Shown in pieces: positions 1-64,000 of a stretch of 64,000 nt of DNA; the stretch's first letter is position 1, and each line of letters starts with the position of its first letter. The notes beneath the pieces are model-generated. The model had not been told where the DNA came from. It saw only the letters and a program-made list of their open reading frames with translations, and did not search any database. The stretch is taken from IMG/VR virus record IMGVR_UViG_3300028393_000049; one strand, 5' to 3'. The translations under genes were made by a program, and so were the position numbers. The stretch comes from an uncultured virus (IMG/VR IMGVR_UViG_3300028393_000049) (taxonomy: Duplodnaviria; Heunggongvirae; Uroviricota; Caudoviricetes).

Positions 1-137
1 ACAGCAACAAGGTTTTGCAGTCGGATACCGCACCTGCCACTTCAATGTTCGATCTAGATACCAGCAATGGTCACAATCCTAGAAGGAATTCGGATCAAAG
101 ATGTGCGATCCACACACACAAACACAGGAAATATAAT

Positions 138-389
138 ATGACTAAGACACCTTTTGAAATACGCCTAGAACTATTGAAGCTAGCTAAGGATATTATTAGC
201 GAAGACTTTTATAATACTAGGCAAGCTATTGAAACACAATATCATGTAGATATGGATAACTGGAAAAAGAACTATCAAATCGGTAGGACTGAGCCACATA
301 TTAAGTTTCCAGATATTCCATATACAGTGACACAAGAAGCAGTTGTTGCTATGGCTACAAAGCTAAATGAGTTCGTTTCAAACGGCTAA
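138..389 (+). CDS. hypothetical protein (TPFEIRLELLK type, T4-like phages)
   Basis: AGGA RBS before ATG at 138; TTG-started upstream extension unlikely. Confidence 0.7.
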   Translation: MTKTPFEIRLELLKLAKDIISEDFYNTRQAIETQYHVDMDNWKKNYQIGRTEPHIKFPDIPYTVTQEAVVAMATKLNEFVSNG

Positions 390-433
390 AACACTCATGC
401 TAAATAAATCACCTCTAAAACAGGAGAAGGTAC

Positions 434-640
434 ATGATAGTTCTTATTCTTTTACTGGTGATGGGTACATTTTATTTCTATCAGCATAAAAAACTTATGA
501 CTAATGAAATAAATATTTTGCGTTCTACAATAGAAAAGTTAGAAAGCAAGCTTGCCGATGAATTATCCTTAAACGCATCCAATGCAACTAAGGAACAAAT
601 TATTCAGAGGCTAAAAGAAGCAAAAGCTTCAAAAAAGTAA
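434..640 (+). CDS. small membrane-anchored coiled-coil protein
   Basis: N-terminal hydrophobic helix, RBS, upstream CTAAATA. Confidence 0.6.
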   Translation: MIVLILLLVMGTFYFYQHKKLMTNEINILRSTIEKLESKLADELSLNASNATKEQIIQRLKEAKASKK

Positions 641-783
641 AAAACCACTTTACAAATTGGTCAAGAGGGGTTACACTCTCTTGACTACCACTACTGAGCG
701 TCTCAGTGAAACAAACATTCGTTTGTATGTACTCTTTATTTTATTCTTTTTAATGATGGGGACGCCAAGAAAAAGGAAAGACT

Positions 784-1335
784 ATGCACGATCTACTAAG
801 GAAAAATACACTAGCGTTTGGATTTTTATTCGGCATTATAATTGGTATTTTATCTACTGCCAATGCTCACCAAAAGCAAGTTCCAATTGTTCCCGTGGTT
901 ATCGAAAAGCAAGTAATTGTTAAAGTTCCCGTGAGACTAACTAATTTCGATAAAAAACAAATTGCCTGTCTAACAGACAATATATCTTATGAATCTAATA
1001 ACCAATCCGATAAAGGTAAAGCTGCCGTAGCTCATGTTGTTTTAAATAGAATTAAAGAACGTAAGTTTGGTAACACAGCCTGTTCGGTAATCACACAAAA
1101 GAGAAATAACACTTGTCAATTCTCTTGGGTGTGTCATACTAAAGCCAAGATTGATTCGGACGATAGAATTGAAAATAAGCGCATCGCTGAAGATGTATAT
1201 CTAGGAAATACTCCTGATAACACTGGTGGTGCAACTTATTATCATGCAAAATGGATGAAAACATATCCTATGTGGTCTAATAAATTCAAAAAAACCACAA
1301 GAATAGAAAGTCATATATTCTATTCAGATTCGTAA
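784..1335 (+). CDS. SleB-like cell wall hydrolase (Hydrolase_2)
   Basis: CLxxNIx[27 protein letters not shown] motifs; N-terminal TM helix. Confidence 0.9.
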
Positions 1336-1952
1336 AAACATTTACTTAGTGTAGTGTGCCTTTTGTAGTTTCCAGGATTAAATCCTTTTCTACAAAAGGC
1401 ACATACATTTTCTTTTTGTTTTTGACGATTGCTAAGTGCTTTTTTTTGAGATTCTGTGTTTGGTAACATAATCTGAAGTTTTCTTTTTTCTCTTATTTTT
1501 TGTTTTGTTTCTTCAGACATAGGTTTTCTAGCTGATGGATTTGAAATACCTGTTTTGGTTTTTCTAATTTTATCAACAACTTCTTTGGGTTTTGATTTTC
1601 CTAGATGAGATTTTCTTATTTTTTGTTTTGTTTCTTCAGAACAAGGATGGCGGTATAATCCTGTCTTTCCTTTATTCCACGGAATTCTTCCAACAGCAGT
1701 TTCTCCGCCATCTGTCATGTTTCTTAATATTCCAGTATTATTATCTTTTCTTCCATACCAACGAATATATCTACGTTCTAATGCGAGAGCGCCAAGTTCC
1801 GACAAATTGCTTTCCATTATTACAATACGTTCTTTTTTTGTAGGAAGATTTACTCTATGATTACTAGAATATGCTCTTTTATGCTTACCCTTACCAATAT
1901 AGTAAGGTGTGTTATCTTTTCTAAGATAAGCATAAACGTAATAAATAAACAT
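1320..1952 (-). CDS. GIY-YIG-like free-standing endonuclease with NUMOD3 repeats
   Basis: YVYAY...[14 protein letters not shown], repeated [10 protein letters not shown]-terminal CxxC. Confidence 0.85.
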
Positions 1953-2072
1953 AGCTGATACTCCTTGAAAGTGTTAGAGTAGATGGGATTCTGGGGAGTC
2001 TCCGCGATCTACAATTATATTTAGAAAACAGCAAACCCCAACAGCACACATTTTTTACAGAGGCTAAAGTGA

Positions 2073-2300
2073 ATGATTAATATTAGGTCAGAAGATACGT
2101 TCTATGAGCAAGTTGAGGATTTAGTCTGGCAACATGATATTAACTATATTGATGCTATTGTTATGTTCTGTGAAACTAATAACTTAGAAATCGAAAGCGT
2201 TGCTAGTCTTATTCTAAGAAACGAAAATCTTAAGAGTAAGCTAGCAGATGATGCTGAAATCTTGAATTACTTGCCCAAGACCAGCAAACTTCCCATCTAA
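2073..2300 (+). CDS. gp33: late transcription coactivator gp33
   Basis: YIDAIV.FCE.NNLEIE..A motif; directly before gp59. Confidence 0.85.
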   Translation: MINIRSEDTFYEQVEDLVWQHDINYIDAIVMFCETNNLEIESVASLILRNENLKSKLADDAEILNYLPKTSKLPI

Positions 2301-2881
2301 TGGACGCTTTTGATTGCTATGTTTGTTACCTAGCTATGAAGCGGCATTTCTCAGATACAGAATACGACTTCATAAAATATCGTGGAAAAGTGAAGGCATC
2401 CAGATCATCTTTTCAAAATAGAAGAGATATGTTTATGTTTGAAAAACTAGTAAAACATAAACACGTTCATCAATATCTGTTGGCTAACTTTGTCAAGAGA
2501 GGACCAAAGGTATACGTTTCTGATTTGGTCCAAGACCAAGAAAGTCAGCGTATATATATTGAGTGGAAAAGACGACAAGAATCATTGTCTAGATCATATA
2601 AGAATGAGTTAGAGCATCTAATAGAACCTTTTGATGATAACTTTAAAAGTAAGGATGGCAAACATCCACACCTATTGAAGGTGTACTTTGCAGGTAAAAT
2701 ATCATTAGAAACATTAATTATATTGAATAATATGCTTGACTTTTTTCCTAGATGGTGTAAATATATGAGGGGCGACCCAATATGGGAAGAACTGTGGTTT
2801 AAATGCGTAAAGTATGAACCATTCTTACAGTACGACAAACAGAAAATGAAAAAGATAACACTAGATAGTGTTTATGAATGA
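2300..2881 (+). CDS. gp59: helicase loader gp59
   Basis: YLAMKRHF...YDFIKYRGKV, ISLETLIIL. Confidence 0.9.
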   Translation: MDAFDCYVCYLAMKRHFSDTEYDFIKYRGKVKASRSSFQNRRDMFMFEKLVKHKHVHQYLLANFVKRGPKVYVSDLVQDQESQRIYIEWKRRQESLSRSYKNELEHLIEPFDDNFKSKDGKHPHLLKVYFAGKISLETLIILNNMLDFFPRWCKYMRGDPIWEELWFKCVKYEPFLQYDKQKMKKITLDSVYE

Positions 2882-2894
2882 AAGAGGATTAAGT

Positions 2895-3812
2895 ATGGTT
2901 GAGATTACGTTTAATACAAACCCACAACAAAAACAAAGTTTTACCCCCATGACTATTCCAGCTCCAATCTTTCCAGATTTTAATTATAATTCGTTAAATT
3001 CTGAAAAAATGGCAAATGCAAAACGAATTAATAATGAAACATTTTGGCCAGTTATGCGAGAAGTTTTTGCACACGACTTTAATACATTGCCTCTTGAGCG
3101 ATTTAAAGTTTGGGCATCTACGATGACTGTTCCTTTTATGGCTGGAGGCGACTTCAAACAATATGTGGATATTGCTAATCAAATCATTGATTCTGGAGAT
3201 GAATTATACATTAATGCATTACTAGAACCAATGATTGGTCTTACAGAAGAAGACTTTAAACTATACTCCTCTTCTGATAGAATTAAGACAACCCTGAATC
3301 GTATGATGAATATTGCACATCTGGTTATTTGTAATATTACTTCTGATGATCTTAGTAAGATGAATACCATTGTTGAACTTGGCGGTGGTATTGGTGAGAT
3401 GGCAGATGTCGTTTACAAGCTAGGGTTTAAAGGAAAATATATTCTTTATGATTTTCCAGAAATCGGAAATATTCAAAAATGGTTTCATGATCAATTAGGT
3501 CATACAAACATTCTCCACACGTCAAATATTGATGATTTGATTGATGCTGATCTTTGTATCGCTACTTGGTCTTTCACTGAAATGCCGTTGTCTTTACGGA
3601 ATGAACTCATGGAAAAAATTGGTAAGACAAAGAATTGGTTGATTGCATATAGTAATTATATTTTCTCTATTGATAATAATGATTATATCAAGAATACTTT
3701 TGCTCCTCAATTTACAAATCATGAGTTCACATACATCGATGTTCCTTTCATGCCTTGGAACGATGGAACATTTTATCTAACTGTCAAACAAAAAACAACT
3801 GGAGAAATTTAA
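2895..3812 (+). CDS. SAM-dependent methyltransferase (sugar O-methyltransferase-like)
   Basis: IVELGGGIG motif I, YILYD, IATWSFTEMP; GAGG RBS before 2895. Confidence 0.65.
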   Translation: MVEITFNTNPQQKQSFTPMTIPAPIFPDFNYNSLNSEKMANAKRINNETFWPVMREVFAHDFNTLPLERFKVWASTMTVPFMAGGDFKQYVDIANQIIDSGDELYINALLEPMIGLTEEDFKLYSSSDRIKTTLNRMMNIAHLVICNITSDDLSKMNTIVELGGGIGEMADVVYKLGFKGKYILYDFPEIGNIQKWFHDQLGHTNILHTSNIDDLIDADLCIATWSFTEMPLSLRNELMEKIGKTKNWLIAYSNYIFSIDNNDYIKNTFAPQFTNHEFTYIDVPFMPWNDGTFYLTVKQKTTGEI

Positions 3813-3814
3813 TA

Positions 3815-4426
3815 ATGGTTAAGTATTACGCAGAACAAGAAGTGGCATATGAAAGTCACGATCACATTGACCCAAAGGGAACAATGGCGGATAATTTACA
3901 TAGTCCAGGCTTTGCAGATAAGATTGTCTCTCTCTTAGGGAAAGACATGAATTATTGCGACCTTGGTACTGCTGGCGGCGGAATTGTTAAGGATTTCGTT
4001 GATCGTGGAATTGTTAATGCTTATGGTATTGACGGGTCTGACTATTCAAAGAAGATAAGTCGGGCTGAGTGGGCAACTATTCCCAACAATCTGTTTACTG
4101 GTAATATCTGTAAGACATTTAATTTTAAGGATGATGCAGATGAACTAATTAAGTTTGATCTAATCACTTCTTTCGATGTTCTTGAACATATTCACGAAAA
4201 AGATTTGACAGGTCTTATTGAAAACCTTCATAACAATCTAAAGGTTGGCGGATACTTCTTGTCGTCTATTGCTGAATTTGAAGATGAAGGATATCATGTT
4301 ACCCTAAAGCCTGAGCAGTGGTGGGTTGATTTGTTTGAAAGTAACGGATTTGTTCGTGATGAAATCATTCAATCTTATCAATATGCTCGATCAAGCAGCT
4401 TTAACATTACTTTTAGGAAGCTCTAG
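3815..4426 (+). CDS. class I SAM-dependent methyltransferase
   Basis: DLGTAGG, GIDGS, FDLITSFDVLEHI. Confidence 0.8.
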   Translation: MVKYYAEQEVAYESHDHIDPKGTMADNLHSPGFADKIVSLLGKDMNYCDLGTAGGGIVKDFVDRGIVNAYGIDGSDYSKKISRAEWATIPNNLFTGNICKTFNFKDDADELIKFDLITSFDVLEHIHEKDLTGLIENLHNNLKVGGYFLSSIAEFEDEGYHVTLKPEQWWVDLFESNGFVRDEIIQSYQYARSSSFNITFRKL

Positions 4427-4440
4427 TTTATATTCACTTA

Positions 4441-4448
4441 TATAAATA
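4441..4448 (+). promoter_or_regulatory. T4-type late promoter TATAAATA
   Basis: exact consensus upstream of the 4487 ORF. Confidence 0.75.
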
Positions 4449-4486
4449 ATATAACATTCTTGAGACAAATAAAGGTTATATTATAG

Positions 4487-5311
4487 ATGGATGAGAAAGA
4501 ACAAAAACTTCTTAAGGGGTTATCAAAACTATTAGGTAATCCTGAAGTTTCTGAATCCGTCATTAATGAAATCGAAGCTAACGCTAAAAAGCGTGAAAAA
4601 GAAAAGAAGATATTAGAAGGGTTAGAAAAAGCCCTTTTAAATATCAATGCACCAAAAAACAAAACTGAAGTTATAGAAGTAGTAGAAGTAGAAACAATTG
4701 AGATTGTTGAAACTCCTGCTCCTTTTATAGCTCCAGTTATTGTTGAATCTAAGTTCACTGATATAGCTATTGATAATTCTAAAAAAGTAACTGAGCCTAC
4801 TTTTTCTGCCGTCGAAAGACAACCAGAACTTCCAGAAAAAGATTTTGTTACTAAGTCGGTAGAAGCTATAAGCAAAGAAACCGAAAACAAACCAAAAAAA
4901 CAAAAAGTACAAGATGAAATACCAGCATCTTTCAGAAGAGAAATGGACTTATTAAAAAAGTCTGTTATGGATTTGCATTCTTTTGCGTCCAGAACTTCAC
5001 AAATGGCTGGTGGTGGCGGTGCTGGTTCCGTTGAAGAACTAGATTTTAGAACCATTCTTGTAACAACAGATTACACTGCAAATAACAAAGATTATTATAT
5101 CGGCGTGAATTGCTCAACTGCTTGCACCATAACTTTACCAAAAAATAAGAAGAATGGCAGACACCTTGTTGTAAAAGACGAGAGTGGGCTGTGTTCTATA
5201 AATAATATAACAGTTGTTGGTAGCAGCATCGATAATGACACAACAGCAGTGATGGGCATAAACAATATGGCATTACACTTTGTGTATAGAAATGGTTGGA
5301 GAATTATATAA
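4487..5311 (+). CDS. putative virion structural protein
   Basis: late promoter; GGGGAG linker then TITLP...VVKDESG beta domain typical of phage fibre/structural proteins. Confidence 0.5.
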   Translation: MDEKEQKLLKGLSKLLGNPEVSESVINEIEANAKKREKEKKILEGLEKALLNINAPKNKTEVIEVVEVETIEIVETPAPFIAPVIVESKFTDIAIDNSKKVTEPTFSAVERQPELPEKDFVTKSVEAISKETENKPKKQKVQDEIPASFRREMDLLKKSVMDLHSFASRTSQMAGGGGAGSVEELDFRTILVTTDYTANNKDYYIGVNCSTACTITLPKNKKNGRHLVVKDESGLCSINNITVVGSSIDNDTTAVMGINNMALHFVYRNGWRII

Positions 5312-5907
5312 TGTCTTATTTGTATAGCAACGCTGTATCAATCAATAATAGTAACAATTCACCTATTACTAATACTGCTCCGTTACCTGTTACTGGTACA
5401 ATTATTACTACAGATCAAGTTGGCGATTTATATTCTTTTAACAACCATGCAACAAACACAAATCGTGGTTGGACTATGGACGATACTATGCGTCCTGTTG
5501 TTAGTTTTAAAAATGGTAGTCCCAATCTCGCAGATTTAATTAAAATTGTCGAATATGAAATCGGTAATAATAATGCAAGTGCAAGTACAATTATATACGA
5601 ATGGTATGAAGGTGATATAACAATCTCAGGTGCTGCCGTACCTGCTTGGACTACGTTTGGTGTTCACAGTCAATATCGTGTATATCAAGACAAATATTCT
5701 TCTAATGCAGGAAATACATTTACTCCGAATGGAGCAATAATGAGACATAGCGGTATTATAATTGGTAAAAATGCCGCTGCGGATGAAGCTCCTGCATCAA
5801 TGCATGGCGGAGGAACTCCAAATATGCTTACTTTGTGTATGAGACGAGTTGATAATTCTACTAAATTAGATGTGTGGTTTGCCTTTACTATTAAAGAGCT
5901 AATATAG
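5311..5907 (+). CDS. hypothetical beta-rich protein, possibly structural
   Basis: TAATG coupling to upstream late gene. Confidence 0.55.
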   Translation: MSYLYSNAVSINNSNNSPITNTAPLPVTGTIITTDQVGDLYSFNNHATNTNRGWTMDDTMRPVVSFKNGSPNLADLIKIVEYEIGNNNASASTIIYEWYEGDITISGAAVPAWTTFGVHSQYRVYQDKYSSNAGNTFTPNGAIMRHSGIIIGKNAAADEAPASMHGGGTPNMLTLCMRRVDNSTKLDVWFAFTIKELI

Positions 5908-6001
5908 TAAAAAAGTGCTTGACTTTAGCATTTTGTCGTGTTATAGTCTGATCATGGTGATATCACCATATAATAATATTAACAATAAAAGGTAATACAA
6001 T

Positions 6002-6571
6002 ATGAAGAATACACTATTGGCTCTAACTGCCGTTTCTGCTCTAGCAATTGCTGCTCCTGTAATGGCTGCTTCAGTCACTTCTGAAGTTCGTTTTGGTGAT
6101 GTTAGTGGTAATACTACTGATTCTCGTGAATATAAGCTAGAGTATTCTGCTCCTGCTCCGATCTTCACAAAGCTTAATCTTGCTACAGAGCTTACTGTAA
6201 AGCAAGGCGAACATGAAGGTGCAATTACTTCGAAGCTCGCTTCACGTCTAGAAACTCCTACGATTAACGTGTTCGGTGTTGTTCCAGTTGCTTACGGTGA
6301 ATTCGGTAGCTCTTTCAAGCAAGGCAACAATTTTAACTTTGTCGGTGCTGGTGTTAAGGCAAGCAAGCAAATTGCTGGTCCTCTATCTGCAACAGTAGGC
6401 TATCGCCATCGTCAAGGTCTAGAGACAACTCGTGATCTTAATGAAGATCGTCTAAATGCTGGTCTAACTTATGCTGTTAATAAGGATTTCGGTCTCGGCG
6501 TTCAGTATTATCGTACCACTGGTGCGGTTGACTTTGACCAAGTTGGTCTACAGCTAGTCCGCAAGTTTTAA
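6002..6571 (+). CDS. outer-membrane beta-barrel (porin-like) protein
   Basis: Sec signal peptide, alternating amphipathic strands, C-terminal Phe (LQLVRKF); TTGACT-N17-TATAGT promoter near 5919. Confidence 0.75.
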   Translation: MKNTLLALTAVSALAIAAPVMAASVTSEVRFGDVSGNTTDSREYKLEYSAPAPIFTKLNLATELTVKQGEHEGAITSKLASRLETPTINVFGVVPVAYGEFGSSFKQGNNFNFVGAGVKASKQIAGPLSATVGYRHRQGLETTRDLNEDRLNAGLTYAVNKDFGLGVQYYRTTGAVDFDQVGLQLVRKF

Positions 6572-6662
6572 ATAATTCGGCTTCGGCTGAATTGGCGAGG
6601 GTGGCAACACCTCAGATACCCCTTGGCGAAAGTCAAGGGGTATTCTAAAGAAAGAAAATACT

Positions 6663-7112
6663 GTGAAGTTTGAATTCTACATGAAACGTGGTTCAATTAA
6701 TTTGGATGACATTTTTGAAGTAAGTACACGATATGCTATCGGTACTGCCATCAAATTATCTAAAGCAGGATTACATGAGAATGCCGTAAAGGCTTTGCCT
6801 GAATTGGAATTTGAATGGATTTGGTCTAATTGTGATAAAGGCAGTTCTGATATTTTTGTAAATAATGAAGACTTCACGATTAAACTAACACCAGAAAATT
6901 CTACAGTTCGATGTGGTGCTGTTGATGACTATTTCTTACTTACATTATCAGTTATGTTTGATATGGAAGTTAAAGAAGGCGTAACAGAAGAAGAAGTAGA
7001 ACACTTTATAAATGAACAAGGTGGATTATACTGCGCTTATGTTGGGGGCGGTTGGTCTTATCTAGAAGACGATGGAATATCTTTACATGTCTTAACAGAC
7101 GATACTATATAA
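6663..7112 (+). CDS. acidic hypothetical protein
   Basis: 149-aa ORF in strand-consistent cluster. Confidence 0.55.
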   Translation: MKFEFYMKRGSINLDDIFEVSTRYAIGTAIKLSKAGLHENAVKALPELEFEWIWSNCDKGSSDIFVNNEDFTIKLTPENSTVRCGAVDDYFLLTLSVMFDMEVKEGVTEEEVEHFINEQGGLYCAYVGGGWSYLEDDGISLHVLTDDTI

Positions 7113-7226
7113 AAGGAAAGAAAATGAAGACTGAAACATTCTTAAAAGTTGCTATTCCTGCAATTTTGTGTTATATTGCAATTCTAGTAACTGTTGTAGT
7201 AGTAGCCGTTCTAGGTTAAGTTTTGA

Positions 7227-7299
7227 TGGATAGTAGCTCAGTTGGTAGAGCGTAGAGCTGTTAACTCTAATGTCGTAGGTTCGAACCCTACCTGTCCAG
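7227..7299 (+). tRNA. tRNA-Asn(GTT)
   Basis: cloverleaf TGGATAG/CTGTCCA, anticodon loop CTGTTAA, GGTTCGAA; CCA not encoded. Confidence 0.92.
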
Positions 7300-7362
7300 C
7301 ATCAGTTCCCGAATATTATAAATAAGCATAGGTAAGACTTATTGAATATTCGGGAACTTTAA

Positions 7363-8034
7363 ATGCACTATACAATTTATAAAATAACTAACAAAATTAA
7401 TAACAAATTTTATATCGGAAAACATAAAACTGATAACTTAGACGACGATTATATGGGGTCAGGTAAATATCTATTACATTCCATAAAAAAATATGGTGTA
7501 GATAATTTTGTAAAAGAGATATTGTTTGTTTTTGATAAAGAATCTGAGATGAATGCTAAAGAAAAAGAATTAGTATCGAAAGAATTTTGTTTACGAGAAG
7601 ATACCTATAATATTTGTGAAGGTGGTCAAGGTGGATTTAGTTATATAAATGAAAATAAACTAAATTTTGGCGATTCTCATAAACAAAGTTCTTTAGAAAG
7701 TTTAAAAAAAGGCAGAAATACTCGATCAAAAAAGTTACTTGATGATTCAGTTTATCGCCAAGAACAAATAAATTTGATGAGCGAAAGTAAAAAAAGATAT
7801 TATTCGACACATGATGGGGCATTTACGGGCAAAACTCATAGCGAAGAAACTAAGAAAAAAATTGGTGCAATAACATCATCTGCTCAATCTGGTAGTGGTA
7901 ATTCTCAATATGGTTCTAAATGGATAACTGATGGAACTAATAATAAAAAAATAAAATTGTCGGAAGAAATCCCACATGGATGGAACCGAGGTCGAGCTAA
8001 TTGTGCTTTTTTAAAAAGCCTTATAGTCTCATAA
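7363..8034 (+). CDS. Seg-like GIY-YIG homing endonuclease
   Basis: TIYKITNKIN.KFYIGKH, YMGSG, YN...GG, HSEETKKKI, WITDG; next to a tRNA like T4 segB. Confidence 0.9.
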   Translation: MHYTIYKITNKINNKFYIGKHKTDNLDDDYMGSGKYLLHSIKKYGVDNFVKEILFVFDKESEMNAKEKELVSKEFCLREDTYNICEGGQGGFSYINENKLNFGDSHKQSSLESLKKGRNTRSKKLLDDSVYRQEQINLMSESKKRYYSTHDGAFTGKTHSEETKKKIGAITSSAQSGSGNSQYGSKWITDGTNNKKIKLSEEIPHGWNRGRANCAFLKSLIVS

Positions 8035-8057
8035 ATAACAATAAAAAGGATTGAATT

Positions 8058-8282
8058 ATGTTATCTTTTAAAGAGTTTATTGTCGAGAAAAGACCCGTTA
8101 TATCAACAGATGGTCCTGACCTTAGACGAAGGCTGTCTAGAGATGGTTGGGTTTCCAGTGGTGGAACAAACCACGAAAAGTTTAAACATCCAGATAAGCC
8201 AACTCCAATTCTTCTCCCATATCATAGAGATATTAGTATTGGTGTTGCTCGACAGGCACATAAGATTGCTGGATATATCTAA
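8058..8282 (+). CDS. HicA-family RNase domain with capsid-targeting-like N-terminus
   Basis: L..DGW....GGTNHEKFKHP...ILLPYH.DISIGV pattern; MLSFKEFIVE start; CATAAATA at 8030. Confidence 0.75.
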   Translation: MLSFKEFIVEKRPVISTDGPDLRRRLSRDGWVSSGGTNHEKFKHPDKPTPILLPYHRDISIGVARQAHKIAGYI

Positions 8283-8333
8283 ATTAATACTTGACATTCG
8301 TTCACAGAGATACTTGGATAAAAAAGAAATTAA

Positions 8334-8409
8334 ATGCGAGTAGTTCAATTGGTAGAACCTTCTGCTCATAACAGAACAGTTATCGGTTCGAACCCGGTCT
8401 CGCATACCA
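8334..8409 (+). tRNA. tRNA with CAT anticodon (elongator Met or Ile2)
   Basis: ATGCGAG/CTCGCAT acceptor, loop CTCATAA, encoded CCA. Confidence 0.88.
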
Positions 8410-8445
8410 AGTCCTGTCTCGCGTACCAACATCAAAGGATATATA

Positions 8446-8616
8446 ATGCTCAGTAGCGTAGACTTTCAAATCAGTACCGTTTTTGTTAATGAAATCAATA
8501 ATATAAAAACAGTATTGAAATATAATAATGTTTCTGAAAAGAAATCTATTGAAATGCTAGCTGCTAAACATTACCTTGAAGAACGACTAATCGAAATCAA
8601 AAATAAAGATAAGTGA
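8446..8616 (+). CDS. small hypothetical protein
   Basis: AAGGA RBS, 56-aa ORF read manually. Confidence 0.5.
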   Translation: MLSSVDFQISTVFVNEINNIKTVLKYNNVSEKKSIEMLAAKHYLEERLIEIKNKDK

Positions 8617-8831
8617 GAAATAAAATGAAATATGGTGAACTTGTTAATGCAATCGGACTTATCGTATTGTTTGTCCTATTAGCTATTATTAGTCCAATAT
8701 TAACTATTTGGGCTTGGAATACTTTGTTTGGTGCATACGTTGCTGTCGAACTTACTTGGAAGACTTGGTGTGCTGTTATTCTTTTAGGCGCGTTCTTTAA
8801 GACTACGATACAGCGAAAGAAAGCAGAATAG
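8613..8831 (+). CDS. small membrane protein
   Basis: two hydrophobic segments, IWAWNTLF. Confidence 0.6.
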   Translation: MRNKMKYGELVNAIGLIVLFVLLAIISPILTIWAWNTLFGAYVAVELTWKTWCAVILLGAFFKTTIQRKKAE

Positions 8832-8833
8832 AG

Positions 8834-9022
8834 TTGGGCGATGTTGAGTGTATCAGATGCAGTTGGATAGGATACCTCGACGAAATCAACTCAATAAAAG
8901 ATAACAATAAATGTTGTCCTGAGTGCGAAGGTTTGATTGAAGAAATATCAAACAACAACTTGATAAATACATGCAAAAACTCAACTGGAGATATGCATGT
9001 CAATCAAAGATTTACAAACTAA
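8834..9022 (+). CDS. small Zn-ribbon protein
   Basis: CxxC ... CPEC. Confidence 0.45.
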   Translation: MGDVECIRCSWIGYLDEINSIKDNNKCCPECEGLIEEISNNNLINTCKNSTGDMHVNQRFTN

Positions 9023-9611
9023 AATAGGTGTAACTGCCGATGGTGCTTTCGGTAAAGGAACTTTACAGGCTGCTGCGAAGTTTTTTAATCTAACCAATAA
9101 TCGTGCAGCCCACTTCTTCGCACAGACAGCACATGAAACTGGCGACTTTCGATTATTCTCTGAAAATTTAAACTACTCCGTTGAAGGATTGCTTGGAACT
9201 TTCAAGAAGTATTTCCCAGACACCGCCACTGCTTCAAAATATGCTCACAACACAGTAATGATAGCTAACAAAGTTTATGCTAATCGTATGGGCAATGGAG
9301 ATGAAGCATCTGGCGATGGTTGGACATATCGTGGTCGTGGTGCTATTCAGTTAACAGGTAAAGCTAACTATCAGGCATTTTCTTCTCATATCAATCGCCC
9401 AGATGTTATGACTAATCCTGATATTGTTGCAACAGAACTTGCTTTCGAATCTGCTATATTCTTCTTTGATAAGAACAATCTCTGGACAATATGCGATAAA
9501 GGCGTTGATGATGCTACCATTACTATCGTGTCAAAAAGAATTAATGGTGGTACATTGGGTCTTGAAGATCGTAAGGCAAAGACAAAAAAATATGCAATTC
9601 TTCTACAATAG
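8997..9611 (+). CDS. GH19 endolysin
   Basis: AHFFAQTAHET, ENLNYS, YRGRGAIQLTG, INGG. Confidence 0.92.
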   Translation: MSIKDLQTKIGVTADGAFGKGTLQAAAKFFNLTNNRAAHFFAQTAHETGDFRLFSENLNYSVEGLLGTFKKYFPDTATASKYAHNTVMIANKVYANRMGNGDEASGDGWTYRGRGAIQLTGKANYQAFSSHINRPDVMTNPDIVATELAFESAIFFFDKNNLWTICDKGVDDATITIVSKRINGGTLGLEDRKAKTKKYAILLQ

Positions 9612-9719
9612 GGCTTGACTTTCTCTAAACAATAGAGTACTATATACAAATGGACCAAGTGTCCAGCATATAATGAATACTGTGGATACAAATCATACAA
9701 AAATAAGAGGGTACTACAT

Positions 9720-10667
9720 ATGACAAAAACTACATCTTTTGCTGACCTCAAGAAGGGTCGCCAAAACAATCTTGAGAAGCTAACTCAAGAACTACAGAAG
9801 ATGACCACTAATTCCAGTAGTGGTAATGATGATCGTTTCTGGCAACCAACTGCCGATAAGACAGGCAATGGCTCTGCTACTATTCGTTTCCTTCCTGCTC
9901 CCGCCAATGAAGATGTTCCTTTCGTTCGTGTTTTCGATCACGCATTTAAGGGTCCAACTGGCAAGTGGTATATTGAAAAGTCTTTGACTACCATTGGTCA
10001 GACTGATCCTGTTTCAGAACTTAATAGCAAGTTGTGGAATAAGTCTGATGATGATAATTCTCCAGAGCGTAAGCAAGCTCGTACTCAAAAGCGCCGTCTT
10101 CATTATATTAGCAACATCTATGTTGTTAAGGACCCAGCTAATCCTGCTAATGAGGGTAAGGTATTCCTTTATAAGTATGGCAAGAAGATTTTCGATAAGC
10201 TAAACGATCTTATGAATCCTCAGTTTGCTGATGAGACTGCGGTCAATCCTTTTGATCTTTGGGAAGGCGCTAACTTCCGTCTTAAGATTCGTCAGGTTGA
10301 AGGATATCGTAACTACGACAAGTCTGACTTCTCTGATTCTTCTCCACTATTGGATGATGATGAAGAACTAGAAGCAGTTTGGGGTAAGGAATATGGTCTC
10401 GGTGAGTTTATTGACCCCAGCAAGTATAAGCCATACGCAGAACTAAAGAAGCGTTTGGTTGAGGTTCTTGTTCTTGAAGATGAATATGAGGCTCCTGCTC
10501 GTCGGGCAGCTCCTGCTCAAAAGAAGACAATTGATGAAACTCTAGACGACGATGATATTCCACCATTTGAACCAACAAAGAAGAAGTCTGTACCAGTTAT
10601 TACAGATGACGACGATGATGATGAAGATGTTATGAAGTATTTTCAAAAGCTAGCTGACGAAGACTAG
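9720..10667 (+). CDS. gp32: single-stranded DNA-binding protein gp32
   Basis: GNGSATIRFLP, YKYGKKIFDK, GANFRLKI, acidic tail. Confidence 0.95.
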   Translation: MTKTTSFADLKKGRQNNLEKLTQELQKMTTNSSSGNDDRFWQPTADKTGNGSATIRFLPAPANEDVPFVRVFDHAFKGPTGKWYIEKSLTTIGQTDPVSELNSKLWNKSDDDNSPERKQARTQKRRLHYISNIYVVKDPANPANEGKVFLYKYGKKIFDKLNDLMNPQFADETAVNPFDLWEGANFRLKIRQVEGYRNYDKSDFSDSSPLLDDDEELEAVWGKEYGLGEFIDPSKYKPYAELKKRLVEVLVLEDEYEAPARRAAPAQKKTIDETLDDDDIPPFEPTKKKSVPVITDDDDDDEDVMKYFQKLADED

Positions 10668-10673
10668 ATAGAG

Positions 10674-10702
10674 AAGAGGGGATTTAGGTCCCCTCTTTTT
10701 TT
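10674..10702. terminator. intrinsic terminator between convergent genes
   Basis: AGAGGGGA/TCCCCTCT stem followed by T run. Confidence 0.75.
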
Positions 10703-13454
10703 ATGCGTAATATGCTATGTTCAATGAACCTCTTGGTCCTGCCGTTGGCATATTGATAGCATTATTTTCATTGTTATTGTTAACATTTGTTGTTGAAATA
10801 GAAGTTACTGTTGGAGAACCTTTGTCTCCTTTTCCTCCTTTTTCTTTCATTTTAGTATTATTGCCAGTATTATTAGCAAGATCGGTTGTCTTCTTATCAA
10901 AGTCTGGTGCTTTTACTTGTTCAATACCAAGCTTTCCACTAGGTCCACGCTTAAGTGGCATAATAGCTTCTGCTCCAGCTTCGCCCATAAGACCCTTCTT
11001 GCCTTCGCCATAACCAAATAATGTTGGCTTATCGACAATACCACCATCAGCAAACTTTCTAACCCCACCCTTATCAAAGGCAGACCCCAAAGCAGATTTC
11101 ATATCTGGCTGTGAATTTTCATTTGGTGCAGGGACTGCATCTGGTGGGACATCTTCTTGTGGTGCGCTCATAGCATCTTTTGCAGCCAATGCAACATCGA
11201 TACCAACGCTTGCCGCAGTTCCTACACCAGGAACAGTACTTGCAAGACCACTGGCAGCTTCCAGACCCGCTCCAACAATATCACCCTTCATAAGACGACC
11301 AATAGCTAATGCGCCGCCTACGAGTGCTCCAATTACAGGTATTTTCTTCAATAATGATTTACCAACAGCTTTACCAGCTATTTTAGCCAAACCTTTACCG
11401 CCAACCTTTAGTAGTCCTCTTTGAGCTACTCTGGCTAATCCTCTTCCACCAACTTGTCCAATTTCTTTTCCTGCAAATTTAGAAAGAACTGATGATCCCT
11501 CTTTTTGCATAAATTTTGAAACTATTCCACTAGAACTTTTTCCTGCAAATTTTGAACCAGCATCTTTTCCTAAAACTTTAGAAATAATACCTCCACTTTT
11601 TCCTCCAGTAATTTTTGAAAAAAGTTCTTGTCCTTTTTTACCTAAAATAGATTGTTCTTTTTTAATAAATCTTCCGTCAGGTCCTCTCAATTGTTTTTTT
11701 CTAGAAAATGCTTTTTGTAGTGGACTTTCAGCTTTTTTTGTTTCTGAAATAAATGGTTCAGCGTCTTTTTTAATAAATCTACCACGAGCATCTCTTTTTT
11801 GAGTTGCGGCTTTTTGTTTTTGTTGTGGTTCTAAATCTTGAGAAGATTGTTTTGCTTCAGGTTTAGATTTTTGTTTTTTTCGTGGTTCTGAATCTTGAGA
11901 AGATTGCTGCGAAACAGGTTCAGCTTTTTGTGTTTCAGGTTCAGATATTTGAGAAGGTTGTTGTGAGACAGGCTCAGATATTTGAGAAGGCTTCTGTGTT
12001 TCGGGTTCAGATACTTGATAAAGTTGTTGTGAAACGGGTTCAGCATCTTTTTTAATAAATCTACCACGATTATCTCTTTTTTGACCTGAGACAGATTCTG
12101 TTTGTTGTGAGACAGGTTCAGCATCTTTTTTAACAAATCTACCACGGGCATCTCTTTTTTGAGTTGCAGTAGGTTCTGTTTGTTGTGAAACAGGTTCAGC
12201 ATCTTTTTTAGTAAATCTTCCGCTAGAATCTCTTTTTTGAGTTGCAGTAGGTTCTGTCTGTTGTGTCTGTTGTGTCTGTGATGGTGTTTCAGATACTTGA
12301 GAAGGTTGTTGTGAAACAGGTTCAGCAACTCTTTCACTAGTGTCTCTTGTTTGTTTTGATGTAGGTTCTGTCTGTTGTGTCTGTTCTGGTGTTTCAGATG
12401 GTTTTCGTGTAGGTTGTGTTGAAGTTTGATTAGCAACTCTTTCACTAGTGTCTCTTGTTTGTTTTTCTGTTACACCTTTAGGCATCAGAGAACTTAGCTT
12501 TTCAGCTATAGCATCTGCTAATTTTGTAACAACAGAATCTGAAATGCTAACAATAGAAACATCTTTTCCTTTACCTCTGGAAGAACCAGATGGACCAGAA
12601 GGTGCTGGTTTTGCATCAGTAGCTTTTCCCGCAGATTCTTCTTTGAGACCTTGAACTCTATTTTGTTCTTTTTGAGCAGTTTCTTGTTCTCTTTGCATTT
12701 CATTACTTCTGGCATATATTCCAGTAATGTCTGCGCCTTCAGCAACAGTTTTTAGTCCTTGTCCAAGACCTTTTACTCCCGCCGTCTTGAATGCTTCCAT
12801 TCGGCTAGGTCTGTTTCTAAATCTTTCTTGTTCGGCAAGATAATCTTTTTCAGAATGTTCTTTTTTAGTTTTTGTATTAAAATATTTACCGCTGGCTTCG
12901 TCTTTTACAATTTCAGGTTTGCCACGTAATTCTTGGTAATTTTTAATAAAACTTTCACCAATAGTACCTTGTTTGGCAATACGTTCTTTAGCAGATGCCT
13001 TTAGTCTTTCACCAAAAGTCATTTTTTCTGTTGGTGCTGTAAAATCTGTTTCTTTAGATTTGCCTTGATCTGGTTGTACAGCAGTTCCAATAGTAGTATC
13101 TAAGGTATCATTTAAATTACCTATTGATTTATTTAAATTTTTCATAGTCTGAATTAAAGACTTGAAAGTATTTTGCATTTCTTTAGTTTGAAGATTTGGT
13201 GTTGTTGGTGCTTTAGGCGAACTATCTGCTTTCGCTTTTCCCGCTACAGTTGAAGTTGGAGCAGAAGAAGTTGAAGAAGGAGCACTAGTTTCTGCTGGTG
13301 AATCTTTCTCCATTTGAGCAGAAACTTGATCCAACATTTTGGAAAATTCTGTCGTTACTGGTTTTTTACTTTTAGTGTCAACCCAAACTCCCGCATCATT
13401 TTTGATGTAAGATTCGTTTTTACCGAGTATTATGGGAGTTTGGTTATTTGCCAT
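10701..13454 (-). CDS. tape-measure/baseplate-hub-like protein (gp29 position) with internal repeats
   Basis: LKKIPVIGAL...G/A-rich segment, FADGG...GEAGAEAIMPL motif of tape-measure C-termini; follows gp26/gp51. Confidence 0.65.
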   Translation of the reverse strand: MANNQTPIILGKNESYIKNDAGVWVDTKSKKPVTTEFSKMLDQVSAQMEKDSPAETSAPSSTSSAPTSTVAGKAKADSSPKAPTTPNLQTKEMQNTFKSLIQTMKNLNKSIGNLNDTLDTTIGTAVQPDQGKSKETDFTAPTEKMTFGERLKASAKERIAKQGTIGESFIKNYQELRGKPEIVKDEASGKYFNTKTKKEHSEKDYLAEQERFRNRPSRMEAFKTAGVKGLGQGLKTVAEGADITGIYARSNEMQREQETAQKEQNRVQGLKEESAGKATDAKPAPSGPSGSSRGKGKDVSIVSISDSVVTKLADAIAEKLSSLMPKGVTEKQTRDTSERVANQTSTQPTRKPSETPEQTQQTEPTSKQTRDTSERVAEPVSQQPSQVSETPSQTQQTQQTEPTATQKRDSSGRFTKKDAEPVSQQTEPTATQKRDARGRFVKKDAEPVSQQTESVSGQKRDNRGRFIKKDAEPVSQQLYQVSEPETQKPSQISEPVSQQPSQISEPETQKAEPVSQQSSQDSEPRKKQKSKPEAKQSSQDLEPQQKQKAATQKRDARGRFIKKDAEPFISETKKAESPLQKAFSRKKQLRGPDGRFIKKEQSILGKKGQELFSKITGGKSGGIISKVLGKDAGSKFAGKSSSGIVSKFMQKEGSSVLSKFAGKEIGQVGGRGLARVAQRGLLKVGGKGLAKIAGKAVGKSLLKKIPVIGALVGGALAIGRLMKGDIVGAGLEAASGLASTVPGVGTAASVGIDVALAAKDAMSAPQEDVPPDAVPAPNENSQPDMKSALGSAFDKGGVRKFADGGIVDKPTLFGYGEGKKGLMGEAGAEAIMPLKRGPSGKLGIEQVKAPDFDKKTTDLANNTGNNTKMKEKGGKGDKGSPTVTSISTTNVNNNNENNAINMPTAGPRGSLNIAYYA
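11650..12470 (-). repeat. coding repeat array (KRDxxGRFxKKDAEP, QQPSQxSE, KQTRDTSERVA units)
   Basis: four near-identical KRDxxGRF copies plus a degenerate fifth; DNA-level repeats visible. Confidence 0.9.
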
Positions 13455-13457
13455 GAT

Positions 13458-13739
13458 TTATGAAGGGTCCGATGTGCCGTCAGTTCTAACAACTTTTTTT
13501 GTAAACTTCTCAAGACCAGTAAAGCCTAGTCCAGCGATAGCAAGATCACGAACGCCATCAAAGATAAACTGATCTATCTTGAAGCCTCCAAATAAATTTG
13601 CAAAAAAAGCAATAAGAACTGCAATCAAACAAATTAAAGTTGCATATCTTTTTGATGATGGATTACCATCAACGTCTTTCATAATTCCGCTTAGATAATC
13701 TGTAACTAATTTAGGTGAGATCATTTTGTTATCCGCCAT
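13458..13739 (-). CDS. small membrane protein
   Basis: GNPSSKR followed by hydrophobic helices. Confidence 0.6.
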   Translation of the reverse strand: MADNKMISPKLVTDYLSGIMKDVDGNPSSKRYATLICLIAVLIAFFANLFGGFKIDQFIFDGVRDLAIAGLGFTGLEKFTKKVVRTDGTSDPS

Positions 13740-13917
13740 TTCTTAATCGTTCGTTTTCTTCTTCTAGGTGTGCGTTTAACATAATAACGTAGATATCACG
13801 TTCAAATGGAATTAGGTTATCTATTTCAGTAAGAGACCAATTGTGATGGTGTGCTAAGTTAAAGTTTAATACATAAAAATTACTTAATGTATTGTGACTT
13901 AGCCCTACTGAAAAAAA
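13729..13917 (-). CDS. gp51: baseplate hub assembly protein gp51 frame (no start codon; predicted -1 frameshift extension of gp26)
   Basis: manual translation SHNTLSNFYVLNFNLAHHHNWSLTEIDNLIPFERDIYVIML; no ATG/GTG/TTG before codon 46. Confidence 0.8.
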   Translation of the reverse strand, partial: FFSVGLSHNTLSNFYVLNFNLAHHHNWSLTEIDNLIPFERDIYVIMLNAHLEEENERLRNGG

Positions 13918-14606
13918 TCATTAACTCCTTCCAGAGTAATGCTCCTATTGTTTCCAAGACTATTTATATAGCTGATTGTGTGTTCAATCTTTGGAAGAGA
14001 TTCAAAAAAATCATAAATCTTTTCCATCTGTTGTAATGAAAGAGAAGACAGAAACTCTTTCATTTCTTCTATCGTATGTTCACTAGCCTTATAAACTGAA
14101 TCATCATTATAAATGCTCTCGATACATTCAGAAACAACTTCTAGAACTTCGTCTGGATCATTTTCGTCAAATTCGGTGAATTTAATCATCATTTTGAAAT
14201 TTGGATATTTCATAACAATACCAACGTCATCTGTTATTTGAATAGTCTTATTGTTAGATGGGTCTTTTGTTACCTTAATATCATCAAGATCAAGAGCAAA
14301 ATCATATATCTTATTGTCTTCATTATCTTTATATTTTAGTTCTACAATATTATTAACAGACTTAGCTCTTAATTTTAAGAATAGATATTCAATGTCAAAA
14401 ATAGGAAGATCGTCAATATTAATTTTAGATAGAACACAGTTGCCAATAATTTGACTCATTGCACGAATAGAATCTTCAACTTCATTGCTTTGTTGAGCCA
14501 ATAGTAAAATCTTTTCTTCCTTTACTAGGAATGGTCTAAACGTAATCTTTTCACCAGTAGATGGAAGAATGTCAGTGAATGTTGGATAATCAATTTTAGG
14601 TAACAT
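13905..14606 (-). CDS. gp26: baseplate hub assembly chaperone gp26
   Basis: LPSTG..I.FRPFLVKEEKILL, FDIEYLFLKLRAKSV, MKYP. Confidence 0.9.
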   Translation of the reverse strand: MLPKIDYPTFTDILPSTGEKITFRPFLVKEEKILLLAQQSNEVEDSIRAMSQIIGNCVLSKINIDDLPIFDIEYLFLKLRAKSVNNIVELKYKDNEDNKIYDFALDLDDIKVTKDPSNNKTIQITDDVGIVMKYPNFKMMIKFTEFDENDPDEVLEVVSECIESIYNDDSVYKASEHTIEEMKEFLSSLSLQQMEKIYDFFESLPKIEHTISYINSLGNNRSITLEGVNDFFQ

Positions 14607-14620
14607 TATTAATAATTCCT

Positions 14621-15172
14621 TTATGAATCAGAAATTGAGAAACTCTTGTAAACAAAAGTAACGGGCAATTCGGTTATTTGGTCGGTTGCAGCCCAGTTTA
14701 AGTTTACACTTGACACTGATGCTGGAAAGGCTTCTTTGATAGTATATCTAGCAGAAATGTTTCCAACACCATCGAACTGATCAATGATTATGGTAGACAA
14801 GTAATCAGAACGATAGTTTATTCTAAAGCTTTCATCAGAAGTTGTTTGTCCAATATCAACAATATTTGCTGACCATTCTCTAAATAACTTTAAAATTTTA
14901 CTGTCTTCATCATTAAAAAATACCATGTTTATCGGAGAAAAGTTTACACCAATAGGAAAAAACTCAGATGCCCCAGAACCCTTTGTTCTAGCACTGAATA
15001 GTTCTACGTCAGTTCCTGGCAAATTTACAGAATAACATCTAAGCTTTAAAAAATCAGAATCTTGGTATCCTTTAGCTTGCGCCCATGCTGGTAAAGTAAT
15101 GGAAGCTTCAAAGTGTGCTGATCTAGTATAACCTGTAAATTTTTTAGAGAAATCTCCAATGTTAAATGACAT
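14621..15172 (-). CDS. tail-tube-fold protein (gp54/gp19-like)
   Basis: SVNLPG, EAFP.SVSSVNLNW...ELPVTFVY. Confidence 0.75.
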   Translation of the reverse strand: MSFNIGDFSKKFTGYTRSAHFEASITLPAWAQAKGYQDSDFLKLRCYSVNLPGTDVELFSARTKGSGASEFFPIGVNFSPINMVFFNDEDSKILKLFREWSANIVDIGQTTSDESFRINYRSDYLSTIIIDQFDGVGNISARYTIKEAFPASVSSVNLNWAATDQITELPVTFVYKSFSISDS

Positions 15173-15777
15173 TATTTTGCTGCCTTTGCGCTGTCTGCCC
15201 AAACTTGTTGGTTTGTGGCTTTTTGGAATCTTTCGGTTGGTAAAAACAATCCAATGTCCCATTCTTGTGGCTGTATCAAAATAAACTTAGACCTAACGTG
15301 GCTTCTCAAATATCGCTTTAGACACGGCTTATACATATTTGACTTTGCTATAGACTGCAAAGCTTGATAGCTTAAATTAATTTTTGTTTTTTCATCATAT
15401 CTATTATCGGTAGTTATGCTGTATAGAGCATCCATAAGTTTTGCTCTCAACATAGGTTGTAGATAGTGCATGTTAAGACCATAGAAACCATTCTCAGTAT
15501 ATTCAATTGGAAATATCAAAGGAAACGCATCCCAGTATGGTAGTTTGTCTTTTGTCTTCGCGTCATACATAAACAAGTACATCTTACCAGGAATAACAAC
15601 ATTAGTTAATTCCGCAGCCTTTTCGCTCATTAGACGTGCTTCACTTACGCCTGATGCTCGTCTCGCACGGCTTCTATACCAATCTCTGGCTTCTTGTGTC
15701 TTATTTGGAATAATATTTTGCTTAATCCCACGATTTAGGATTGAAGTAAAAATATATTTGTCCGTTACGGAAGCCAT
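15172..15777 (-). CDS. gp2: DNA end protector gp2
   Basis: PGKMYLFMYDAKTKDKLPYWD.FPL, GLNMHYL. Confidence 0.92.
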   Translation of the reverse strand: MASVTDKYIFTSILNRGIKQNIIPNKTQEARDWYRSRARRASGVSEARLMSEKAAELTNVVIPGKMYLFMYDAKTKDKLPYWDAFPLIFPIEYTENGFYGLNMHYLQPMLRAKLMDALYSITTDNRYDEKTKINLSYQALQSIAKSNMYKPCLKRYLRSHVRSKFILIQPQEWDIGLFLPTERFQKATNQQVWADSAKAAK

Positions 15778-15819
15778 CAGTTGTCCTTTTGATGTTCAAA
15801 TCTTATATATTTAGTTGGT

Positions 15820-16260
15820 CTAATACTTAATATTTAGTTCTTTTTCCGTGATAATTTTGAACTCGTAGTTATTCTTTTGGCAATATATATCAGCAGCAGA
15901 CCACTTAGCTAGATTAGTAGCATAGGTCATTACTTCGTTTAAATATTGACGAGTTTGTCTAGACTTCTTTTCTGGTTCTTGTGTTTGCTTGAAAGGTTTT
16001 ACTTCAATAACATAAGTAGCCAATTTGTTATCTGGTGTTCTTACTGTCATCTTAAAATCTGGAAAATACCTATGAATACGATTATCAACAGGAGATCGAT
16101 AGGGAATACAAAATTCTTCAGATTGCCATTCAATTATGTTTGGATCGCTATCGCATCTATTCATAAAAGTCAATTCATAACTTGAGCGAAATACTATCTT
16201 GGTTGGATCACCTTTATATTTCTTTGGATTTTTTGGAGTGAACTTGCCTTGGTTTGCCAT
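15820..16260 (-). CDS. gp4: head completion protein gp4
   Basis: KYKGDP..I.FRSSYE, HRYFPDF, IEVKP, ITEKEL. Confidence 0.92.
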   Translation of the reverse strand: MANQGKFTPKNPKKYKGDPTKIVFRSSYELTFMNRCDSDPNIIEWQSEEFCIPYRSPVDNRIHRYFPDFKMTVRTPDNKLATYVIEVKPFKQTQEPEKKSRQTRQYLNEVMTYATNLAKWSAADIYCQKNNYEFKIITEKELNIKY

Positions 16261-16268
16261 GCTATCAT

Positions 16269-16297
16269 CTAAATACTCTTGAAACTTCTGTATTTAG
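16269..16297. promoter_or_regulatory. pair of opposed late promoters (CTAAATA) for gp48 and gp4
   Basis: CTAAATA on + at 16269 and on - at 16291-16297. Confidence 0.6.
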
Positions 16298-16306
16298 GGA
16301 TAAAAA

Positions 16307-17137
16307 ATGGCAGCGTTCTTAAAAGACCCAAATAAAGCTCCTAAGTTGGGTCAATCGTTTAATCAAATGCGGTTTCCATCTGATATCAAAACGGAATACT
16401 GTAGCATTTCTGCGGTAAAATATCAAAGAACTTTGCCTTCTGACCCAGCACTTTTGGTTTCTACTGGCGCATCTGTTATTCTTCCTATTCCATTTTCTGG
16501 ATTAGATGATAATTATGGGATGAATTATAAAGAAGTTGATACTGGAGCTATGGGTGGCGCTTTAAATACGCTAATGAGTAATTCTTTACTTGGTGGAGTA
16601 AAAAAATTAATTGGTGGTGGTGCTCTTGCTGGTATTGATGAAATTGCTAAAGGTGCTGCTGGAGGTCTTGCTGGTGCAGTCGGATTAAACCAAGATACTG
16701 CTAGACAAATGACACAACAAGCTCTTGGTCGTGTTGCTAATCCAAATATGTCATTATCTTTTCAGGGTGTAAATTCAAGATCACATAGATTTTCTTGGAA
16801 ATTAGTTGCTAAAAGTCCAGCAGAAAGCAAAACTATTCAAGATATATTAAGATTTTTTAGATCAAATTCTTTACCAAGTAAAGCAGCAGGTGCTGATATT
16901 CAATTAAACTATCCGCATATTTTTCTTATTGAATTTTATGGTCCAAACCAAAGACTTATTATGTTTAGTAAGCAGGGTCTTTTCTTGAATGATTTAAATA
17001 TATCATACGCAGATGAAGCTCACCCTGTATTTTTTAAAGAAACTGGACTACCAGCTTCTATTACTCTTACAGCTAACTTCCTAGAGCGTATGCTTACTAC
17101 TGCTGATGATGCCGATGCTTATTTTGGTGGCGTTTAA
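16307..17137 (+). CDS. gp48: baseplate tail tube cap gp48
   Basis: NPNMSLSFQGV..R.HRFSWKL...S..E, YP.IF. Confidence 0.8.
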   Translation: MAAFLKDPNKAPKLGQSFNQMRFPSDIKTEYCSISAVKYQRTLPSDPALLVSTGASVILPIPFSGLDDNYGMNYKEVDTGAMGGALNTLMSNSLLGGVKKLIGGGALAGIDEIAKGAAGGLAGAVGLNQDTARQMTQQALGRVANPNMSLSFQGVNSRSHRFSWKLVAKSPAESKTIQDILRFFRSNSLPSKAAGADIQLNYPHIFLIEFYGPNQRLIMFSKQGLFLNDLNISYADEAHPVFFKETGLPASITLTANFLERMLTTADDADAYFGGV

Positions 17138-17169
17138 GTCACCACCAACCTTTAATTAAAGAGAAACTT

Positions 17170-17817
17170 ATGAAATACTTCGAAAACTTTCCTTCAATTA
17201 AATATGGAAATACGGCAGTAACAAATATTTCTGCTCGTGTTAAATTTTTGGAAACTGCAAAAAAACAAAATGTTCTTTTTTATCCTTACACCATTAAAGA
17301 TGGCGAAAGAGCAGAAAATCTTGCCTTTGACTATTATGATAGCACAGATTTTGTTTGGTTGGTTTATTTGATAAATGATATTGTTGATCCATATTATGAC
17401 TGGCCATTGTCCAGTAAAAATTTAGATAAGTTCATCGCACAAAAATATGAAACAAGCGCAGGTATCAATGATGGTATTGCTGCTGCTTTAGGTACTACTG
17501 TTTTTTATCAAAAAGTTCCAAAAGTTTATTATATAAACCAAGTAAATTTAAATTTCTACACAGAAACAGAATATTTGGCAACATCTATAGCTGATCCTTG
17601 GAATTGGACAAAGGTGACACAAGATGATTCTATCTACGTGTCTCCAGATTCTCTGGCTGCTGCTATGGATGCTGATCCAGGATCACAATGGACAGCCCTT
17701 GATGCGTATACATATGAAACTAATTTAAATGATGCCAAGAAATTTATTAGATTACTAGACAAAACATATACAACAGAAGTTAGTTATGAATTGAAAGAGT
17801 TATTGAGCAATGGCTAA
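17170..17817 (+). CDS. gp53: baseplate wedge gp53
   Basis: YFENFP, Y.IKDGERAE.LA..YY, N.IVDPYYDWP. Confidence 0.88.
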   Translation: MKYFENFPSIKYGNTAVTNISARVKFLETAKKQNVLFYPYTIKDGERAENLAFDYYDSTDFVWLVYLINDIVDPYYDWPLSSKNLDKFIAQKYETSAGINDGIAAALGTTVFYQKVPKVYYINQVNLNFYTETEYLATSIADPWNWTKVTQDDSIYVSPDSLAAAMDADPGSQWTALDAYTYETNLNDAKKFIRLLDKTYTTEVSYELKELLSNG

Positions 17818-19288
17818 TCAGAATAATGAAACCTACGAACAGTTAGGTTATTTAAAAAATATTACTGTAAAATTGCTTAATGTTGACAAAACAAAAGTAA
17901 TCGACATAACTTTACAAATGTTGAATATGGAAATATATGAAGATATATTTTCTAACACTTTGTATGGATTGATCAATGTCGATGACTCAATTGGTTTGAT
18001 GAATGGTATTCCTGGTGGGTCGCAAACTAATATTCATTTTCCTATAGTTGGAGAAGAATTTCTAGATATCACATATGAAATAGTAGGAAGACCAGCAGTA
18101 AAATTGTTATTTTCAGTATACAATATAGAAGAAATTATTAACAGCGACAACTTCAAAAATAGAAAATACAAGTTAAAGTTTGCAAGTTCCGAACATATTG
18201 ATGATGCCAAAACACTTATTCAAAAAAGTTATAAATCGCCATTGAGCGATATGGCTAAAGATATATTTACAACATTCTTAAAGACAAAAAAGACTTTAGA
18301 CATAGAAGATACACAAGGGCAACAACAAATAATCATCCCTAGACTTAGCCCATTTGAAGCATTAAATTTTCTAGCTAAAAGGTCTCTCTCTAATAACGAT
18401 AAGAAGAAATCTGCTTCATATGTCTGTTTTGAAAATACAGCAGGATTTCATTTCTGTGATATCGAAACATTAATTCAAAATGGATTTAAACAAAAAGACG
18501 CAGCAGAGAAAACCAAAGACGATAAAAATTTATACACATATATTATAAAAAATCCAAATATTGCAGAATCACAAGCTGATGCTTTTAAAACAGTTATAAC
18601 ATTTAAAATTAAAAATAGATTTGATACTGTTGAAAAGCTAAAGCGTGGTTATTTTGAAAGCGATACTATCGTATATGATTTTATCAACCATCAGATTACA
18701 CCAACAAGATTTAAGTTTAAAGATACTGCTAATTCTACTTTGTCTGTTGCACCTTATCCAGAAAACTCATCTGATTTTATTGATAAGAGCACAAGCACTG
18801 CAAACAATGATGTATATGTCAAGAAGTTTATGGTTGCTAAGGATTTAAGTACTGGAACTCCAGACACATTTTTGGAAAACATATACGCTAACAAAGCAGC
18901 CTATATGACTAGATTAAATCAAAATATGACTACCATCGAAACATATGGCGATCCTAAAATTAAAGCTGGAGATGTTGTTACTGTAAGATACCCAGAAATT
19001 GTTGGTACAACTTTGAAAAAAGGCGACAGCAACGATAAGTATTTAAATGGTGAATTTCTGATAGGAACTATTCAGCACAGGTTTACTCCTCGTGCTTATG
19101 TTACTTCTATGGATTTATATAAAAATGGATATAATGAAAAAGTTGTACAGTCTGAAACAAATAAGGGAATTTTTGGTTCTGATAGCGCACAAGATATGAA
19201 GTCAGATAGAAATAAACTTATTAATCAAGCAAATCAAGAAGACACTATAAATACAATAGTTTCCCCATTAGTAAAGATTTTTAAATAA
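17810..19288 (+). CDS. baseplate hub protein (gp27-like)
   Basis: IYEDIFS, PIVGEE, FEN..GFHF, GD..IKAGDVV, G.FLI..I.H.F. Confidence 0.7.
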   Translation: MANQNNETYEQLGYLKNITVKLLNVDKTKVIDITLQMLNMEIYEDIFSNTLYGLINVDDSIGLMNGIPGGSQTNIHFPIVGEEFLDITYEIVGRPAVKLLFSVYNIEEIINSDNFKNRKYKLKFASSEHIDDAKTLIQKSYKSPLSDMAKDIFTTFLKTKKTLDIEDTQGQQQIIIPRLSPFEALNFLAKRSLSNNDKKKSASYVCFENTAGFHFCDIETLIQNGFKQKDAAEKTKDDKNLYTYIIKNPNIAESQADAFKTVITFKIKNRFDTVEKLKRGYFESDTIVYDFINHQITPTRFKFKDTANSTLSVAPYPENSSDFIDKSTSTANNDVYVKKFMVAKDLSTGTPDTFLENIYANKAAYMTRLNQNMTTIETYGDPKIKAGDVVTVRYPEIVGTTLKKGDSNDKYLNGEFLIGTIQHRFTPRAYVTSMDLYKNGYNEKVVQSETNKGIFGSDSAQDMKSDRNKLINQANQEDTINTIVSPLVKIFK

Positions 19289-20307
19289 TGAACCAAGATC
19301 ATAATGATAATAATTTTCTAGGAAGAAACGGTTTCTATTATTTCTTCGGTATTGTAGAAGATAGAGATGATCCACTTACTCTTGGCAGAATTAAAGTAAG
19401 AGTGTTTGGAACTCATCCAGATGATAAGACTTTGGTTCCAACTGAAGATTTACCTTGGGCAATGCCAATCCAACCGATTAATTCTGCCGCAGCACATGGT
19501 GTTGGGCATTCTCCTGTTGGTCCTATTCCAGGAACACACGTTTTTGGTTTTTGGGCGGACGGTAGAGATTGCCAAATTCCATTTATTTTAGGTACTATTG
19601 CTGGTGGTACAGGTCAGTTTAATTATGGCGTACCCCAACAGGATAGTTTAGACGGACAAATAGCAGCATCTCCAGTTGGTCCAAATGGCGCACCAATCAA
19701 TCTTCCAAAAGGAAGTAAAGCAATTCCACAAAGAGCAGCGACATTTTCTAAACTAGTTCAAGATAGATACAAATTAACAGATTATCAAGCATGTGGTTTA
19801 ATTGGAAACCTTTGGCACGAGTCTGGTGGTTTTAGGGCTATTAGAGAATATGGTAAAGGCTCTGGTCCACAAGATCAGCCTCCTCCAAAAGGAACCAAGA
19901 ATACAGGTTACGGATGGGTCCAATGGACAAATTCAAGACTTGATGACTTTTTAAATTTCTGCGAGTCTACAGGACATGCACCACAATCCGATGAAGCAAA
20001 TCTTGGTTTCTTTTTAAAGGAATTAGATAAAGCCAAAGTCATCAAGGGGCTAAAGACAAACGCTCCAGTTACAGTTAGTGGGTATTGGGCAGGAACATAT
20101 GATTGCTCTAATATTGAAGGAGCAACGAGATATGTTATGGCTGAGTTTGAAAGACCAAAGAAAGGTCTAGATCATATTGGAGAACGCATTCAATATGCAA
20201 AAATGGCATTAGTCGCTATGAATAAAACTTCTGTTCCTCAAGGCGGAGCACCAAGTAAAGACCCAAATGCACAGGTTCCAACAAATAATAATCCGAAAGC
20301 ACAATAA
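19288..20307 (+). CDS. gp5: gp5 N-terminal OB-fold fused to phage tail lysozyme domain
   Basis: VEDRDDPL.LGRIKVRVFG.H, GFWADG...Q.P; GLIGNL.HESG, GYGWVQWT, FERP. Confidence 0.85.
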   Translation: MNQDHNDNNFLGRNGFYYFFGIVEDRDDPLTLGRIKVRVFGTHPDDKTLVPTEDLPWAMPIQPINSAAAHGVGHSPVGPIPGTHVFGFWADGRDCQIPFILGTIAGGTGQFNYGVPQQDSLDGQIAASPVGPNGAPINLPKGSKAIPQRAATFSKLVQDRYKLTDYQACGLIGNLWHESGGFRAIREYGKGSGPQDQPPPKGTKNTGYGWVQWTNSRLDDFLNFCESTGHAPQSDEANLGFFLKELDKAKVIKGLKTNAPVTVSGYWAGTYDCSNIEGATRYVMAEFERPKKGLDHIGERIQYAKMALVAMNKTSVPQGGAPSKDPNAQVPTNNNPKAQ

Positions 20308-20309
20308 TT

Positions 20310-22346
20310 ATGAGTTTAATTGGCAATCTTACTGACGCTGTTTCTACTATTATAACAGACGTTGTTTCTGGTTTAGATTCTACAGTACATGTTACACTTG
20401 ATAATGTGGTTGGAAATTTCCAAGTAGACGAACAAGTTCAGCATAATCTTTCTATTGGTAGGGTTACTTCTTACGATAGAAATAGCTTGACTATGAACAT
20501 CAAGACTGAAGTTGGAACTTTTGAAAAAGGAAATATTATTATTGGTCTGACCTCTCTTGCGGTCGGAACTATTACTGGAACAGGTTCAGCAAACCCATTT
20601 GATTTTCTAAATCTTTTTCCAAACGGAACTCCAGATAATTTTAGTTTTTCTGATTATATTTTGTCTGTTCCGTCTGCTGCAAATCTTACGCCTGTAGATA
20701 GCATAATGAAAATTTCAGATGCTATATCTGGAACAGCAGAAGTTGATTTAGTTTATAGAGAGGCAGCGGTAAAGGTAACAAATCCTGCAAATGTTTTTGC
20801 TGTAAGTGTTCCATCTCAGACGGATAGGCATGTTCAAACTCATGGCACAGAACCAACCTTTCAGTTTAAAGGACAATATCCGTATAATAAATCAAACAGA
20901 ACAGAATCTGGACATCTTCTAGAAATTGATGATACTCCAGGTGCTGAAAGAATACTTCAACATCATAAGTCTGGTACATATGAAGAAATTCATCATGACG
21001 GACAAAGAGTAATGAAGATTGTAGGTAAGAACAACCACATCACCTTACAAGATGAAAATATCTTTGTTGAAGGCGAGGCTGTAGTCAATATTAAAGGAAA
21101 CGTTACTTTAAGAATTGGCGGAACTCTTACTATTCAAGCAGAAAAAGGTATGCACCTCATTAGTCCTGCTGATATTAGGATGAAGGCAAACAACATTGTA
21201 ATGGAAGCTACCAACGGAAATGTTGACATGTTGGCAAACAAAGATATTCGTGCCACCGCTAAAGGTAACACGAATATTACTTCTATTAATAATTTGTTAA
21301 CGGCATCTGCTAATACTGAAATTTCTTCTGGCGCAGATTTAAATCTTCTATCTAAGAATAATTATTTTTCTTCTGGTTCCAATACAGAAATCTTTACTGG
21401 TGGAAATCTAGATCAGTATGGGACTGCTGGAGTGTCTATCAATTCTGCTAAAGATATGAATATGCTATCACAAACAGATTTTAAGATTAACTCTGCGGCT
21501 GCTATGAATATTAGTGCGTCTGGTAACTTCAACGCAGATGCTGCTCAAATTCATTTCCAAGAAGGTGCAGCAACAGCCCCAACAATGCCGTCAGTGACCA
21601 CTGCAATCGTAACCACAGCCAATCCTACATTAGGTACGGGTATTACCTTCAGTGCTATTGTCGAGCATATGTTTACAGAATCTGACGATGATCCAGAAGC
21701 ATTCGCTAAGGCTACACAAGATGCAATCAATGCTGGATTGATTGATAAAGATGCTTTAAACAGAAAACCAACAGTAACTGGTTCTCCAGATACAACAGCA
21801 GCAGGAAATGTTAAGATTGATTACAGAGATGCTCCTGTTGCAAAATTGTCCAGCTTTCCCGTAAACTTACAATTGTCTCCTCACTTTACTCTAGGCAAAT
21901 TGACCGTGCAAACTCCTGCTGGTTCTCACTTGCTTAAGGCACAATATGGTTACACTGAAGCACAGCTTGCAGGAAACTTGCAGCTATTGGCTCTAAATGT
22001 ATTAGAAAAAATATATGCCAAATATCCAGATATGACTGTCACAAGCTCATTTAGAACAGGAAATACAACAGGAAACAAAGTATCGCAGCACTGTAAAGGC
22101 ATGGCAGCAGATATTCAATTTGCTTCTGCACAGCAAAATAAGCAATTATATCTTCAATATGCTCAGTGGATCAGAGACAATTGTGTATTCGATCAGCTAT
22201 TGCTAGAACATAATAATTTTGGAAATAAACCATATTGGATTCACCTCTCGTTCGATCCATCTAAGACAAAACAGCGTGGTCAAATTATGACTTTGTTTAA
22301 TAACAAGACCTATAGCCAAGGTCTAATATTCTTACAGGATAGCTAA
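20310..22346 (+). CDS. gp5 C-terminal beta-helix fused to peptidase M15-like domain
   Basis: YPYN...TESGH.LEIDDTPGAERI; SSFR, SQHCKGMAADI, WIHLS. Confidence 0.85.
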   Translation: MSLIGNLTDAVSTIITDVVSGLDSTVHVTLDNVVGNFQVDEQVQHNLSIGRVTSYDRNSLTMNIKTEVGTFEKGNIIIGLTSLAVGTITGTGSANPFDFLNLFPNGTPDNFSFSDYILSVPSAANLTPVDSIMKISDAISGTAEVDLVYREAAVKVTNPANVFAVSVPSQTDRHVQTHGTEPTFQFKGQYPYNKSNRTESGHLLEIDDTPGAERILQHHKSGTYEEIHHDGQRVMKIVGKNNHITLQDENIFVEGEAVVNIKGNVTLRIGGTLTIQAEKGMHLISPADIRMKANNIVMEATNGNVDMLANKDIRATAKGNTNITSINNLLTASANTEISSGADLNLLSKNNYFSSGSNTEIFTGGNLDQYGTAGVSINSAKDMNMLSQTDFKINSAAAMNISASGNFNADAAQIHFQEGAATAPTMPSVTTAIVTTANPTLGTGITFSAIVEHMFTESDDDPEAFAKATQDAINAGLIDKDALNRKPTVTGSPDTTAAGNVKIDYRDAPVAKLSSFPVNLQLSPHFTLGKLTVQTPAGSHLLKAQYGYTEAQLAGNLQLLALNVLEKIYAKYPDMTVTSSFRTGNTTGNKVSQHCKGMAADIQFASAQQNKQLYLQYAQWIRDNCVFDQLLLEHNNFGNKPYWIHLSFDPSKTKQRGQIMTLFNNKTYSQGLIFLQDS

Positions 22347-22615
22347 TGCCAGCAGTAGCAAGAGAAGGCGTTGATATTTGCGGTGGTGTCATTCAACCAT
22401 CTGGATCAACAAAATTTAAAGTAAATGGTAGTCCAGTGGCTGTAGTTGAAGACGCAATAGCACCGCATGGAACTTCTCCACACAGTTCAGCCACTTTAAT
22501 TTCTGGTTCTGGAACTTTTACTTTTGGTGGAAAGAAAGTCTGTCGAGTTGGAGATTCCGCTTCATGTGGACACACCGTCTCGACAGGCTCTTCTAATTTT
22601 TTTGTAGGTTCTTAA
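22346..22615 (+). CDS. PAAR spike-tip protein (gp5.4-like)
   Basis: PAVAR.G, RVGDSASCGH. Confidence 0.88.
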   Translation: MPAVAREGVDICGGVIQPSGSTKFKVNGSPVAVVEDAIAPHGTSPHSSATLISGSGTFTFGGKKVCRVGDSASCGHTVSTGSSNFFVGS

Positions 22616-23550
22616 TTTTCAAAAAAAAGTTTACTCGTATTCTCTTTACACTTATCGCCATGAAATCTAGCGAACGGACCAGGAGAAACTTGTTTCTTAC
22701 AATGCTGACACCTAATCTTAGTTAATGGCGCTCTACGTCTGATTATATCATTTGGTTGATCATCAAAGACAAAGGCACGTTTATTTTCAATAATGGTAAC
22801 ATCAGTTGGCTTTTCAATGTCAATTTCTGGCTTCTTGCGTAAACTAAAGCCATGATTAGCAGACATCAAAAGAATAATAGCCAACGGATCAAACACAGAA
22901 ACAATCATTAGGATCAAGGCACGAACAGTCTTATCAAAGTTTGCTTGCCCATCCTTACCATAAAACATTTCTGCAATGTAAAGAAGAGGACCAAGCTCAG
23001 ACTTGGTTTTTTGTGCTGATACTTGTAGTGGCAATAGTTGCTCATTGATCTTATCAATATTTGCCAATGATGTTTGAATGTTGTCATTAAGAACAGCACG
23101 TTCTCTCTTTTGACGATTACGAACAACATTATCCTTAACATTCAATTCAGAGACAGTATCCAACTGATTAAGGCTTCGTTGTGAATTAGCAACGATGCGT
23201 TTTTCATTGTCAACCTTAGACTGAAGTTGTTGAACTTGAATCATAGAAGTTTCAGACGTGTTTTGATTTTGCAGATGTGCTTTTGACAAATAACCAAAGG
23301 TTCCCATGCTTGTGATAAGCATCAGGATAACCACAGCAAAGATCAAGTATGTTTTGATCATAATTGGAGAAGTCTTCCAGTTACTATTAAGCCAACTGAC
23401 AGACACGACCTTACATGCCTCTAGCATTACCCCAAGGACAACGATTGACCAAAAAGCTCCAGAGAACAAGGTTGTCAAACCGACAACAGAATAGAATGCA
23501 GATACGACAGACAACAAGAGTGCCGCACCTAAAACAACGTAGTTAATCAT
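22612..23550 (-). CDS. membrane coiled-coil protein with C-terminal Zn finger
   Basis: TM helices, TSMGTFGYLSKAH, VFDPLA, CQHC...HGDKC. Confidence 0.65.
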   Translation of the reverse strand: MINYVVLGAALLLSVVSAFYSVVGLTTLFSGAFWSIVVLGVMLEACKVVSVSWLNSNWKTSPIMIKTYLIFAVVILMLITSMGTFGYLSKAHLQNQNTSETSMIQVQQLQSKVDNEKRIVANSQRSLNQLDTVSELNVKDNVVRNRQKRERAVLNDNIQTSLANIDKINEQLLPLQVSAQKTKSELGPLLYIAEMFYGKDGQANFDKTVRALILMIVSVFDPLAIILLMSANHGFSLRKKPEIDIEKPTDVTIIENKRAFVFDDQPNDIIRRRAPLTKIRCQHCKKQVSPGPFARFHGDKCKENTSKLFFEN

Positions 23551-23610
23551 TTGTTTTCCTGTAGGTTGGTTGGGCGGTGCATTATTACACCGCCCAAGTT
23601 CACTTAATAA

Positions 23611-24411
23611 TTAATATAACTTTAACTCTTCACATGCAACAATAAAATCTTTAACCAACTTAGAACGAACGATGTCTTTCTGAGTAAAGATAATCGTTGA
23701 GAATTGATCAAGACGATCAATAACTTTAACGAAGTCTTTTAATCCTACACGTTCTTGTTCTTTTGTCAAGTCCGATTGTCTAAAATCACCAGAAAAAATA
23801 ATACGACAATTATCACCAACACGGGTCATAATGGCAGACAGTTCTGCCCAATTCATATTCTGAATTTCATCAACAACAACAATACAATCTTTTAAGGTTA
23901 TACCACGAACGAATGAGGTAGTAATAAATTCAACTTGTCCCTTTGCCTTTAAGAGACCATAAGCATCGCCACGATTAAACAGTTCACCGCAAATAGAATG
24001 ATAAGGAAGTTCATATACTTTTTGCTTTTCTGCCACGCTACCAGGAAGGAAGCCTTGATCTCTGCTTTGAACAGCAGACCGAACAACAACAATCTTTTTA
24101 TAATCTTCATCAGAATATAAAACTTCACTCAAACCAAGATAAAATGAGAGGAATGTTTTTCCTGTCCCTGCTGACCCGATAAGCAATAAATGCTGTCCCG
24201 AACAAAACTGATGGAATACATCAGCCTGATTTTCTGTCATAGGTCTAATGTCTTTTAAATCCAACCCCTTAAATTCTGTAGTAGGTTGTTGGGTTTTAGT
24301 TTGTCTAGGTTGTCTTGTAGTTTGCTGTATTTTTTTCTTTCCTGCTTTTCTTTGGCGTCTTGATGGGTAGACTGAAGATTCGTCTAGTTCGTCCGAGTAT
24401 GCTAGAACCAT
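23611..24411 (-). CDS. phoH: PhoH-family ATPase
   Basis: GSAGTGKT, RGIT, VDEIQN, GDFRQSD. Confidence 0.92.
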   Translation of the reverse strand: MVLAYSDELDESSVYPSRRQRKAGKKKIQQTTRQPRQTKTQQPTTEFKGLDLKDIRPMTENQADVFHQFCSGQHLLLIGSAGTGKTFLSFYLGLSEVLYSDEDYKKIVVVRSAVQSRDQGFLPGSVAEKQKVYELPYHSICGELFNRGDAYGLLKAKGQVEFITTSFVRGITLKDCIVVVDEIQNMNWAELSAIMTRVGDNCRIIFSGDFRQSDLTKEQERVGLKDFVKVIDRLDQFSTIIFTQKDIVRSKLVKDFIVACEELKLY

Positions 24412-24514
24412 GATAGCTCCTGTGCCTTAAGTTAAAGTTAATTCACAAGTTTCATAATAAATTATTCTAAGATGAACAGGTACAGCTATTTTTGTGTTCA
24501 TCTTAAAAATCTGT

Positions 24515-24835
24515 TTATGGAGTCTTAGTTGTCATTCCATATTTTATCTGATTTTTCTTTACGGCTTCACGAACTTTAGTTGCTCGTATTCCTTTGTCGC
24601 CATATTTTTCTGATAGTGGTGATGTTGGGTTTGCTCTAGCTATACGCCCAAGCAGATCATTCATGCCAGCATCTGGCTTAACACGATCTCCATGACCACC
24701 AACCAACATCGGTGCGCCATTTACCATTCTTTCAATGTTTGGATTTTCTTCTAGATAGGTATCACAGGCAGAAATGCCCATAAGCTCTTCCCACTCTTCG
24801 CCTGTAGTATGGTTCTTAAACAAATAATAGGGCAT
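24515..24835 (-). CDS. FmdB-like hypothetical protein
   Basis: MP.Y.F.N..TGEEWE N-terminus. Confidence 0.55.
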   Translation of the reverse strand: MPYYLFKNHTTGEEWEELMGISACDTYLEENPNIERMVNGAPMLVGGHGDRVKPDAGMNDLLGRIARANPTSPLSEKYGDKGIRATKVREAVKKNQIKYGMTTKTP

Positions 24836-24901
24836 CTTGCCTCGCTTCTGTTACTATCATATTTAGAGTTTAGGGGAGCTACAGAAGTAACTCCCCATTT
24901 A

Positions 24902-25264
24902 CTATGCTTGTCTTGTCAAGAAATTTACACGAACACTCTTCGGATTGAAGAACCTCTTAATAACTTCTACGGCAATATTGATATCATATTCTTTACAAGA
25001 AAATACATCAATATATCCTTCACCCGTATTGTCACAAAAGTGAGCGATAATGTTACTGGTTTCAATCAATTGAATGACTGTCCATCCTGCCAAATGATCT
25101 GCGTTATGTCCAAAGTGAATAATCTGTGGTTCCCCATAAGGAATCATTTCAATCTCTTCAACTAAAGCTTTGGCAAAATCCCTGAGCGTATCAGGATTAG
25201 TAATTGCCTCTAGATCACATTCAGCACAATCAATTAAGGAGTGCCATCCCCAAAAGTTTCCCAT
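24902..25264 (-). CDS. speD: S-adenosylmethionine decarboxylase proenzyme
   Basis: GWH..IDC, IETSNI.AHF, YIDVFSCK. Confidence 0.82.
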   Translation of the reverse strand: MGNFWGWHSLIDCAECDLEAITNPDTLRDFAKALVEEIEMIPYGEPQIIHFGHNADHLAGWTVIQLIETSNIIAHFCDNTGEGYIDVFSCKEYDINIAVEVIKRFFNPKSVRVNFLTRQA

Positions 25265-25279
25265 CTATATCATTATCCT

Positions 25280-25438
25280 TTAATAATCTTCATCGTCTTC
25301 TGATAGTGCATCTATATCAAGTCGCTTTAGTGCGCTTTGAATTCGTTTTTCTTTACGGCGTTGTTGAATTTCAGAACGATCCGTTTGGTATTCTTCTTCA
25401 TCATAATCACCATGAGTATGATTTCTTGACTTGCCCAC
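25280..25438 (-). CDS. small charged hypothetical protein
   Basis: GAGG RBS, GTG start, 52 aa read manually. Confidence 0.5.
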   Translation of the reverse strand: MGKSRNHTHGDYDEEEYQTDRSEIQQRRKEKRIQSALKRLDIDALSEDDEDY

Positions 25439-25462
25439 TTGTGTTACCTCTTAAAGATATTT

Positions 25463-26023
25463 TTAAATGCGAACTTTTGGCTTTGGACCTGGCTTGCGGC
25501 GTTCTGGTGGTCCGACCACTCCCTTAGCTTCAGAAACGAACTGAGTTTCGTTACTTGTCGGCTCAACGAATGGCTTAACTTCTTCCCGAAATGGAACGTT
25601 AGGCAACAAGCCTGGAAACGCCCTTCGTACCAATGCTTCAGTAAGATTGGGATAAGGCATCTTCTTATCTTTCATACCAATAAGAAGTTCTGCATCATCT
25701 GGATCGACAGTTTCTAGGATTTGAAGAAATATCTGTTCCTTCTTATATCTTGGAATGTTAGCGACACCATTTTTTTCAAAGATGTACAACTTCTTCATTT
25801 CACGATATAAGCGTCCTTGTGCGTCTGTGCTCTTCGGCAATCCACGATAAGGAGGCGATCCTGGAGGAAGATCAAATTGAATAGTAGGATCGTAGAAACA
25901 CTTTAACATCATAATCATGCTCTTATTTTGTTCATGACTAGTTAAAATTTGTTGACGATATAGATCATTTGGCTCGTCTGAAACTGCTTTAAAAATCTCA
26001 GCGAGACCTGGTAATTTTGCCAC
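25463..26023 (-). CDS. conserved T4-like hypothetical protein
   Basis: FDLPPG.PPY, E.IF.Q.LE...P.DAELL..MKDK; usual neighbour of rnh. Confidence 0.7.
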   Translation of the reverse strand: MAKLPGLAEIFKAVSDEPNDLYRQQILTSHEQNKSMIMMLKCFYDPTIQFDLPPGSPPYRGLPKSTDAQGRLYREMKKLYIFEKNGVANIPRYKKEQIFLQILETVDPDDAELLIGMKDKKMPYPNLTEALVRRAFPGLLPNVPFREEVKPFVEPTSNETQFVSEAKGVVGPPERRKPGPKPKVRI

Positions 26024-26034
26024 TTTGCTTATCC

Positions 26035-26880
26035 TTAAAAATCGTTAATGTCTGTTAATAGGTTTTTTAGTTTGTATTTAATAAAATAATTGAAAAGCTT
26101 GCTTCTGCCTTTGTCGGCTTGTTCATTATATGCTTTTACAACATCTACTTCAATACTTTCTGGGATATAATCGAAATCGACCAGAGTTTGATTGCGCTTG
26201 AAATTCCTCATCATGTATTCATCACAAAACGATTCAGGTTCTTGAGCAAGCCACTCGACTAACTTCTTACTACTTATGCTTTTCTGACGGACACCTAAAA
26301 CAAAGGTATTATCTTCAGAAAGAAAGTTTGGTACTCCGTCTCCAGAATCACCTCGAATGATATGTTCCTTCAAGAATAATTTTGGATTATCACAAACAAT
26401 AAACTTCTTCCTAGTAGGATCATATTGCTTGATCCTAGCATACTGCTGTAGCTGAGAGAAGTCCTTATCACCCGATAAGATCAAAACACCTTCAGCATGA
26501 TATTCCTTAACAAGGGTAGCAATAACATCATCTGCTTCTGCGCCCTCAATTTGAATAACACGATAGGGGAAAAATTCCTGAAGTTCATCACGAATACGCC
26601 CAAGTGTTTCGAAAATCATAGTCCAATTTAGTTCAGACTCTTCCCTATTCTTTCGACGATTTGCCTTATAATAAGGAAAGATTTCTCGACGCCAAGAATT
26701 TCTGGAATCACAGGCAACAATAAGTTCTCCATATTCATGTGAGAATTGCTTCTTGTTTGCTCTGATAGAGTTTAGCACCATATGACGAAGAAGATTTTCG
26801 TCTATTTCTGCATTATGGTGGTTGCCGATCTGCGCCATAAGGTTTGAGATCATAACCTGACTTAGGTCCAATATAATCAT
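26035..26880 (-). CDS. rnh: T4-type RNase H (5'-3' exonuclease)
   Basis: WRR..FPYYKANR, EADD, SGDKDF.QL, GDSGDGVPN. Confidence 0.93.
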   Translation of the reverse strand: MIILDLSQVMISNLMAQIGNHHNAEIDENLLRHMVLNSIRANKKQFSHEYGELIVACDSRNSWRREIFPYYKANRRKNREESELNWTMIFETLGRIRDELQEFFPYRVIQIEGAEADDVIATLVKEYHAEGVLILSGDKDFSQLQQYARIKQYDPTRKKFIVCDNPKLFLKEHIIRGDSGDGVPNFLSEDNTFVLGVRQKSISSKKLVEWLAQEPESFCDEYMMRNFKRNQTLVDFDYIPESIEVDVVKAYNEQADKGRSKLFNYFIKYKLKNLLTDINDF

Positions 26881-26934
26881 TTTTTCTCACTTTCAATCTC
26901 ATCATTATATAGAAACAATAAGAAATGTCAACCC

Positions 26935-27324
26935 CTAATCTTCATCTTCATCTTCATTGAGTGCAGAAATAGAAGAAGGATCAAACGTAAACTCACTTTT
27001 TCCAGCTTCCATTTCGTCAAGATCAATAGCGGCATCAACTAATTTTTGAACAAAATGATCAATCTTTTGTGTTCGATATAGCATTGAAGTGATGGCTTCC
27101 GCGACCATGATTGAATCGCGGATACCCTCATCATCTTCTAGAACTGCATAACCTGCCATTTGACACTTAGCCAATAGCACACCCATAAGATCATCAACAA
27201 TCATTTCGCAATAATATGCCTTGGCATTTTCTGCCTTTTCTACGGCTTCTTCTATACTAGAAACCTGTGCTGCATCAATGTTATCTCGTGTTGGAAATCT
27301 GATAACATTTGTTGGTTCTGTCAT
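26935..27324 (-). CDS. hypothetical protein
   Basis: NVIRFP N-terminus, ATGA coupling. Confidence 0.6.
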   Translation of the reverse strand: MTEPTNVIRFPTRDNIDAAQVSSIEEAVEKAENAKAYYCEMIVDDLMGVLLAKCQMAGYAVLEDDEGIRDSIMVAEAITSMLYRTQKIDHFVQKLVDAAIDLDEMEAGKSEFTFDPSSISALNEDEDED

Positions 27325-28442
27325 TTTTCTACTCGCAATAGGATTACGTCTGATGTGATACGACCAGACAATTGAACTTCAGCAGCCTTCGACATATTTA
27401 GGTCTTTCACTATCTTCTTTAGTTGAGGCTTTGTAGCCTTTAGAATAGACGGACAAAGTTCTTCTGGTTTCCTGTAACGCTTTCGTATAGACAACGTTTC
27501 GTCATAGCCAAGAATGGTTGTACCCTTTACGCTTAGACCACCTTCACTGATATAAGCAGTGAATAGATTATACTTAGGATTAAAGGTCCATAGTTGCTTT
27601 GCTCCAACGATTTGTGCTGGATCAATAGAAGCAATCTTATATTCTGCATTTTCTTTAGCGTAACTTAGCTTTGAAACTACTTGAACGGAAGACTTGGCTT
27701 TTGGCTTACGGGGAGTACGGGTTGCCTTGATGACATAAGACATAGATTCTGCTGCCTTGATGATCTTGGTCAGAAACTCGATAAACCTTGTTTGTTGCGC
27801 TCGATTAATATGAGCATAACCTTCCTTTTCTTTCTTGGCATAAACCAACTCATCAATGACTGGCTTATAATAAGAAATGATCTTATTGGTTTGTGCAGCC
27901 TTAAGATCATGAGTCTTCATAAAGGAAAAAGGATCAAACTCACTATTATAATCATTGGTTGTAAAAGTATCAACCTCTGCTTCTAGTTCAGCGATAGCAT
28001 TGTCTGTTTTTTCACGGATACGATCCTGAACAGAAACCACAGACTTAGTTGTAGTTGCTTCTGGAACCTTTACTCGTGCAGCCAAACTAGAAATTAGTTT
28101 TTCGTGAATACGATCAAGACTTCTTTGTTCAATTTCCGTACCATTATTAACAATACGACACATTGACATTGTGGTTATACCAATCTTCTTAAAATCAACA
28201 CGACGAATATCATTCACCTGTTGCTTCGTGTAGATCGGATTTGCCTTCATATAAACCATGACCCAATCGATACCATCATTCAATTCGTACATATAATTGT
28301 ACCAATTAAGGGCAAAGATCATTTCGCTTTGGCTGTAACCGTGCTTTACAATAGGTTCTGGACCCATGTACTTATCGCTAGCCAATTTGGATGCAAGCGA
28401 TCCCATACGGATTGGCTTTTTATTTTTTGTACTCTTAATCAT
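27321..28442 (-). CDS. conserved T4-like hypothetical protein
   Basis: ALNWYNY, SIDP..IVGA..LW.FN, VKGTTI. Confidence 0.7.
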   Translation of the reverse strand: MIKSTKNKKPIRMGSLASKLASDKYMGPEPIVKHGYSQSEMIFALNWYNYMYELNDGIDWVMVYMKANPIYTKQQVNDIRRVDFKKIGITTMSMCRIVNNGTEIEQRSLDRIHEKLISSLAARVKVPEATTTKSVVSVQDRIREKTDNAIAELEAEVDTFTTNDYNSEFDPFSFMKTHDLKAAQTNKIISYYKPVIDELVYAKKEKEGYAHINRAQQTRFIEFLTKIIKAAESMSYVIKATRTPRKPKAKSSVQVVSKLSYAKENAEYKIASIDPAQIVGAKQLWTFNPKYNLFTAYISEGGLSVKGTTILGYDETLSIRKRYRKPEELCPSILKATKPQLKKIVKDLNMSKAAEVQLSGRITSDVILLRVEK

Positions 28443-28689
28443 GATAAACCCTTATTGAGTTAAAACGGTGTTAGCCCAATCCATCCAATCAAGTTGTTCT
28501 GGATTTAAATTTTCTCCAGATCGCTTTCGACTTAGAAGATCACAGTATGTTTCTTCTACCTTATCGTTGCCGTCCCTCACAGGATCAGGAAACTTAAAAA
28601 TTACAAACTCCATTTAGACCTCCTCATTCTATCCCTTAGTATATAGGAAGAAAAGGAGAAAGTCAATAGGTAAAATGCAGTTTAGCAAA

Positions 28690-29112
28690 TTATAATGTTA
28701 GGGTCTTAGTTTTTCTGACCCTTACCATGATCCAAGAATTGTACCACTTGTCGCTTAATAGAACATCGTGGTCAAACTGCATCTTTGCTTCATAGTATGA
28801 TAGTTCTGTTTTAGAGAAACACAGCCTAACGATTTCTCGTGTAAAGTTTTCTTTACCTAACTTAACAACATCTGCCGTTAGTTCATCACTCGAACCATAA
28901 TAATCTAGCCAATCAGAATCAATCTGTGACTTTATTTTCTTTTTCTTTTTGATACCATTTTTTTGGGTTATGACTTTGTATTTTGTCTTACTAAACTTAG
29001 ACAGCTTTTTTCCAATATATTTTCTATCGGTTAGGTTGTTTGTTATAATATAGACAAACCCTACAGTTGTTTCGGGCAACTGTAGGGTTTCTTCACCGTT
29101 GTATAACCACAT
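28690..29112 (-). CDS. GIY-YIG-like nuclease-domain protein
   Basis: GFVYIITN....RKYIGKK, SDW..YYGSS, F.REI, WYN. Confidence 0.75.
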   Translation of the reverse strand: MWLYNGEETLQLPETTVGFVYIITNNLTDRKYIGKKLSKFSKTKYKVITQKNGIKKKKKIKSQIDSDWLDYYGSSDELTADVVKLGKENFTREIVRLCFSKTELSYYEAKMQFDHDVLLSDKWYNSWIMVRVRKTKTLTL

Positions 29113-29136
29113 GCAGTACCTCCATAAAAGAAGTAC

Positions 29137-29307
29137 TTAGTCTTCCCAATCTTCTCCTGAAAGGAAGTCTTCAGAGTTCATTTCTGTGTTTTCTAGAATG
29201 GAACCGCAGAAGCAACAATACTCAATTGGAGCATTTGCTTCTGAGTTTGCGGGAACAATTTCAAATTCTGCATCACACATATTACAAGTAACTTCTGTAG
29301 AGTGCAT
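29137..29307 (-). CDS. small Zn-ribbon protein
   Basis: manual translation: CNMC ... CCFCG, acidic tail. Confidence 0.55.
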   Translation of the reverse strand: MHSTEVTCNMCDAEFEIVPANSEANAPIEYCCFCGSILENTEMNSEDFLSGEDWED

Positions 29308-29336
29308 TTGTTATCCTTTTAACTTTTTTAATTCGG

Positions 29337-30455
29337 TTATAAACTCATATCACTAAAGGTTGTAGTGTCTACGTCTTTCTTCAGTCCCCCAATAATATAT
29401 TGGGAAATTTCAACTTCTTGTGGCGCTGTTTGAACTTCACTGCCACCGATCCACTTCTGTGTCCAAGGGAGGGGATTTGACTTTACACCTTTAACAGATG
29501 GAGTCAAACCAATAGCAAGCATTCTCTTGTTCGCAATCCAATCAACGTAATCGCATAGAAGCTCTTCGTTAAGACCAATCATAGAACCACCTTGGAACAA
29601 GTATTTAGCCCAATCCTTTTCTTGTTGAATGACCATATTGAACATTTGTCCAACTTCTTCAGCACATTCTTCTTTGATTTTTACAAAATCAGGATCATCC
29701 TTTGGAAGCAACTTAAGCATCTGTTGGGTAGAAGCTAGGTGGACATTCTCATCACGAGCAATGAACTTGATGATCTTGGCGTTGCCTTCCATTTGCTTTA
29801 GTTCAGCAAAAGCCCAAGAACACGCGAAGGAGACATAGAAACGAATACCTTCTAGAGCATTAACAGCATTGAGGCAGAGCCAGAGAGCTTTCTTGTGGTT
29901 GTATTCATTTTCAATTCTATTTGAACCACTATAAGGCGTATCTGCTCTCCAATCAGATTTCCAACCATTTATATCAATCAGATCATCGTAGTATTTGCTG
30001 ATGTCACTGGCGCAGTCTGCAATTTCCTTAACGTCCAACATCTCGTCAAATACTTTAGATGGATCAGAATATACATTACGAATAATATGAGTATAAGACC
30101 GAGAGTGAATAGTTTCAAAGAATGACCATGTAATCAACCAGTTTTCAATTTCTGGTAGTGAACAAATAGGAAGAAATGCCTCTACAGGTGCTCTACCTTG
30201 AACGGAATCCAAAAGGATTTGACGCTTTAGGTTAGAAGTAAAGATATGCTTCTGTGCATCACTAAGGGTCTTGAAATCCTTAATGTCCTTTGAACAATCG
30301 ACTTCCTGTGGTCGCCAGAAGAACCCCTGTTGCTGCTCAGTCAATTTTTCAAATTGGGGATACTTCTGTTTATCATAACGAGCAATATTTACCTTCGGAC
30401 CAAAAAACATGGTGCTCTTAGTAAAGTCTTGATTATGTAGTTCAAATACTGACAT
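29337..30455 (-). CDS. nrdB: ribonucleotide reductase class Ia beta subunit
   Basis: FFWRPQE, ETIHSRSY, LEGIRFYVSF, RDENVH. Confidence 0.96.
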   Translation of the reverse strand: MSVFELHNQDFTKSTMFFGPKVNIARYDKQKYPQFEKLTEQQQGFFWRPQEVDCSKDIKDFKTLSDAQKHIFTSNLKRQILLDSVQGRAPVEAFLPICSLPEIENWLITWSFFETIHSRSYTHIIRNVYSDPSKVFDEMLDVKEIADCASDISKYYDDLIDINGWKSDWRADTPYSGSNRIENEYNHKKALWLCLNAVNALEGIRFYVSFACSWAFAELKQMEGNAKIIKFIARDENVHLASTQQMLKLLPKDDPDFVKIKEECAEEVGQMFNMVIQQEKDWAKYLFQGGSMIGLNEELLCDYVDWIANKRMLAIGLTPSVKGVKSNPLPWTQKWIGGSEVQTAPQEVEISQYIIGGLKKDVDTTTFSDMSL

Positions 30456-30463
30456 TTTGTTCC

Positions 30464-32740
30464 TTAAATATTACAGGCGTCACAAATTTCATCATCAAGA
30501 TCGCCAATGGCTAATGGTGCATCTTCTGATTCGTCTGAAGAGTTATCGTTCGTGTTAAAGTAGTAAAGTGTCTTGCCGCCCCACTTATAATGTAGAACAA
30601 GATGGCGAAGCAAGTCACTCATAGGAATTTCTTCGTTTTCATAGAACCTTGGATTATAAGAAGTATTAACCGAAATAGCTTGGTCAATAAACTTCTGTAA
30701 AACGGCAGCAATCTTTAGATAACCTTCTGGAGACTTTTGATCCCATAAGAGTTCATACTTATTCTTTAGCTTCTGGATACCAGGAACAACTTGCCTTAGT
30801 ACACCATCCTTAGATTGCTTCACTGATACCAATGCCCTAGGTGGTTCAATACCATTAGTAGCATTAGAAATCTGAGAAGAAGTTTCACTAGGCATTAGAG
30901 CCATCAGAGTTGAATTGCGAATACTAAACAAATCAGCCCTGTTCCTTAATGCTTGCCAATCCATATTATAAACTGGTTCTGCTAGCTCGTCAACTTCTTT
31001 CTTGTACGTGTCAATAGGGAAAATGTGAGCATCGTATTTAGTTTCATTTGATTTTGAACATGCGCCAAACTCTTGAGCAAGATCAACAGATGCCTTGATC
31101 AAATAGTAAGACCATGCTTCTGCATATTCATGAACTAGATCAAGATTTGGATTAGAATAGTTACTGTTATTCTTAGCTAACCAATAAGCAAAGTTAATGA
31201 TGCCAATACCAAGAGGACGACGAGCCATAGTGCTCTTCTGAGCAGCCACGACAGGATAAGACTGATAATCTAGCAAAGCATCCAAGGCACGGACAGCAAG
31301 TGTACATGGCTTTTCAAAGTCGCTTGGCTTCTTAATCTTGCCCCAGTTAATAGCCGCAAGAGTACATAGGCTAATCTCGCCTTCTTCATCACGAATATTA
31401 TCAATTGGCTTAGTTGGAAGAGTAATTTCCTGACACAAGTTTGACATATAGATTGGTGCTTCTGTCTTGACGAAAGAACTATGATCATTGACATGATCGA
31501 CATTCATCAAGTAGAGACGACCAGTTTCCTTGCGCTCTTGCATGAAAGCAGAGAAAAGTTCAGAAGCAGGAATTACTTTCTTTCGTAGCTTCGGGTTCTT
31601 TTCGGCTGCTTCGTACAAAGTTCTAAACTTATCGACATCAGTGAAGAACGAATTATACATATCAGGTACATCGTGAGGAGAGAAAAGAGTAATATTGCCA
31701 TTTGTCAGAAGCCTTTCGTACATTACCTTGTTAAGTTGAATACTATAATCTAGGTGACGCACACGGTTATCTTCTGTCCCCTTGTTGTTCTTTAGAACAA
31801 TAATGTCTTCAATTTCAAGATGCCAGAGAGGCACATGGAGAGTAGCTGCACCACCTCTGATGCCGCCCTGCGAACAAGACTTAACAGCAGACTGAAACAA
31901 CCTGTAGTAAGGAATAACGCCAGTAGTGCTAGTAGCACCGTTACGAACAGGAGAATTGACAGCACGAATACGACCAGCGCCGATACCGATCCCGGCACGT
32001 TGTGAAACGTATTTTGCGATTGCTGACGTTGTTGCGTTAATAGAATCCAAAGAGTCTTCAGTCTCGATGAGCACACAAGAACTAAATTGGCGGTCAGGTG
32101 TCCGCACACCTGCCATAATAGGAGTGGGGAGACTAATATCAAACGTAGAAATGGCATCATAAAGTTCCTTTACCCACTTAATGCGGTCTGTTGTGTAATT
32201 TTGGAAAAGGGTCATGGCAATCAACATGAAAGCCATCTGTGGCGTTTCAAAGATTTGTCCAGTAACCCTGCTTTTTACTAGATACTTGCCACGGAATTGT
32301 TCCATAGCAGCATAAGTCAATAGGTTGTCACGATTGTGATCTATATAATCATCAAGTTCATCAAACTCTTCGACAGAATACATATCACCCATATCACGAT
32401 CATAATAGCTCTGATCGCGCACTTTAATATAATGCTTCAATAGAGGTTCAGGCTCATATGTGCCATAAACTTGCTTACGGAGATGGTAGTTGATAAGACG
32501 ACCAGCAACATATTGATAATTTGGCGCTTCTTCGCTGATTAGATCAGCAGCAGCCTTGATCAAAGTCTCCTGAATATCAGAAGTCTTCATTCCATTATAG
32601 AATTGAATCTTAGTTTGAAGTTCAATTTCAGATGCAGATACAACAGAAAGATCGGCACAAGACCAAGCAACGACACGATGAATCTTGTCGATATCCAATG
32701 GCTCTTTATGCCCATCTCGCTTAACAACATTAATGCTCAT
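30464..32740 (-). CDS. nrdA: ribonucleotide reductase class Ia alpha subunit
   Basis: ATP cone, QFSSCVL, SNLCQE, C-terminal CDAC. Confidence 0.97.
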   Translation of the reverse strand: MSINVVKRDGHKEPLDIDKIHRVVAWSCADLSVVSASEIELQTKIQFYNGMKTSDIQETLIKAAADLISEEAPNYQYVAGRLINYHLRKQVYGTYEPEPLLKHYIKVRDQSYYDRDMGDMYSVEEFDELDDYIDHNRDNLLTYAAMEQFRGKYLVKSRVTGQIFETPQMAFMLIAMTLFQNYTTDRIKWVKELYDAISTFDISLPTPIMAGVRTPDRQFSSCVLIETEDSLDSINATTSAIAKYVSQRAGIGIGAGRIRAVNSPVRNGATSTTGVIPYYRLFQSAVKSCSQGGIRGGAATLHVPLWHLEIEDIIVLKNNKGTEDNRVRHLDYSIQLNKVMYERLLTNGNITLFSPHDVPDMYNSFFTDVDKFRTLYEAAEKNPKLRKKVIPASELFSAFMQERKETGRLYLMNVDHVNDHSSFVKTEAPIYMSNLCQEITLPTKPIDNIRDEEGEISLCTLAAINWGKIKKPSDFEKPCTLAVRALDALLDYQSYPVVAAQKSTMARRPLGIGIINFAYWLAKNNSNYSNPNLDLVHEYAEAWSYYLIKASVDLAQEFGACSKSNETKYDAHIFPIDTYKKEVDELAEPVYNMDWQALRNRADLFSIRNSTLMALMPSETSSQISNATNGIEPPRALVSVKQSKDGVLRQVVPGIQKLKNKYELLWDQKSPEGYLKIAAVLQKFIDQAISVNTSYNPRFYENEEIPMSDLLRHLVLHYKWGGKTLYYFNTNDNSSDESEDAPLAIGDLDDEICDACNI

Positions 32741-33158
32741 TCAGTTTACTTCTTTCTACTTTTGTATAGTCTAGCTTTACCTTTTTTAGGAAATCTAAAC
32801 CATCATTTGATCTATAGTCGTTAATATAATACACTTTTGAAATTCCTGCAAGATAAATCAACCTAGCACAATGGATACATGGAGAATGTGTCACAAAAAG
32901 CACAGAACCATCTGAGGAGTCATTAGATTTAGCCATCTTCAAAATGGCGTTTTCTTCGGCGTGAATTACATCATCTGTTGTTCTACCATCTTCATTTTCG
33001 CATTTGTTGTCAGACCCAGATGGAGTGCCATTATAGCCAATGGATTGTATTCTTCCATCCTTAACTAAAATAGCACCCACCTGAAGTCTTTTTGCATAAG
33101 ACAACTTTGCGGTTTCTTCTGCGATATTTGCAAAAAAATCTACAAACTTATCTTTCAC
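32730..33158 (-). CDS. dCMP deaminase (start uncertain)
   Basis: GYNG, HAEENA, SPCIHC. Confidence 0.88.
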   Translation of the reverse strand: MKDKFVDFFANIAEETAKLSYAKRLQVGAILVKDGRIQSIGYNGTPSGSDNKCENEDGRTTDDVIHAEENAILKMAKSNDSSDGSVLFVTHSPCIHCARLIYLAGISKVYYINDYRSNDGLDFLKKVKLDYTKVERSKLNEH

Positions 33159-33159
33159 A

Positions 33160-33402
33160 TTACACACCATGACCAGTGTTTGGGTCACTATCTGGAAACG
33201 GAGGATAAATGATCTTTGGCTTAAAGGTAGCTATCTCGTGTTGCCTTTTAATATAATCTTTGCATTGATAATATGTCCATTTAGGTGTGGGGCGATCATA
33301 ATAATCAATAATAGAATCGTACCAGAACCCTAAAAATCCTTTATGCTCTACCTTCCACGATCCATCTAGTTTTTCTTTAATTCTATACTTCTTCATCGTC
33401 AA
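33160..33402 (-). CDS. hypothetical protein
   Basis: short ORF in tightly packed operon. Confidence 0.5.
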   Translation of the reverse strand: MTMKKYRIKEKLDGSWKVEHKGFLGFWYDSIIDYYDRPTPKWTYYQCKDYIKRQHEIATFKPKIIYPPFPDSDPNTGHGV

Positions 33403-33556
33403 TCAACTTTCTCAATGTAGTCTTTTCTTCTGTTAAATCCCAAATCAATTTGGTTGTTTCATCCCAACCTAAATCTTTTATCAAACCATCAGGAAATTCT
33501 ATATATAGCTCTCCATCGAGTCCTTCACAAACTTCGGCTGTATAAATGTTAGTCAT
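33383..33556 (-). CDS. AbrB/MazE-like small protein
   Basis: manual translation GELYIEFPDGLIKDLGW...LIW. Confidence 0.5.
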   Translation of the reverse strand: MTNIYTAEVCEGLDGELYIEFPDGLIKDLGWDETTKLIWDLTEEKTTLRKLIDDEEV

Positions 33557-33785
33557 CACTCGCCTTCTTTCATTTGTTTGGTGTGTTCTTTTTTCAGAAC
33601 AGATTCTTTGAAGTTTACAAATATATCTTCGACAAACTTTCCATACATAAAAGCAAATGTCTTTTTGCCTTTGAAGTTTTTATTGCCGAGGTTTCTACTA
33701 GCCATCTTTCAATGCCTCAATAATATCAGGGAAGTGAATGCCAATAATTTCCCAGCAGCGGTTTACTTTTCTACGAATAAACCCG

Positions 33786-34484
33786 TTAATGGTTGGATTC
33801 GTCTTTGTAGTTATTTGCAATCTGCTCTTCCAATAACTCTCGCATATCTGGAAAATGATGCATTATAATATCTGAAATTTGTTCAGCAACAATTCTATGC
33901 TCTTTTTGTGTTGCTGGATGATGACGGACTAAAATATAGTGCCAAAAACTTCTCAAACTACCAGCCATTATGATAGTTGATTCAGTATTTCCTTCTGGCA
34001 ATACGCTTCTTGCTATTTCCTTCGCAATACCATTATCAATAGCCCAGCGATAAGAGATGAGAGCTTCAGCCATAGACTTATGCTGCCTCATATTCCATTC
34101 TTCTTCGAGACGAGAGTCTTCAGTCTCTACTGAATTCTGACGATTCTTTGGGTCTTGAAGTCTGGCTTCCCGTGTGACAAATCCCAAATCCTTGGTAGGA
34201 TCAGCGTAACGCTGGCTATACTCTTGGAATGAGAATGAACGATGACGCAAGATTTGACGTGCAATGTCCCTTGTTGTAGAAATATTCATAACAACGTGTA
34301 CCATTTCTAATGGACTAAAATGTTTATTGTTAATTAAATACTTTACAAGTTTTCCTGCTGTTTGTGTATTATTTTGATTACTTGGGTTGCTTACTCTTGC
34401 ACACCAAGCAACCAATTCGTTTGCCGTATTACAATCAGTAATAGCTGATGGTTTTGTGATACCAATCAATTCAACTTTAGACAT
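33786..34484 (-). CDS. thyX: flavin-dependent thymidylate synthase
   Basis: RHRSFSFQEYSQRY, ARSVLP, TQKEHR. Confidence 0.94.
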   Translation of the reverse strand: MSKVELIGITKPSAITDCNTANELVAWCARVSNPSNQNNTQTAGKLVKYLINNKHFSPLEMVHVVMNISTTRDIARQILRHRSFSFQEYSQRYADPTKDLGFVTREARLQDPKNRQNSVETEDSRLEEEWNMRQHKSMAEALISYRWAIDNGIAKEIARSVLPEGNTESTIIMAGSLRSFWHYILVRHHPATQKEHRIVAEQISDIIMHHFPDMRELLEEQIANNYKDESNH

Positions 34485-34755
34485 TATATTTTCCTTAATG
34501 AACAAAAGATTCTGTTCTTAACTTCAGAATAACGAATACGAAACTTTAGACCAAATGCCTTATAGATATAAGTCCACTTCCACCAATAAATCTTAGACAT
34601 GATACTTGTCCAATTCTTCTTTGTTATCATAATACCAAAATGCTGATGCTAGTTTATTGTAAGCATTTGCTGCTTCAATATCACCATGCATCTTACCATC
34701 AATCAAAACTAAATTATAATGCTCTGCTAGAGTTCTACGAGCAAATCCTACTGCT

Positions 34756-35055
34756 TCACTTATTGTCATTTTTTCCCTTTATCCTATAATAAATCATAAT
34801 ACCATACCAAGTTAGGTTCAGACTAGTGAGAACTATTGCACCTGCAAGTGACCAATACTTTTCCATAGTCCACATGAAGTACGCACCCCACAACTGACCA
34901 CAGTAAAAGAACAAAGGTGTCAGCCAATAAGACCCTTTAAGTTCTTTATCTTTAAGCATTGTACGAATATTAGCTATAACAAAAAATGAGCCAACAAAGG
35001 CAAATCCACTATTGATTGCATCTACTACATTTGGATCGATCATTACTTTTTCCAT
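34756..35055 (-). CDS. small membrane protein (PQ-loop/SemiSWEET-like topology)
   Basis: three hydrophobic helices. Confidence 0.5.
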   Translation of the reverse strand: MEKVMIDPNVVDAINSGFAFVGSFFVIANIRTMLKDKELKGSYWLTPLFFYCGQLWGAYFMWTMEKYWSLAGAIVLTSLNLTWYGIMIYYRIKGKNDNK

Positions 35056-36053
35056 TTTTCTAACGTTGCCATAGCCTCAAGTCCGCTAAACGTATTTTCC
35101 TTAACGATAGAATTTACATCTAGATTTATCATCACCATATCATTAATATCTTTTTTATCAATAGAAGATGGCCAAATAACTACCTTATATCCACGAGCAA
35201 TTGTCTTAGCTATCTTTGCTACAATTTCTTTATTTCTAGGTTCATTATCATAAACAAAAACAGCAGTGTCTTTATTAAACCACGTTAAAGGAGCATCCGA
35301 CCCAACCATGGCCATAGAATTTTCTAGGAACATGGAGTCAATTGGTCCTTCTGTTATATAGTGGGTCTTTGAAACATCACAGGTATCCATGCCGTATAGC
35401 TTTGGCACATCTTCATCAAGAATAATAGTGATGTAACGCATCTTGGAAGTTGAACTTAGACTTCTACCCTGATACCCATACATTTCTCCATTCTTATCAA
35501 ACAAAGGAATAATGAGACGAGAATGCTCATGTTCTGGAGAAAGCTTGTTTGGTATCATACTATTTGTCCAAGCAACAAACTTACTACAAAAATATAATTT
35601 GTGATGATACTTAGTTGGAATACCTCTGCCGACCACATACAGTTTTGCAGGATGGGTTGGGTCTAGCTGCGAGACTTTCTTAAGTTTAGCCAAGTTTGCT
35701 GGAGGACGTTTAAATATAGGTTTTGGATTAGAAATACTAGGAGCATCTTCTTTTCTCTGGTTTCCATTTTGAAAGGTTTCCATCAAGTATTCTTTGTACA
35801 TGAGTTGATCAAGTTCTTTTAATACTTTGGATATAGATTTTGTCACGCCACAGTTATGACAATGATAATGCACAGTGTCTTTCTGTGCATACATGTAACC
35901 ACGAGCTTTGGTTTTGTTTTTTTCTGAATCTCCGCACAGATAGCAACGGAAATTGATTAGCAGTGGTGATTGATTCTTGACAACGAACTTGTCCAATCGT
36001 CCACGAAGTTGCATAGCATATTTAACGTCAACCCAATACATAACAAAATCCAA
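35043..36053 (-). CDS. gp61: DNA primase gp61
   Basis: FRCYLCGDS, CHNCG, GYQGR, EGPIDS, DNEPRN, DINDM. Confidence 0.95.
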   Translation of the reverse strand: MDFVMYWVDVKYAMQLRGRLDKFVVKNQSPLLINFRCYLCGDSEKNKTKARGYMYAQKDTVHYHCHNCGVTKSISKVLKELDQLMYKEYLMETFQNGNQRKEDAPSISNPKPIFKRPPANLAKLKKVSQLDPTHPAKLYVVGRGIPTKYHHKLYFCSKFVAWTNSMIPNKLSPEHEHSRLIIPLFDKNGEMYGYQGRSLSSTSKMRYITIILDEDVPKLYGMDTCDVSKTHYITEGPIDSMFLENSMAMVGSDAPLTWFNKDTAVFVYDNEPRNKEIVAKIAKTIARGYKVVIWPSSIDKKDINDMVMINLDVNSIVKENTFSGLEAMATLEKWKK

Positions 36054-36106
36054 TCATTAATTCAGCATCCAGTATATCAGGTGCTTATGTGATTGTCAAG
36101 TGATTT

Positions 36107-36568
36107 TTAATGGATGAATGAAAAAATATTTACTTTTGAAAAATACATGAAGGCAGCGCCGATTACACCAATTGCTATCCAACGCCATCTTTCTAAGACA
36201 GCAGTTCTTTTTTCTGATTCTTTATGACGCTTGTGCATGTCATTTCTCATATCTTTCATTTCAGACATAAGAGATGTCTCGACAGAAGTAATATCCAATT
36301 TAACTTGATTATGAAGATCATTAAATTTTTGTTGCATAACATTATTTTGAGCCACGATCTCATCACGACGAGCATCTAGTAACATATAAATTTCGTCGTC
36401 TGCTTCGTCGTGCTTCTTCAATTGAACCTCGTGTACAGCTAATAGCTGTTTAATTGAATTTGATACGTCTGCTAATTTTTCTATAGTGGTATCAAATCGT
36501 CCAAGTAACGAGGAGAGACCAGTTTGCTCTCTTTCAAGTAACGCGACTCTGGTCTCTAATTCAGCCAT
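36107..36568 (-). CDS. coiled-coil protein with C-terminal TM helix, holin candidate
   Basis: LERWRW followed by TM; coupled to spanin genes. Confidence 0.5.
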   Translation of the reverse strand: MAELETRVALLEREQTGLSSLLGRFDTTIEKLADVSNSIKQLLAVHEVQLKKHDEADDEIYMLLDARRDEIVAQNNVMQQKFNDLHNQVKLDITSVETSLMSEMKDMRNDMHKRHKESEKRTAVLERWRWIAIGVIGAAFMYFSKVNIFSFIH

Positions 36569-37074
36569 TACATTTTACCTTCTAATGCTTTTTGTGTTGT
36601 TATTAGCCATTCTTGTAAAGTTCTTAATTGTTCGGAGTTTTTTTCACAGATTCCGTAGTTTTCGACAACGATAGCGAGAGCGGTATTGTCTTTAATGGTT
36701 GTGGGGGTTGCATCAGAATAGCTGGCGGCGTTAGAACTATCACCGTTGGTTGCAGAGACGTTGTGGAGCTGCACCCAGCCAGTAGACATGAGATGGTCAG
36801 AAGGAACAACTGAGGTCGCAAGATTAACATAAACATATTCCTTTTTAGTAATAGTGACCACTTTATCAACATACTTAGTCACAACGGCGTCATTGTTTTT
36901 ATTTATTTTTATTTGTGCTTCAGCTAATTTTTTATTAAGTTCAGCAACATACTTTGCTTCAGCTTGTTTAGAATGATCTGCACCTTTTAAGTATCCAAAC
37001 GAAAATAAACCACCGCACAGAAGAGCGATGATTAATATTCTATATGGAAGAGGGATTAGATTAAACAAAGACAT
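36568..37074 (-). CDS. i-spanin (Rz-like)
   Basis: N-terminal TM, coiled coil, ENY..C....EQL..LQEW end; contains embedded lipoprotein gene. Confidence 0.75.
   Translation of the reverse strand: MSLFNLIPLPYRILIIALLCGGLFSFGYLKGADHSKQAEAKYVAELNKKLAEAQIKINKNNDAVVTKYVDKVVTITKKEYVYVNLATSVVPSDHLMSTGWVQLHNVSATNGDSSNAASYSDATPTTIKDNTALAIVVENYGICEKNSEQLRTLQEWLITTQKALEGKM
36624..36830 (-). CDS. o-spanin (Rz1-like) lipoprotein embedded in the i-spanin gene
   Basis: LLAGC lipobox, Pro-rich mature part, AGGA 8 nt upstream of ATG. Confidence 0.75.
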   Translation of the reverse strand: MLILRPQLFLLTISCLLAGCSSTTSLQPTVIVLTPPAILMQPPQPLKTIPLSLSLSKTTESVKKTPNN

Positions 37075-37295
37075 TACTTAATACCGAGACCATTAATGCG
37101 TCTCATCATACCAGTTAAGTCTGTATTGTTTTTTTGATAAGCAGCGTTATCATCTTTATACTTGTTTCTAATTTCTGGACGAACAACAACGGTCTTCTTA
37201 TCATCACCTGTACCAACTACACCAGCAGTTGAAGTCGCTGGAGCACCGCCTACTGCGCCATCTTCTGCCAATATAAATTCTACGAAAGACATCAT
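37074..37295 (-). CDS. small protein with capsid-targeting-like N-terminus
   Basis: MMSFVEFILAE. Confidence 0.55.
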   Translation of the reverse strand: MMSFVEFILAEDGAVGGAPATSTAGVVGTGDDKKTVVVRPEIRNKYKDDNAAYQKNNTDLTGMMRRINGLGIK

Positions 37296-37306
37296 TGTTA
37301 TTCTCT

Positions 37307-37699
37307 TTATATTTTTGCTAAACATTCTTCAACATATTTATCAGAAGGAATATCTGCACTGATTAATGTTTTAGGAATGAACCCAATATTTTCTATTCGA
37401 CTTGGCATATAAGTTAAAAATTCTAGAAAAGGCTTAAGCTCAGAATGCATATTTGTCATTTTAAAAAATAACATTCTTGTGGCAGGAAGAACACCAAATA
37501 CATTATAAATGATAATGATATGGTTTAAAATTAGACGTTCTTTTAACTCACCAGTTTCTTTATAACGTTTTAAAAGTCTCTTAATATATCTAAACCTGTT
37601 TAAATCTTCAAGAAACTCTTGAGTATCAAAACATTGTGGATTATCATAATATTTTGCGGCATATAATAAGAAATTGGTTTCGTCTAATTTTTCATTCAT
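37307..37699 (-). CDS. conserved T4-like hypothetical protein
   Basis: YAAKYYDNPQC...EF.EDL.RF.YIKRL, RLILNH. Confidence 0.75.
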   Translation of the reverse strand: MNEKLDETNFLLYAAKYYDNPQCFDTQEFLEDLNRFRYIKRLLKRYKETGELKERLILNHIIIIYNVFGVLPATRMLFFKMTNMHSELKPFLEFLTYMPSRIENIGFIPKTLISADIPSDKYVEECLAKI

Positions 37700-37726
37700 A
37701 ATATTGCTTTACTAGTTACAAAGTAG

Positions 37727-37770
37727 AATTGGAGGAGATATTAATAATATTTGACATATCTCCTCCAATT
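37727..37770. terminator. 15-bp inverted repeat (terminator or mRNA stabiliser)
   Basis: AATTGGAGGAGATAT / ATATCTCCTCCAATT. Confidence 0.55.
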
Positions 37771-37775
37771 TTATA

Positions 37776-38687
37776 TTAGGTATTAGCGAATACGGTATTT
37801 TCTGAGTCAACAGTTGTGTCCATGCTACGAATATAAGCAATATTTTCATATTGAACACGATTAGCACGACCACCCAATGTTCTTGTAGTAAAGGTTGAAC
37901 TTAATACTGCTCCAGTGTTTCCACTTGTAGTCAAGTTAGCAGAAAATGTTGCGCCAGAACCACCAGTAGCACCACCAGTTGCATTGGTAACAGCAACAAC
38001 AGCAGAAGCATTAGCAGCAGTGTTTGAAAACAATCCACGATTTGTGAAAGTGAAACTTAGTGTGCCACCAGTTGCATTTGTTGAAACTGAAGCAGTAGCA
38101 TTAGAAATACCATTAGAAACAGTAAAGATATCAGTATTGTTATATCCAGTTGCAGTACCAGAAACAACAATTAAATTTACTCTCTTTTGACGAGCAAAGG
38201 CAAGTGAAACAGCAGCGGCATTAGTAAAGCCAGAGCCACCGTTTGTTACGGAAAAACTTACGATGTTTGATGTGGCGTTAGTAGTTATGGTAGCTGAACC
38301 ATTTGAAGTTCCTCCACTGATTACAACTGTTTCGCCGTTGGAAAAGCTAGTAGTATTAAAAGTAGCATTACTAGTACCAATAGTAAGCCCTGTAACTGGT
38401 CCAGTTCCAAATCTTACGTTAACCCAACCAGGAGAAACTCCTTTACCCTTCACGCCAGCTTGTTGTGTTTCATTGGTTGTTACACCAAATGTACCAATAG
38501 CAGACAATGATTGGAATGCACCAACAGTTGTATTGTTGAACGATGTTATTGCACTAGGCATAGCAACACTAGTTGTTGTAGCAACGTTACCAGCTCCAGT
38601 TATATTCTTCTTTGCAACTCGGTCTGACGTAACAGTCGTAGACTTAGGTGCGTTATTTTGATAGTCTGAATTACCCCATAAGGCCAT
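37776..38687 (-). CDS. virion surface/decoration-like protein
   Basis: MALWG, PGWV, GGR..RV.YE; T/S/G/N-rich repeats; late promoter near 38708. Confidence 0.6.
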   Translation of the reverse strand: MALWGNSDYQNNAPKSTTVTSDRVAKKNITGAGNVATTTSVAMPSAITSFNNTTVGAFQSLSAIGTFGVTTNETQQAGVKGKGVSPGWVNVRFGTGPVTGLTIGTSNATFNTTSFSNGETVVISGGTSNGSATITTNATSNIVSFSVTNGGSGFTNAAAVSLAFARQKRVNLIVVSGTATGYNNTDIFTVSNGISNATASVSTNATGGTLSFTFTNRGLFSNTAANASAVVAVTNATGGATGGSGATFSANLTTSGNTGAVLSSTFTTRTLGGRANRVQYENIAYIRSMDTTVDSENTVFANT

Positions 38688-38895
38688 GTTTATCTCCTAT
38701 GTTTTATTTATTTAGGTTGTTAATAACATAGGTCGAGACTCTGTTACGGGATCGACCAATTTCACTATTGAATCTTGAATGTTGTAAGTTGGGGAAGTAC
38801 GAAGTTTAATTTGATGTACTTCCCCAGACTTTAGTTCTTTCACTGTTTCTCCAACACTATTAGTAATGGTAGCAGCATTAGAAATAGTGAACATG

Positions 38896-40149
38896 TTATT
38901 CTTTTTCTTGTGACTTTGCGTTCTTTTGGAAAGCAGCGATCTTAGCTTCTTGACGAAGATCACGATTGGTAGCCATAATTTCCATGATTGAACGCTCAAC
39001 TGCCTTATTACGGCTGACAAGAGTATCTGGAGTTACCCGTTGTGTTTCTTCCTTACGAAGCTTCTTGAAATCTTCAGCATCGATCTTATTAGGATCACCA
39101 GCAAGCTTTGCAATTTTCATTTGCTTAGGTGAAAGTTTCTTTTCTTCGCAAGAAGCGCACTCTTCTTCGAATTCAATCCCACCTTTGGTAAGATTTTTAA
39201 CAGCTCTTCCAATACCTATTGAGCGTTGTGCGTGTTTTCTATTTAAAGCGTTTCTATCTTCACGATCTCTAGGTGTTGTGCCTGTAGTTGCGGCTTTTTG
39301 ATTAATCTTACCAATGCCATGAGCAAGAGCACTTTTACTTGCACTGGCGCTACCAATATAATCACCATAAGTTTTGCTTGACAACTCATCAACCTGTTCG
39401 GCTTCTTTTTCAACTTCTGGCTTTTTCTTCTTGCCTGTTGGAGTATATCGAGCTGCATAAGCTTGACGACTTTTTTCGCCACCAGCTAACTTTTCTTCGA
39501 GTTCAACTTCTTCATTCTTAGCAGTATGAAGAGCAGGACCACCGCCTTGACCTTCTTTCTTAGCCTTTTCATATTCAGCCTTACGCTGATATGCTGGCTT
39601 ATCTAAATTTTTACCCATCCAAGGTGCTTTATCTTCTGATACTTTATTTGCGTGATAATTAGCAGTAATTGTAGCATCTTTTTTATCATCGCCATGATAT
39701 GAAACTGGACCTTCGCCCATATGCTTGCCCTTGGGATCATAATGGTGAACTTGATATTCATTATAATCTTTACTATAACGAACTTCATGACGACGACCGT
39801 CTTTACCTGTATGCGTAGAAACTAAACGAGTACCTGCAATTGGACTAGGTTTACGCTCTTCACCAAGTTCAACTTCTTCCTTACGAAGAATCTTTCTACC
39901 CTGTTGTAGCTTACCTTTTACATAAGCTCTTCCGCCATCAGAACCAATTCTAGCAAAAGCTTTTTCAAGTTCTGGATTTCCAAAATTATTTTTCTGGATA
40001 CCAAGTTTAGTAGTAGCAATATTCTTCTTCAACTTATTTTCTCTTTTAGCCATACCTTCTTCAAGATCGACGCCAGAATACTTGGCTTCAAAATCTTCGG
40101 CGGTCATGGTTTCGATATCGTGTTCTAGTTCTTCTTCTGAAAATGACAT
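38896..40149 (-). CDS. putative prohead core/internal polyprotein
   Basis: recurrent VDLEE, EEVELGEE, EEVELEE, QVDE, IEFEEE separating basic modules; late promoter near 40179. Confidence 0.55.
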   Translation of the reverse strand: MSFSEEELEHDIETMTAEDFEAKYSGVDLEEGMAKRENKLKKNIATTKLGIQKNNFGNPELEKAFARIGSDGGRAYVKGKLQQGRKILRKEEVELGEERKPSPIAGTRLVSTHTGKDGRRHEVRYSKDYNEYQVHHYDPKGKHMGEGPVSYHGDDKKDATITANYHANKVSEDKAPWMGKNLDKPAYQRKAEYEKAKKEGQGGGPALHTAKNEEVELEEKLAGGEKSRQAYAARYTPTGKKKKPEVEKEAEQVDELSSKTYGDYIGSASASKSALAHGIGKINQKAATTGTTPRDREDRNALNRKHAQRSIGIGRAVKNLTKGGIEFEEECASCEEKKLSPKQMKIAKLAGDPNKIDAEDFKKLRKEETQRVTPDTLVSRNKAVERSIMEIMATNRDLRQEAKIAAFQKNAKSQEKE

Positions 40150-40181
40150 GGTTCGTCCTTTTAATTAAAATTTCTTACTAT

Positions 40182-40622
40182 TTATGATTTCTTGGAGGTG
40201 GCTCTGAGCATCCAACCATGCTTCTTATGGGTGTCTGTTCTGTCTTGTAGGAAGTTTGATAGACCAATTTCGTTGGCATCATTAGCAGCTTCATATGCTT
40301 CTTTTAGTGTATTAAGTACAATTTCATTATCTGCCAACAATCTTGAAAACATTGATCGGGCATCTGGAACAGTAGTAGCGTCTTCGATGTTTGTTAGTTC
40401 TGAGAAACGAGAAAATGAGCCAGGAGAATATTCATCCAAGGCACGAATGTGTTCTGCGATAGCATCTGTGGCTGACCAAAGCTCATTATATAATCCATCA
40501 AAGAATGAATGGTACTGAGGAAAGTCTGCGCCTTCTACATTCCAATGATAGTTATGAGTTTTAAGATACATAGCAAAAGTATCAGCTAAAACAACTTTTA
40601 ATTTATCTGCAACCACTGACAT
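40182..40622 (-). CDS. dps: Dps/ferritin-like protein
   Basis: HNYHWNVEG..F..YH, DAIAEHIR, HKKHGWML. Confidence 0.92.
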   Translation of the reverse strand: MSVVADKLKVVLADTFAMYLKTHNYHWNVEGADFPQYHSFFDGLYNELWSATDAIAEHIRALDEYSPGSFSRFSELTNIEDATTVPDARSMFSRLLADNEIVLNTLKEAYEAANDANEIGLSNFLQDRTDTHKKHGWMLRATSKKS

Positions 40623-40631
40623 TATATTCTC

Positions 40632-41204
40632 CTACTTAATTTCTGTTTTTTTAGCAAGTTTACGAGCAATTCTTTTTTTCGCTACTTCTGGATTTGGTTC
40701 TTTTGGAGGAGCTTTTAGGTCTTCGTATTCCCTGTCGCTAAATCCAAGAACCCTCTCTAATGCAAAAATTTGTTTAATTCTTTTCATGGCTCTTCTTCTC
40801 TTTAATTGAGTTTCGTCACCATCAAGATCGTCCATGCCAATATCAACACCAAACTTACTTTTACCTAATGCGCTATCAGTTGGAGTAGGAATAACTGCCT
40901 CAGTTACTCTAGCAACATGTTCTTCAGCGCCACGACGAGTAGTGAAAATAGTAGGCTGACCAATAGGTTTACCAGACTTACTATGCTTACGAACAGCATA
41001 ACGAGTTTTTTCGCTACCAGGATTTGTTTCGGTAATTCTATGTTCTTCTTCTATATTCGTCTTACTTCTGGCAAAAACTTTATTGATTACGGATTCCATC
41101 GGATTGATGATAATCTCATCGGGTTCTTGTCCAGACGCAGTTCTTACGATTTGACCAGAAGCTTCAAATCTACCTTTAATAATATCCGAAAATTTCTTAG
41201 CCAT
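40632..41204 (-). CDS. late hypothetical protein, possibly internal head protein
   Basis: late promoter near 41233, IIINP motif, IxE sites. Confidence 0.5.
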   Translation of the reverse strand: MAKKFSDIIKGRFEASGQIVRTASGQEPDEIIINPMESVINKVFARSKTNIEEEHRITETNPGSEKTRYAVRKHSKSGKPIGQPTIFTTRRGAEEHVARVTEAVIPTPTDSALGKSKFGVDIGMDDLDGDETQLKRRRAMKRIKQIFALERVLGFSDREYEDLKAPPKEPNPEVAKKRIARKLAKKTEIK

Positions 41205-41256
41205 TGGTTCGCCTCTACGAAATGATTTTAGTTATTTATCTTTATTAAAATCCAAC

Positions 41257-41283
41257 AAAAAAAAGCCCCCCGAAGGAGGCTTT
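41257..41283 (-). terminator. intrinsic terminator
   Basis: GCCTCC-TTCG-GGGGGC followed by T run on - strand. Confidence 0.85.
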
Positions 41284-41286
41284 AGA

Positions 41287-41832
41287 TTAAATCCACCAAT
41301 AAGGAATATCTCGCTTAGTGTATTTTTTTAAATGTGATTTGCCTTTAACATAATAATTCCTATAATTAATCATCGGATCATCAGAGATGATGTATTCTTT
41401 ATCCATACACGATGGCATTGGTGTCATATCCCAATCATTTAGATTGAATGGTGGGGATTGGATTAGATACCCAAGCTTAGCCATAGTAGCATGGCGCTTA
41501 TTATAACGATGGGTATACTCATCACTAAGAGCAAACAAATGATCAACCAACCAATTATAGTTGCTAATGGATTGCCTTGCCCAGATAGCAGAAGGATGAT
41601 TAATATGAGTAGCACTATAAAGAATGTCATTACGTCCGTCTCCTAGAATCCACACCGTTTTCTTACGGCGCTTGCCATCTTTTTCTAAAGTAACTTCTAT
41701 AGGCGCACCATCAAGCACACGGTGTGCAGTTGACAATAGTTGTGCGGACTCTAGGATCATCTTAACAACGTGCCTATCTACCATCGATTGAGCAGATTGT
41801 ACGGGACATTCGTCTAACATAAAAATATTCAT
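41287..41832 (-). CDS. pyrimidine-dimer DNA glycosylase-like protein
   Basis: MNIF.LD..P, HVVKMILE.AQLLSTAH, H.NHPS..W, YR.YY. Confidence 0.75.
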   Translation of the reverse strand: MNIFMLDECPVQSAQSMVDRHVVKMILESAQLLSTAHRVLDGAPIEVTLEKDGKRRKKTVWILGDGRNDILYSATHINHPSAIWARQSISNYNWLVDHLFALSDEYTHRYNKRHATMAKLGYLIQSPPFNLNDWDMTPMPSCMDKEYIISDDPMINYRNYYVKGKSHLKKYTKRDIPYWWI

Positions 41833-42239
41833 AACCAATTATATCCATCATCTGTTGTGTAACACACATGTTTAATATTAAAGGTGGCAATAGCTTTTTG
41901 GCATCCTGCACACGGCTTAGACAATCCCCACTGAAGGGTACGCCCAAACTCATTATCATACTTTACTCTGCAAATGTAAAGCTTTGATTTTGCAATTGTC
42001 GCAATATCATGCTTTTTTAATGCATTTTTTATAGCATCAGTCTCAGCGTGAAGATAGATAGAATCTTCGTTAGAAGAATATTGACGTTGAAATGGATGTG
42101 ACTTCATTTGATTTACACCAAACGAAAGTATCTCATTTCTATGTACAACAGCAGCAGCAAGCCTTCCTCTAAATTCAACAGGAACTGTTTCTGCCATGAC
42201 CTGTAATATGTTTAGAATTTTTAAATGCGGATCACGCAT
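41829..42239 (-). CDS. CMP/dCMP-type deaminase
   Basis: HAE, SKPCAGC. Confidence 0.8.
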   Translation of the reverse strand: MRDPHLKILNILQVMAETVPVEFRGRLAAAVVHRNEILSFGVNQMKSHPFQRQYSSNEDSIYLHAETDAIKNALKKHDIATIAKSKLYICRVKYDNEFGRTLQWGLSKPCAGCQKAIATFNIKHVCYTTDDGYNWL

Positions 42240-42405
42240 ATTGTTATCTCACTATGAGTATCCAAGGTTCTGTCTTTGATGGATCATAATATGTAATCTT
42301 CTTAGACAACTTTTTATTATTATTGGTTGTCTCATTCATTTCATAGTATGTTTTAAAAGTCATAATGCTAGAACGTTTCTTCTTCATATCAATCACAGAT
42401 TTCTC

Positions 42406-42906
42406 CTACTTTAAACCATACGACTTACGAGTATCAATATCAAGAGATTGGAAATATCTACTATACAACCCAACCTCACGCCCAAATGCTTCTATTTCCC
42501 AAGGGCTGTCAAAGTAAGCATCTTCGTCGGCGTCATTTATAACATGCATTTGATTTTTCCACATAACAGAATTATCTGCACCAATGACATCAATTAATTC
42601 ATTCTTCACATATTGCTTGATGTGAACTATTTCGTGGGCGAGTGTTTTTTCTAGAATTACTTTTCTATCGGTTGATAAAGAAATTTCAAAGTATTTTGGA
42701 TTTTCATCATATTCAATACAGGTACATAGACCTTCTGTTTGTTCTTTTACCAAAGTTTTATCAAAAACTACAGAAACATCTATGGAAGAAAATTCTTCTT
42801 CTGTGAATAGTTTTCTTCCATAAAATATCAACGCATTTTTAACTCTATCTTCCCAATACTCAGTAGGCTTCTTTTGTCCTGAGTATGGCTCCACTGATAT
42901 TTTCAT
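42406..42906 (-). CDS. HExxH metallopeptidase-like protein
   Basis: LAHEIVHIKQ, PWEIEA. Confidence 0.75.
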   Translation of the reverse strand: MKISVEPYSGQKKPTEYWEDRVKNALIFYGRKLFTEEEFSSIDVSVVFDKTLVKEQTEGLCTCIEYDENPKYFEISLSTDRKVILEKTLAHEIVHIKQYVKNELIDVIGADNSVMWKNQMHVINDADEDAYFDSPWEIEAFGREVGLYSRYFQSLDIDTRKSYGLK

Positions 42907-42912
42907 GATATA

Positions 42913-43212
42913 TTAGTCCTGTAATGGATTAACGTCGAGGATTTTCTTTAGAAGTTTGATGGTTTTCTTATTGTATGAATTTAGTCGTTTAATAGATTCA
43001 TCAACCTGTTCAGAAGTAATTCCATATTTTGTAGAAAGACAATCGTAGATGTCCATCATCATTTCATGACCAGACATCCTTGGATTTTTCTTTTTGAAAT
43101 ATCTTGCTGTACACACCAGTTCATCATAATCAACCCATAGTTGATAATCTTCGTACTTATCAAGTCCGTTTGCCATTAAGTACTCCTTGACATTAGTATA
43201 GCACATCTTCAT
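42913..43212 (-). CDS. hypothetical protein
   Basis: ORF behind a sigma70-like promoter; true start probably MANGL. Confidence 0.45.
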   Translation of the reverse strand: MKMCYTNVKEYLMANGLDKYEDYQLWVDYDELVCTARYFKKKNPRMSGHEMMMDIYDCLSTKYGITSEQVDESIKRLNSYNKKTIKLLKKILDVNPLQD

Positions 43213-43591
43213 TTTTTGTCAACCCATGTTTTTCGATCTTTTCATGAATTTTTTCAAAGTGTTTATCAATATGCTCAGTAAGTTTATACAATTGTTCGTG
43301 CTCAGAGGTCTCTAATCTATATATCGAAATTGAACGCTCACGATCAATTTGAGATTGCCTATTGTTACTAATCATAATAATTGGAGCAGAATATGCTGCT
43401 TGAAATGATAATGCTAGATTTAAAAATATAAAAGGAAACGAATCAAACCTTAAATTTATTGGACCTAGAGTATTCCACAATATATAAGAAAGCAATAGAC
43501 AACTTTGTAAAACAATAAATCTCCAAGAGCCTAAAGTTTTAGCAGCACGGTCAGCTAATCTTTCCCCAAATGTTGGATTTTTTTCTACCAT
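43193..43591 (-). CDS. DUF1003-like membrane protein
   Basis: GERLAD......GSWRFI, FD.FPFIFLNL.LS.QAAY.APII. Confidence 0.8.
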   Translation of the reverse strand: MVEKNPTFGERLADRAAKTLGSWRFIVLQSCLLLSYILWNTLGPINLRFDSFPFIFLNLALSFQAAYSAPIIMISNNRQSQIDRERSISIYRLETSEHEQLYKLTEHIDKHFEKIHEKIEKHGLTKNEDVLY

Positions 43592-43646
43592 TTTATTCTC
43601 CTGTTTGATCCATATTAAAAACAGAAGTCACCCATTATTTATAGTA

Positions 43647-44075
43647 TCAGATATGAGACAGTATAATTGCTAAAAAAATAAAACCAAATATCCAAACCGT
43701 TGCTGTTAGTGATAACGGTTTGGATTTAGTGGTTCTTCGACGATTTACATTTTTAGTTCTAGGTGTTGCTCTTGGCTTATACAACTTTGTCTTTGGTGGA
43801 GCTTTGAACTTAGTTGGCTTAATAACCTTAGTCTTTACAACCTTCGTTCTAACTTTCTTTGGAGAGATGGTTTTCCTTGTTACATAGCCAGATGAATTTG
43901 TATAAGTCTTAGTGATCTTAGTAGGACCATTACTGGGCCTACTAGAAGTAGTTCTAATGTTTCCACTTTTTGAACTATGAGACTGAACAGTTTTGCCATT
44001 TGTATTTCGGCTAAATGTATTTCTAGAATTTCCACTCGAAGTAGTAGTTCGTTTTGTTCCCATTTTATATCTCAA
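43647..44075 (-). CDS. very basic T/K-rich protein with C-terminal TM helix
   Basis: composition. Confidence 0.5.
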   Translation of the reverse strand: MRYKMGTKRTTTSSGNSRNTFSRNTNGKTVQSHSSKSGNIRTTSSRPSNGPTKITKTYTNSSGYVTRKTISPKKVRTKVVKTKVIKPTKFKAPPKTKLYKPRATPRTKNVNRRRTTKSKPLSLTATVWIFGFIFLAIILSHI

Positions 44076-44078
44076 CTA

Positions 44079-45179
44079 TTAAAATAAATCTAACGATTCC
44101 CAAGGTAACTCAGTTTTTCCGAAATGACCATAGTTTGTAGTTTGTGTATATATGGGACGGAACAATTTAAACTTATCAATAATTCCCTTTGGCGTCAAGT
44201 CAACATTCTTAGAAATCCAATTAGATAAATGTTGATCTTCTTGGCCATTAACTTTAACACTCACACTAATTGGTTCTGCAACGCCAATAGCATATGCTAA
44301 TTGAACTGTAGCAAACATTGGTGTAGAATACGCCCAATTATATACGATATTCTTAGCTAAGTATCGAGCCATGTATGCAGCACTTCTGTCTACTTTTGTT
44401 GGGTCTTTACCACTAAAAGCACCACCACCATGAGGAGAAGAGCCTCCGTAAGTATCTACGATAATCTTTCTACCTGTCAGACCAGTATCTCCATCTGGAC
44501 CACCGATAACAAATCTACCTGTAGGATTAATTAGAAATTCAGTATTTTTTAAATTTACTTCAGAAATTAAATTACGGATAGCACCTTCTACTATTTCCCT
44601 AACATGTTCAATTTTTACATCTTCTCTATGTTGAGTTGAGCATACGATTTTACGGATACCGATAATATTATTACGGTCATCATACTCTAAAGTTACTTGT
44701 GCCTTAGAATCTGGTCCTAGCTCAGTTTGTCCATTTTTACGAAGAGAAGTTAGATGTTGCATTATCTGGTGACTATAATTAATAGCTGCTGGCATATAAT
44801 TTTTAGTCTCATTACATGCATAACCAAACATAAGACCCTGATCACCAGCACCAAAATTATCAGTACCTAAAGCAATATCTTCTGACTGTCCGTGTAGTAA
44901 ATTAGTAATATCTACAGTGCGCCAATTAAATCCAGATTGTTCATACCCAATATTTTTAATAGTAGAACGAACTGTATTTTCAACTTCTTCTGGATTTAAA
45001 ATACCTTTGTACTCTCCAGCTAAAATTACTTTATCTGTAGTAACTAATGTTTCACACGCACATCTCATGCTTGTGTCTTCATGTTTCATGACTAAATCTA
45101 AAATAGAATCACTAATAAGATCAGCAACTTTATCTGGATGACCTTCGCTGACGCTTTCGCTTGTAAACAAATAATTCAT
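44079..45179 (-). CDS. metK: S-adenosylmethionine synthetase
   Basis: FTSESVSEGHPDK, GAGDQG, GGGAFSGKD. Confidence 0.96.
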   Translation of the reverse strand: MNYLFTSESVSEGHPDKVADLISDSILDLVMKHEDTSMRCACETLVTTDKVILAGEYKGILNPEEVENTVRSTIKNIGYEQSGFNWRTVDITNLLHGQSEDIALGTDNFGAGDQGLMFGYACNETKNYMPAAINYSHQIMQHLTSLRKNGQTELGPDSKAQVTLEYDDRNNIIGIRKIVCSTQHREDVKIEHVREIVEGAIRNLISEVNLKNTEFLINPTGRFVIGGPDGDTGLTGRKIIVDTYGGSSPHGGGAFSGKDPTKVDRSAAYMARYLAKNIVYNWAYSTPMFATVQLAYAIGVAEPISVSVKVNGQEDQHLSNWISKNVDLTPKGIIDKFKLFRPIYTQTTNYGHFGKTELPWESLDLF

Positions 45180-45182
45180 AAA

Positions 45183-45767
45183 TTAACTCCAAAGCATATT
45201 ATAATATTTACCAAAGAGACGATTTCCATTCTTAATTCTGACAGAATGAGCATCATATGCTGCTTTGTCGGTGTTGAACTCATCTTCTAGATAGGTATTT
45301 TGAATAGCATGTTGTTCGAATGTCCAGACCATTTCGTCGATAACATAATCCCAACGAGCATGATAGCGGCTATCGATATCCCATTGGTGTTCTTTTACTT
45401 CTAAAGGATCGACCTTCAGATGATCAGGAACATCAACATCATCAACAAATGGAGAACCTTGTTTAGCATCCTTTAGCTTCTTAAGGGCAGGAACAATAAT
45501 AAGAGCCAGAGTATAATCTAATGCCCAAACATCGTGCTTTTCGATCTTTACCTTAACCCTCTTGGGAATCTTGAAGATAATCTTATTGATAGTAGCGTTT
45601 AGAATATTATCAATAGTATCGCCAATCGCAACAACTACATTATCGATAAAACTTAATTCTTTATCTTCCATAGAAAAATATGGCTTATTGTACTTCTTCA
45701 TAAAATATTTATTAATAAGTCCATAAGTCTCTAATGCGTAATAATCATTGCCAATATTAATCTTCAT
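45183..45767 (-). CDS. conserved phage hypothetical protein
   Basis: DVW.LD.TLA.II.P.L, RWDYV.DEM.W.F, LFGKYY..LW. Confidence 0.65.
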   Translation of the reverse strand: MKINIGNDYYALETYGLINKYFMKKYNKPYFSMEDKELSFIDNVVVAIGDTIDNILNATINKIIFKIPKRVKVKIEKHDVWALDYTLALIIVPALKKLKDAKQGSPFVDDVDVPDHLKVDPLEVKEHQWDIDSRYHARWDYVIDEMVWTFEQHAIQNTYLEDEFNTDKAAYDAHSVRIKNGNRLFGKYYNMLWS

Positions 45768-45917
45768 CGAATAAATCTCCTATAATTGAATTCATTTGTA
45801 AATTACCAATATCATCTTCTAAATTTTCAATATCTTTTGGAGCTGCGCCCATTTCTTTCATCTCGTTGAGCTTTTCAATCAATCTGAATATAGCAGCGAT
45901 TTCTACTTCTCTACTCA

Positions 45918-46214
45918 TTATATCAACTCGTTTCTATAAAGGGTTAATTCGCTAGATTCTTGAAATGTCTTGATACAAGAATCACATAAGGTATCGCCCA
46001 CGTTTAAACCAGGATCATTATTAAACTTCCAAGATTCAAAATCAATGAGCTTAGAACCAAACCCACCAGCTACTAAGTATAATGTACTGTCATAAGGACC
46101 TGTCATAGTATAAAAAGTAGAAGCGCAGTCGTTTGCTTGATTATGAAAAAATCCTTCAAACTCAGTTCCACACTCATTACAAGTTACTAAAAATTCTTCT
46201 TCCATCACAACCAC
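45918..46214 (-). CDS. Zn-binding hypothetical protein
   Basis: CNEC ... CDSC. Confidence 0.5.
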   Translation of the reverse strand: MVVMEEEFLVTCNECGTEFEGFFHNQANDCASTFYTMTGPYDSTLYLVAGGFGSKLIDFESWKFNNDPGLNVGDTLCDSCIKTFQESSELTLYRNELI

Positions 46215-46735
46215 TTGATGTTCATGATACTCACAGTCTTGCCTTGATGGCGTTCTTGTAAATAATTTTGAACAGCAAAATCACTAGTCGATCCAGCTAA
46301 GTTCAGAGTAGAACTGCCTTGCATTTGTTGACGAGACTTTCGCCCACCTTCTTCAAGATAGTAATCAACAAAAAAAGTCGTTTTCATTTTGTTTCCTGTT
46401 AAAGACATTTCCATTTCCTGAATAGTATAACTCACTTTGAACCCGCTGTCTCTAAAATAATATCGACAACGGCAATAGCTGCCATACGACATTGATGCAT
46501 AGAAACAAGTTGATTGCTTGGATATGGCTTTGTCTTCTGCATAGTTTCATAGATTTGATGAGTGATCTTTTCACGAAGTACAGATGGCGTCTCGGTCATT
46601 TCAATTCTTTCATAAAAATTAAAGATAGACTGGAAGGAGTGTCCTTCATCATCGGGTTCAAAGCCGCGAGGTCTTTATTAAACGACAGTCTATCTACTTA
46701 TAATATATCAATTTGACCAAATGTCAATCGATATA

Positions 46736-47167
46736 TTAATCTTGGATAAAGGTTTTCTTCTTATCTTTTTTGGAATTGATCGGAATAGATTCTTCCTTTG
46801 CCTTATCTGTGGCATAGGAAATAAGAATCTTCAAGATACCATCTTCCAAAGTAACATCGTCTACGATACTATTATCTGGAACGACAAAAGAAACTGCATA
46901 ATGGTTTTTATTGATACCACGATATACATACGGACGTTCGCCAGCATCGGAACGCTTCGCATGAATAGACACACGGTTGTCCTTCTTAGACACATCGATG
47001 TCTTCTTCTGTAAATCCAGGAAGAGCAATCTCGATAATATGTCCATTGTCCGCAAGAGAAGACTTACGAATAATATTATAATAAGGAATATGTGTCAAAT
47101 CAGAATTAAGGTTTGCAGTTAGCTTCATCAATTCTTCATACTGATTAAAAAAAGTCTTAAGCATCAT
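46736..47167 (-). CDS. small heat-shock protein Hsp20
   Basis: P.YNI, IEIALPGF, YRGI, LEDGILKI. Confidence 0.88.
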   Translation of the reverse strand: MMLKTFFNQYEELMKLTANLNSDLTHIPYYNIIRKSSLADNGHIIEIALPGFTEEDIDVSKKDNRVSIHAKRSDAGERPYVYRGINKNHYAVSFVVPDNSIVDDVTLEDGILKILISYATDKAKEESIPINSKKDKKKTFIQD

Positions 47168-47219
47168 GTGTTTCTCCATTTAAGCAAGATATATTAAAGC
47201 GTCCCACATTGGCAACGCC
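47168..47219 (-). promoter_or_regulatory. ROSE-like RNA thermometer leader
   Basis: UCUUGCU pairing with SD GGAGA (bulged G), preceded by a hairpin; TTGACA-N17-TATATA just upstream. Confidence 0.55.
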
Positions 47220-47249
47220 AAGCATATATAGTATTTCTTATTTTATTTG

Positions 47250-48683
47250 TCAAGCCATGAAATCATCAAAATTCTTCTTTTTGCTTTTCCATGTTGCCTT
47301 CATGTCTTCTTCGTAACGTTCGCCATACTGAGTTTCATCCATCACAGGAACATCTTTATTCTTCTTCCTCTTCTTAGGAGTTGAATTGTCGAGATCGTCC
47401 TGTGCAGATTGTTCTGCGTCGAACAACTGCATCTTGGCTCTATCCATACCAATAACAAACTTCTTGCCGTTCTCTGCATATCGGTTCTTGAGGATTTTCA
47501 CCATTAGCTGATGCATTTCTTCAAGTTCTTCGGTAGCAATAAGAGCAAACATTAAGTCGGCAGTAGCAGGAACGCCAAAGCTTTCTGATGTGTTTGCGAG
47601 GTCAACATCACTAGATGCATAACCATCACGATTTGTTTGTGTAGCGGTAAAGATAGCAGTCTTTGTTTCTACAGCTAGACCACGAATTTCTTCTGCAATA
47701 GACTTGATGTAAGTATAGCTATTGACGCTATTCCCCATCTTCATCCTAGATGATGCACAGATATTCAGATAGTCAATATAGATAACATCAGGAACGAAGC
47801 CCTTCTTTAGCTTTAGTTCCTGAATAAGATGCTTGAAGTGAGATACGCCAGCGCCACTGGTTGGATATTCCTTAATAATAAGTTTACCCTTAACCTTTGT
47901 CTTGACACGAGCCATCTTCTTCTGGAAAGAATCACGAGGAAGTTCACGTAGTTCTTCAGTAGATATGTTCATCAAGTTCGCATCAATGCGTTCAGCAATA
48001 CGTTCTTCTGACATTTCCATTGTAATGTAGAGAACATTCACACCATGCAAAAGATTAGCAGCAGCACAGTGAGCCATAAACATCGTCTTACCAACACCAG
48101 TAGAGGCAAGAGCAATACTCAAAGTCTTTCTTGCGACACCTCCCTGTGTTACCTTATTGAAAATATCAAGATCAAACGGAATACGATCTTCCTTCGTATG
48201 ATAGAAGTCATATCGCTCTTCTGCATTATCAATAAAGTCGTGACCAACATTTGTATCAAAAGATACAGCCAAGGCTTCGGAAAGGATTTCAGGAATAGAC
48301 CCCTTATCCTTATCCTTATCATTACCAGAATGGATAGCGATACTTTCCATCAAGGCGTTATAGACTGCTTGTTCTTGACAGTAACGTTCTGTTTCATCTA
48401 GAAGCCAGTCAGAATTTGTCTGATCATCATACTGAAGAGAAGACACAAGTTCTTGTGTATCTTTGAACAACTCTTCATTAAGTCCTGTTTTGTTATCAAG
48501 GTCAATATGTAGAGCCTCCTTTGAGGGAGGCTCATTATATTTGTGTGTGTATTCATCAATCAAAGAAAACAAGGTACGATACGATTGATCAGCAAAATAT
48601 TCTGGCTTTACGAAAGGAAGAACCTTTCTCGCATATTCCTTATTGTGAATAAGGTTTGATAGAATAGTTTGCTCAATCGACAT
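47250..48683 (-). CDS. gp41: replicative helicase gp41
   Basis: ASTGVGKT, IKEYPT, IDYLNI, ATQTNR, SESFG. Confidence 0.95.
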   Translation of the reverse strand: MSIEQTILSNLIHNKEYARKVLPFVKPEYFADQSYRTLFSLIDEYTHKYNEPPSKEALHIDLDNKTGLNEELFKDTQELVSSLQYDDQTNSDWLLDETERYCQEQAVYNALMESIAIHSGNDKDKDKGSIPEILSEALAVSFDTNVGHDFIDNAEERYDFYHTKEDRIPFDLDIFNKVTQGGVARKTLSIALASTGVGKTMFMAHCAAANLLHGVNVLYITMEMSEERIAERIDANLMNISTEELRELPRDSFQKKMARVKTKVKGKLIIKEYPTSGAGVSHFKHLIQELKLKKGFVPDVIYIDYLNICASSRMKMGNSVNSYTYIKSIAEEIRGLAVETKTAIFTATQTNRDGYASSDVDLANTSESFGVPATADLMFALIATEELEEMHQLMVKILKNRYAENGKKFVIGMDRAKMQLFDAEQSAQDDLDNSTPKKRKKNKDVPVMDETQYGERYEEDMKATWKSKKKNFDDFMA

Positions 48684-48738
48684 TAATTTCTCCTAGTTAT
48701 AGAACGAGTATATAGTAGGATTATAAAAATGTCAACCT

Positions 48739-49791
48739 TTAATCGTCATCCTCTGCAATATTTTCAGAAGGAGGAGCCATTGCTATTTGATACATTTTCT
48801 TAATCTTATCATTGAAGAGAGGATTAGAAAGCATAGCCTTCCAGAATTCAGAAGTATTGGTATCTTTAAACCTAAACTTCTTGTCTTCTACTTCTCCAGT
48901 TTCTAGATTAACACGAGAATACCAACCATTAGAAGGCTTGACAACAAGACTGGCTTCCATTGCAATATCAAGAAGACCAGACCACTTATTAATTCCGCCT
49001 TCGTATGTTACTGTGAATGGGAACTTAGCCTTCTCTTTAACAAAACGAGACTTCTCGATATTTATTGTAAAGTTCCAACCAACAAGATCAGAACCATCTT
49101 TTTCTTGTGCCTTAGAAATAATAAAAATTTGATTGGCAGAATATGTAACAGCAGTACCGCCGCCTACAACAGACCTGGAAAAGAGTTCCATAGTTTGATA
49201 GATGTGATTGACGACAATCATAGGAATGTCCTTCATCGTCAAGTGAGGTGTAATGATACGAAGAAGAGAACGAATAGCCTTAGCACGGGTCATATCAGTG
49301 ACAGACTTTTCGTCCATTGCATCTTCTACTTCCTTCTTGGATGACAACGCACCAAGAGAATCAAGAAGCAAGAATACACGATCACCACGATTAATTTGTT
49401 CTAGACGCTTAACAATATCAAACTTGAGTTGCTCAATGTGTTCAATAGGAATGTGAATAACTCGTGAAGTATCAATACCATTACTAGAAAGATATTCTGG
49501 AGTAATACCAAACTCCGAATCATATACGATGGCGATTGCATCTGGATACTTATCGAAGTAAGCCTTCATACAATATAGACCCAACAAGGTCTTGAATGAC
49601 TTCGATGCGCCAGCAAAGATTGTCAGACCAGGAACTAGACCACCATCAAGCGATCCAGAAAAAGCTAAGTTTAGGATTGGAAGTTTTGTCTGAATGATAT
49701 CTTTCTTATTGAAGAAAGCAGACTCAGAAAGAGTAGAGGCTAGCTTAATAGAACCAGCAGCCAACAGCTTGCTCATTAGTTTAGTATTCAT
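48739..49791 (-). CDS. uvsX: RecA-like recombinase UvsX
   Basis: AGASKSFKT, YDSEFG, DSLGAL, GGGT, KSRFVKE. Confidence 0.95.
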   Translation of the reverse strand: MNTKLMSKLLAAGSIKLASTLSESAFFNKKDIIQTKLPILNLAFSGSLDGGLVPGLTIFAGASKSFKTLLGLYCMKAYFDKYPDAIAIVYDSEFGITPEYLSSNGIDTSRVIHIPIEHIEQLKFDIVKRLEQINRGDRVFLLLDSLGALSSKKEVEDAMDEKSVTDMTRAKAIRSLLRIITPHLTMKDIPMIVVNHIYQTMELFSRSVVGGGTAVTYSANQIFIISKAQEKDGSDLVGWNFTINIEKSRFVKEKAKFPFTVTYEGGINKWSGLLDIAMEASLVVKPSNGWYSRVNLETGEVEDKKFRFKDTNTSEFWKAMLSNPLFNDKIKKMYQIAMAPPSENIAEDDD

Positions 49792-49843
49792 TGTATTTCC
49801 TTTGTTTGTTGATTGTTTTAACGAGAGGAACTACCTCTCAGTT

Positions 49844-50101
49844 TTATTTAGACTTGTCGATTGTATCAAGTCGCTTAAGAACTTCTGCGATCTTGGCACT
49901 TCGATTTGGCCAGTAAATATATGGCTGGGTATCGGCATCCTTCAGTAGATTGTTCAATAGTGGCTTGAACAATGAAAGCACTGCCGCATATTTTTGTTGG
50001 TAGGTATCAGCAGAAACTTTAAATGTCTCTGCCACCTTATTGATTTCTTGTTCACTGACTGTGGTAAACCCAAAGTCAAAATCATCATTATTCATCCTCA
50101 A
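49844..50101 (-). CDS. conserved T4-like hypothetical protein
   Basis: DFDFGFT, PLLNNL, YIYWPNR. Confidence 0.65.
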   Translation of the reverse strand: MRMNNDDFDFGFTTVSEQEINKVAETFKVSADTYQQKYAAVLSLFKPLLNNLLKDADTQPYIYWPNRSAKIAEVLKRLDTIDKSK

Positions 50102-52607
50102 AGTGTCCTTCTAGTGTTGATACTTCTTCTGTAGTCCAGTTGATAGCCTTAGTGATATTCTTAATTGGCTCTAGAAATGCTTTATCGAATTGAACAGAAT
50201 AATCAATAAACCTATCGAGGTTTAGTTCTGGCGGAAGCTCACCATTACAAGCAAGAACGTTCTCTTGGAAGGTATTTGGAAGTTTCATATAACAAAACTT
50301 GATCTTCTCTCCTTCTTTGATTGTAGCATATCGCTTGTTTAAATTGTTCTTCCTAAGAAGATCATTATAGACAATAGCTGCTCGAACATGCATTGGTACG
50401 CCATCTTTATATAACTTCATGTCCCCATTAGAATACTTTTCAATATTATTGCACCCACGAGGGAATGCAATCTCTTCAAAAGACATCTTCTTAAAGTCAT
50501 TCCTAAACTTATCAATAAACAAAATTAGTTCTTCGTTTGTGCCTTGCATGATAATGTTTAGGCTGTCTTTAATCTTTTCACGGCAAGAGCCAGGAGTTGA
50601 AGATCGCACGGCTTCAACTCCCTTGATGTATAGCTTAGGCTCGTCATATCGGAAACCTTCACTATCATAAACATTCATGATGTACTTCTTCTTCGCAAGG
50701 AAGATAGCAGTATCACAGATGTTCTCTCGCTTCATCTTCATTTGATTTACATAAGAATTGGTATAATTCTTTAGCCGCTCAAATGAATCTTCAATGATCT
50801 TCTCAAGTGTTTCAGAACAAACCTTATTAACAAAGTCTGTAATCTTGTGAACATCCTTAGAGTTTCCAAATACACTCTTGACGATACCATCCAAAGAAAC
50901 AAAGACCGAATCAGTATCACAATATACTACATATTCTTTATTGTCTGTCTTCAGTGTCTTGTTGATGTAATTGTTAATATCATTGGCGACCCACCGAATA
51001 GCCAACTGACCGTGAAGAGTAATACCCTCTGCATAGTCATTTTGATAAAAACGAAACGATGCATTTCCAGTTGCGCCATAAAGACTGTTCAAAACAATCT
51101 TCTTGACTAGCTGAAGGTTGTGATAACGAGAAATCAAATTTGAGTTTTCTTGACTTGGGTTTGCCTCGTTCTCAACCTTAGCTGCCTTTAGCTTCTTCTG
51201 ATATGCCTTACGCTCATCATACATCTTAATGACGAGTTCTGGAAAGATACCTCGTTTGGACTTATCCCAAAGAGCACCATTTGCCGATAAAGCATAATTG
51301 CTTTCGACTAGCTTATCACGAAGTTTGTCACTCAACTTACCATCAAGCAAAGCATCAATGTCTGGTATCTTTGGAATCTTATTAACATAAGTTTCTGGAC
51401 TCATATTATTCTGAACAATCAAACTTGGATACAGACTGTTAACGTCGAAGGTAGCAACCCACTTGTGCATTCCAATCTTTGGTTCACGAACATATGCACC
51501 AGCAAACTTTTCACCCTTTTTATAGTCCTTAGCCAAAGGAATGACAATATTACGATCAAGAAGATAATTATGAATAATAATATCCCACAGACGAATGCTC
51601 GTAAACATATCGCTGTATGTAATCTTGGCATCATAAGATAGTGTCATACCCAGAGCAAGAAGACCTAGCTTCTCCTCTAGCCTAGCTACTAGTTCAACGT
51701 CATGAATGTTGTATTCAAGATATTGCTGAAAGTTACGACGATAGAGATCGGTTAGTCCGTCATATCCTGTATAGTCTAGCTTACGTTCACCGAGTTCGAC
51801 GAAGGCAATATGGTCTAGCTTATAGCTTTCCTGCTGAACATAAGTGAATTGCTTATAAACCTTTAGATAGTCTAGAACACAAACTCCCATTGGACGGAAG
51901 GTTTGTTGCTCTCGACCTTGAATTTCAATCTCACGCTCATCAAGAATCTTCCAAGGCGAAAGACGCTTTGCCTGATCTTCATTCAATACACGCTTAATAC
52001 GATTTACAATGTAAGGAACGTCAAAGAACTCGATGTTCCAACCAGTGACCACATCAGGATCAGTAGCTTCCCACCACCCGATGAACTCCAACAGAAGCTC
52101 ACGCTCATCGCTGCACTTCTTATATATTACATTGCTTGCCTTTGATACAAATTGTCCGCAACCAAAAGAATAGTGCTTATCCCTAAACTTACAAGTGATA
52201 GCTGTAATAGGTTGATTTGCAGTTTGGATATTAGGAAATCCAGTTTCTTCTCCTTCAGGCGCACACTCGATATCCAGACTAACAGTTCTGATCTCATTCA
52301 AATCAAACTCAACTTGACCAGGATATTCATCGTTAAGATACGTATAGAGGAAAGAATTTAGACCATAAATGCTTACCCCTTCTACGCCTTTGTAACGAGC
52401 AATAAATTCTTTAGCTTCCTTAATACTATCAAAATCAATACGATCAGCAGGGCGACCATCTAGAGTTTTATATGGAGCATCTTCTTTCTTGCTGGAAATA
52501 AACAAATATGGCTCATACTGAATCTTTTTTTGAACTCGCTGCCCATTGTTATATCCACGAATAAAGATATTGTTGCCTCGTTGCGAAGCCTCTGTATAAA
52601 ATTTCAT
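50088..52607 (-). CDS. gp43: family B DNA polymerase gp43
   Basis: DIE, FDVNSLYPS, K..LNSLYG, YCDTDS, KKKY. Confidence 0.97.
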   Translation of the reverse strand: MKFYTEASQRGNNIFIRGYNNGQRVQKKIQYEPYLFISSKKEDAPYKTLDGRPADRIDFDSIKEAKEFIARYKGVEGVSIYGLNSFLYTYLNDEYPGQVEFDLNEIRTVSLDIECAPEGEETGFPNIQTANQPITAITCKFRDKHYSFGCGQFVSKASNVIYKKCSDERELLLEFIGWWEATDPDVVTGWNIEFFDVPYIVNRIKRVLNEDQAKRLSPWKILDEREIEIQGREQQTFRPMGVCVLDYLKVYKQFTYVQQESYKLDHIAFVELGERKLDYTGYDGLTDLYRRNFQQYLEYNIHDVELVARLEEKLGLLALGMTLSYDAKITYSDMFTSIRLWDIIIHNYLLDRNIVIPLAKDYKKGEKFAGAYVREPKIGMHKWVATFDVNSLYPSLIVQNNMSPETYVNKIPKIPDIDALLDGKLSDKLRDKLVESNYALSANGALWDKSKRGIFPELVIKMYDERKAYQKKLKAAKVENEANPSQENSNLISRYHNLQLVKKIVLNSLYGATGNASFRFYQNDYAEGITLHGQLAIRWVANDINNYINKTLKTDNKEYVVYCDTDSVFVSLDGIVKSVFGNSKDVHKITDFVNKVCSETLEKIIEDSFERLKNYTNSYVNQMKMKRENICDTAIFLAKKKYIMNVYDSEGFRYDEPKLYIKGVEAVRSSTPGSCREKIKDSLNIIMQGTNEELILFIDKFRNDFKKMSFEEIAFPRGCNNIEKYSNGDMKLYKDGVPMHVRAAIVYNDLLRKNNLNKRYATIKEGEKIKFCYMKLPNTFQENVLACNGELPPELNLDRFIDYSVQFDKAFLEPIKNITKAINWTTEEVSTLEGHFEDE

Positions 52608-52658
52608 AGTACCTCACAATAAAAACTTGCCCCCACTATAACATGAGGGCAAGAAAAG

Positions 52659-53642
52659 TCAAGAGAAAAATTGCTCTAAAGTTGTGGTTGGTGTTTTTAT
52701 TCGTTGGATTTTTTCTTCTAAGGCTATTCTATTTTTGGCTAGCTCAACATATTCTGGATTGAGTTCACACAAAATAGAATTGCGATCATTGTTATTGGAA
52801 ACAATGGCTGTTGTTCCTGCTCCACCAAATGGATCAAGCACAGTACCACCAACAGGACATCCTGCTAGAATACACGGCTCAATTAAGTCCATAGGGAAGG
52901 TGGCAAAGTGAGCGCCTTTATATGGACGTAAAGGAACATTCCAAACGCTTCTTTTATTTCTTTTGCCATCTGCGCCCCAAACTCTTTCGCCTTCTGAAAA
53001 TCTATCGCCATGAGGATAATCAGCTTGATAACCTTCGGCGGCTTTATTTCTACTGGCAGGAGAAGTTGTAGCAGGTTCCTTGATTGCCTCGTAATCAAAA
53101 TAATATTTCTCACTCTTAGATAGCAAGAAGATATATTCATGCGACTTGGTACAACGATCCTTAACGCTTTCTGGCATAGGATTTGGTTTGTTCCAAATAA
53201 TATCTTGACGAAGATACCAACCATCTGCCTGAAGAGCAAACGCTACTTTCCAAGGAATTCCAATTAAGTCTTTATGCTTGATCGGAGTGTTAACAAAAGT
53301 AGAAGCCATTCGGTTCTTAGCTTTACCTGTATCAACTAATGTACCAAGAGAATCCCCACGAGTTGTGTCTGGAGTTGCTTTTCCATCACGAAACGATGCG
53401 TAACTGTCACCAATGTTTAGCCAAACTGTACCATCATCTCTTAGAACATTATGAACTTCACGAAAGACAGATACCAATTCAGCAACATATTGATCTGGAG
53501 TTTGTTCAAGACCAAGTTGTCCTTCTACCCCATAATCTCGTAGTCCGAAATATGGAGGAGAAGTAACACAACAATGAACAGACTTATATGGCAATGTCCG
53601 AAGTGATTCTCGGCAATCGCCTTCTAAAATTGTAACAGTCAT
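52659..53642 (-). CDS. DNA methyltransferase, beta class (N4-C/N6-A)
   Basis: TSPPY near N-terminus, DPFGGAGTT near C-terminus. Confidence 0.9.
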   Translation of the reverse strand: MTVTILEGDCRESLRTLPYKSVHCCVTSPPYFGLRDYGVEGQLGLEQTPDQYVAELVSVFREVHNVLRDDGTVWLNIGDSYASFRDGKATPDTTRGDSLGTLVDTGKAKNRMASTFVNTPIKHKDLIGIPWKVAFALQADGWYLRQDIIWNKPNPMPESVKDRCTKSHEYIFLLSKSEKYYFDYEAIKEPATTSPASRNKAAEGYQADYPHGDRFSEGERVWGADGKRNKRSVWNVPLRPYKGAHFATFPMDLIEPCILAGCPVGGTVLDPFGGAGTTAIVSNNNDRNSILCELNPEYVELAKNRIALEEKIQRIKTPTTTLEQFFS

Positions 53643-53651
53643 TATAAACCT

Positions 53652-54173
53652 TTATTGTCTTGGAACAAACACTGGATTTCTACCATCTCTTGGATGATCA
53701 AACAAATACCAGCAACAATTATCTTTACCTGTCGTTTTACTATCAGGTATCCACTTAACTCGACCAATACTAATGATCTTCCTTAGCCTTGGCATAAACT
53801 TAATGCTTTGTTTTGTGTGTATCCAATCGGCATCAAAAAGAAGCCAAGTTGGTGCTATAGTTGATAGGTGCTCAATCATAGGATGAAGAATTTTTCTATT
53901 CCAAGGAGGATTGGTAATAAAACAATCCGAATCACCAAGACCTATAGTCAAAGCATCTGCTTGTTTAATATCTTGTCGAAGAGGTTCTATGTCCCATGCA
54001 TCTGTACACACATGACCACATAATGTCAAGTGATCAATTAATGCGCCATTACCAGCACAAGGCTCAACAAAGTTTGTATTTTTCGATAGATGAGATAACA
54101 ATGGAATAACTGCTGCCATTGGCGTTGGATAGAAATCTCTTTCTACCCTTTGAAAATTGCTTCTTTTTCCCAT
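53652..54173 (-). CDS. compact DNA N6-adenine methyltransferase
   Basis: DFYPTP, EPCAGNG, TNPPW. Confidence 0.82.
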   Translation of the reverse strand: MGKRSNFQRVERDFYPTPMAAVIPLLSHLSKNTNFVEPCAGNGALIDHLTLCGHVCTDAWDIEPLRQDIKQADALTIGLGDSDCFITNPPWNRKILHPMIEHLSTIAPTWLLFDADWIHTKQSIKFMPRLRKIISIGRVKWIPDSKTTGKDNCCWYLFDHPRDGRNPVFVPRQ

Positions 54174-54592
54174 GATGTAATACTCTGTTTTTCGTGTTTT
54201 ATTCGCGTTTTTAGTTTTGTCGAGCTAAAATTATGTGAGCGATCCACATAAGCAACGTTAGTACATTTATCATATCCAGTTATTCTTTCAACTTCTTCTG
54301 CGTTATAATCATCGCCAACAAATCTAATATCTGGATTGATAAACATTAACAAAGCAACAAGATCATTTTCTGTGTCATATGGAACAATTTCATCGACAAA
54401 CAAACAAGACTTTAGTCTGATATATCGCTCAAGTACTGTTTCTGTAGGAGAAGATTTCCAATCTCTTTCTTTTGATGGATCAGTATGTAAGCCAACAACA
54501 AGATAGTCACACTTTTCTTTAGCTTCCTTTAAAAGCATAAGATGTCCTGCGTGGCACAGATCAAACGTGCCAGCAGTAAATCCTACGATCAT
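54143..54592 (-). CDS. cytidylyltransferase (TagD-like)
   Basis: GTFDLCHAGH, R.H.FSST. Confidence 0.85.
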   Translation of the reverse strand: MIVGFTAGTFDLCHAGHLMLLKEAKEKCDYLVVGLHTDPSKERDWKSSPTETVLERYIRLKSCLFVDEIVPYDTENDLVALLMFINPDIRFVGDDYNAEEVERITGYDKCTNVAYVDRSHNFSSTKLKTRIKHEKQSITSWEKEAIFKG

Positions 54593-54963
54593 GGAAAAAG
54601 AATCTTCTTTAGTTCAGGGCGTTCGTAATTAGGACCCTTCTTGATCTTACCGTCTTCACGATAGATTGGCTTTCCGTCTTCGCCCAACTTAGTCATATTA
54701 GAACGATGCACTTCAGAGAAACATGCATCTAGATCAACACCAAAAGTGTGACCAGCACCATATACAACATACAAAATATCTGTAAGTGCATCAGCAACTT
54801 CTACAATATCTCGATCTTTGATGGCATCCTTTAGTTCTTGTAGCTCTTCATCGATTAGAGCCACTCGCATCTTCATAACATTCTTATCTGGAAATACAGG
54901 TTTAGTTACCACCTCTTGTCCAAACGATGTCATAAAATCTGCTACTTTTTCGCTATTTGTCAT
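54589..54963 (-). CDS. MazG-like NTP pyrophosphohydrolase
   Basis: EE..E, EVADALTDILYV, EVHRSNMTK, DGKI.KG. Confidence 0.85.
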   Translation of the reverse strand: MTNSEKVADFMTSFGQEVVTKPVFPDKNVMKMRVALIDEELQELKDAIKDRDIVEVADALTDILYVVYGAGHTFGVDLDACFSEVHRSNMTKLGEDGKPIYREDGKIKKGPNYERPELKKILFP

Positions 54964-54992
54964 AACATTATCTTTCATAATTAAAGGGCAAT

Positions 54993-55400
54993 TTATTTTC
55001 TTACAGTGTTGCCTATAGAGTATTTTGCGATCAAGTTCCATTCATCTTTTTCCTTGAACGGGAGAATTTTAATTTGAGATATTGGAGCAACCTGATCTTC
55101 TTCTGTGAACTGATCAACAATGTTGACTAGCCCCCACTGAGACAATAATTGAGCAATTGTATTTCTACGTGCCATATCATTCTCAGAAAAATCTGCTGGC
55201 TTGCCATCTAGTATAAACAGTTCTTTGAAGTGAAGAATAACATATCTACCTTGCTTGTGCAATATATGGCAAGACTGATAAAGTGTTTTATTCTTCTTTG
55301 AAGCTACACCAATACGAGTTAATGTTTCCTTAACTTTTAAAAAGGAATCATTATCATTGAGGGTGATCTCAACTCCACATCCAGTAAAAATATCATTCAT
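54993..55400 (-). CDS. regA: translational repressor RegA
   Basis: FLKVKETLTRIG, LYQSCHILHKQG, HFKELF.LDG. Confidence 0.95.
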   Translation of the reverse strand: MNDIFTGCGVEITLNDNDSFLKVKETLTRIGVASKKNKTLYQSCHILHKQGRYVILHFKELFILDGKPADFSENDMARRNTIAQLLSQWGLVNIVDQFTEEDQVAPISQIKILPFKEKDEWNLIAKYSIGNTVRK

Positions 55401-55785
55401 TTTTTACGCCACCCTTTTTGAGCTTTTCTTTTAACAATGCAATCTGAGAATCAGATAATAGAGACAGGACTTCCATAGCCCTTCTGTCACTATATTTATA
55501 AATCTCTTTGATTACACTGATATTTTCAGAGGACAATCGCTTTGCCCACTTCGAGAAACGCTTCTTGGGCTTAATAGAATTACGAAGATAATCGAACTGT
55601 AACTTGTTTGAAATATCAGATGCGCTGTTCATTTCATTTGCATACAAGATAGTATCAACAAAATATGACAATCCACGATTGACCATAAAAGGAGTATACT
55701 CCTTCTCGACCTCTTCTGGATTATCTGAACTTCCAATAATATCCTTATTGGCATTGATCGCATTGATATAATCAAAGGGTGTCAT
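55393..55785 (-). CDS. gp62: clamp loader small subunit gp62
   Basis: Y.PFMVNR.LS, KKRFSKW; between gp44 and regA. Confidence 0.9.
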   Translation of the reverse strand: MTPFDYINAINANKDIIGSSDNPEEVEKEYTPFMVNRGLSYFVDTILYANEMNSASDISNKLQFDYLRNSIKPKKRFSKWAKRLSSENISVIKEIYKYSDRRAMEVLSLLSDSQIALLKEKLKKGGVKNE

Positions 55786-56720
55786 TATTGGAACTCCGCA
55801 TCATGCATGATTTCAAGAAGAGCAGCCGCTGTATTGATTTCCTGATCAGCAACAAATGCCGCCTTATATTGATAGTTTGCAATATGAAGGACAAGATGAG
55901 GAATTGAACGAGGTGTCAACAAAGAAGACGATGCATCATACAACTTGCGGAATAGAGTAGAACTGTCGATATCAGAGTTTTCTGCTACCCATTTACGAAC
56001 AGTAACGAAGTCCTTAGCCTTCATGCTTTTGATTAAAGAACCAAAGATTTCATCAGACATGTTTATAAGAATGCCAGTATCAATCTTACCAGTCACCGAA
56101 TATCGCTGAAGTTCATTGATAACTCGACGCCAGTCAGGATAATACTTCATAATAAATTCTGCTACAGCAGACTTATCATATTCTACATTTTCTGTATCTA
56201 GGATAGTACCAACTCGTGTAAGGAAACGAGGAGCAAGCTTTGTAATTTCCTTCTTGCCTAGCTTGAATTCAACCACCGAACAACGAGAGTGTAGAGGTTC
56301 AATGATACGGGTCTTGAAGTTACAGGTCATGATAAAACCGCAATTCTTAGAATACTCTTCCATAAAGTTACGAAGAGCAGCTTGAACTGTAGGTGTAAGG
56401 TGATCTGCCTCGTCTAGAATAACATACTTGCGTCCACCAACAAAAGATACAGTGGAGGCAAAGTTCTTAATATCAGTACGCAAGGTATCGATGTTTCCAT
56501 TCATAGAAGCATTGATAACAATATAATCGCATCCGATTTGCTCAAGCATTGCCCTAGCAACGGTGGTCTTACCTACGCCAGCACTACCAGTTAGAAGTAG
56601 ATTTGGAACATTGCCCTGTTCTACAAACTGTTGGAACGTAGCCTTTAGATTGTCAGGCAAAACAGTATCTGCGATAGTTCGAGGACGATACTTTTCACAC
56701 CAGAGAAATTCTTCGCTCAT
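55785..56720 (-). CDS. gp44: clamp loader ATPase gp44
   Basis: EKYRP, GVGKT, DEAD, SRC. Confidence 0.95.
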   Translation of the reverse strand: MSEEFLWCEKYRPRTIADTVLPDNLKATFQQFVEQGNVPNLLLTGSAGVGKTTVARAMLEQIGCDYIVINASMNGNIDTLRTDIKNFASTVSFVGGRKYVILDEADHLTPTVQAALRNFMEEYSKNCGFIMTCNFKTRIIEPLHSRCSVVEFKLGKKEITKLAPRFLTRVGTILDTENVEYDKSAVAEFIMKYYPDWRRVINELQRYSVTGKIDTGILINMSDEIFGSLIKSMKAKDFVTVRKWVAENSDIDSSTLFRKLYDASSSLLTPRSIPHLVLHIANYQYKAAFVADQEINTAAALLEIMHDAEFQ

Positions 56721-56792
56721 AATATAATCCTTAAAAACATAATCTCCTCAGTGGAGATTACTGGGTAACATACTTCTTATACAAAGAAACAG

Positions 56793-57164
56793 TTATGGAT
56801 ATAACTTCATTGTTCCTTTGTAAACTCTAACACCAGTACCATCATATTCCCACTCTCTTAGAGCAGGATCAGCGTGGAATTCTTCAGTACCATAATCAAT
56901 AAAATTAATAAATTCTAGTTTCTTTTCATCTTCCCAACCAGAAAGATAGACATTATCTTCGTCGAATATTTCTAAGTATTCTTCGTCAGTAACTTCACGA
57001 ACAGAACTGATAACTTCATCAATATGATGCTGAGAAAACTCCTTGAAGTTATCGTCAACTCCAAGCTTACAAGTCAATTCGTCCATAGCATGTTCCTTAG
57101 ACTTTGCTTCGACAACATATCGAATGCGGAACATGCTAATTGTTTCAACAATATACTTTTCCAT
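56793..57164 (-). CDS. hypothetical protein
   Basis: KYIVETISMFR.RYVVE, EFSQ.H..E. Confidence 0.6.
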   Translation of the reverse strand: MEKYIVETISMFRIRYVVEAKSKEHAMDELTCKLGVDDNFKEFSQHHIDEVISSVREVTDEEYLEIFDEDNVYLSGWEDEKKLEFINFIDYGTEEFHADPALREWEYDGTGVRVYKGTMKLYP

Positions 57165-57165
57165 A

Positions 57166-57384
57166 TTATCCACCAACACTATAATAAGCAATGATACGAC
57201 GAGCAGACTTAATGTGCTTACGGATCATCTTCTTGTCCAACTCTGGATCACGTTCAAAGATCAAAGGACATTCTTTTGCAAGATCATCTTCCCAGTCGGC
57301 AATATTTTGAGTAAGCATATTGATAATAATTTCATCCATAGTTTCATATGGAAGGTCGATAGTATATTTCATTTCACTCTCCAT
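57166..57384 (-). CDS. hypothetical protein
   Basis: behind TTGACA-N17-TATATT promoter. Confidence 0.5.
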   Translation of the reverse strand: MESEMKYTIDLPYETMDEIIINMLTQNIADWEDDLAKECPLIFERDPELDKKMIRKHIKSARRIIAYYSVGG

Positions 57385-57432
57385 TTAGTTATTGAGATCA
57401 TAATATAGCATACGTTATTTCAAATGTCAACC

Positions 57433-57924
57433 CTATTCGTCAAGGTTTGTATGCTTGACATTAACATGAGTGTCACCACGAAGATGAGCTGCCATTACAG
57501 CATGATGTCCATCAGCCACATAATGCTCACCGTTATGAGTAACAACATGAATATTCTGAGGACTAGTATCGGCTATTTTATCTTTTAGTTTTTCTGGGTC
57601 ATTTGTTCTATTAAAAGGTTGTGTAGCGCGAAGGCTTTTAATAGACATCTTTACCAAAGGTTTTGAACCTCTTTCACGAGCATATCCTATCTCGCCTTTT
57701 GGGTGTGAGGACACTCTCTTATAATAACTGTCCTCCATAGACCTGACCTTCTTACGATCATATGTACTAAGAGGAATATGCCCACCTTTTTTAACATCGC
57801 CTTGTTTAGCATTCATCCAAGGTCCGTAATTTGTTCTCTTACTGCCGTATCTACGAGCAACACGGTTAGCCAATTTAGCAGGATCAACTTTACGTTCTTC
57901 TAAAAATTCTATAAAACTTAACAT
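57433..57924 (-). CDS. ParB/Srx-like domain protein with capsid-targeting-like N-terminus
   Basis: MLSFIEFLEE; LRATQP, IHVV....HYVADGHH. Confidence 0.7.
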   Translation of the reverse strand: MLSFIEFLEERKVDPAKLANRVARRYGSKRTNYGPWMNAKQGDVKKGGHIPLSTYDRKKVRSMEDSYYKRVSSHPKGEIGYARERGSKPLVKMSIKSLRATQPFNRTNDPEKLKDKIADTSPQNIHVVTHNGEHYVADGHHAVMAAHLRGDTHVNVKHTNLDE

Positions 57925-57976
57925 TAAAAATCCCTCATAAAAACAGTTAAGTTATTTATGAGGGATTAAAAGTTGA

Positions 57977-58097
57977 CGGCGGCACAGGATTCGAACCCGA
58001 CCAGACTTGGTTTATGCTTCTCAGGGATCGCTCCCATCCGCCTTCACCTATTAAGGAAGTTGGACCTTCCTCGCCCTGCCCATGCAGCGTTCCGCCG
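57977..58097 (-). ncRNA. tRNA-like non-canonical RNA of about 120 nt
   Basis: CGGCGG/CCGCCG terminal stem, GGGTTCGAATCCT T-arm, three internal hairpins, no canonical anticodon arm. Confidence 0.65.
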
Positions 58098-58105
58098 ATA
58101 ATTAG

Positions 58106-58195
58106 TGGAGGAGGGAGTGGGATTCGAACCCACGGTGGACTCTCACCCACGCTAGTTTTCAAGACTAGTTCCTTAAACCGCTCGGACATTCCTCC
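58106..58195 (-). tRNA. tRNA-Ser(TGA)
   Basis: loop CTTGAAA, long variable arm, encoded CCA. Confidence 0.9.
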
Positions 58196-58208
58196 TTGTG
58201 CTTTTTAT

Positions 58209-58520
58209 TTATATTAAGTTACGCATAACTCTCTGACCACGATTACTACGACCTGCTCTCTTTTCTGGTCCGCATTGAATATATCCCTTTCTTTCTAATG
58301 CTGCAAAACGTGCAGTGATACTAGAGTATGGGAAATCAGAAAACTTATCAAGAAGATCGTCGGCAACACAACCAATTTCGCCATATTCTTTGATTGCTTT
58401 ATGTACCATCTCTTCAAGAAATGTTGAATTTACTTTATTCGCAGAATCTTTGCTTGTTTGTGGATCAGTTTTACGCACAAGTTTATTTACTTCTGTACCA
58501 TATACCATATTAATCTCCAT
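58209..58520 (-). CDS. winged-HTH-like protein
   Basis: RKTDPQTS, SSITARF..LE.KG. Confidence 0.55.
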   Translation of the reverse strand: MEINMVYGTEVNKLVRKTDPQTSKDSANKVNSTFLEEMVHKAIKEYGEIGCVADDLLDKFSDFPYSSITARFAALERKGYIQCGPEKRAGRSNRGQRVMRNLI

Positions 58521-58561
58521 AATAAAGTTACAATCTTGTGGACTAATGATTATTAATTTTT

Positions 58562-59731
58562 TTAGATATTTAGCATTTCAGGATTAACTACAACTTCACC
58601 AACTTTACCAAACTCATTATGATAAGTCACGCAAGAAGTTTGTTGTTCGCTCATCCAGCCACCACGAGCAGCATAAGAATCAGCAGCAGCTAATGTTGGA
58701 TGCTGAATTACCTTCACACCAGGAAACTCCTTGACATCTTCATGATGATAATGTCCAGTATGAATATAACGCTTTGTAGTTTCGCCCCAAATCTTGTGGA
58801 ACTTAGCTGCAAATAGAAGTGGCAATCCTTCCTTCTTCTTCTTATGTCCGTGATGGAAACCAAGCATTACCTTGCCATGCTGATAAACATAATATGGAAT
58901 TTCAGAATTATTAACTGTTAGTCTAGGTTCGTTCTCATAAAGAGCGGTGAACAAATGACGAAGCCAAACTGAAGAAGCTAGATCGTGATTACCTTCAGCC
59001 ATGATGAGATGAACCTTCTGGTGCTTCATAAGAGCAATATCAATAACACGACGAAGAGCACGGATAGTAGAATTTACCATCTGAGAATAATTACCATCAG
59101 CTTCAACCATATGATGACTTGTTGGTGTAACTTGAGCTAGACCATCATAGTGAAGGAAGTCACCAAGTTGATTAATAATACAAGTATCTGCTTCAGGAGA
59201 CATTGTAATCATTTGTTCAAATGCACCAATCAGTGTTCTTTCTGCGATATCTCTATCCCAGTCTGCTCCACCTTCTTTGTGCCAAGCTAACATACCCATA
59301 TGATAATCGGTAAATGTATACATGTTACAAAGATGAGAAGCAGAAGTCTTCGGTGCTTTGATAGGAGGTAAGCGTTCGATTGGATTTGTTGCATCTTCAA
59401 TAGCATCAAGAATCATTTGCATACGATATGATTCGTCTGCCTTAGTCTTTACCCACTGAGAAGTAATGTTACCTTCCGAATCATAATTAGTAGACGTACC
59501 CTTAATCAAATAAGGAGCAGGGGCAATCTTTGTCATATCATGTTCAGGAGAATAGCCGCGCATAGCAGCCTTAGTTTTTAGTCGCCTCATTGCATTACGA
59601 ACAGCATCAGGATTGATTCCTAACTTTCTTGCTGCTGAACTGTAACCACCAAATTCATTAATGAGTTCAATATATTTTAACTGAAGCTCAGTAGCAAATT
59701 GGTGTAAGGCGGGATCAACGATAGGTTCCAT
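58562..59731 (-). CDS. calcineurin-like metallophosphoesterase with N-terminal HTH
   Basis: DYH, GD, GNHD, HGH, GHYH; AARKLGIN. Confidence 0.8.
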   Translation of the reverse strand: MEPIVDPALHQFATELQLKYIELINEFGGYSSAARKLGINPDAVRNAMRRLKTKAAMRGYSPEHDMTKIAPAPYLIKGTSTNYDSEGNITSQWVKTKADESYRMQMILDAIEDATNPIERLPPIKAPKTSASHLCNMYTFTDYHMGMLAWHKEGGADWDRDIAERTLIGAFEQMITMSPEADTCIINQLGDFLHYDGLAQVTPTSHHMVEADGNYSQMVNSTIRALRRVIDIALMKHQKVHLIMAEGNHDLASSVWLRHLFTALYENEPRLTVNNSEIPYYVYQHGKVMLGFHHGHKKKKEGLPLLFAAKFHKIWGETTKRYIHTGHYHHEDVKEFPGVKVIQHPTLAAADSYAARGGWMSEQQTSCVTYHNEFGKVGEVVVNPEMLNI

Positions 59732-59791
59732 AATTTATACCTTTATACATTCATGGTTGTTCTATATATAGCATACTATAATTTCAATGTC

Positions 59792-59828
59792 AAGCTAAAT
59801 AATCATTTAAGCTAAATAATCATTTAAG
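59792..59828 (+). repeat. 17-bp tandem duplication containing late promoter CTAAATA
   Basis: AAGCTAAATAATCATTT x2. Confidence 0.85.
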
Positions 59829-59837
59829 GGAAACAAA

Positions 59838-61487
59838 ATGGCAGAACTAGATTATGGCGAACCAGAAGACGCGAAAGCCGCAGAACTAAAAGAACTGGCT
59901 CAATGCTTGGCTTTTGCTTACTTTGCCGCTTTTCCTAATATTGGACCAAAACACGATATTAATTTCTTTACTATGTTTTCTAACGAAGCTACAGCAGCAA
60001 CGACGAAACCAGGTGAGGTTATTAATAGAATAAAAGCAACCGATTGCTTATCTAAAAGGTTTCCTATGAATGGACAAGTTATTAGAAAAGGGTTCACAGT
60101 AGGAGAAACTGAAAAAACTAAAAAAGAAACATATAGCTCTCTTGCTAAGAAAGTATATAACGTTGCTAAAACTTTTATTAGTTCAAATAGATTAAATGGC
60201 GCAACATCATCATATAAGTTTTTAAATCAGAAAGACCCATTTTTCATTCTATTGAAAAACAAATCTCTAGATAATATAAGAAGCGCAATGAATATCTCAT
60301 ATAAAAGCGATGTTTTATCTGCTATTGATGTTATATTTGTTAAAAAATCATCAATGACCAAAATCGAAACCAACTTTATAAAATATTTCACAGACCCAAT
60401 AACAATTATAAAAAATGCAGCATCTGGCGGTAACAATTATAAAAATGTTATCGGAAGGTACATGGATAGCGGGGAAATTTTTCCTATATCTTTAAAGTTA
60501 CCAACAGGAGTAAAATCAAATATAAGCATAAAAAAAGTTATGTTTGCAAGCGGAAAAGATGCATCTGATGATATTGATCCCTACACAAAATTTCTTGCTA
60601 TCATATTACATGACCCATCTAAAACAAGAGAATATATTAATAAAGTTGTACATATAAATTTTGATAAATTTTCTAATGGTGATGTTCTTAACTGGGTATT
60701 TCCAGTATCATTAAATTATAAGAATTTAATTGATCCAGAAACACAAAAACCTATGTCAACATATAATTTAAATTTTAACCTGTTTGCTCAAGGACACAGT
60801 GCTGGGTGGAATGGTCAGTTTGATGCATCTTCAAAACAATACCAAGACACACAATGGGTCGGAGGAATTGGTATTACTACATTTGAAACTTTTGCAATGA
60901 AATATCCACAGTACAAGGCAGTAATTTCAAAAGTAGTAAACTATAGGCTTGCAGTTTTTGATAAGATGTGTGCTAAATTTAAGAAAGAAAATCCTGAAGA
61001 ATTTAAAAAAGTAGCTACAGAATATACCGCAGCTAGACGAGATTTAGCAACACAAGAAATATTATATTTAAAAAAGAAAAATGAAACGACAAAAAAATTC
61101 TTTGACAAGTATGCTAAATTAACCGAAACAGAATTTAAAGGAACAATTTCTCTATACAGTGAGTATATGCTTTCTGTCATAAATGAAATAAGAAATAAAG
61201 TAAAACCTTATTCTGGTCCAAATAATACAAACGAATCTAATATCGCAGACCATTATGCCCATGCTCAATTGTCATTTTTTATGTATATGGGTGGTCGGGG
61301 AGCAGATTTGTTTTTTAAACAAAGAATGTTCATGACTATATTTGGTGCTATCACTAAGAAAGCACATAAGCTATATGCAGTGGATGATTATATGGGAATG
61401 AAGAATATTATTCAGGAAACAATTCAATTAAAAAGAACTAAGTTTGTGGCTGAATTTTCAACACCGCCTCATTATATCATCTCATAA
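59838..61487 (+). CDS. large hypothetical protein, possible PD-(D/E)xK-like nuclease
   Basis: 549-aa ORF; IDVIFV ... PISLK motif pair. Confidence 0.6.
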   Translation: MAELDYGEPEDAKAAELKELAQCLAFAYFAAFPNIGPKHDINFFTMFSNEATAATTKPGEVINRIKATDCLSKRFPMNGQVIRKGFTVGETEKTKKETYSSLAKKVYNVAKTFISSNRLNGATSSYKFLNQKDPFFILLKNKSLDNIRSAMNISYKSDVLSAIDVIFVKKSSMTKIETNFIKYFTDPITIIKNAASGGNNYKNVIGRYMDSGEIFPISLKLPTGVKSNISIKKVMFASGKDASDDIDPYTKFLAIILHDPSKTREYINKVVHINFDKFSNGDVLNWVFPVSLNYKNLIDPETQKPMSTYNLNFNLFAQGHSAGWNGQFDASSKQYQDTQWVGGIGITTFETFAMKYPQYKAVISKVVNYRLAVFDKMCAKFKKENPEEFKKVATEYTAARRDLATQEILYLKKKNETTKKFFDKYAKLTETEFKGTISLYSEYMLSVINEIRNKVKPYSGPNNTNESNIADHYAHAQLSFFMYMGGRGADLFFKQRMFMTIFGAITKKAHKLYAVDDYMGMKNIIQETIQLKRTKFVAEFSTPPHYIIS

Positions 61488-61490
61488 AAA

Positions 61491-61566
61491 TGGTGCTCCC
61501 AGCAGGAATCGAACCCACGACATCCAGTTTACAAAACTGGCGCTCTACCGACTGAGCTATAGGAGC
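61491..61566 (-). tRNA. tRNA-Thr(TGT)
   Basis: cloverleaf, loop TTTGTAA, encoded CCA. Confidence 0.92.
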
Positions 61567-61568
61567 AT

Positions 61569-61642
61569 TGGAGCGGGATACGAGATTCAAACTCGTCTCT
61601 TTAGCTTGGAAGGCTAAGGCACAGTCCCTATACCAATCCCGC
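61569..61642 (-). tRNA. tRNA-Gly(TCC)
   Basis: GCGGGAT/ATCCCGC, loop CTTCCAA, T73-CCA; T-loop variant TTTGAAT. Confidence 0.9.
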
Positions 61643-61664
61643 AACAATTATCATTTAATTATAT

Positions 61665-62339
61665 TTAGAATGTGCTACTTGCTTCTACTGTGATCCAGTA
61701 TGTCAATTCTGCACTGCTGTTCTTATCGATTGAAGAGAAACGAGCAATCTTCTTAGATGAGATCAAAACATTATAATCAGTGTCGATCAACTTTGAAAGA
61801 AATTCTGGCTTAAAGATAGCACAGAACTCAGAATCAACTTCCCCAAGAGCATGACTTAGTGTATGCGATGTTGGGTTCTTACTATCAATTGCACGAAGAT
61901 ATAGCTTACCTTCTTCACCAACAAAAGCAATCTCAGGAACAGCAAGAATGTTGGTTGCCTTTAGAATACCCGACAATGCCTGATATGGAAGATTAAACTC
62001 AATCTCTGCATTTTGCATATTCAGTTCCTTAGTAGGAGGCTGAACAATTAGAGATTCGTCGGCAAAGAAATATCGGCTAGACTTAGTGTCATCGTGGATC
62101 ATGACACTCTTTTCTTCTAGTTCCAATTGAGGACTAGTAAAGATAGAAAGCACAGAAAGAAACTGCGATAGATCATAGATGCACATATCCTTTTCAAAGG
62201 TATCTGGAATAGTTGCCTTTGCTAGGATTGTCTTTTGAGCAGACATTGTAGAAAGCGTATTGCCTCTACGAATAATAACCGATTGGTTAATACTACTAAA
62301 GTTCTTTAGTAGTTGGCTAGTACGTTCAGATAGTTGCAT
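61665..62339 (-). CDS. gp45: sliding clamp gp45
   Basis: LKNFSSINQS, IYDL.QFL, Y.V.IS, YWI..E. Confidence 0.92.
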   Translation of the reverse strand: MQLSERTSQLLKNFSSINQSVIIRRGNTLSTMSAQKTILAKATIPDTFEKDMCIYDLSQFLSVLSIFTSPQLELEEKSVMIHDDTKSSRYFFADESLIVQPPTKELNMQNAEIEFNLPYQALSGILKATNILAVPEIAFVGEEGKLYLRAIDSKNPTSHTLSHALGEVDSEFCAIFKPEFLSKLIDTDYNVLISSKKIARFSSIDKNSSAELTYWITVEASSTF

Positions 62340-62467
62340 TATAAAATTCCTACATGACAAAAATTAAAAATGTTTAGAAGCCCGACCACCTCATCTAAAC
62401 GTGACTGACATCTCCAGTCTCCTCATGATGTGACTATATCACATCTATTTTATTTGTCAAGTCTTAT

Positions 62468-63319
62468 TTACTTCTTTTTTCCTAACTTTGATGGATCGAC
62501 TGTAGCAGAAGCACCAATCGCAGCAATATCAGCAAGAGAGCCACCAAAGATATAAGAGCCAACATGCTGTAGCTTGATCCAAGGACACAACCAAACCTTA
62601 AGACCAATATGTCGGGTCAACTGACAGAACCAATAGTCTTCCGATAGATAACGCTTTGTTCCATTAATAGGATCAATGTCAGCTTGGAAGAACATCATGA
62701 TTTCGCGTGAGCCGTCAAAAGCTGCTGTACGAACATGATCTGGGCGATACATATACTGAGGATATGCTTCTTGATACTTTTCTAGTGTTTCACGCCTGAT
62801 CATCATAAAGCCAGTACCAGATTCCATAATTTCTACAGGCTCTGAAAGAAGGATTTGTGTTTGATTGCCAACTGGATTAAAGACGTAATCGCCAACATAA
62901 TTTTCTAGAATATTTGGGTCTTCATCTGCAACACCAACATCGATGGCTTGCTTAATCTTTTCCCAAGAAATACACTTCTTTGGATAAGGACCGCACATTA
63001 CATCATATTCACTTTCTGGACTCATTAGAGCCAACATAGTAAATACATCTTGTGCATTGAAACCAATATCACTATCGATGAATAGCATGTGAGTGCAGTC
63101 AGAACGCAAGAACTCATCTACGCAATAGTTACGAGCACGAGTGATTAGTGATTCGTTAAAGAGGTAGTAAAACCTCAAGTCAATTCCGTAATGAACAGCA
63201 GCAGCGGAAAGATCGTTTGTGCTACGGCAGAACATACCAGCACATTGACCGCCGTACATTGGTGCTGCAACAAAAAGCTTACGCTTACGTAGTTCGTCTA
63301 GTTCAATCTTAACTTCCAT
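62468..63319 (-). CDS. GT-A-fold glycosyltransferase-like protein
   Basis: ESLITRARN, FIDSDI, GTGFM.IRR, LSEDY.FC. Confidence 0.7.
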   Translation of the reverse strand: MEVKIELDELRKRKLFVAAPMYGGQCAGMFCRSTNDLSAAAVHYGIDLRFYYLFNESLITRARNYCVDEFLRSDCTHMLFIDSDIGFNAQDVFTMLALMSPESEYDVMCGPYPKKCISWEKIKQAIDVGVADEDPNILENYVGDYVFNPVGNQTQILLSEPVEIMESGTGFMMIRRETLEKYQEAYPQYMYRPDHVRTAAFDGSREIMMFFQADIDPINGTKRYLSEDYWFCQLTRHIGLKVWLCPWIKLQHVGSYIFGGSLADIAAIGASATVDPSKLGKKK

Positions 63320-63360
63320 TTCAGTTCCTTTTATAATTTATCATAATGATTGAGGTTAGT

Positions 63361-63858
63361 TTAGTCTTTCGTTGTAGTAAATCTAGCGTTAGCTTTTCTT
63401 TTACTTGGGCGTAGTTCTGTTTGGAATGGGGCATCTGGTCTATTATAAGCTACTCTGCCTAATTTTTGAGTTTTTCTAAAACCAGGATCACCTGTTTTGT
63501 TAGTTCCTTCTACTCTTGCTCCACTAGCATCGTGATGCAATACCGAATCTTGTCCATATGTTTTACCATGACGGTTCATATCATATCTTAGTTTACCAGC
63601 AGATTTTGTACCAGTATTTTTTGCTTGTACTAGTAAGGAGTTTTCTTTTCCACCTTCCCAGTGTCCTATTGCGCGTCTATGTCCGTAACCTTGAGCAGTT
63701 AACTTCTTTTTTAATTCTGCGGTTCTTCTTTCGTTTTCTGCTTTTGGCAATCCTTCGCGTTCAGCAGATATAACAGAAAAGGCACGACCTTCTCCCTTAG
63801 TAGCATTTAATCGGGCTAAAGGATTACCTTCAACAATAAATTCTTTAAAGGTTAACAT
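63361..63858 (-). CDS. basic protein with capsid-targeting-like N-terminus
   Basis: MLTFKEFIVE; ISAER, G.W.G..E.S, YGQDSVL. Confidence 0.65.
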   Translation of the reverse strand: MLTFKEFIVEGNPLARLNATKGEGRAFSVISAEREGLPKAENERRTAELKKKLTAQGYGHRRAIGHWEGGKENSLLVQAKNTGTKSAGKLRYDMNRHGKTYGQDSVLHHDASGARVEGTNKTGDPGFRKTQKLGRVAYNRPDAPFQTELRPSKRKANARFTTTKD

Positions 63859-64000
63859 TATCTGCATCTCCATCTGCGTAGTGACATTGCCTTGCGGGTT
63901 GGTCTACCCTTCTCGTCCTTCATAGGACCTTTCATACCAGACATTCTGGCACAAAATGATTTGCGTCTTTTAGCTGCTTTAGACCCTGCTTTAACTTTAC
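63858..64000 (-). CDS. C-terminal part of a basic phage protein (truncated by window edge)
   Basis: AKRRKSFCARMSG...SLRRWRCR then stop. Confidence 0.6.
   Translation of the reverse strand, partial: KVKAGSKAAKRRKSFCARMSGMKGPMKDEKGRPTRKAMSLRRWRCR

Follow-up and report, generated by a model that had tools for sequence, protein, structure and literature searches.

Four otherwise unrelated ORFs on a 64,000-nt stretch of DNA from an uncultured virus (hereafter the window, i.e., the whole stretch analyzed) open with the same short peptide, which is very probably a capsid targeting sequence (CTS) of the T4 internal-protein (IP) type, by which its carriers would be packaged into the head, cleaved, and delivered together with the phage DNA. 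A preliminary description of this DNA had proposed that a tag of ~10 residues routes unrelated proteins into the virion for joint injection. We found that homology to the experimentally defined T4 CTS lends this idea strong support but that the claim of a new kind of system fails, because the tag is that of the known T4 CTS system. The tagging mechanism is already known from T4, and it is the likely cargoes that are new, namely, a SAM-lyase-like protein, a HicA-like RNase, and a ParB/Srx-like protein.

The shared leader and its T4 counterpart

The tag M(L/M)(S/T)FxEF(I/L) opens ORFs that start at position 8058 on the (+) strand and at positions 57924, 63858, and 37295 on the (−) strand, and a six-frame scan of the window returned exactly these four tag ORFs. 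Their translations agree with the N-termini given in the preliminary description (MLSFKEFIVE, MLSFIEFLEE, MLTFKEFIVE, and MMSFVEFILAE, respectively). In the comparison with chance that had been proposed along with the tag, a strict regular expression matched four times in the window and never in 400 shuffles (200 mononucleotide and 200 codon-block shuffles; 0.0 matches per shuffle), while a relaxed version also matched four times, as compared with 0.01 to 0.055 matches per shuffle. A PSSM derived from 60 homologue leaders, with the window's own proteins left out, scored three of the tags at 24 to 26 bits (median maximum of 100 shuffles, 2.9) and that of the 37295 protein, an 11-residue variant, at only 3.2 bits, making it the weakest of the four. 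Two of the start codons are supported by the preceding genes: the ATG of the 63858 gene overlaps the stop codon (TAATG) of an upstream gene that runs off the window edge (3′ end at 63858..64000, (−) strand), and the 37295 gene begins 15 nt past the stop codon of its upstream neighbor. The mature parts belong to different families, range from 62 to 155 aa in length, and have pI values of 9.5 to 10.4, with a pI of at least 9.5 in four of four as compared with 12 of the 86 other ORFs in the window; the earlier statements that the four ORFs are unrelated and that their mature parts are mostly basic thus stand.

The T4 proteins IPI, IPII, and IPIII likewise carry a 10-residue N-terminal leader, the CTS (Mullaney and Black 1996, as related in PMC9026906 and PMC3012670), and are likewise unrelated, small, basic proteins under one leader, with mature pI values of 9.0 to 9.65. 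IPII and IPIII start with MKTYQEFIAE and IPI with MKTFKEF, so that both sets share the initial M, S/T3, an aromatic fourth residue, E6, F7, I/L8, and E10. Specifically, F4 and F7 are present in all four window leaders (Y4/F4 and F7 in T4), and all four end in (I/L)xE (IVE, LEE, and IVE at positions 8–10, and LAE at positions 9–11 of the 37295 protein), just as the T4 leaders end in the gp21 cleavage motif. PMC9026906 describes the first 10 residues of IPIII as enough for packaging and assigns targeting mainly to residues 4 and 7 and processing to residues 8 and 10; the window leaders are conserved at these positions. From this homology, we infer that the four proteins would be packaged, cleaved, and injected. 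The two sets differ at leader position 2, which is Leu/Met in the window and Lys in the T4 IPs, and in that cargoes of the window have recognizable enzyme folds and the T4 IPs do not; moreover, the T4 IPs are experimentally defined, whereas the window proteins are known from sequence alone.

T-even ip loci combine one conserved leader with highly diverse cargoes thought to counter host defenses, according to the review PMC3012670, which cites Repoila et al. 1994 for these polymorphic loci. However, they represent one hypervariable locus with strain-specific cargoes, whereas the tagged genes described here are dispersed over at least 56 kb, and two of their cargo families are old and widespread. 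In the giant phages phiKZ and SPN3US, a prohead protease related to gp21 processes head-internal ejection proteins at a short motif, cutting behind its Glu, and a CTS role has been suggested for the propeptide (PMC5694885), but the motif is A/S-x-E and the propeptides are long and varied, with no uniform T4-type 10-mer. T4 gene 61.1 also opens with a CTS-like leader (MKTFKEFIKE), and no account of its product as a head protein was found in the literature searched; therefore, a leader-like N-terminus may not always mean packaging.

The window is that of a T4-like phage and contains the T4 core genes gp33, gp59, gp32, gp2, gp4, gp53, gp5, gp43, gp44/62, gp45, regA, uvsX, gp41, and gp61; the phage is only distantly related to T4 (DNA polymerase at most 47% identical to that of any cultured phage). 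No gp21, gp22, or gp23 gene lies within the window. A contig that overlaps the window end over 691 nt at 100% identity (G008) encodes the gp22 scaffold (PF25623, 1.6e-63), the gp23 capsid protein (PF07068, 2e-148), and a 76-aa ORF corresponding to the C-terminus of a gp21-type protease, whose tblastn matches (5e-22 and 5e-19) are the tail regions of Peptidase_S77 ORFs. The gp21-type protease of this phage was thus detected through a C-terminal fragment that does not include the catalytic domain. The gene upstream of 63858 is complete in G008, where it encodes 389 aa, ends in DUF6321 (9e-15), and starts with MKTFLDFYED, a leader with a borderline PSSM score of 5.8.

Among public viral contigs, the tag pattern was found in 94 stretches as compared with 2 for a permuted control pattern of equal degeneracy, and 79 of 95 tag matches were located at the N-terminus of an ORF with a length of 60 aa or more and were distributed over 32 unrelated cargo clusters (two of these clusters include a total of 3 matches that merely duplicate the window). 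Many unrelated cargoes in T4-like contigs bear the tag. Peptidase_S77 is encoded by four of the five large tag-bearing contigs, with no protease match in the fifth, which is only 85% complete, and one large contig carries eight tags of the MK(S/T)FxEF type (none for the backwards control).

Cargoes of the tagged genes

The 8058 gene (8058..8282, (+) strand; 74 aa) encodes the leader at 8058–8087 and a mature part of 64 aa (pI 10.35). The earlier HicA label was confirmed by Pfam (HicA_toxin, PF07927; 4.6e-8, 33.5 bits vs a cut-off of 27), and the PDB HicA chains 6g26_E, 4c26_A, and 4p78_C match the protein at 5.6e-5 to 5.4e-4. The family-conserved His in G-x-x-H-(D/E) of HicA from HicAB modules is kept in this cargo: the His of GGTNHEKF aligns with a His present in 27 of 27 relatives examined, its correspondence to the catalytic His of solved HicA structures being ambiguous in the HMMER alignment. 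HicAB modules pair the toxin with HicB, whereas no HicB partner was recognized here in a PHROGs search, in which the neighboring ORFs (8446–8613 and 8613–8828) match no family. The closest HicA relatives are leaderless proteins of 63 to 68 aa whose residue 2 aligns with residue 13 of the window protein, i.e., the 10-residue leader and two linker residues are absent in them. The proposal that the cargoes are captured domains is borne out for HicA only; the SAM-lyase-like and ParB-like cargoes instead belong to old families with the leader in nearly all members. The local context (7227..8409, (+) strand) consists of tRNA-Asn (7227–7300), a homing endonuclease gene (7363–8031; PHROG 314, 2.4e-47), the leader-HicA gene, and tRNA-Met (8334–8409), both tRNAs being called by ARAGORN, and is similar to the tRNA-segB-ipI neighborhood of T4 with its tRNA genes and homing endonuclease. 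As tRNA-Ser (58106–58195) precedes the 57924 gene, two tagged genes sit beside tRNA genes, as had been noted before.

The 63858 gene (63361..63858, (−) strand) encodes a 165-aa protein with the leader MLTFKEFIVE and a 155-aa mature part that starts with GNPLAR (pI 10.43). Its SAM lyase assignment rests on Pfam (S-AdoMet_lyase, PF23780; 3.3e-11, 43.7 bits vs a cut-off of 28) and on the fold: the top Foldseek matches of the AF2 model are 8bb1_E and 7ock, structures of the T3 SAM lyase (gp0.3), which belongs to the same Pfam family, with 8bb1_E as the best (E 9.6e-6, TM 0.61/0.68) and identities of 16 to 18%. PDB sequence searches with this protein returned no match and no usable alignment. In its family, 31 of 31 members have a precomputed S-AdoMet_lyase domain, and Glu (Glu-Lys in 2) directly precedes the conserved GNPL in every one; a CTS-like leader is missing from a single member, and E10-G11-N12-P13-L14 is invariant in the 29 sequences of alignment A1. 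Both this set and the ParB-like set below were chosen independently of the tag.

The 57924 gene (57433..57924, (−) strand) encodes 163 aa, comprising the leader MLSFIEFLEE and a 153-aa mature part that starts with RKVDP (pI 10.06). Foldseek ranks 1 to 27 for its AF2 model (pLDDT 86.5) are all ParB, Srx, SbnI, Noc, or KorB chains (best E 1.4e-3, over ~80 residues), so the earlier ParB/Srx label is supported at the fold level only; the Pfam profile PF08857 stays below its cut-off (15.3 vs 23.6 bits, E 0.023). The motif reads DGHHA, with Ala in place of the Arg of the DGHHR-type ParB/Srx consensus. The leader is present in 47 of 51 family members (50 homologues plus the query), E10 is nearly invariant across the 51 sequences, and one member starts with MKTYKEFLAE. 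The remaining gene (37074..37295, (−) strand), located upstream of primase genes, encodes a 73-aa protein with the leader variant MMSFVEFILAE (11 residues) and a 62-aa mature part (pI 9.52), for which no family was found in Pfam or PHROGs and only three close relatives were found.

Upstream signals and timing

Like the T4 ip genes, the tagged genes of the window are accompanied by late-promoter motifs, with NATAAATA positioned 21 to 40 nt upstream in three of the four. Specifically, the T4 late-promoter-like octamer CATAAATA precedes the start codon of the 8058 gene by 21 nt (8030..8037, (+) strand) and that of the 57924 gene by 29 nt (57953..57960, (−) strand), in agreement with the earlier remark on a promoter adjoining two tagged genes, and the late-promoter-like octamer GATAAATA precedes the start codon of the 37295 gene by 40 nt (37335..37342, (−) strand). 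Among 56 distinct tagged genes, 14 have NATAAATA within 60 nt upstream, as compared with a background of 1.2% (p = 4e-15). The octamer of the 57924 gene falls within the 5′ arm of an RNA hairpin (57929..57967, (−) strand) that has the GAGG Shine-Dalgarno sequence of the gene in its 3′ arm; this hairpin has a predicted fold energy of −18.7 kcal/mol (z −5.38), a stability reached by none of 200 shuffles, and is a candidate device limiting translation to late transcripts. T4 gene e, with its promoter in the 5′ arm and Shine-Dalgarno sequence in the 3′ arm as here, and I-TevI provide the precedent for such a hairpin (PMC3014915).

Competing explanations and a possible route into the host

The leader could load its carriers into the prohead to serve there as components of assembly or of the core, or as filler that condenses the DNA, comparable to T4 gp67/gp68 or bulk IPs, rather than as host effectors. 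All four mature parts being small and basic, the 62-aa mature part of the 37295 protein lacking an enzyme family, and the wide conservation of the ParB-like and SAM-lyase-like families with their leader, which resembles a standing virion component more than a fast-changing arms-race gene, are in keeping with this explanation. We nevertheless regard it as unlikely, since two cargoes have recognizable enzyme folds (HicA RNase and T3 SAM lyase), the 32 cargo clusters argue for accessory roles, and T4 IPI and IPIII act on host defenses, as stated in PMC3012670 and bioRxiv 2022.04.14.488369. A propeptide or sorting signal unrelated to the capsid, which keeps toxic enzymes inactive or sends them elsewhere with no packaging, might be expected of HicA and SAM lyase, as both would harm the producing cell if active, and the AF2 models show the leader, at low confidence (pLDDT 45 to 54), as a short helix standing apart from the fold. 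However, this leader agrees with the T4 CTS at the capsid-targeting and gp21-cutting positions, co-occurs with gp21-type proteases, and belongs to genes that adjoin head genes in some relatives; read directly from the sequence, it is also acidic, has no hydrophobic core, and does not resemble a secretion signal in any respect, and we consider such a role highly improbable.

The similarity might also stem from a shared promoter-RBS-leader cassette that recombination has spread as DNA, without selection for any function of the peptide. Polymorphic T-even ip loci are reportedly thought, after Repoila and colleagues in 1994, to shuffle through conserved flanks, and the 12-mer CTCATAAATAAC is common to the upstream regions of two tagged genes. 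Yet the upstream regions do not align beyond the octamer, and the 30-nt tag DNAs of the four genes differ at synonymous sites (TCT/AGT/ACC, including the Ser codons TCT/AGT, as well as GAG/GAA and GTC/GTT), indicating that the peptide is conserved and not a DNA repeat. The leader peptide is, moreover, kept in SAM-lyase-like and ParB-like homologues that are just 35 to 55% identical, and the cassette, already disfavored, is the least probable of these explanations.

Under the preferred reading of the leader as a T4-type CTS, the four tagged proteins would be made late in infection, as judged from T4, and the leader, through its aromatic residue 4 and Phe 7, would attach them to the scaffolding core that gp22 forms in the assembling prohead. 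A gp21-type prohead protease would then cut after the Glu of (I/L)-x-E at positions 8–10 (9–11 in the 37295 protein), and the small basic mature proteins would be retained alongside the DNA inside the head and pass into the host together with it. T3 produces its SAM lyase only once its DNA has entered the cell, from the first early gene, and the enzyme is not known to be part of the virion, whereas the 63858 protein bears a leader for capsid targeting and would be delivered in finished form. Just as the DNA enters, it would eliminate S-adenosylmethionine or prevent its synthesis, which would blunt SAM-dependent restriction or BREX-type defenses, while the HicA-like protein may cleave host RNA early in the takeover. 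The anti-defense or takeover role of these two cargoes is putative but reasonable.

Four leader-bearing genes and the T4 capsid targeting sequence

Translation of the window bore out the coordinates and N-termini given in the preliminary description for four ORFs. These are the HicA-like gene starting at 8058 on the (+) strand (leader MLSFKEFIVE, 74 aa) and, on the (−) strand, the ParB/Srx-like gene at 57924 (MLSFIEFLEE, 163 aa), the SAM-lyase-like gene at 63858 (MLTFKEFIVE, 165 aa) and a gene at 37295 (MMSFVEFILAE, 73 aa). For the SAM-lyase-like gene, the start codon overlaps the stop of its upstream neighbour in TAATG, which settles its position, and the start codon at 37295 lies 15 nt downstream of the preceding stop. 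The mature parts, i.e., the proteins after leader removal, are basic, as had been remarked (pI 9.5 to 10.4 in all four); a pI of at least 9.5 occurs in 12 of the 86 other ORFs.

A six-frame search of the whole window with a regular expression for the tag returned exactly four matches, all of them the named ORFs. The strict motif had 0 occurrences in 200 mononucleotide and 200 codon-block shuffles, while the relaxed motif occurred 4 times in the window versus 0.01 to 0.055 times per shuffle. IMG/VR viral contigs were scanned with a degenerate DNA version of the tag (Ile fixed at position 8) and with a permuted control of equal composition and degeneracy, yielding 94 contig stretches (95 matches) for the tag versus 2 for the control. 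Chance frequency, one of the outcomes that would have undone the original proposal, is ruled out by the shuffles and the permuted-pattern scan, with the tag well above both. The tag DNAs differ synonymously (Ser TCT/AGT or Thr ACC; GAG/GAA; GTC/GTT), which rules out a DNA-level repeat as the source of the likeness; the conserved thing is therefore the peptide.

The same peptide is familiar from T4. In the translated T4 record, the internal proteins IPII and IPIII begin with MKTYQEFIAE and IPI with MKTFKEFTST, and the window and T4 leaders have in common M1, S/T3, an aromatic residue at position 4, E6, F7, I/L8 and E10. Residues 1–10 of IPIII, the capsid targeting sequence (CTS), are described as enough for head incorporation, with targeting mainly via residues 4 and 7 and processing via residues 8 and 10, and the leader also brings about packaging and delivery of foreign proteins to which it is fused (PMC9026906). 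The prohead protease gp21 cuts after Glu (PMC5694885), and T-even internal proteins are portrayed as highly diverse defence proteins in which only the CTS is conserved (PMC3012670). From leader homology to T4 and these published properties, the tag is, at the level of sequence, the known T4 CTS, found here in a distant relative. Both the mechanism and the one-tag-many-cargoes idea are already in print for T-even phages (PMC3012670, PMC9026906). In open-access papers and on bioRxiv, searching turned up neither a survey of the cargoes that carry a CTS in environmental T4-like phages, or beyond T-even phages, nor any report that a SAM lyase or HicA is packaged.

The 37295 protein is the least certain member: its 11-residue leader variant scores 3.2 bits against an ungapped profile versus 24 to 26 for the other three. 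It has no assigned family and three close relatives only, and a link to one cargo cluster from the contigs (cluster 5) was set aside as weak (9e-5 in a single comparison) and largely leader-driven. T4 gene 61.1 (NC_000866 18966-19130), a hypothetical 54-aa protein starting MKTFKEFIKE, resembles the 37295 gene (window 37074-37295) in lying upstream of primase and in its CTS-like leader. Orthology of the two was not upheld, with no BLASTP alignment and an acidic T4 mature part (pI 5.0), and the likeness remains a lead only. The papers searched gave no account of 61.1 as a head protein; the gene may encode an unrecognised head protein, or it may be a sign that the leader alone need not mean packaging. 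The primase region of the window (35046-36568) comprises two neighbouring ORFs of 153 and 336 aa, both matching PHROG 451, possibly one split gene and possibly two separate ones.

Head genes, late-promoter-like motifs and a hairpin

PHROGs matches in the window include the T4 core proteins gp33 (late regulator), gp59, gp32, gp2, gp4, gp53 and a gp5 hub with PAAR, as well as gp43 polymerase, the gp44/62 clamp loader, gp45, RegA, UvsX, gp41, gp61, NrdAB and Td, together with PhoH, Hsp20, MazG and SAM decarboxylase. None of 50,697 deposited phages has a polymerase more than 46.7% identical to the one encoded here, and the best matches are cyanophages; megablast against cultured relatives, with the 8 kb at 56000-64000 as query, gave no match. 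By sequence comparison, the source is a distant uncultured T4-like myovirus. Among its structural genes, the baseplate hub gp5 (19288-22612) is apparently split into ORFs of 339 and 678 aa, the second having an endolysin-like C-terminal part and being followed by a PAAR protein, and a 917-aa ORF (10704-13454) matches peptidase/endolysin and tape-measure-like proteins.

The head machinery lies just beyond the window on contig G008, which is 100% identical to its last 691 nt and extends 11.7 kb further. Gene order past the overlap agrees with T4: a 76-aa ORF end similar to the C-termini of Peptidase_S77 ORFs on related contigs (5e-22 and 5e-19), the scaffolding protein gp22 (PF25623, 1.6e-63) and the major capsid protein gp23 (PF07068, 2e-148), whose Pfam domain begins at residue 70 and leaves space for a propeptide. 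That 76-aa end is all that was found of the protease for this phage, without the catalytic domain, and the record nearest to the window, the 26-kb fragment G001, had no protease match.

Late-promoter-like motifs accompany the tagged genes. As had been remarked, CATAAATA lies 21 nt before the HicA-like gene and 29 nt before the ParB/Srx-like gene, and tRNA genes flank the former on both sides and precede the latter; in addition, GATAAATA lies 40 nt upstream of 37295. Across the contigs, 14 of the 56 distinct tagged genes have NATAAATA no more than 60 nt upstream, always 20 to 41 nt from the ATG, against a background of 58 in 4,914 sampled windows (1.2%; binomial p = 4e-15). Tagged genes without this motif may be co-transcribed with their neighbours. 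The order at 7227-8409 (tRNA-Asn, a homing endonuclease, the leader-bearing gene and tRNA-Met) is reminiscent of how tRNA genes, segB and ipI are arranged in T4, and two more homing-endonuclease-like ORFs occur at 1323-1952 and 28693-29112.

Directly after tRNA-Ser, a hairpin at 57929-57967 on the (−) strand (−18.7 kcal/mol, z −5.38, 0 of 200 shuffles as stable) has CATAAATA in the 5′ arm, with the ParB/Srx-like gene's GAGG ribosome-binding site falling in the 3′ arm. It looks like the device described for T4 gene e and I-TevI (PMC3014915), which allows translation from late transcripts only: in transcripts that read through from the tRNA, folding would mask the ribosome-binding site, and in those from the late promoter it would not. 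An orthologue with 50% identity retains the late-promoter-like motif TATAAATA but not the hairpin; no hairpin better than shuffles was found upstream of the other three tagged genes, and a terminator scan near 57924 found none by its own rule.

Cargo families

The proposed scan of related genomes and catalogue of cargoes showed that 79 of the 95 contig matches form the N-terminus of an ORF 60 aa or longer, 9 that of a shorter ORF, and 7 are internal to longer open frames. The 79 N-terminal matches fall into 32 clusters with mutually unrelated mature parts, two of which (three loci) come from copies of the window. Pfam recognised DUF6321 (16 members), S-AdoMet lyase, HicA and HAD phosphatase, and assigned no family to most of the 32 clusters. 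Four of five large tag-bearing contigs encode Peptidase_S77, the fifth being 85% complete; one of the five has eight MK(S/T)FxEF-type tags, two of them no more than 1 kb from the protease gene, and a reversed-pattern control had no match in any of the five. DUF6321 is the commonest tagged cargo (16 of 79). Upstream of the SAM-lyase-like gene, a gene on the (−) strand (63858-64000) runs off the window; on G008 (L109:10683-11852) it encodes a 389-aa protein with a borderline leader (MKTFLDFYED, 5.8 bits), a DGNHR-type stretch and a C-terminal DUF6321.

The SAM-lyase-like protein matches Pfam S-AdoMet_lyase at 43.7 bits versus a cut-off of 28. Its AlphaFold model (mean pLDDT 80) had T3 SAM lyase 8bb1_E as the best Foldseek match (E 9.6e-6, TM 0.61/0.68), along with 7ock chains; single-sequence and profile searches of PDB sequences gave nothing meaningful, and tblastn against cultured phage records gave only four weak matches. 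This family and the ParB-like one were gathered via cargo sequence, not via the tag. In all 31 SAM-lyase-like proteins (query included), a Glu (Glu-Lys in 2) directly precedes a conserved GNPL, and residues E10, G11, N12, P13 and L14 are invariant in an alignment of 29. An M-x-(S/T)-F-x-(E/Q)-(F/Y)-type leader is found in every member but P0029, which starts ME-GNPL; some leaders are extended to 31 to 57 residues and retain the L-x-E end. In the 708-aa gp082 of the Synechococcus cyanophage S-SZBM1 (L106:887-3010), encoded between terS and a virion structural gene, an internal FITYREFIAE-GN precedes the SAM-lyase-like domain, which suggests that the domain may be cut from a larger, polyprotein-like precursor by the prohead protease. 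Its neighbour gp084 (L108:629-1126) starts MKTFKQYITE and ends in a DUF6321-like stretch.

The HicA-like protein matches Pfam HicA_toxin (33.5 bits versus a cut-off of 27), is alignable to solved HicA chains and retains the family-conserved His; no HicB partner was recognised beside its gene. Of 1.84 billion representatives searched exhaustively, 64 matched (E ≤ 0.001). Among the 27 of these that were compared, the closest are leaderless proteins of 63 to 68 aa whose residue 2 aligns to residue 13 of the window protein, and P0151 (MLTFKEFLEE) is the sole other leader-bearer. The gene at 8058 is the plainest example of domain capture with a leader added. A second HicA-like protein, on the T4-like, tag-bearing contig G004 (L110:952-1344), lacks a CTS; its N-terminus is a module of 47 residues that begins MALKKGIKVEKEHT and may represent another N-terminal address or domain.

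For the ParB/Srx-like protein, whose motif reads DGHHAVMAA, Pfam matches were all below cut-off. Its model (pLDDT 86.5) resembles the ParB/Srx fold over the C-terminal ~80 residues (Foldseek ranks 1–27, best E only 1.4e-3); PDB sequence searching gave one chance match only, and tblastn against the 50,697 phage records gave no match. Of 51 family members, query included, 47 carry the leader, one of them starting MKTYKEFLAE, close to the T4 sequence; the other four begin at or just ahead of the mature VDP/VDA, and E10 is nearly invariant.

Proposed delivery and its significance

Beside what is observed here, i.e., leader homology, a conserved Glu at the cut site, T4 head machinery in the same phage, the spread of cargoes and late-promoter enrichment, T4 offers a mechanism by analogy. 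The leader would bind the gp22 core and be removed by a gp21-type protease, and the mature protein would stay in the DNA-filled head until ejected into the host. Judging by the cargo folds, the SAM-lyase-like protein could then lower SAM at entry and blunt SAM-dependent defences, and the HicA-like protein could cut host RNA. By analogy with T4, the leaders probably serve in capsid targeting and cleavage; effector roles for the cargoes, read from their folds, are somewhat favoured. More tentatively, and at slightly below an even chance in our estimate, the CTS would be a general plug-in in environmental T4-like phages, with ready-made enzymes from dozens of cargo families entering with the DNA. 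These would include a SAM lyase stripping SAM-dependent restriction or BREX-type defences of their methyl donor before phage expression and a HicA RNase for instant shut-off, with T4 61.1 perhaps an overlooked member.

Work on the CTS has been confined almost entirely to T4 and close kin, where the cargoes are orphans and a target is known for IPI alone. In the lineage described here, distant and uncultured, the tag stands on proteins with recognisable enzyme folds, which provides testable hypotheses on internal-protein function. The leaders in the window supply extra variants for T4-based protein packaging tools, and the leader itself is a simple sequence rule by which virion-delivered effectors can be predicted in T4-like metagenomic contigs. 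A pre-packaged SAM lyase, if true, would precede any expressed anti-restriction gene.
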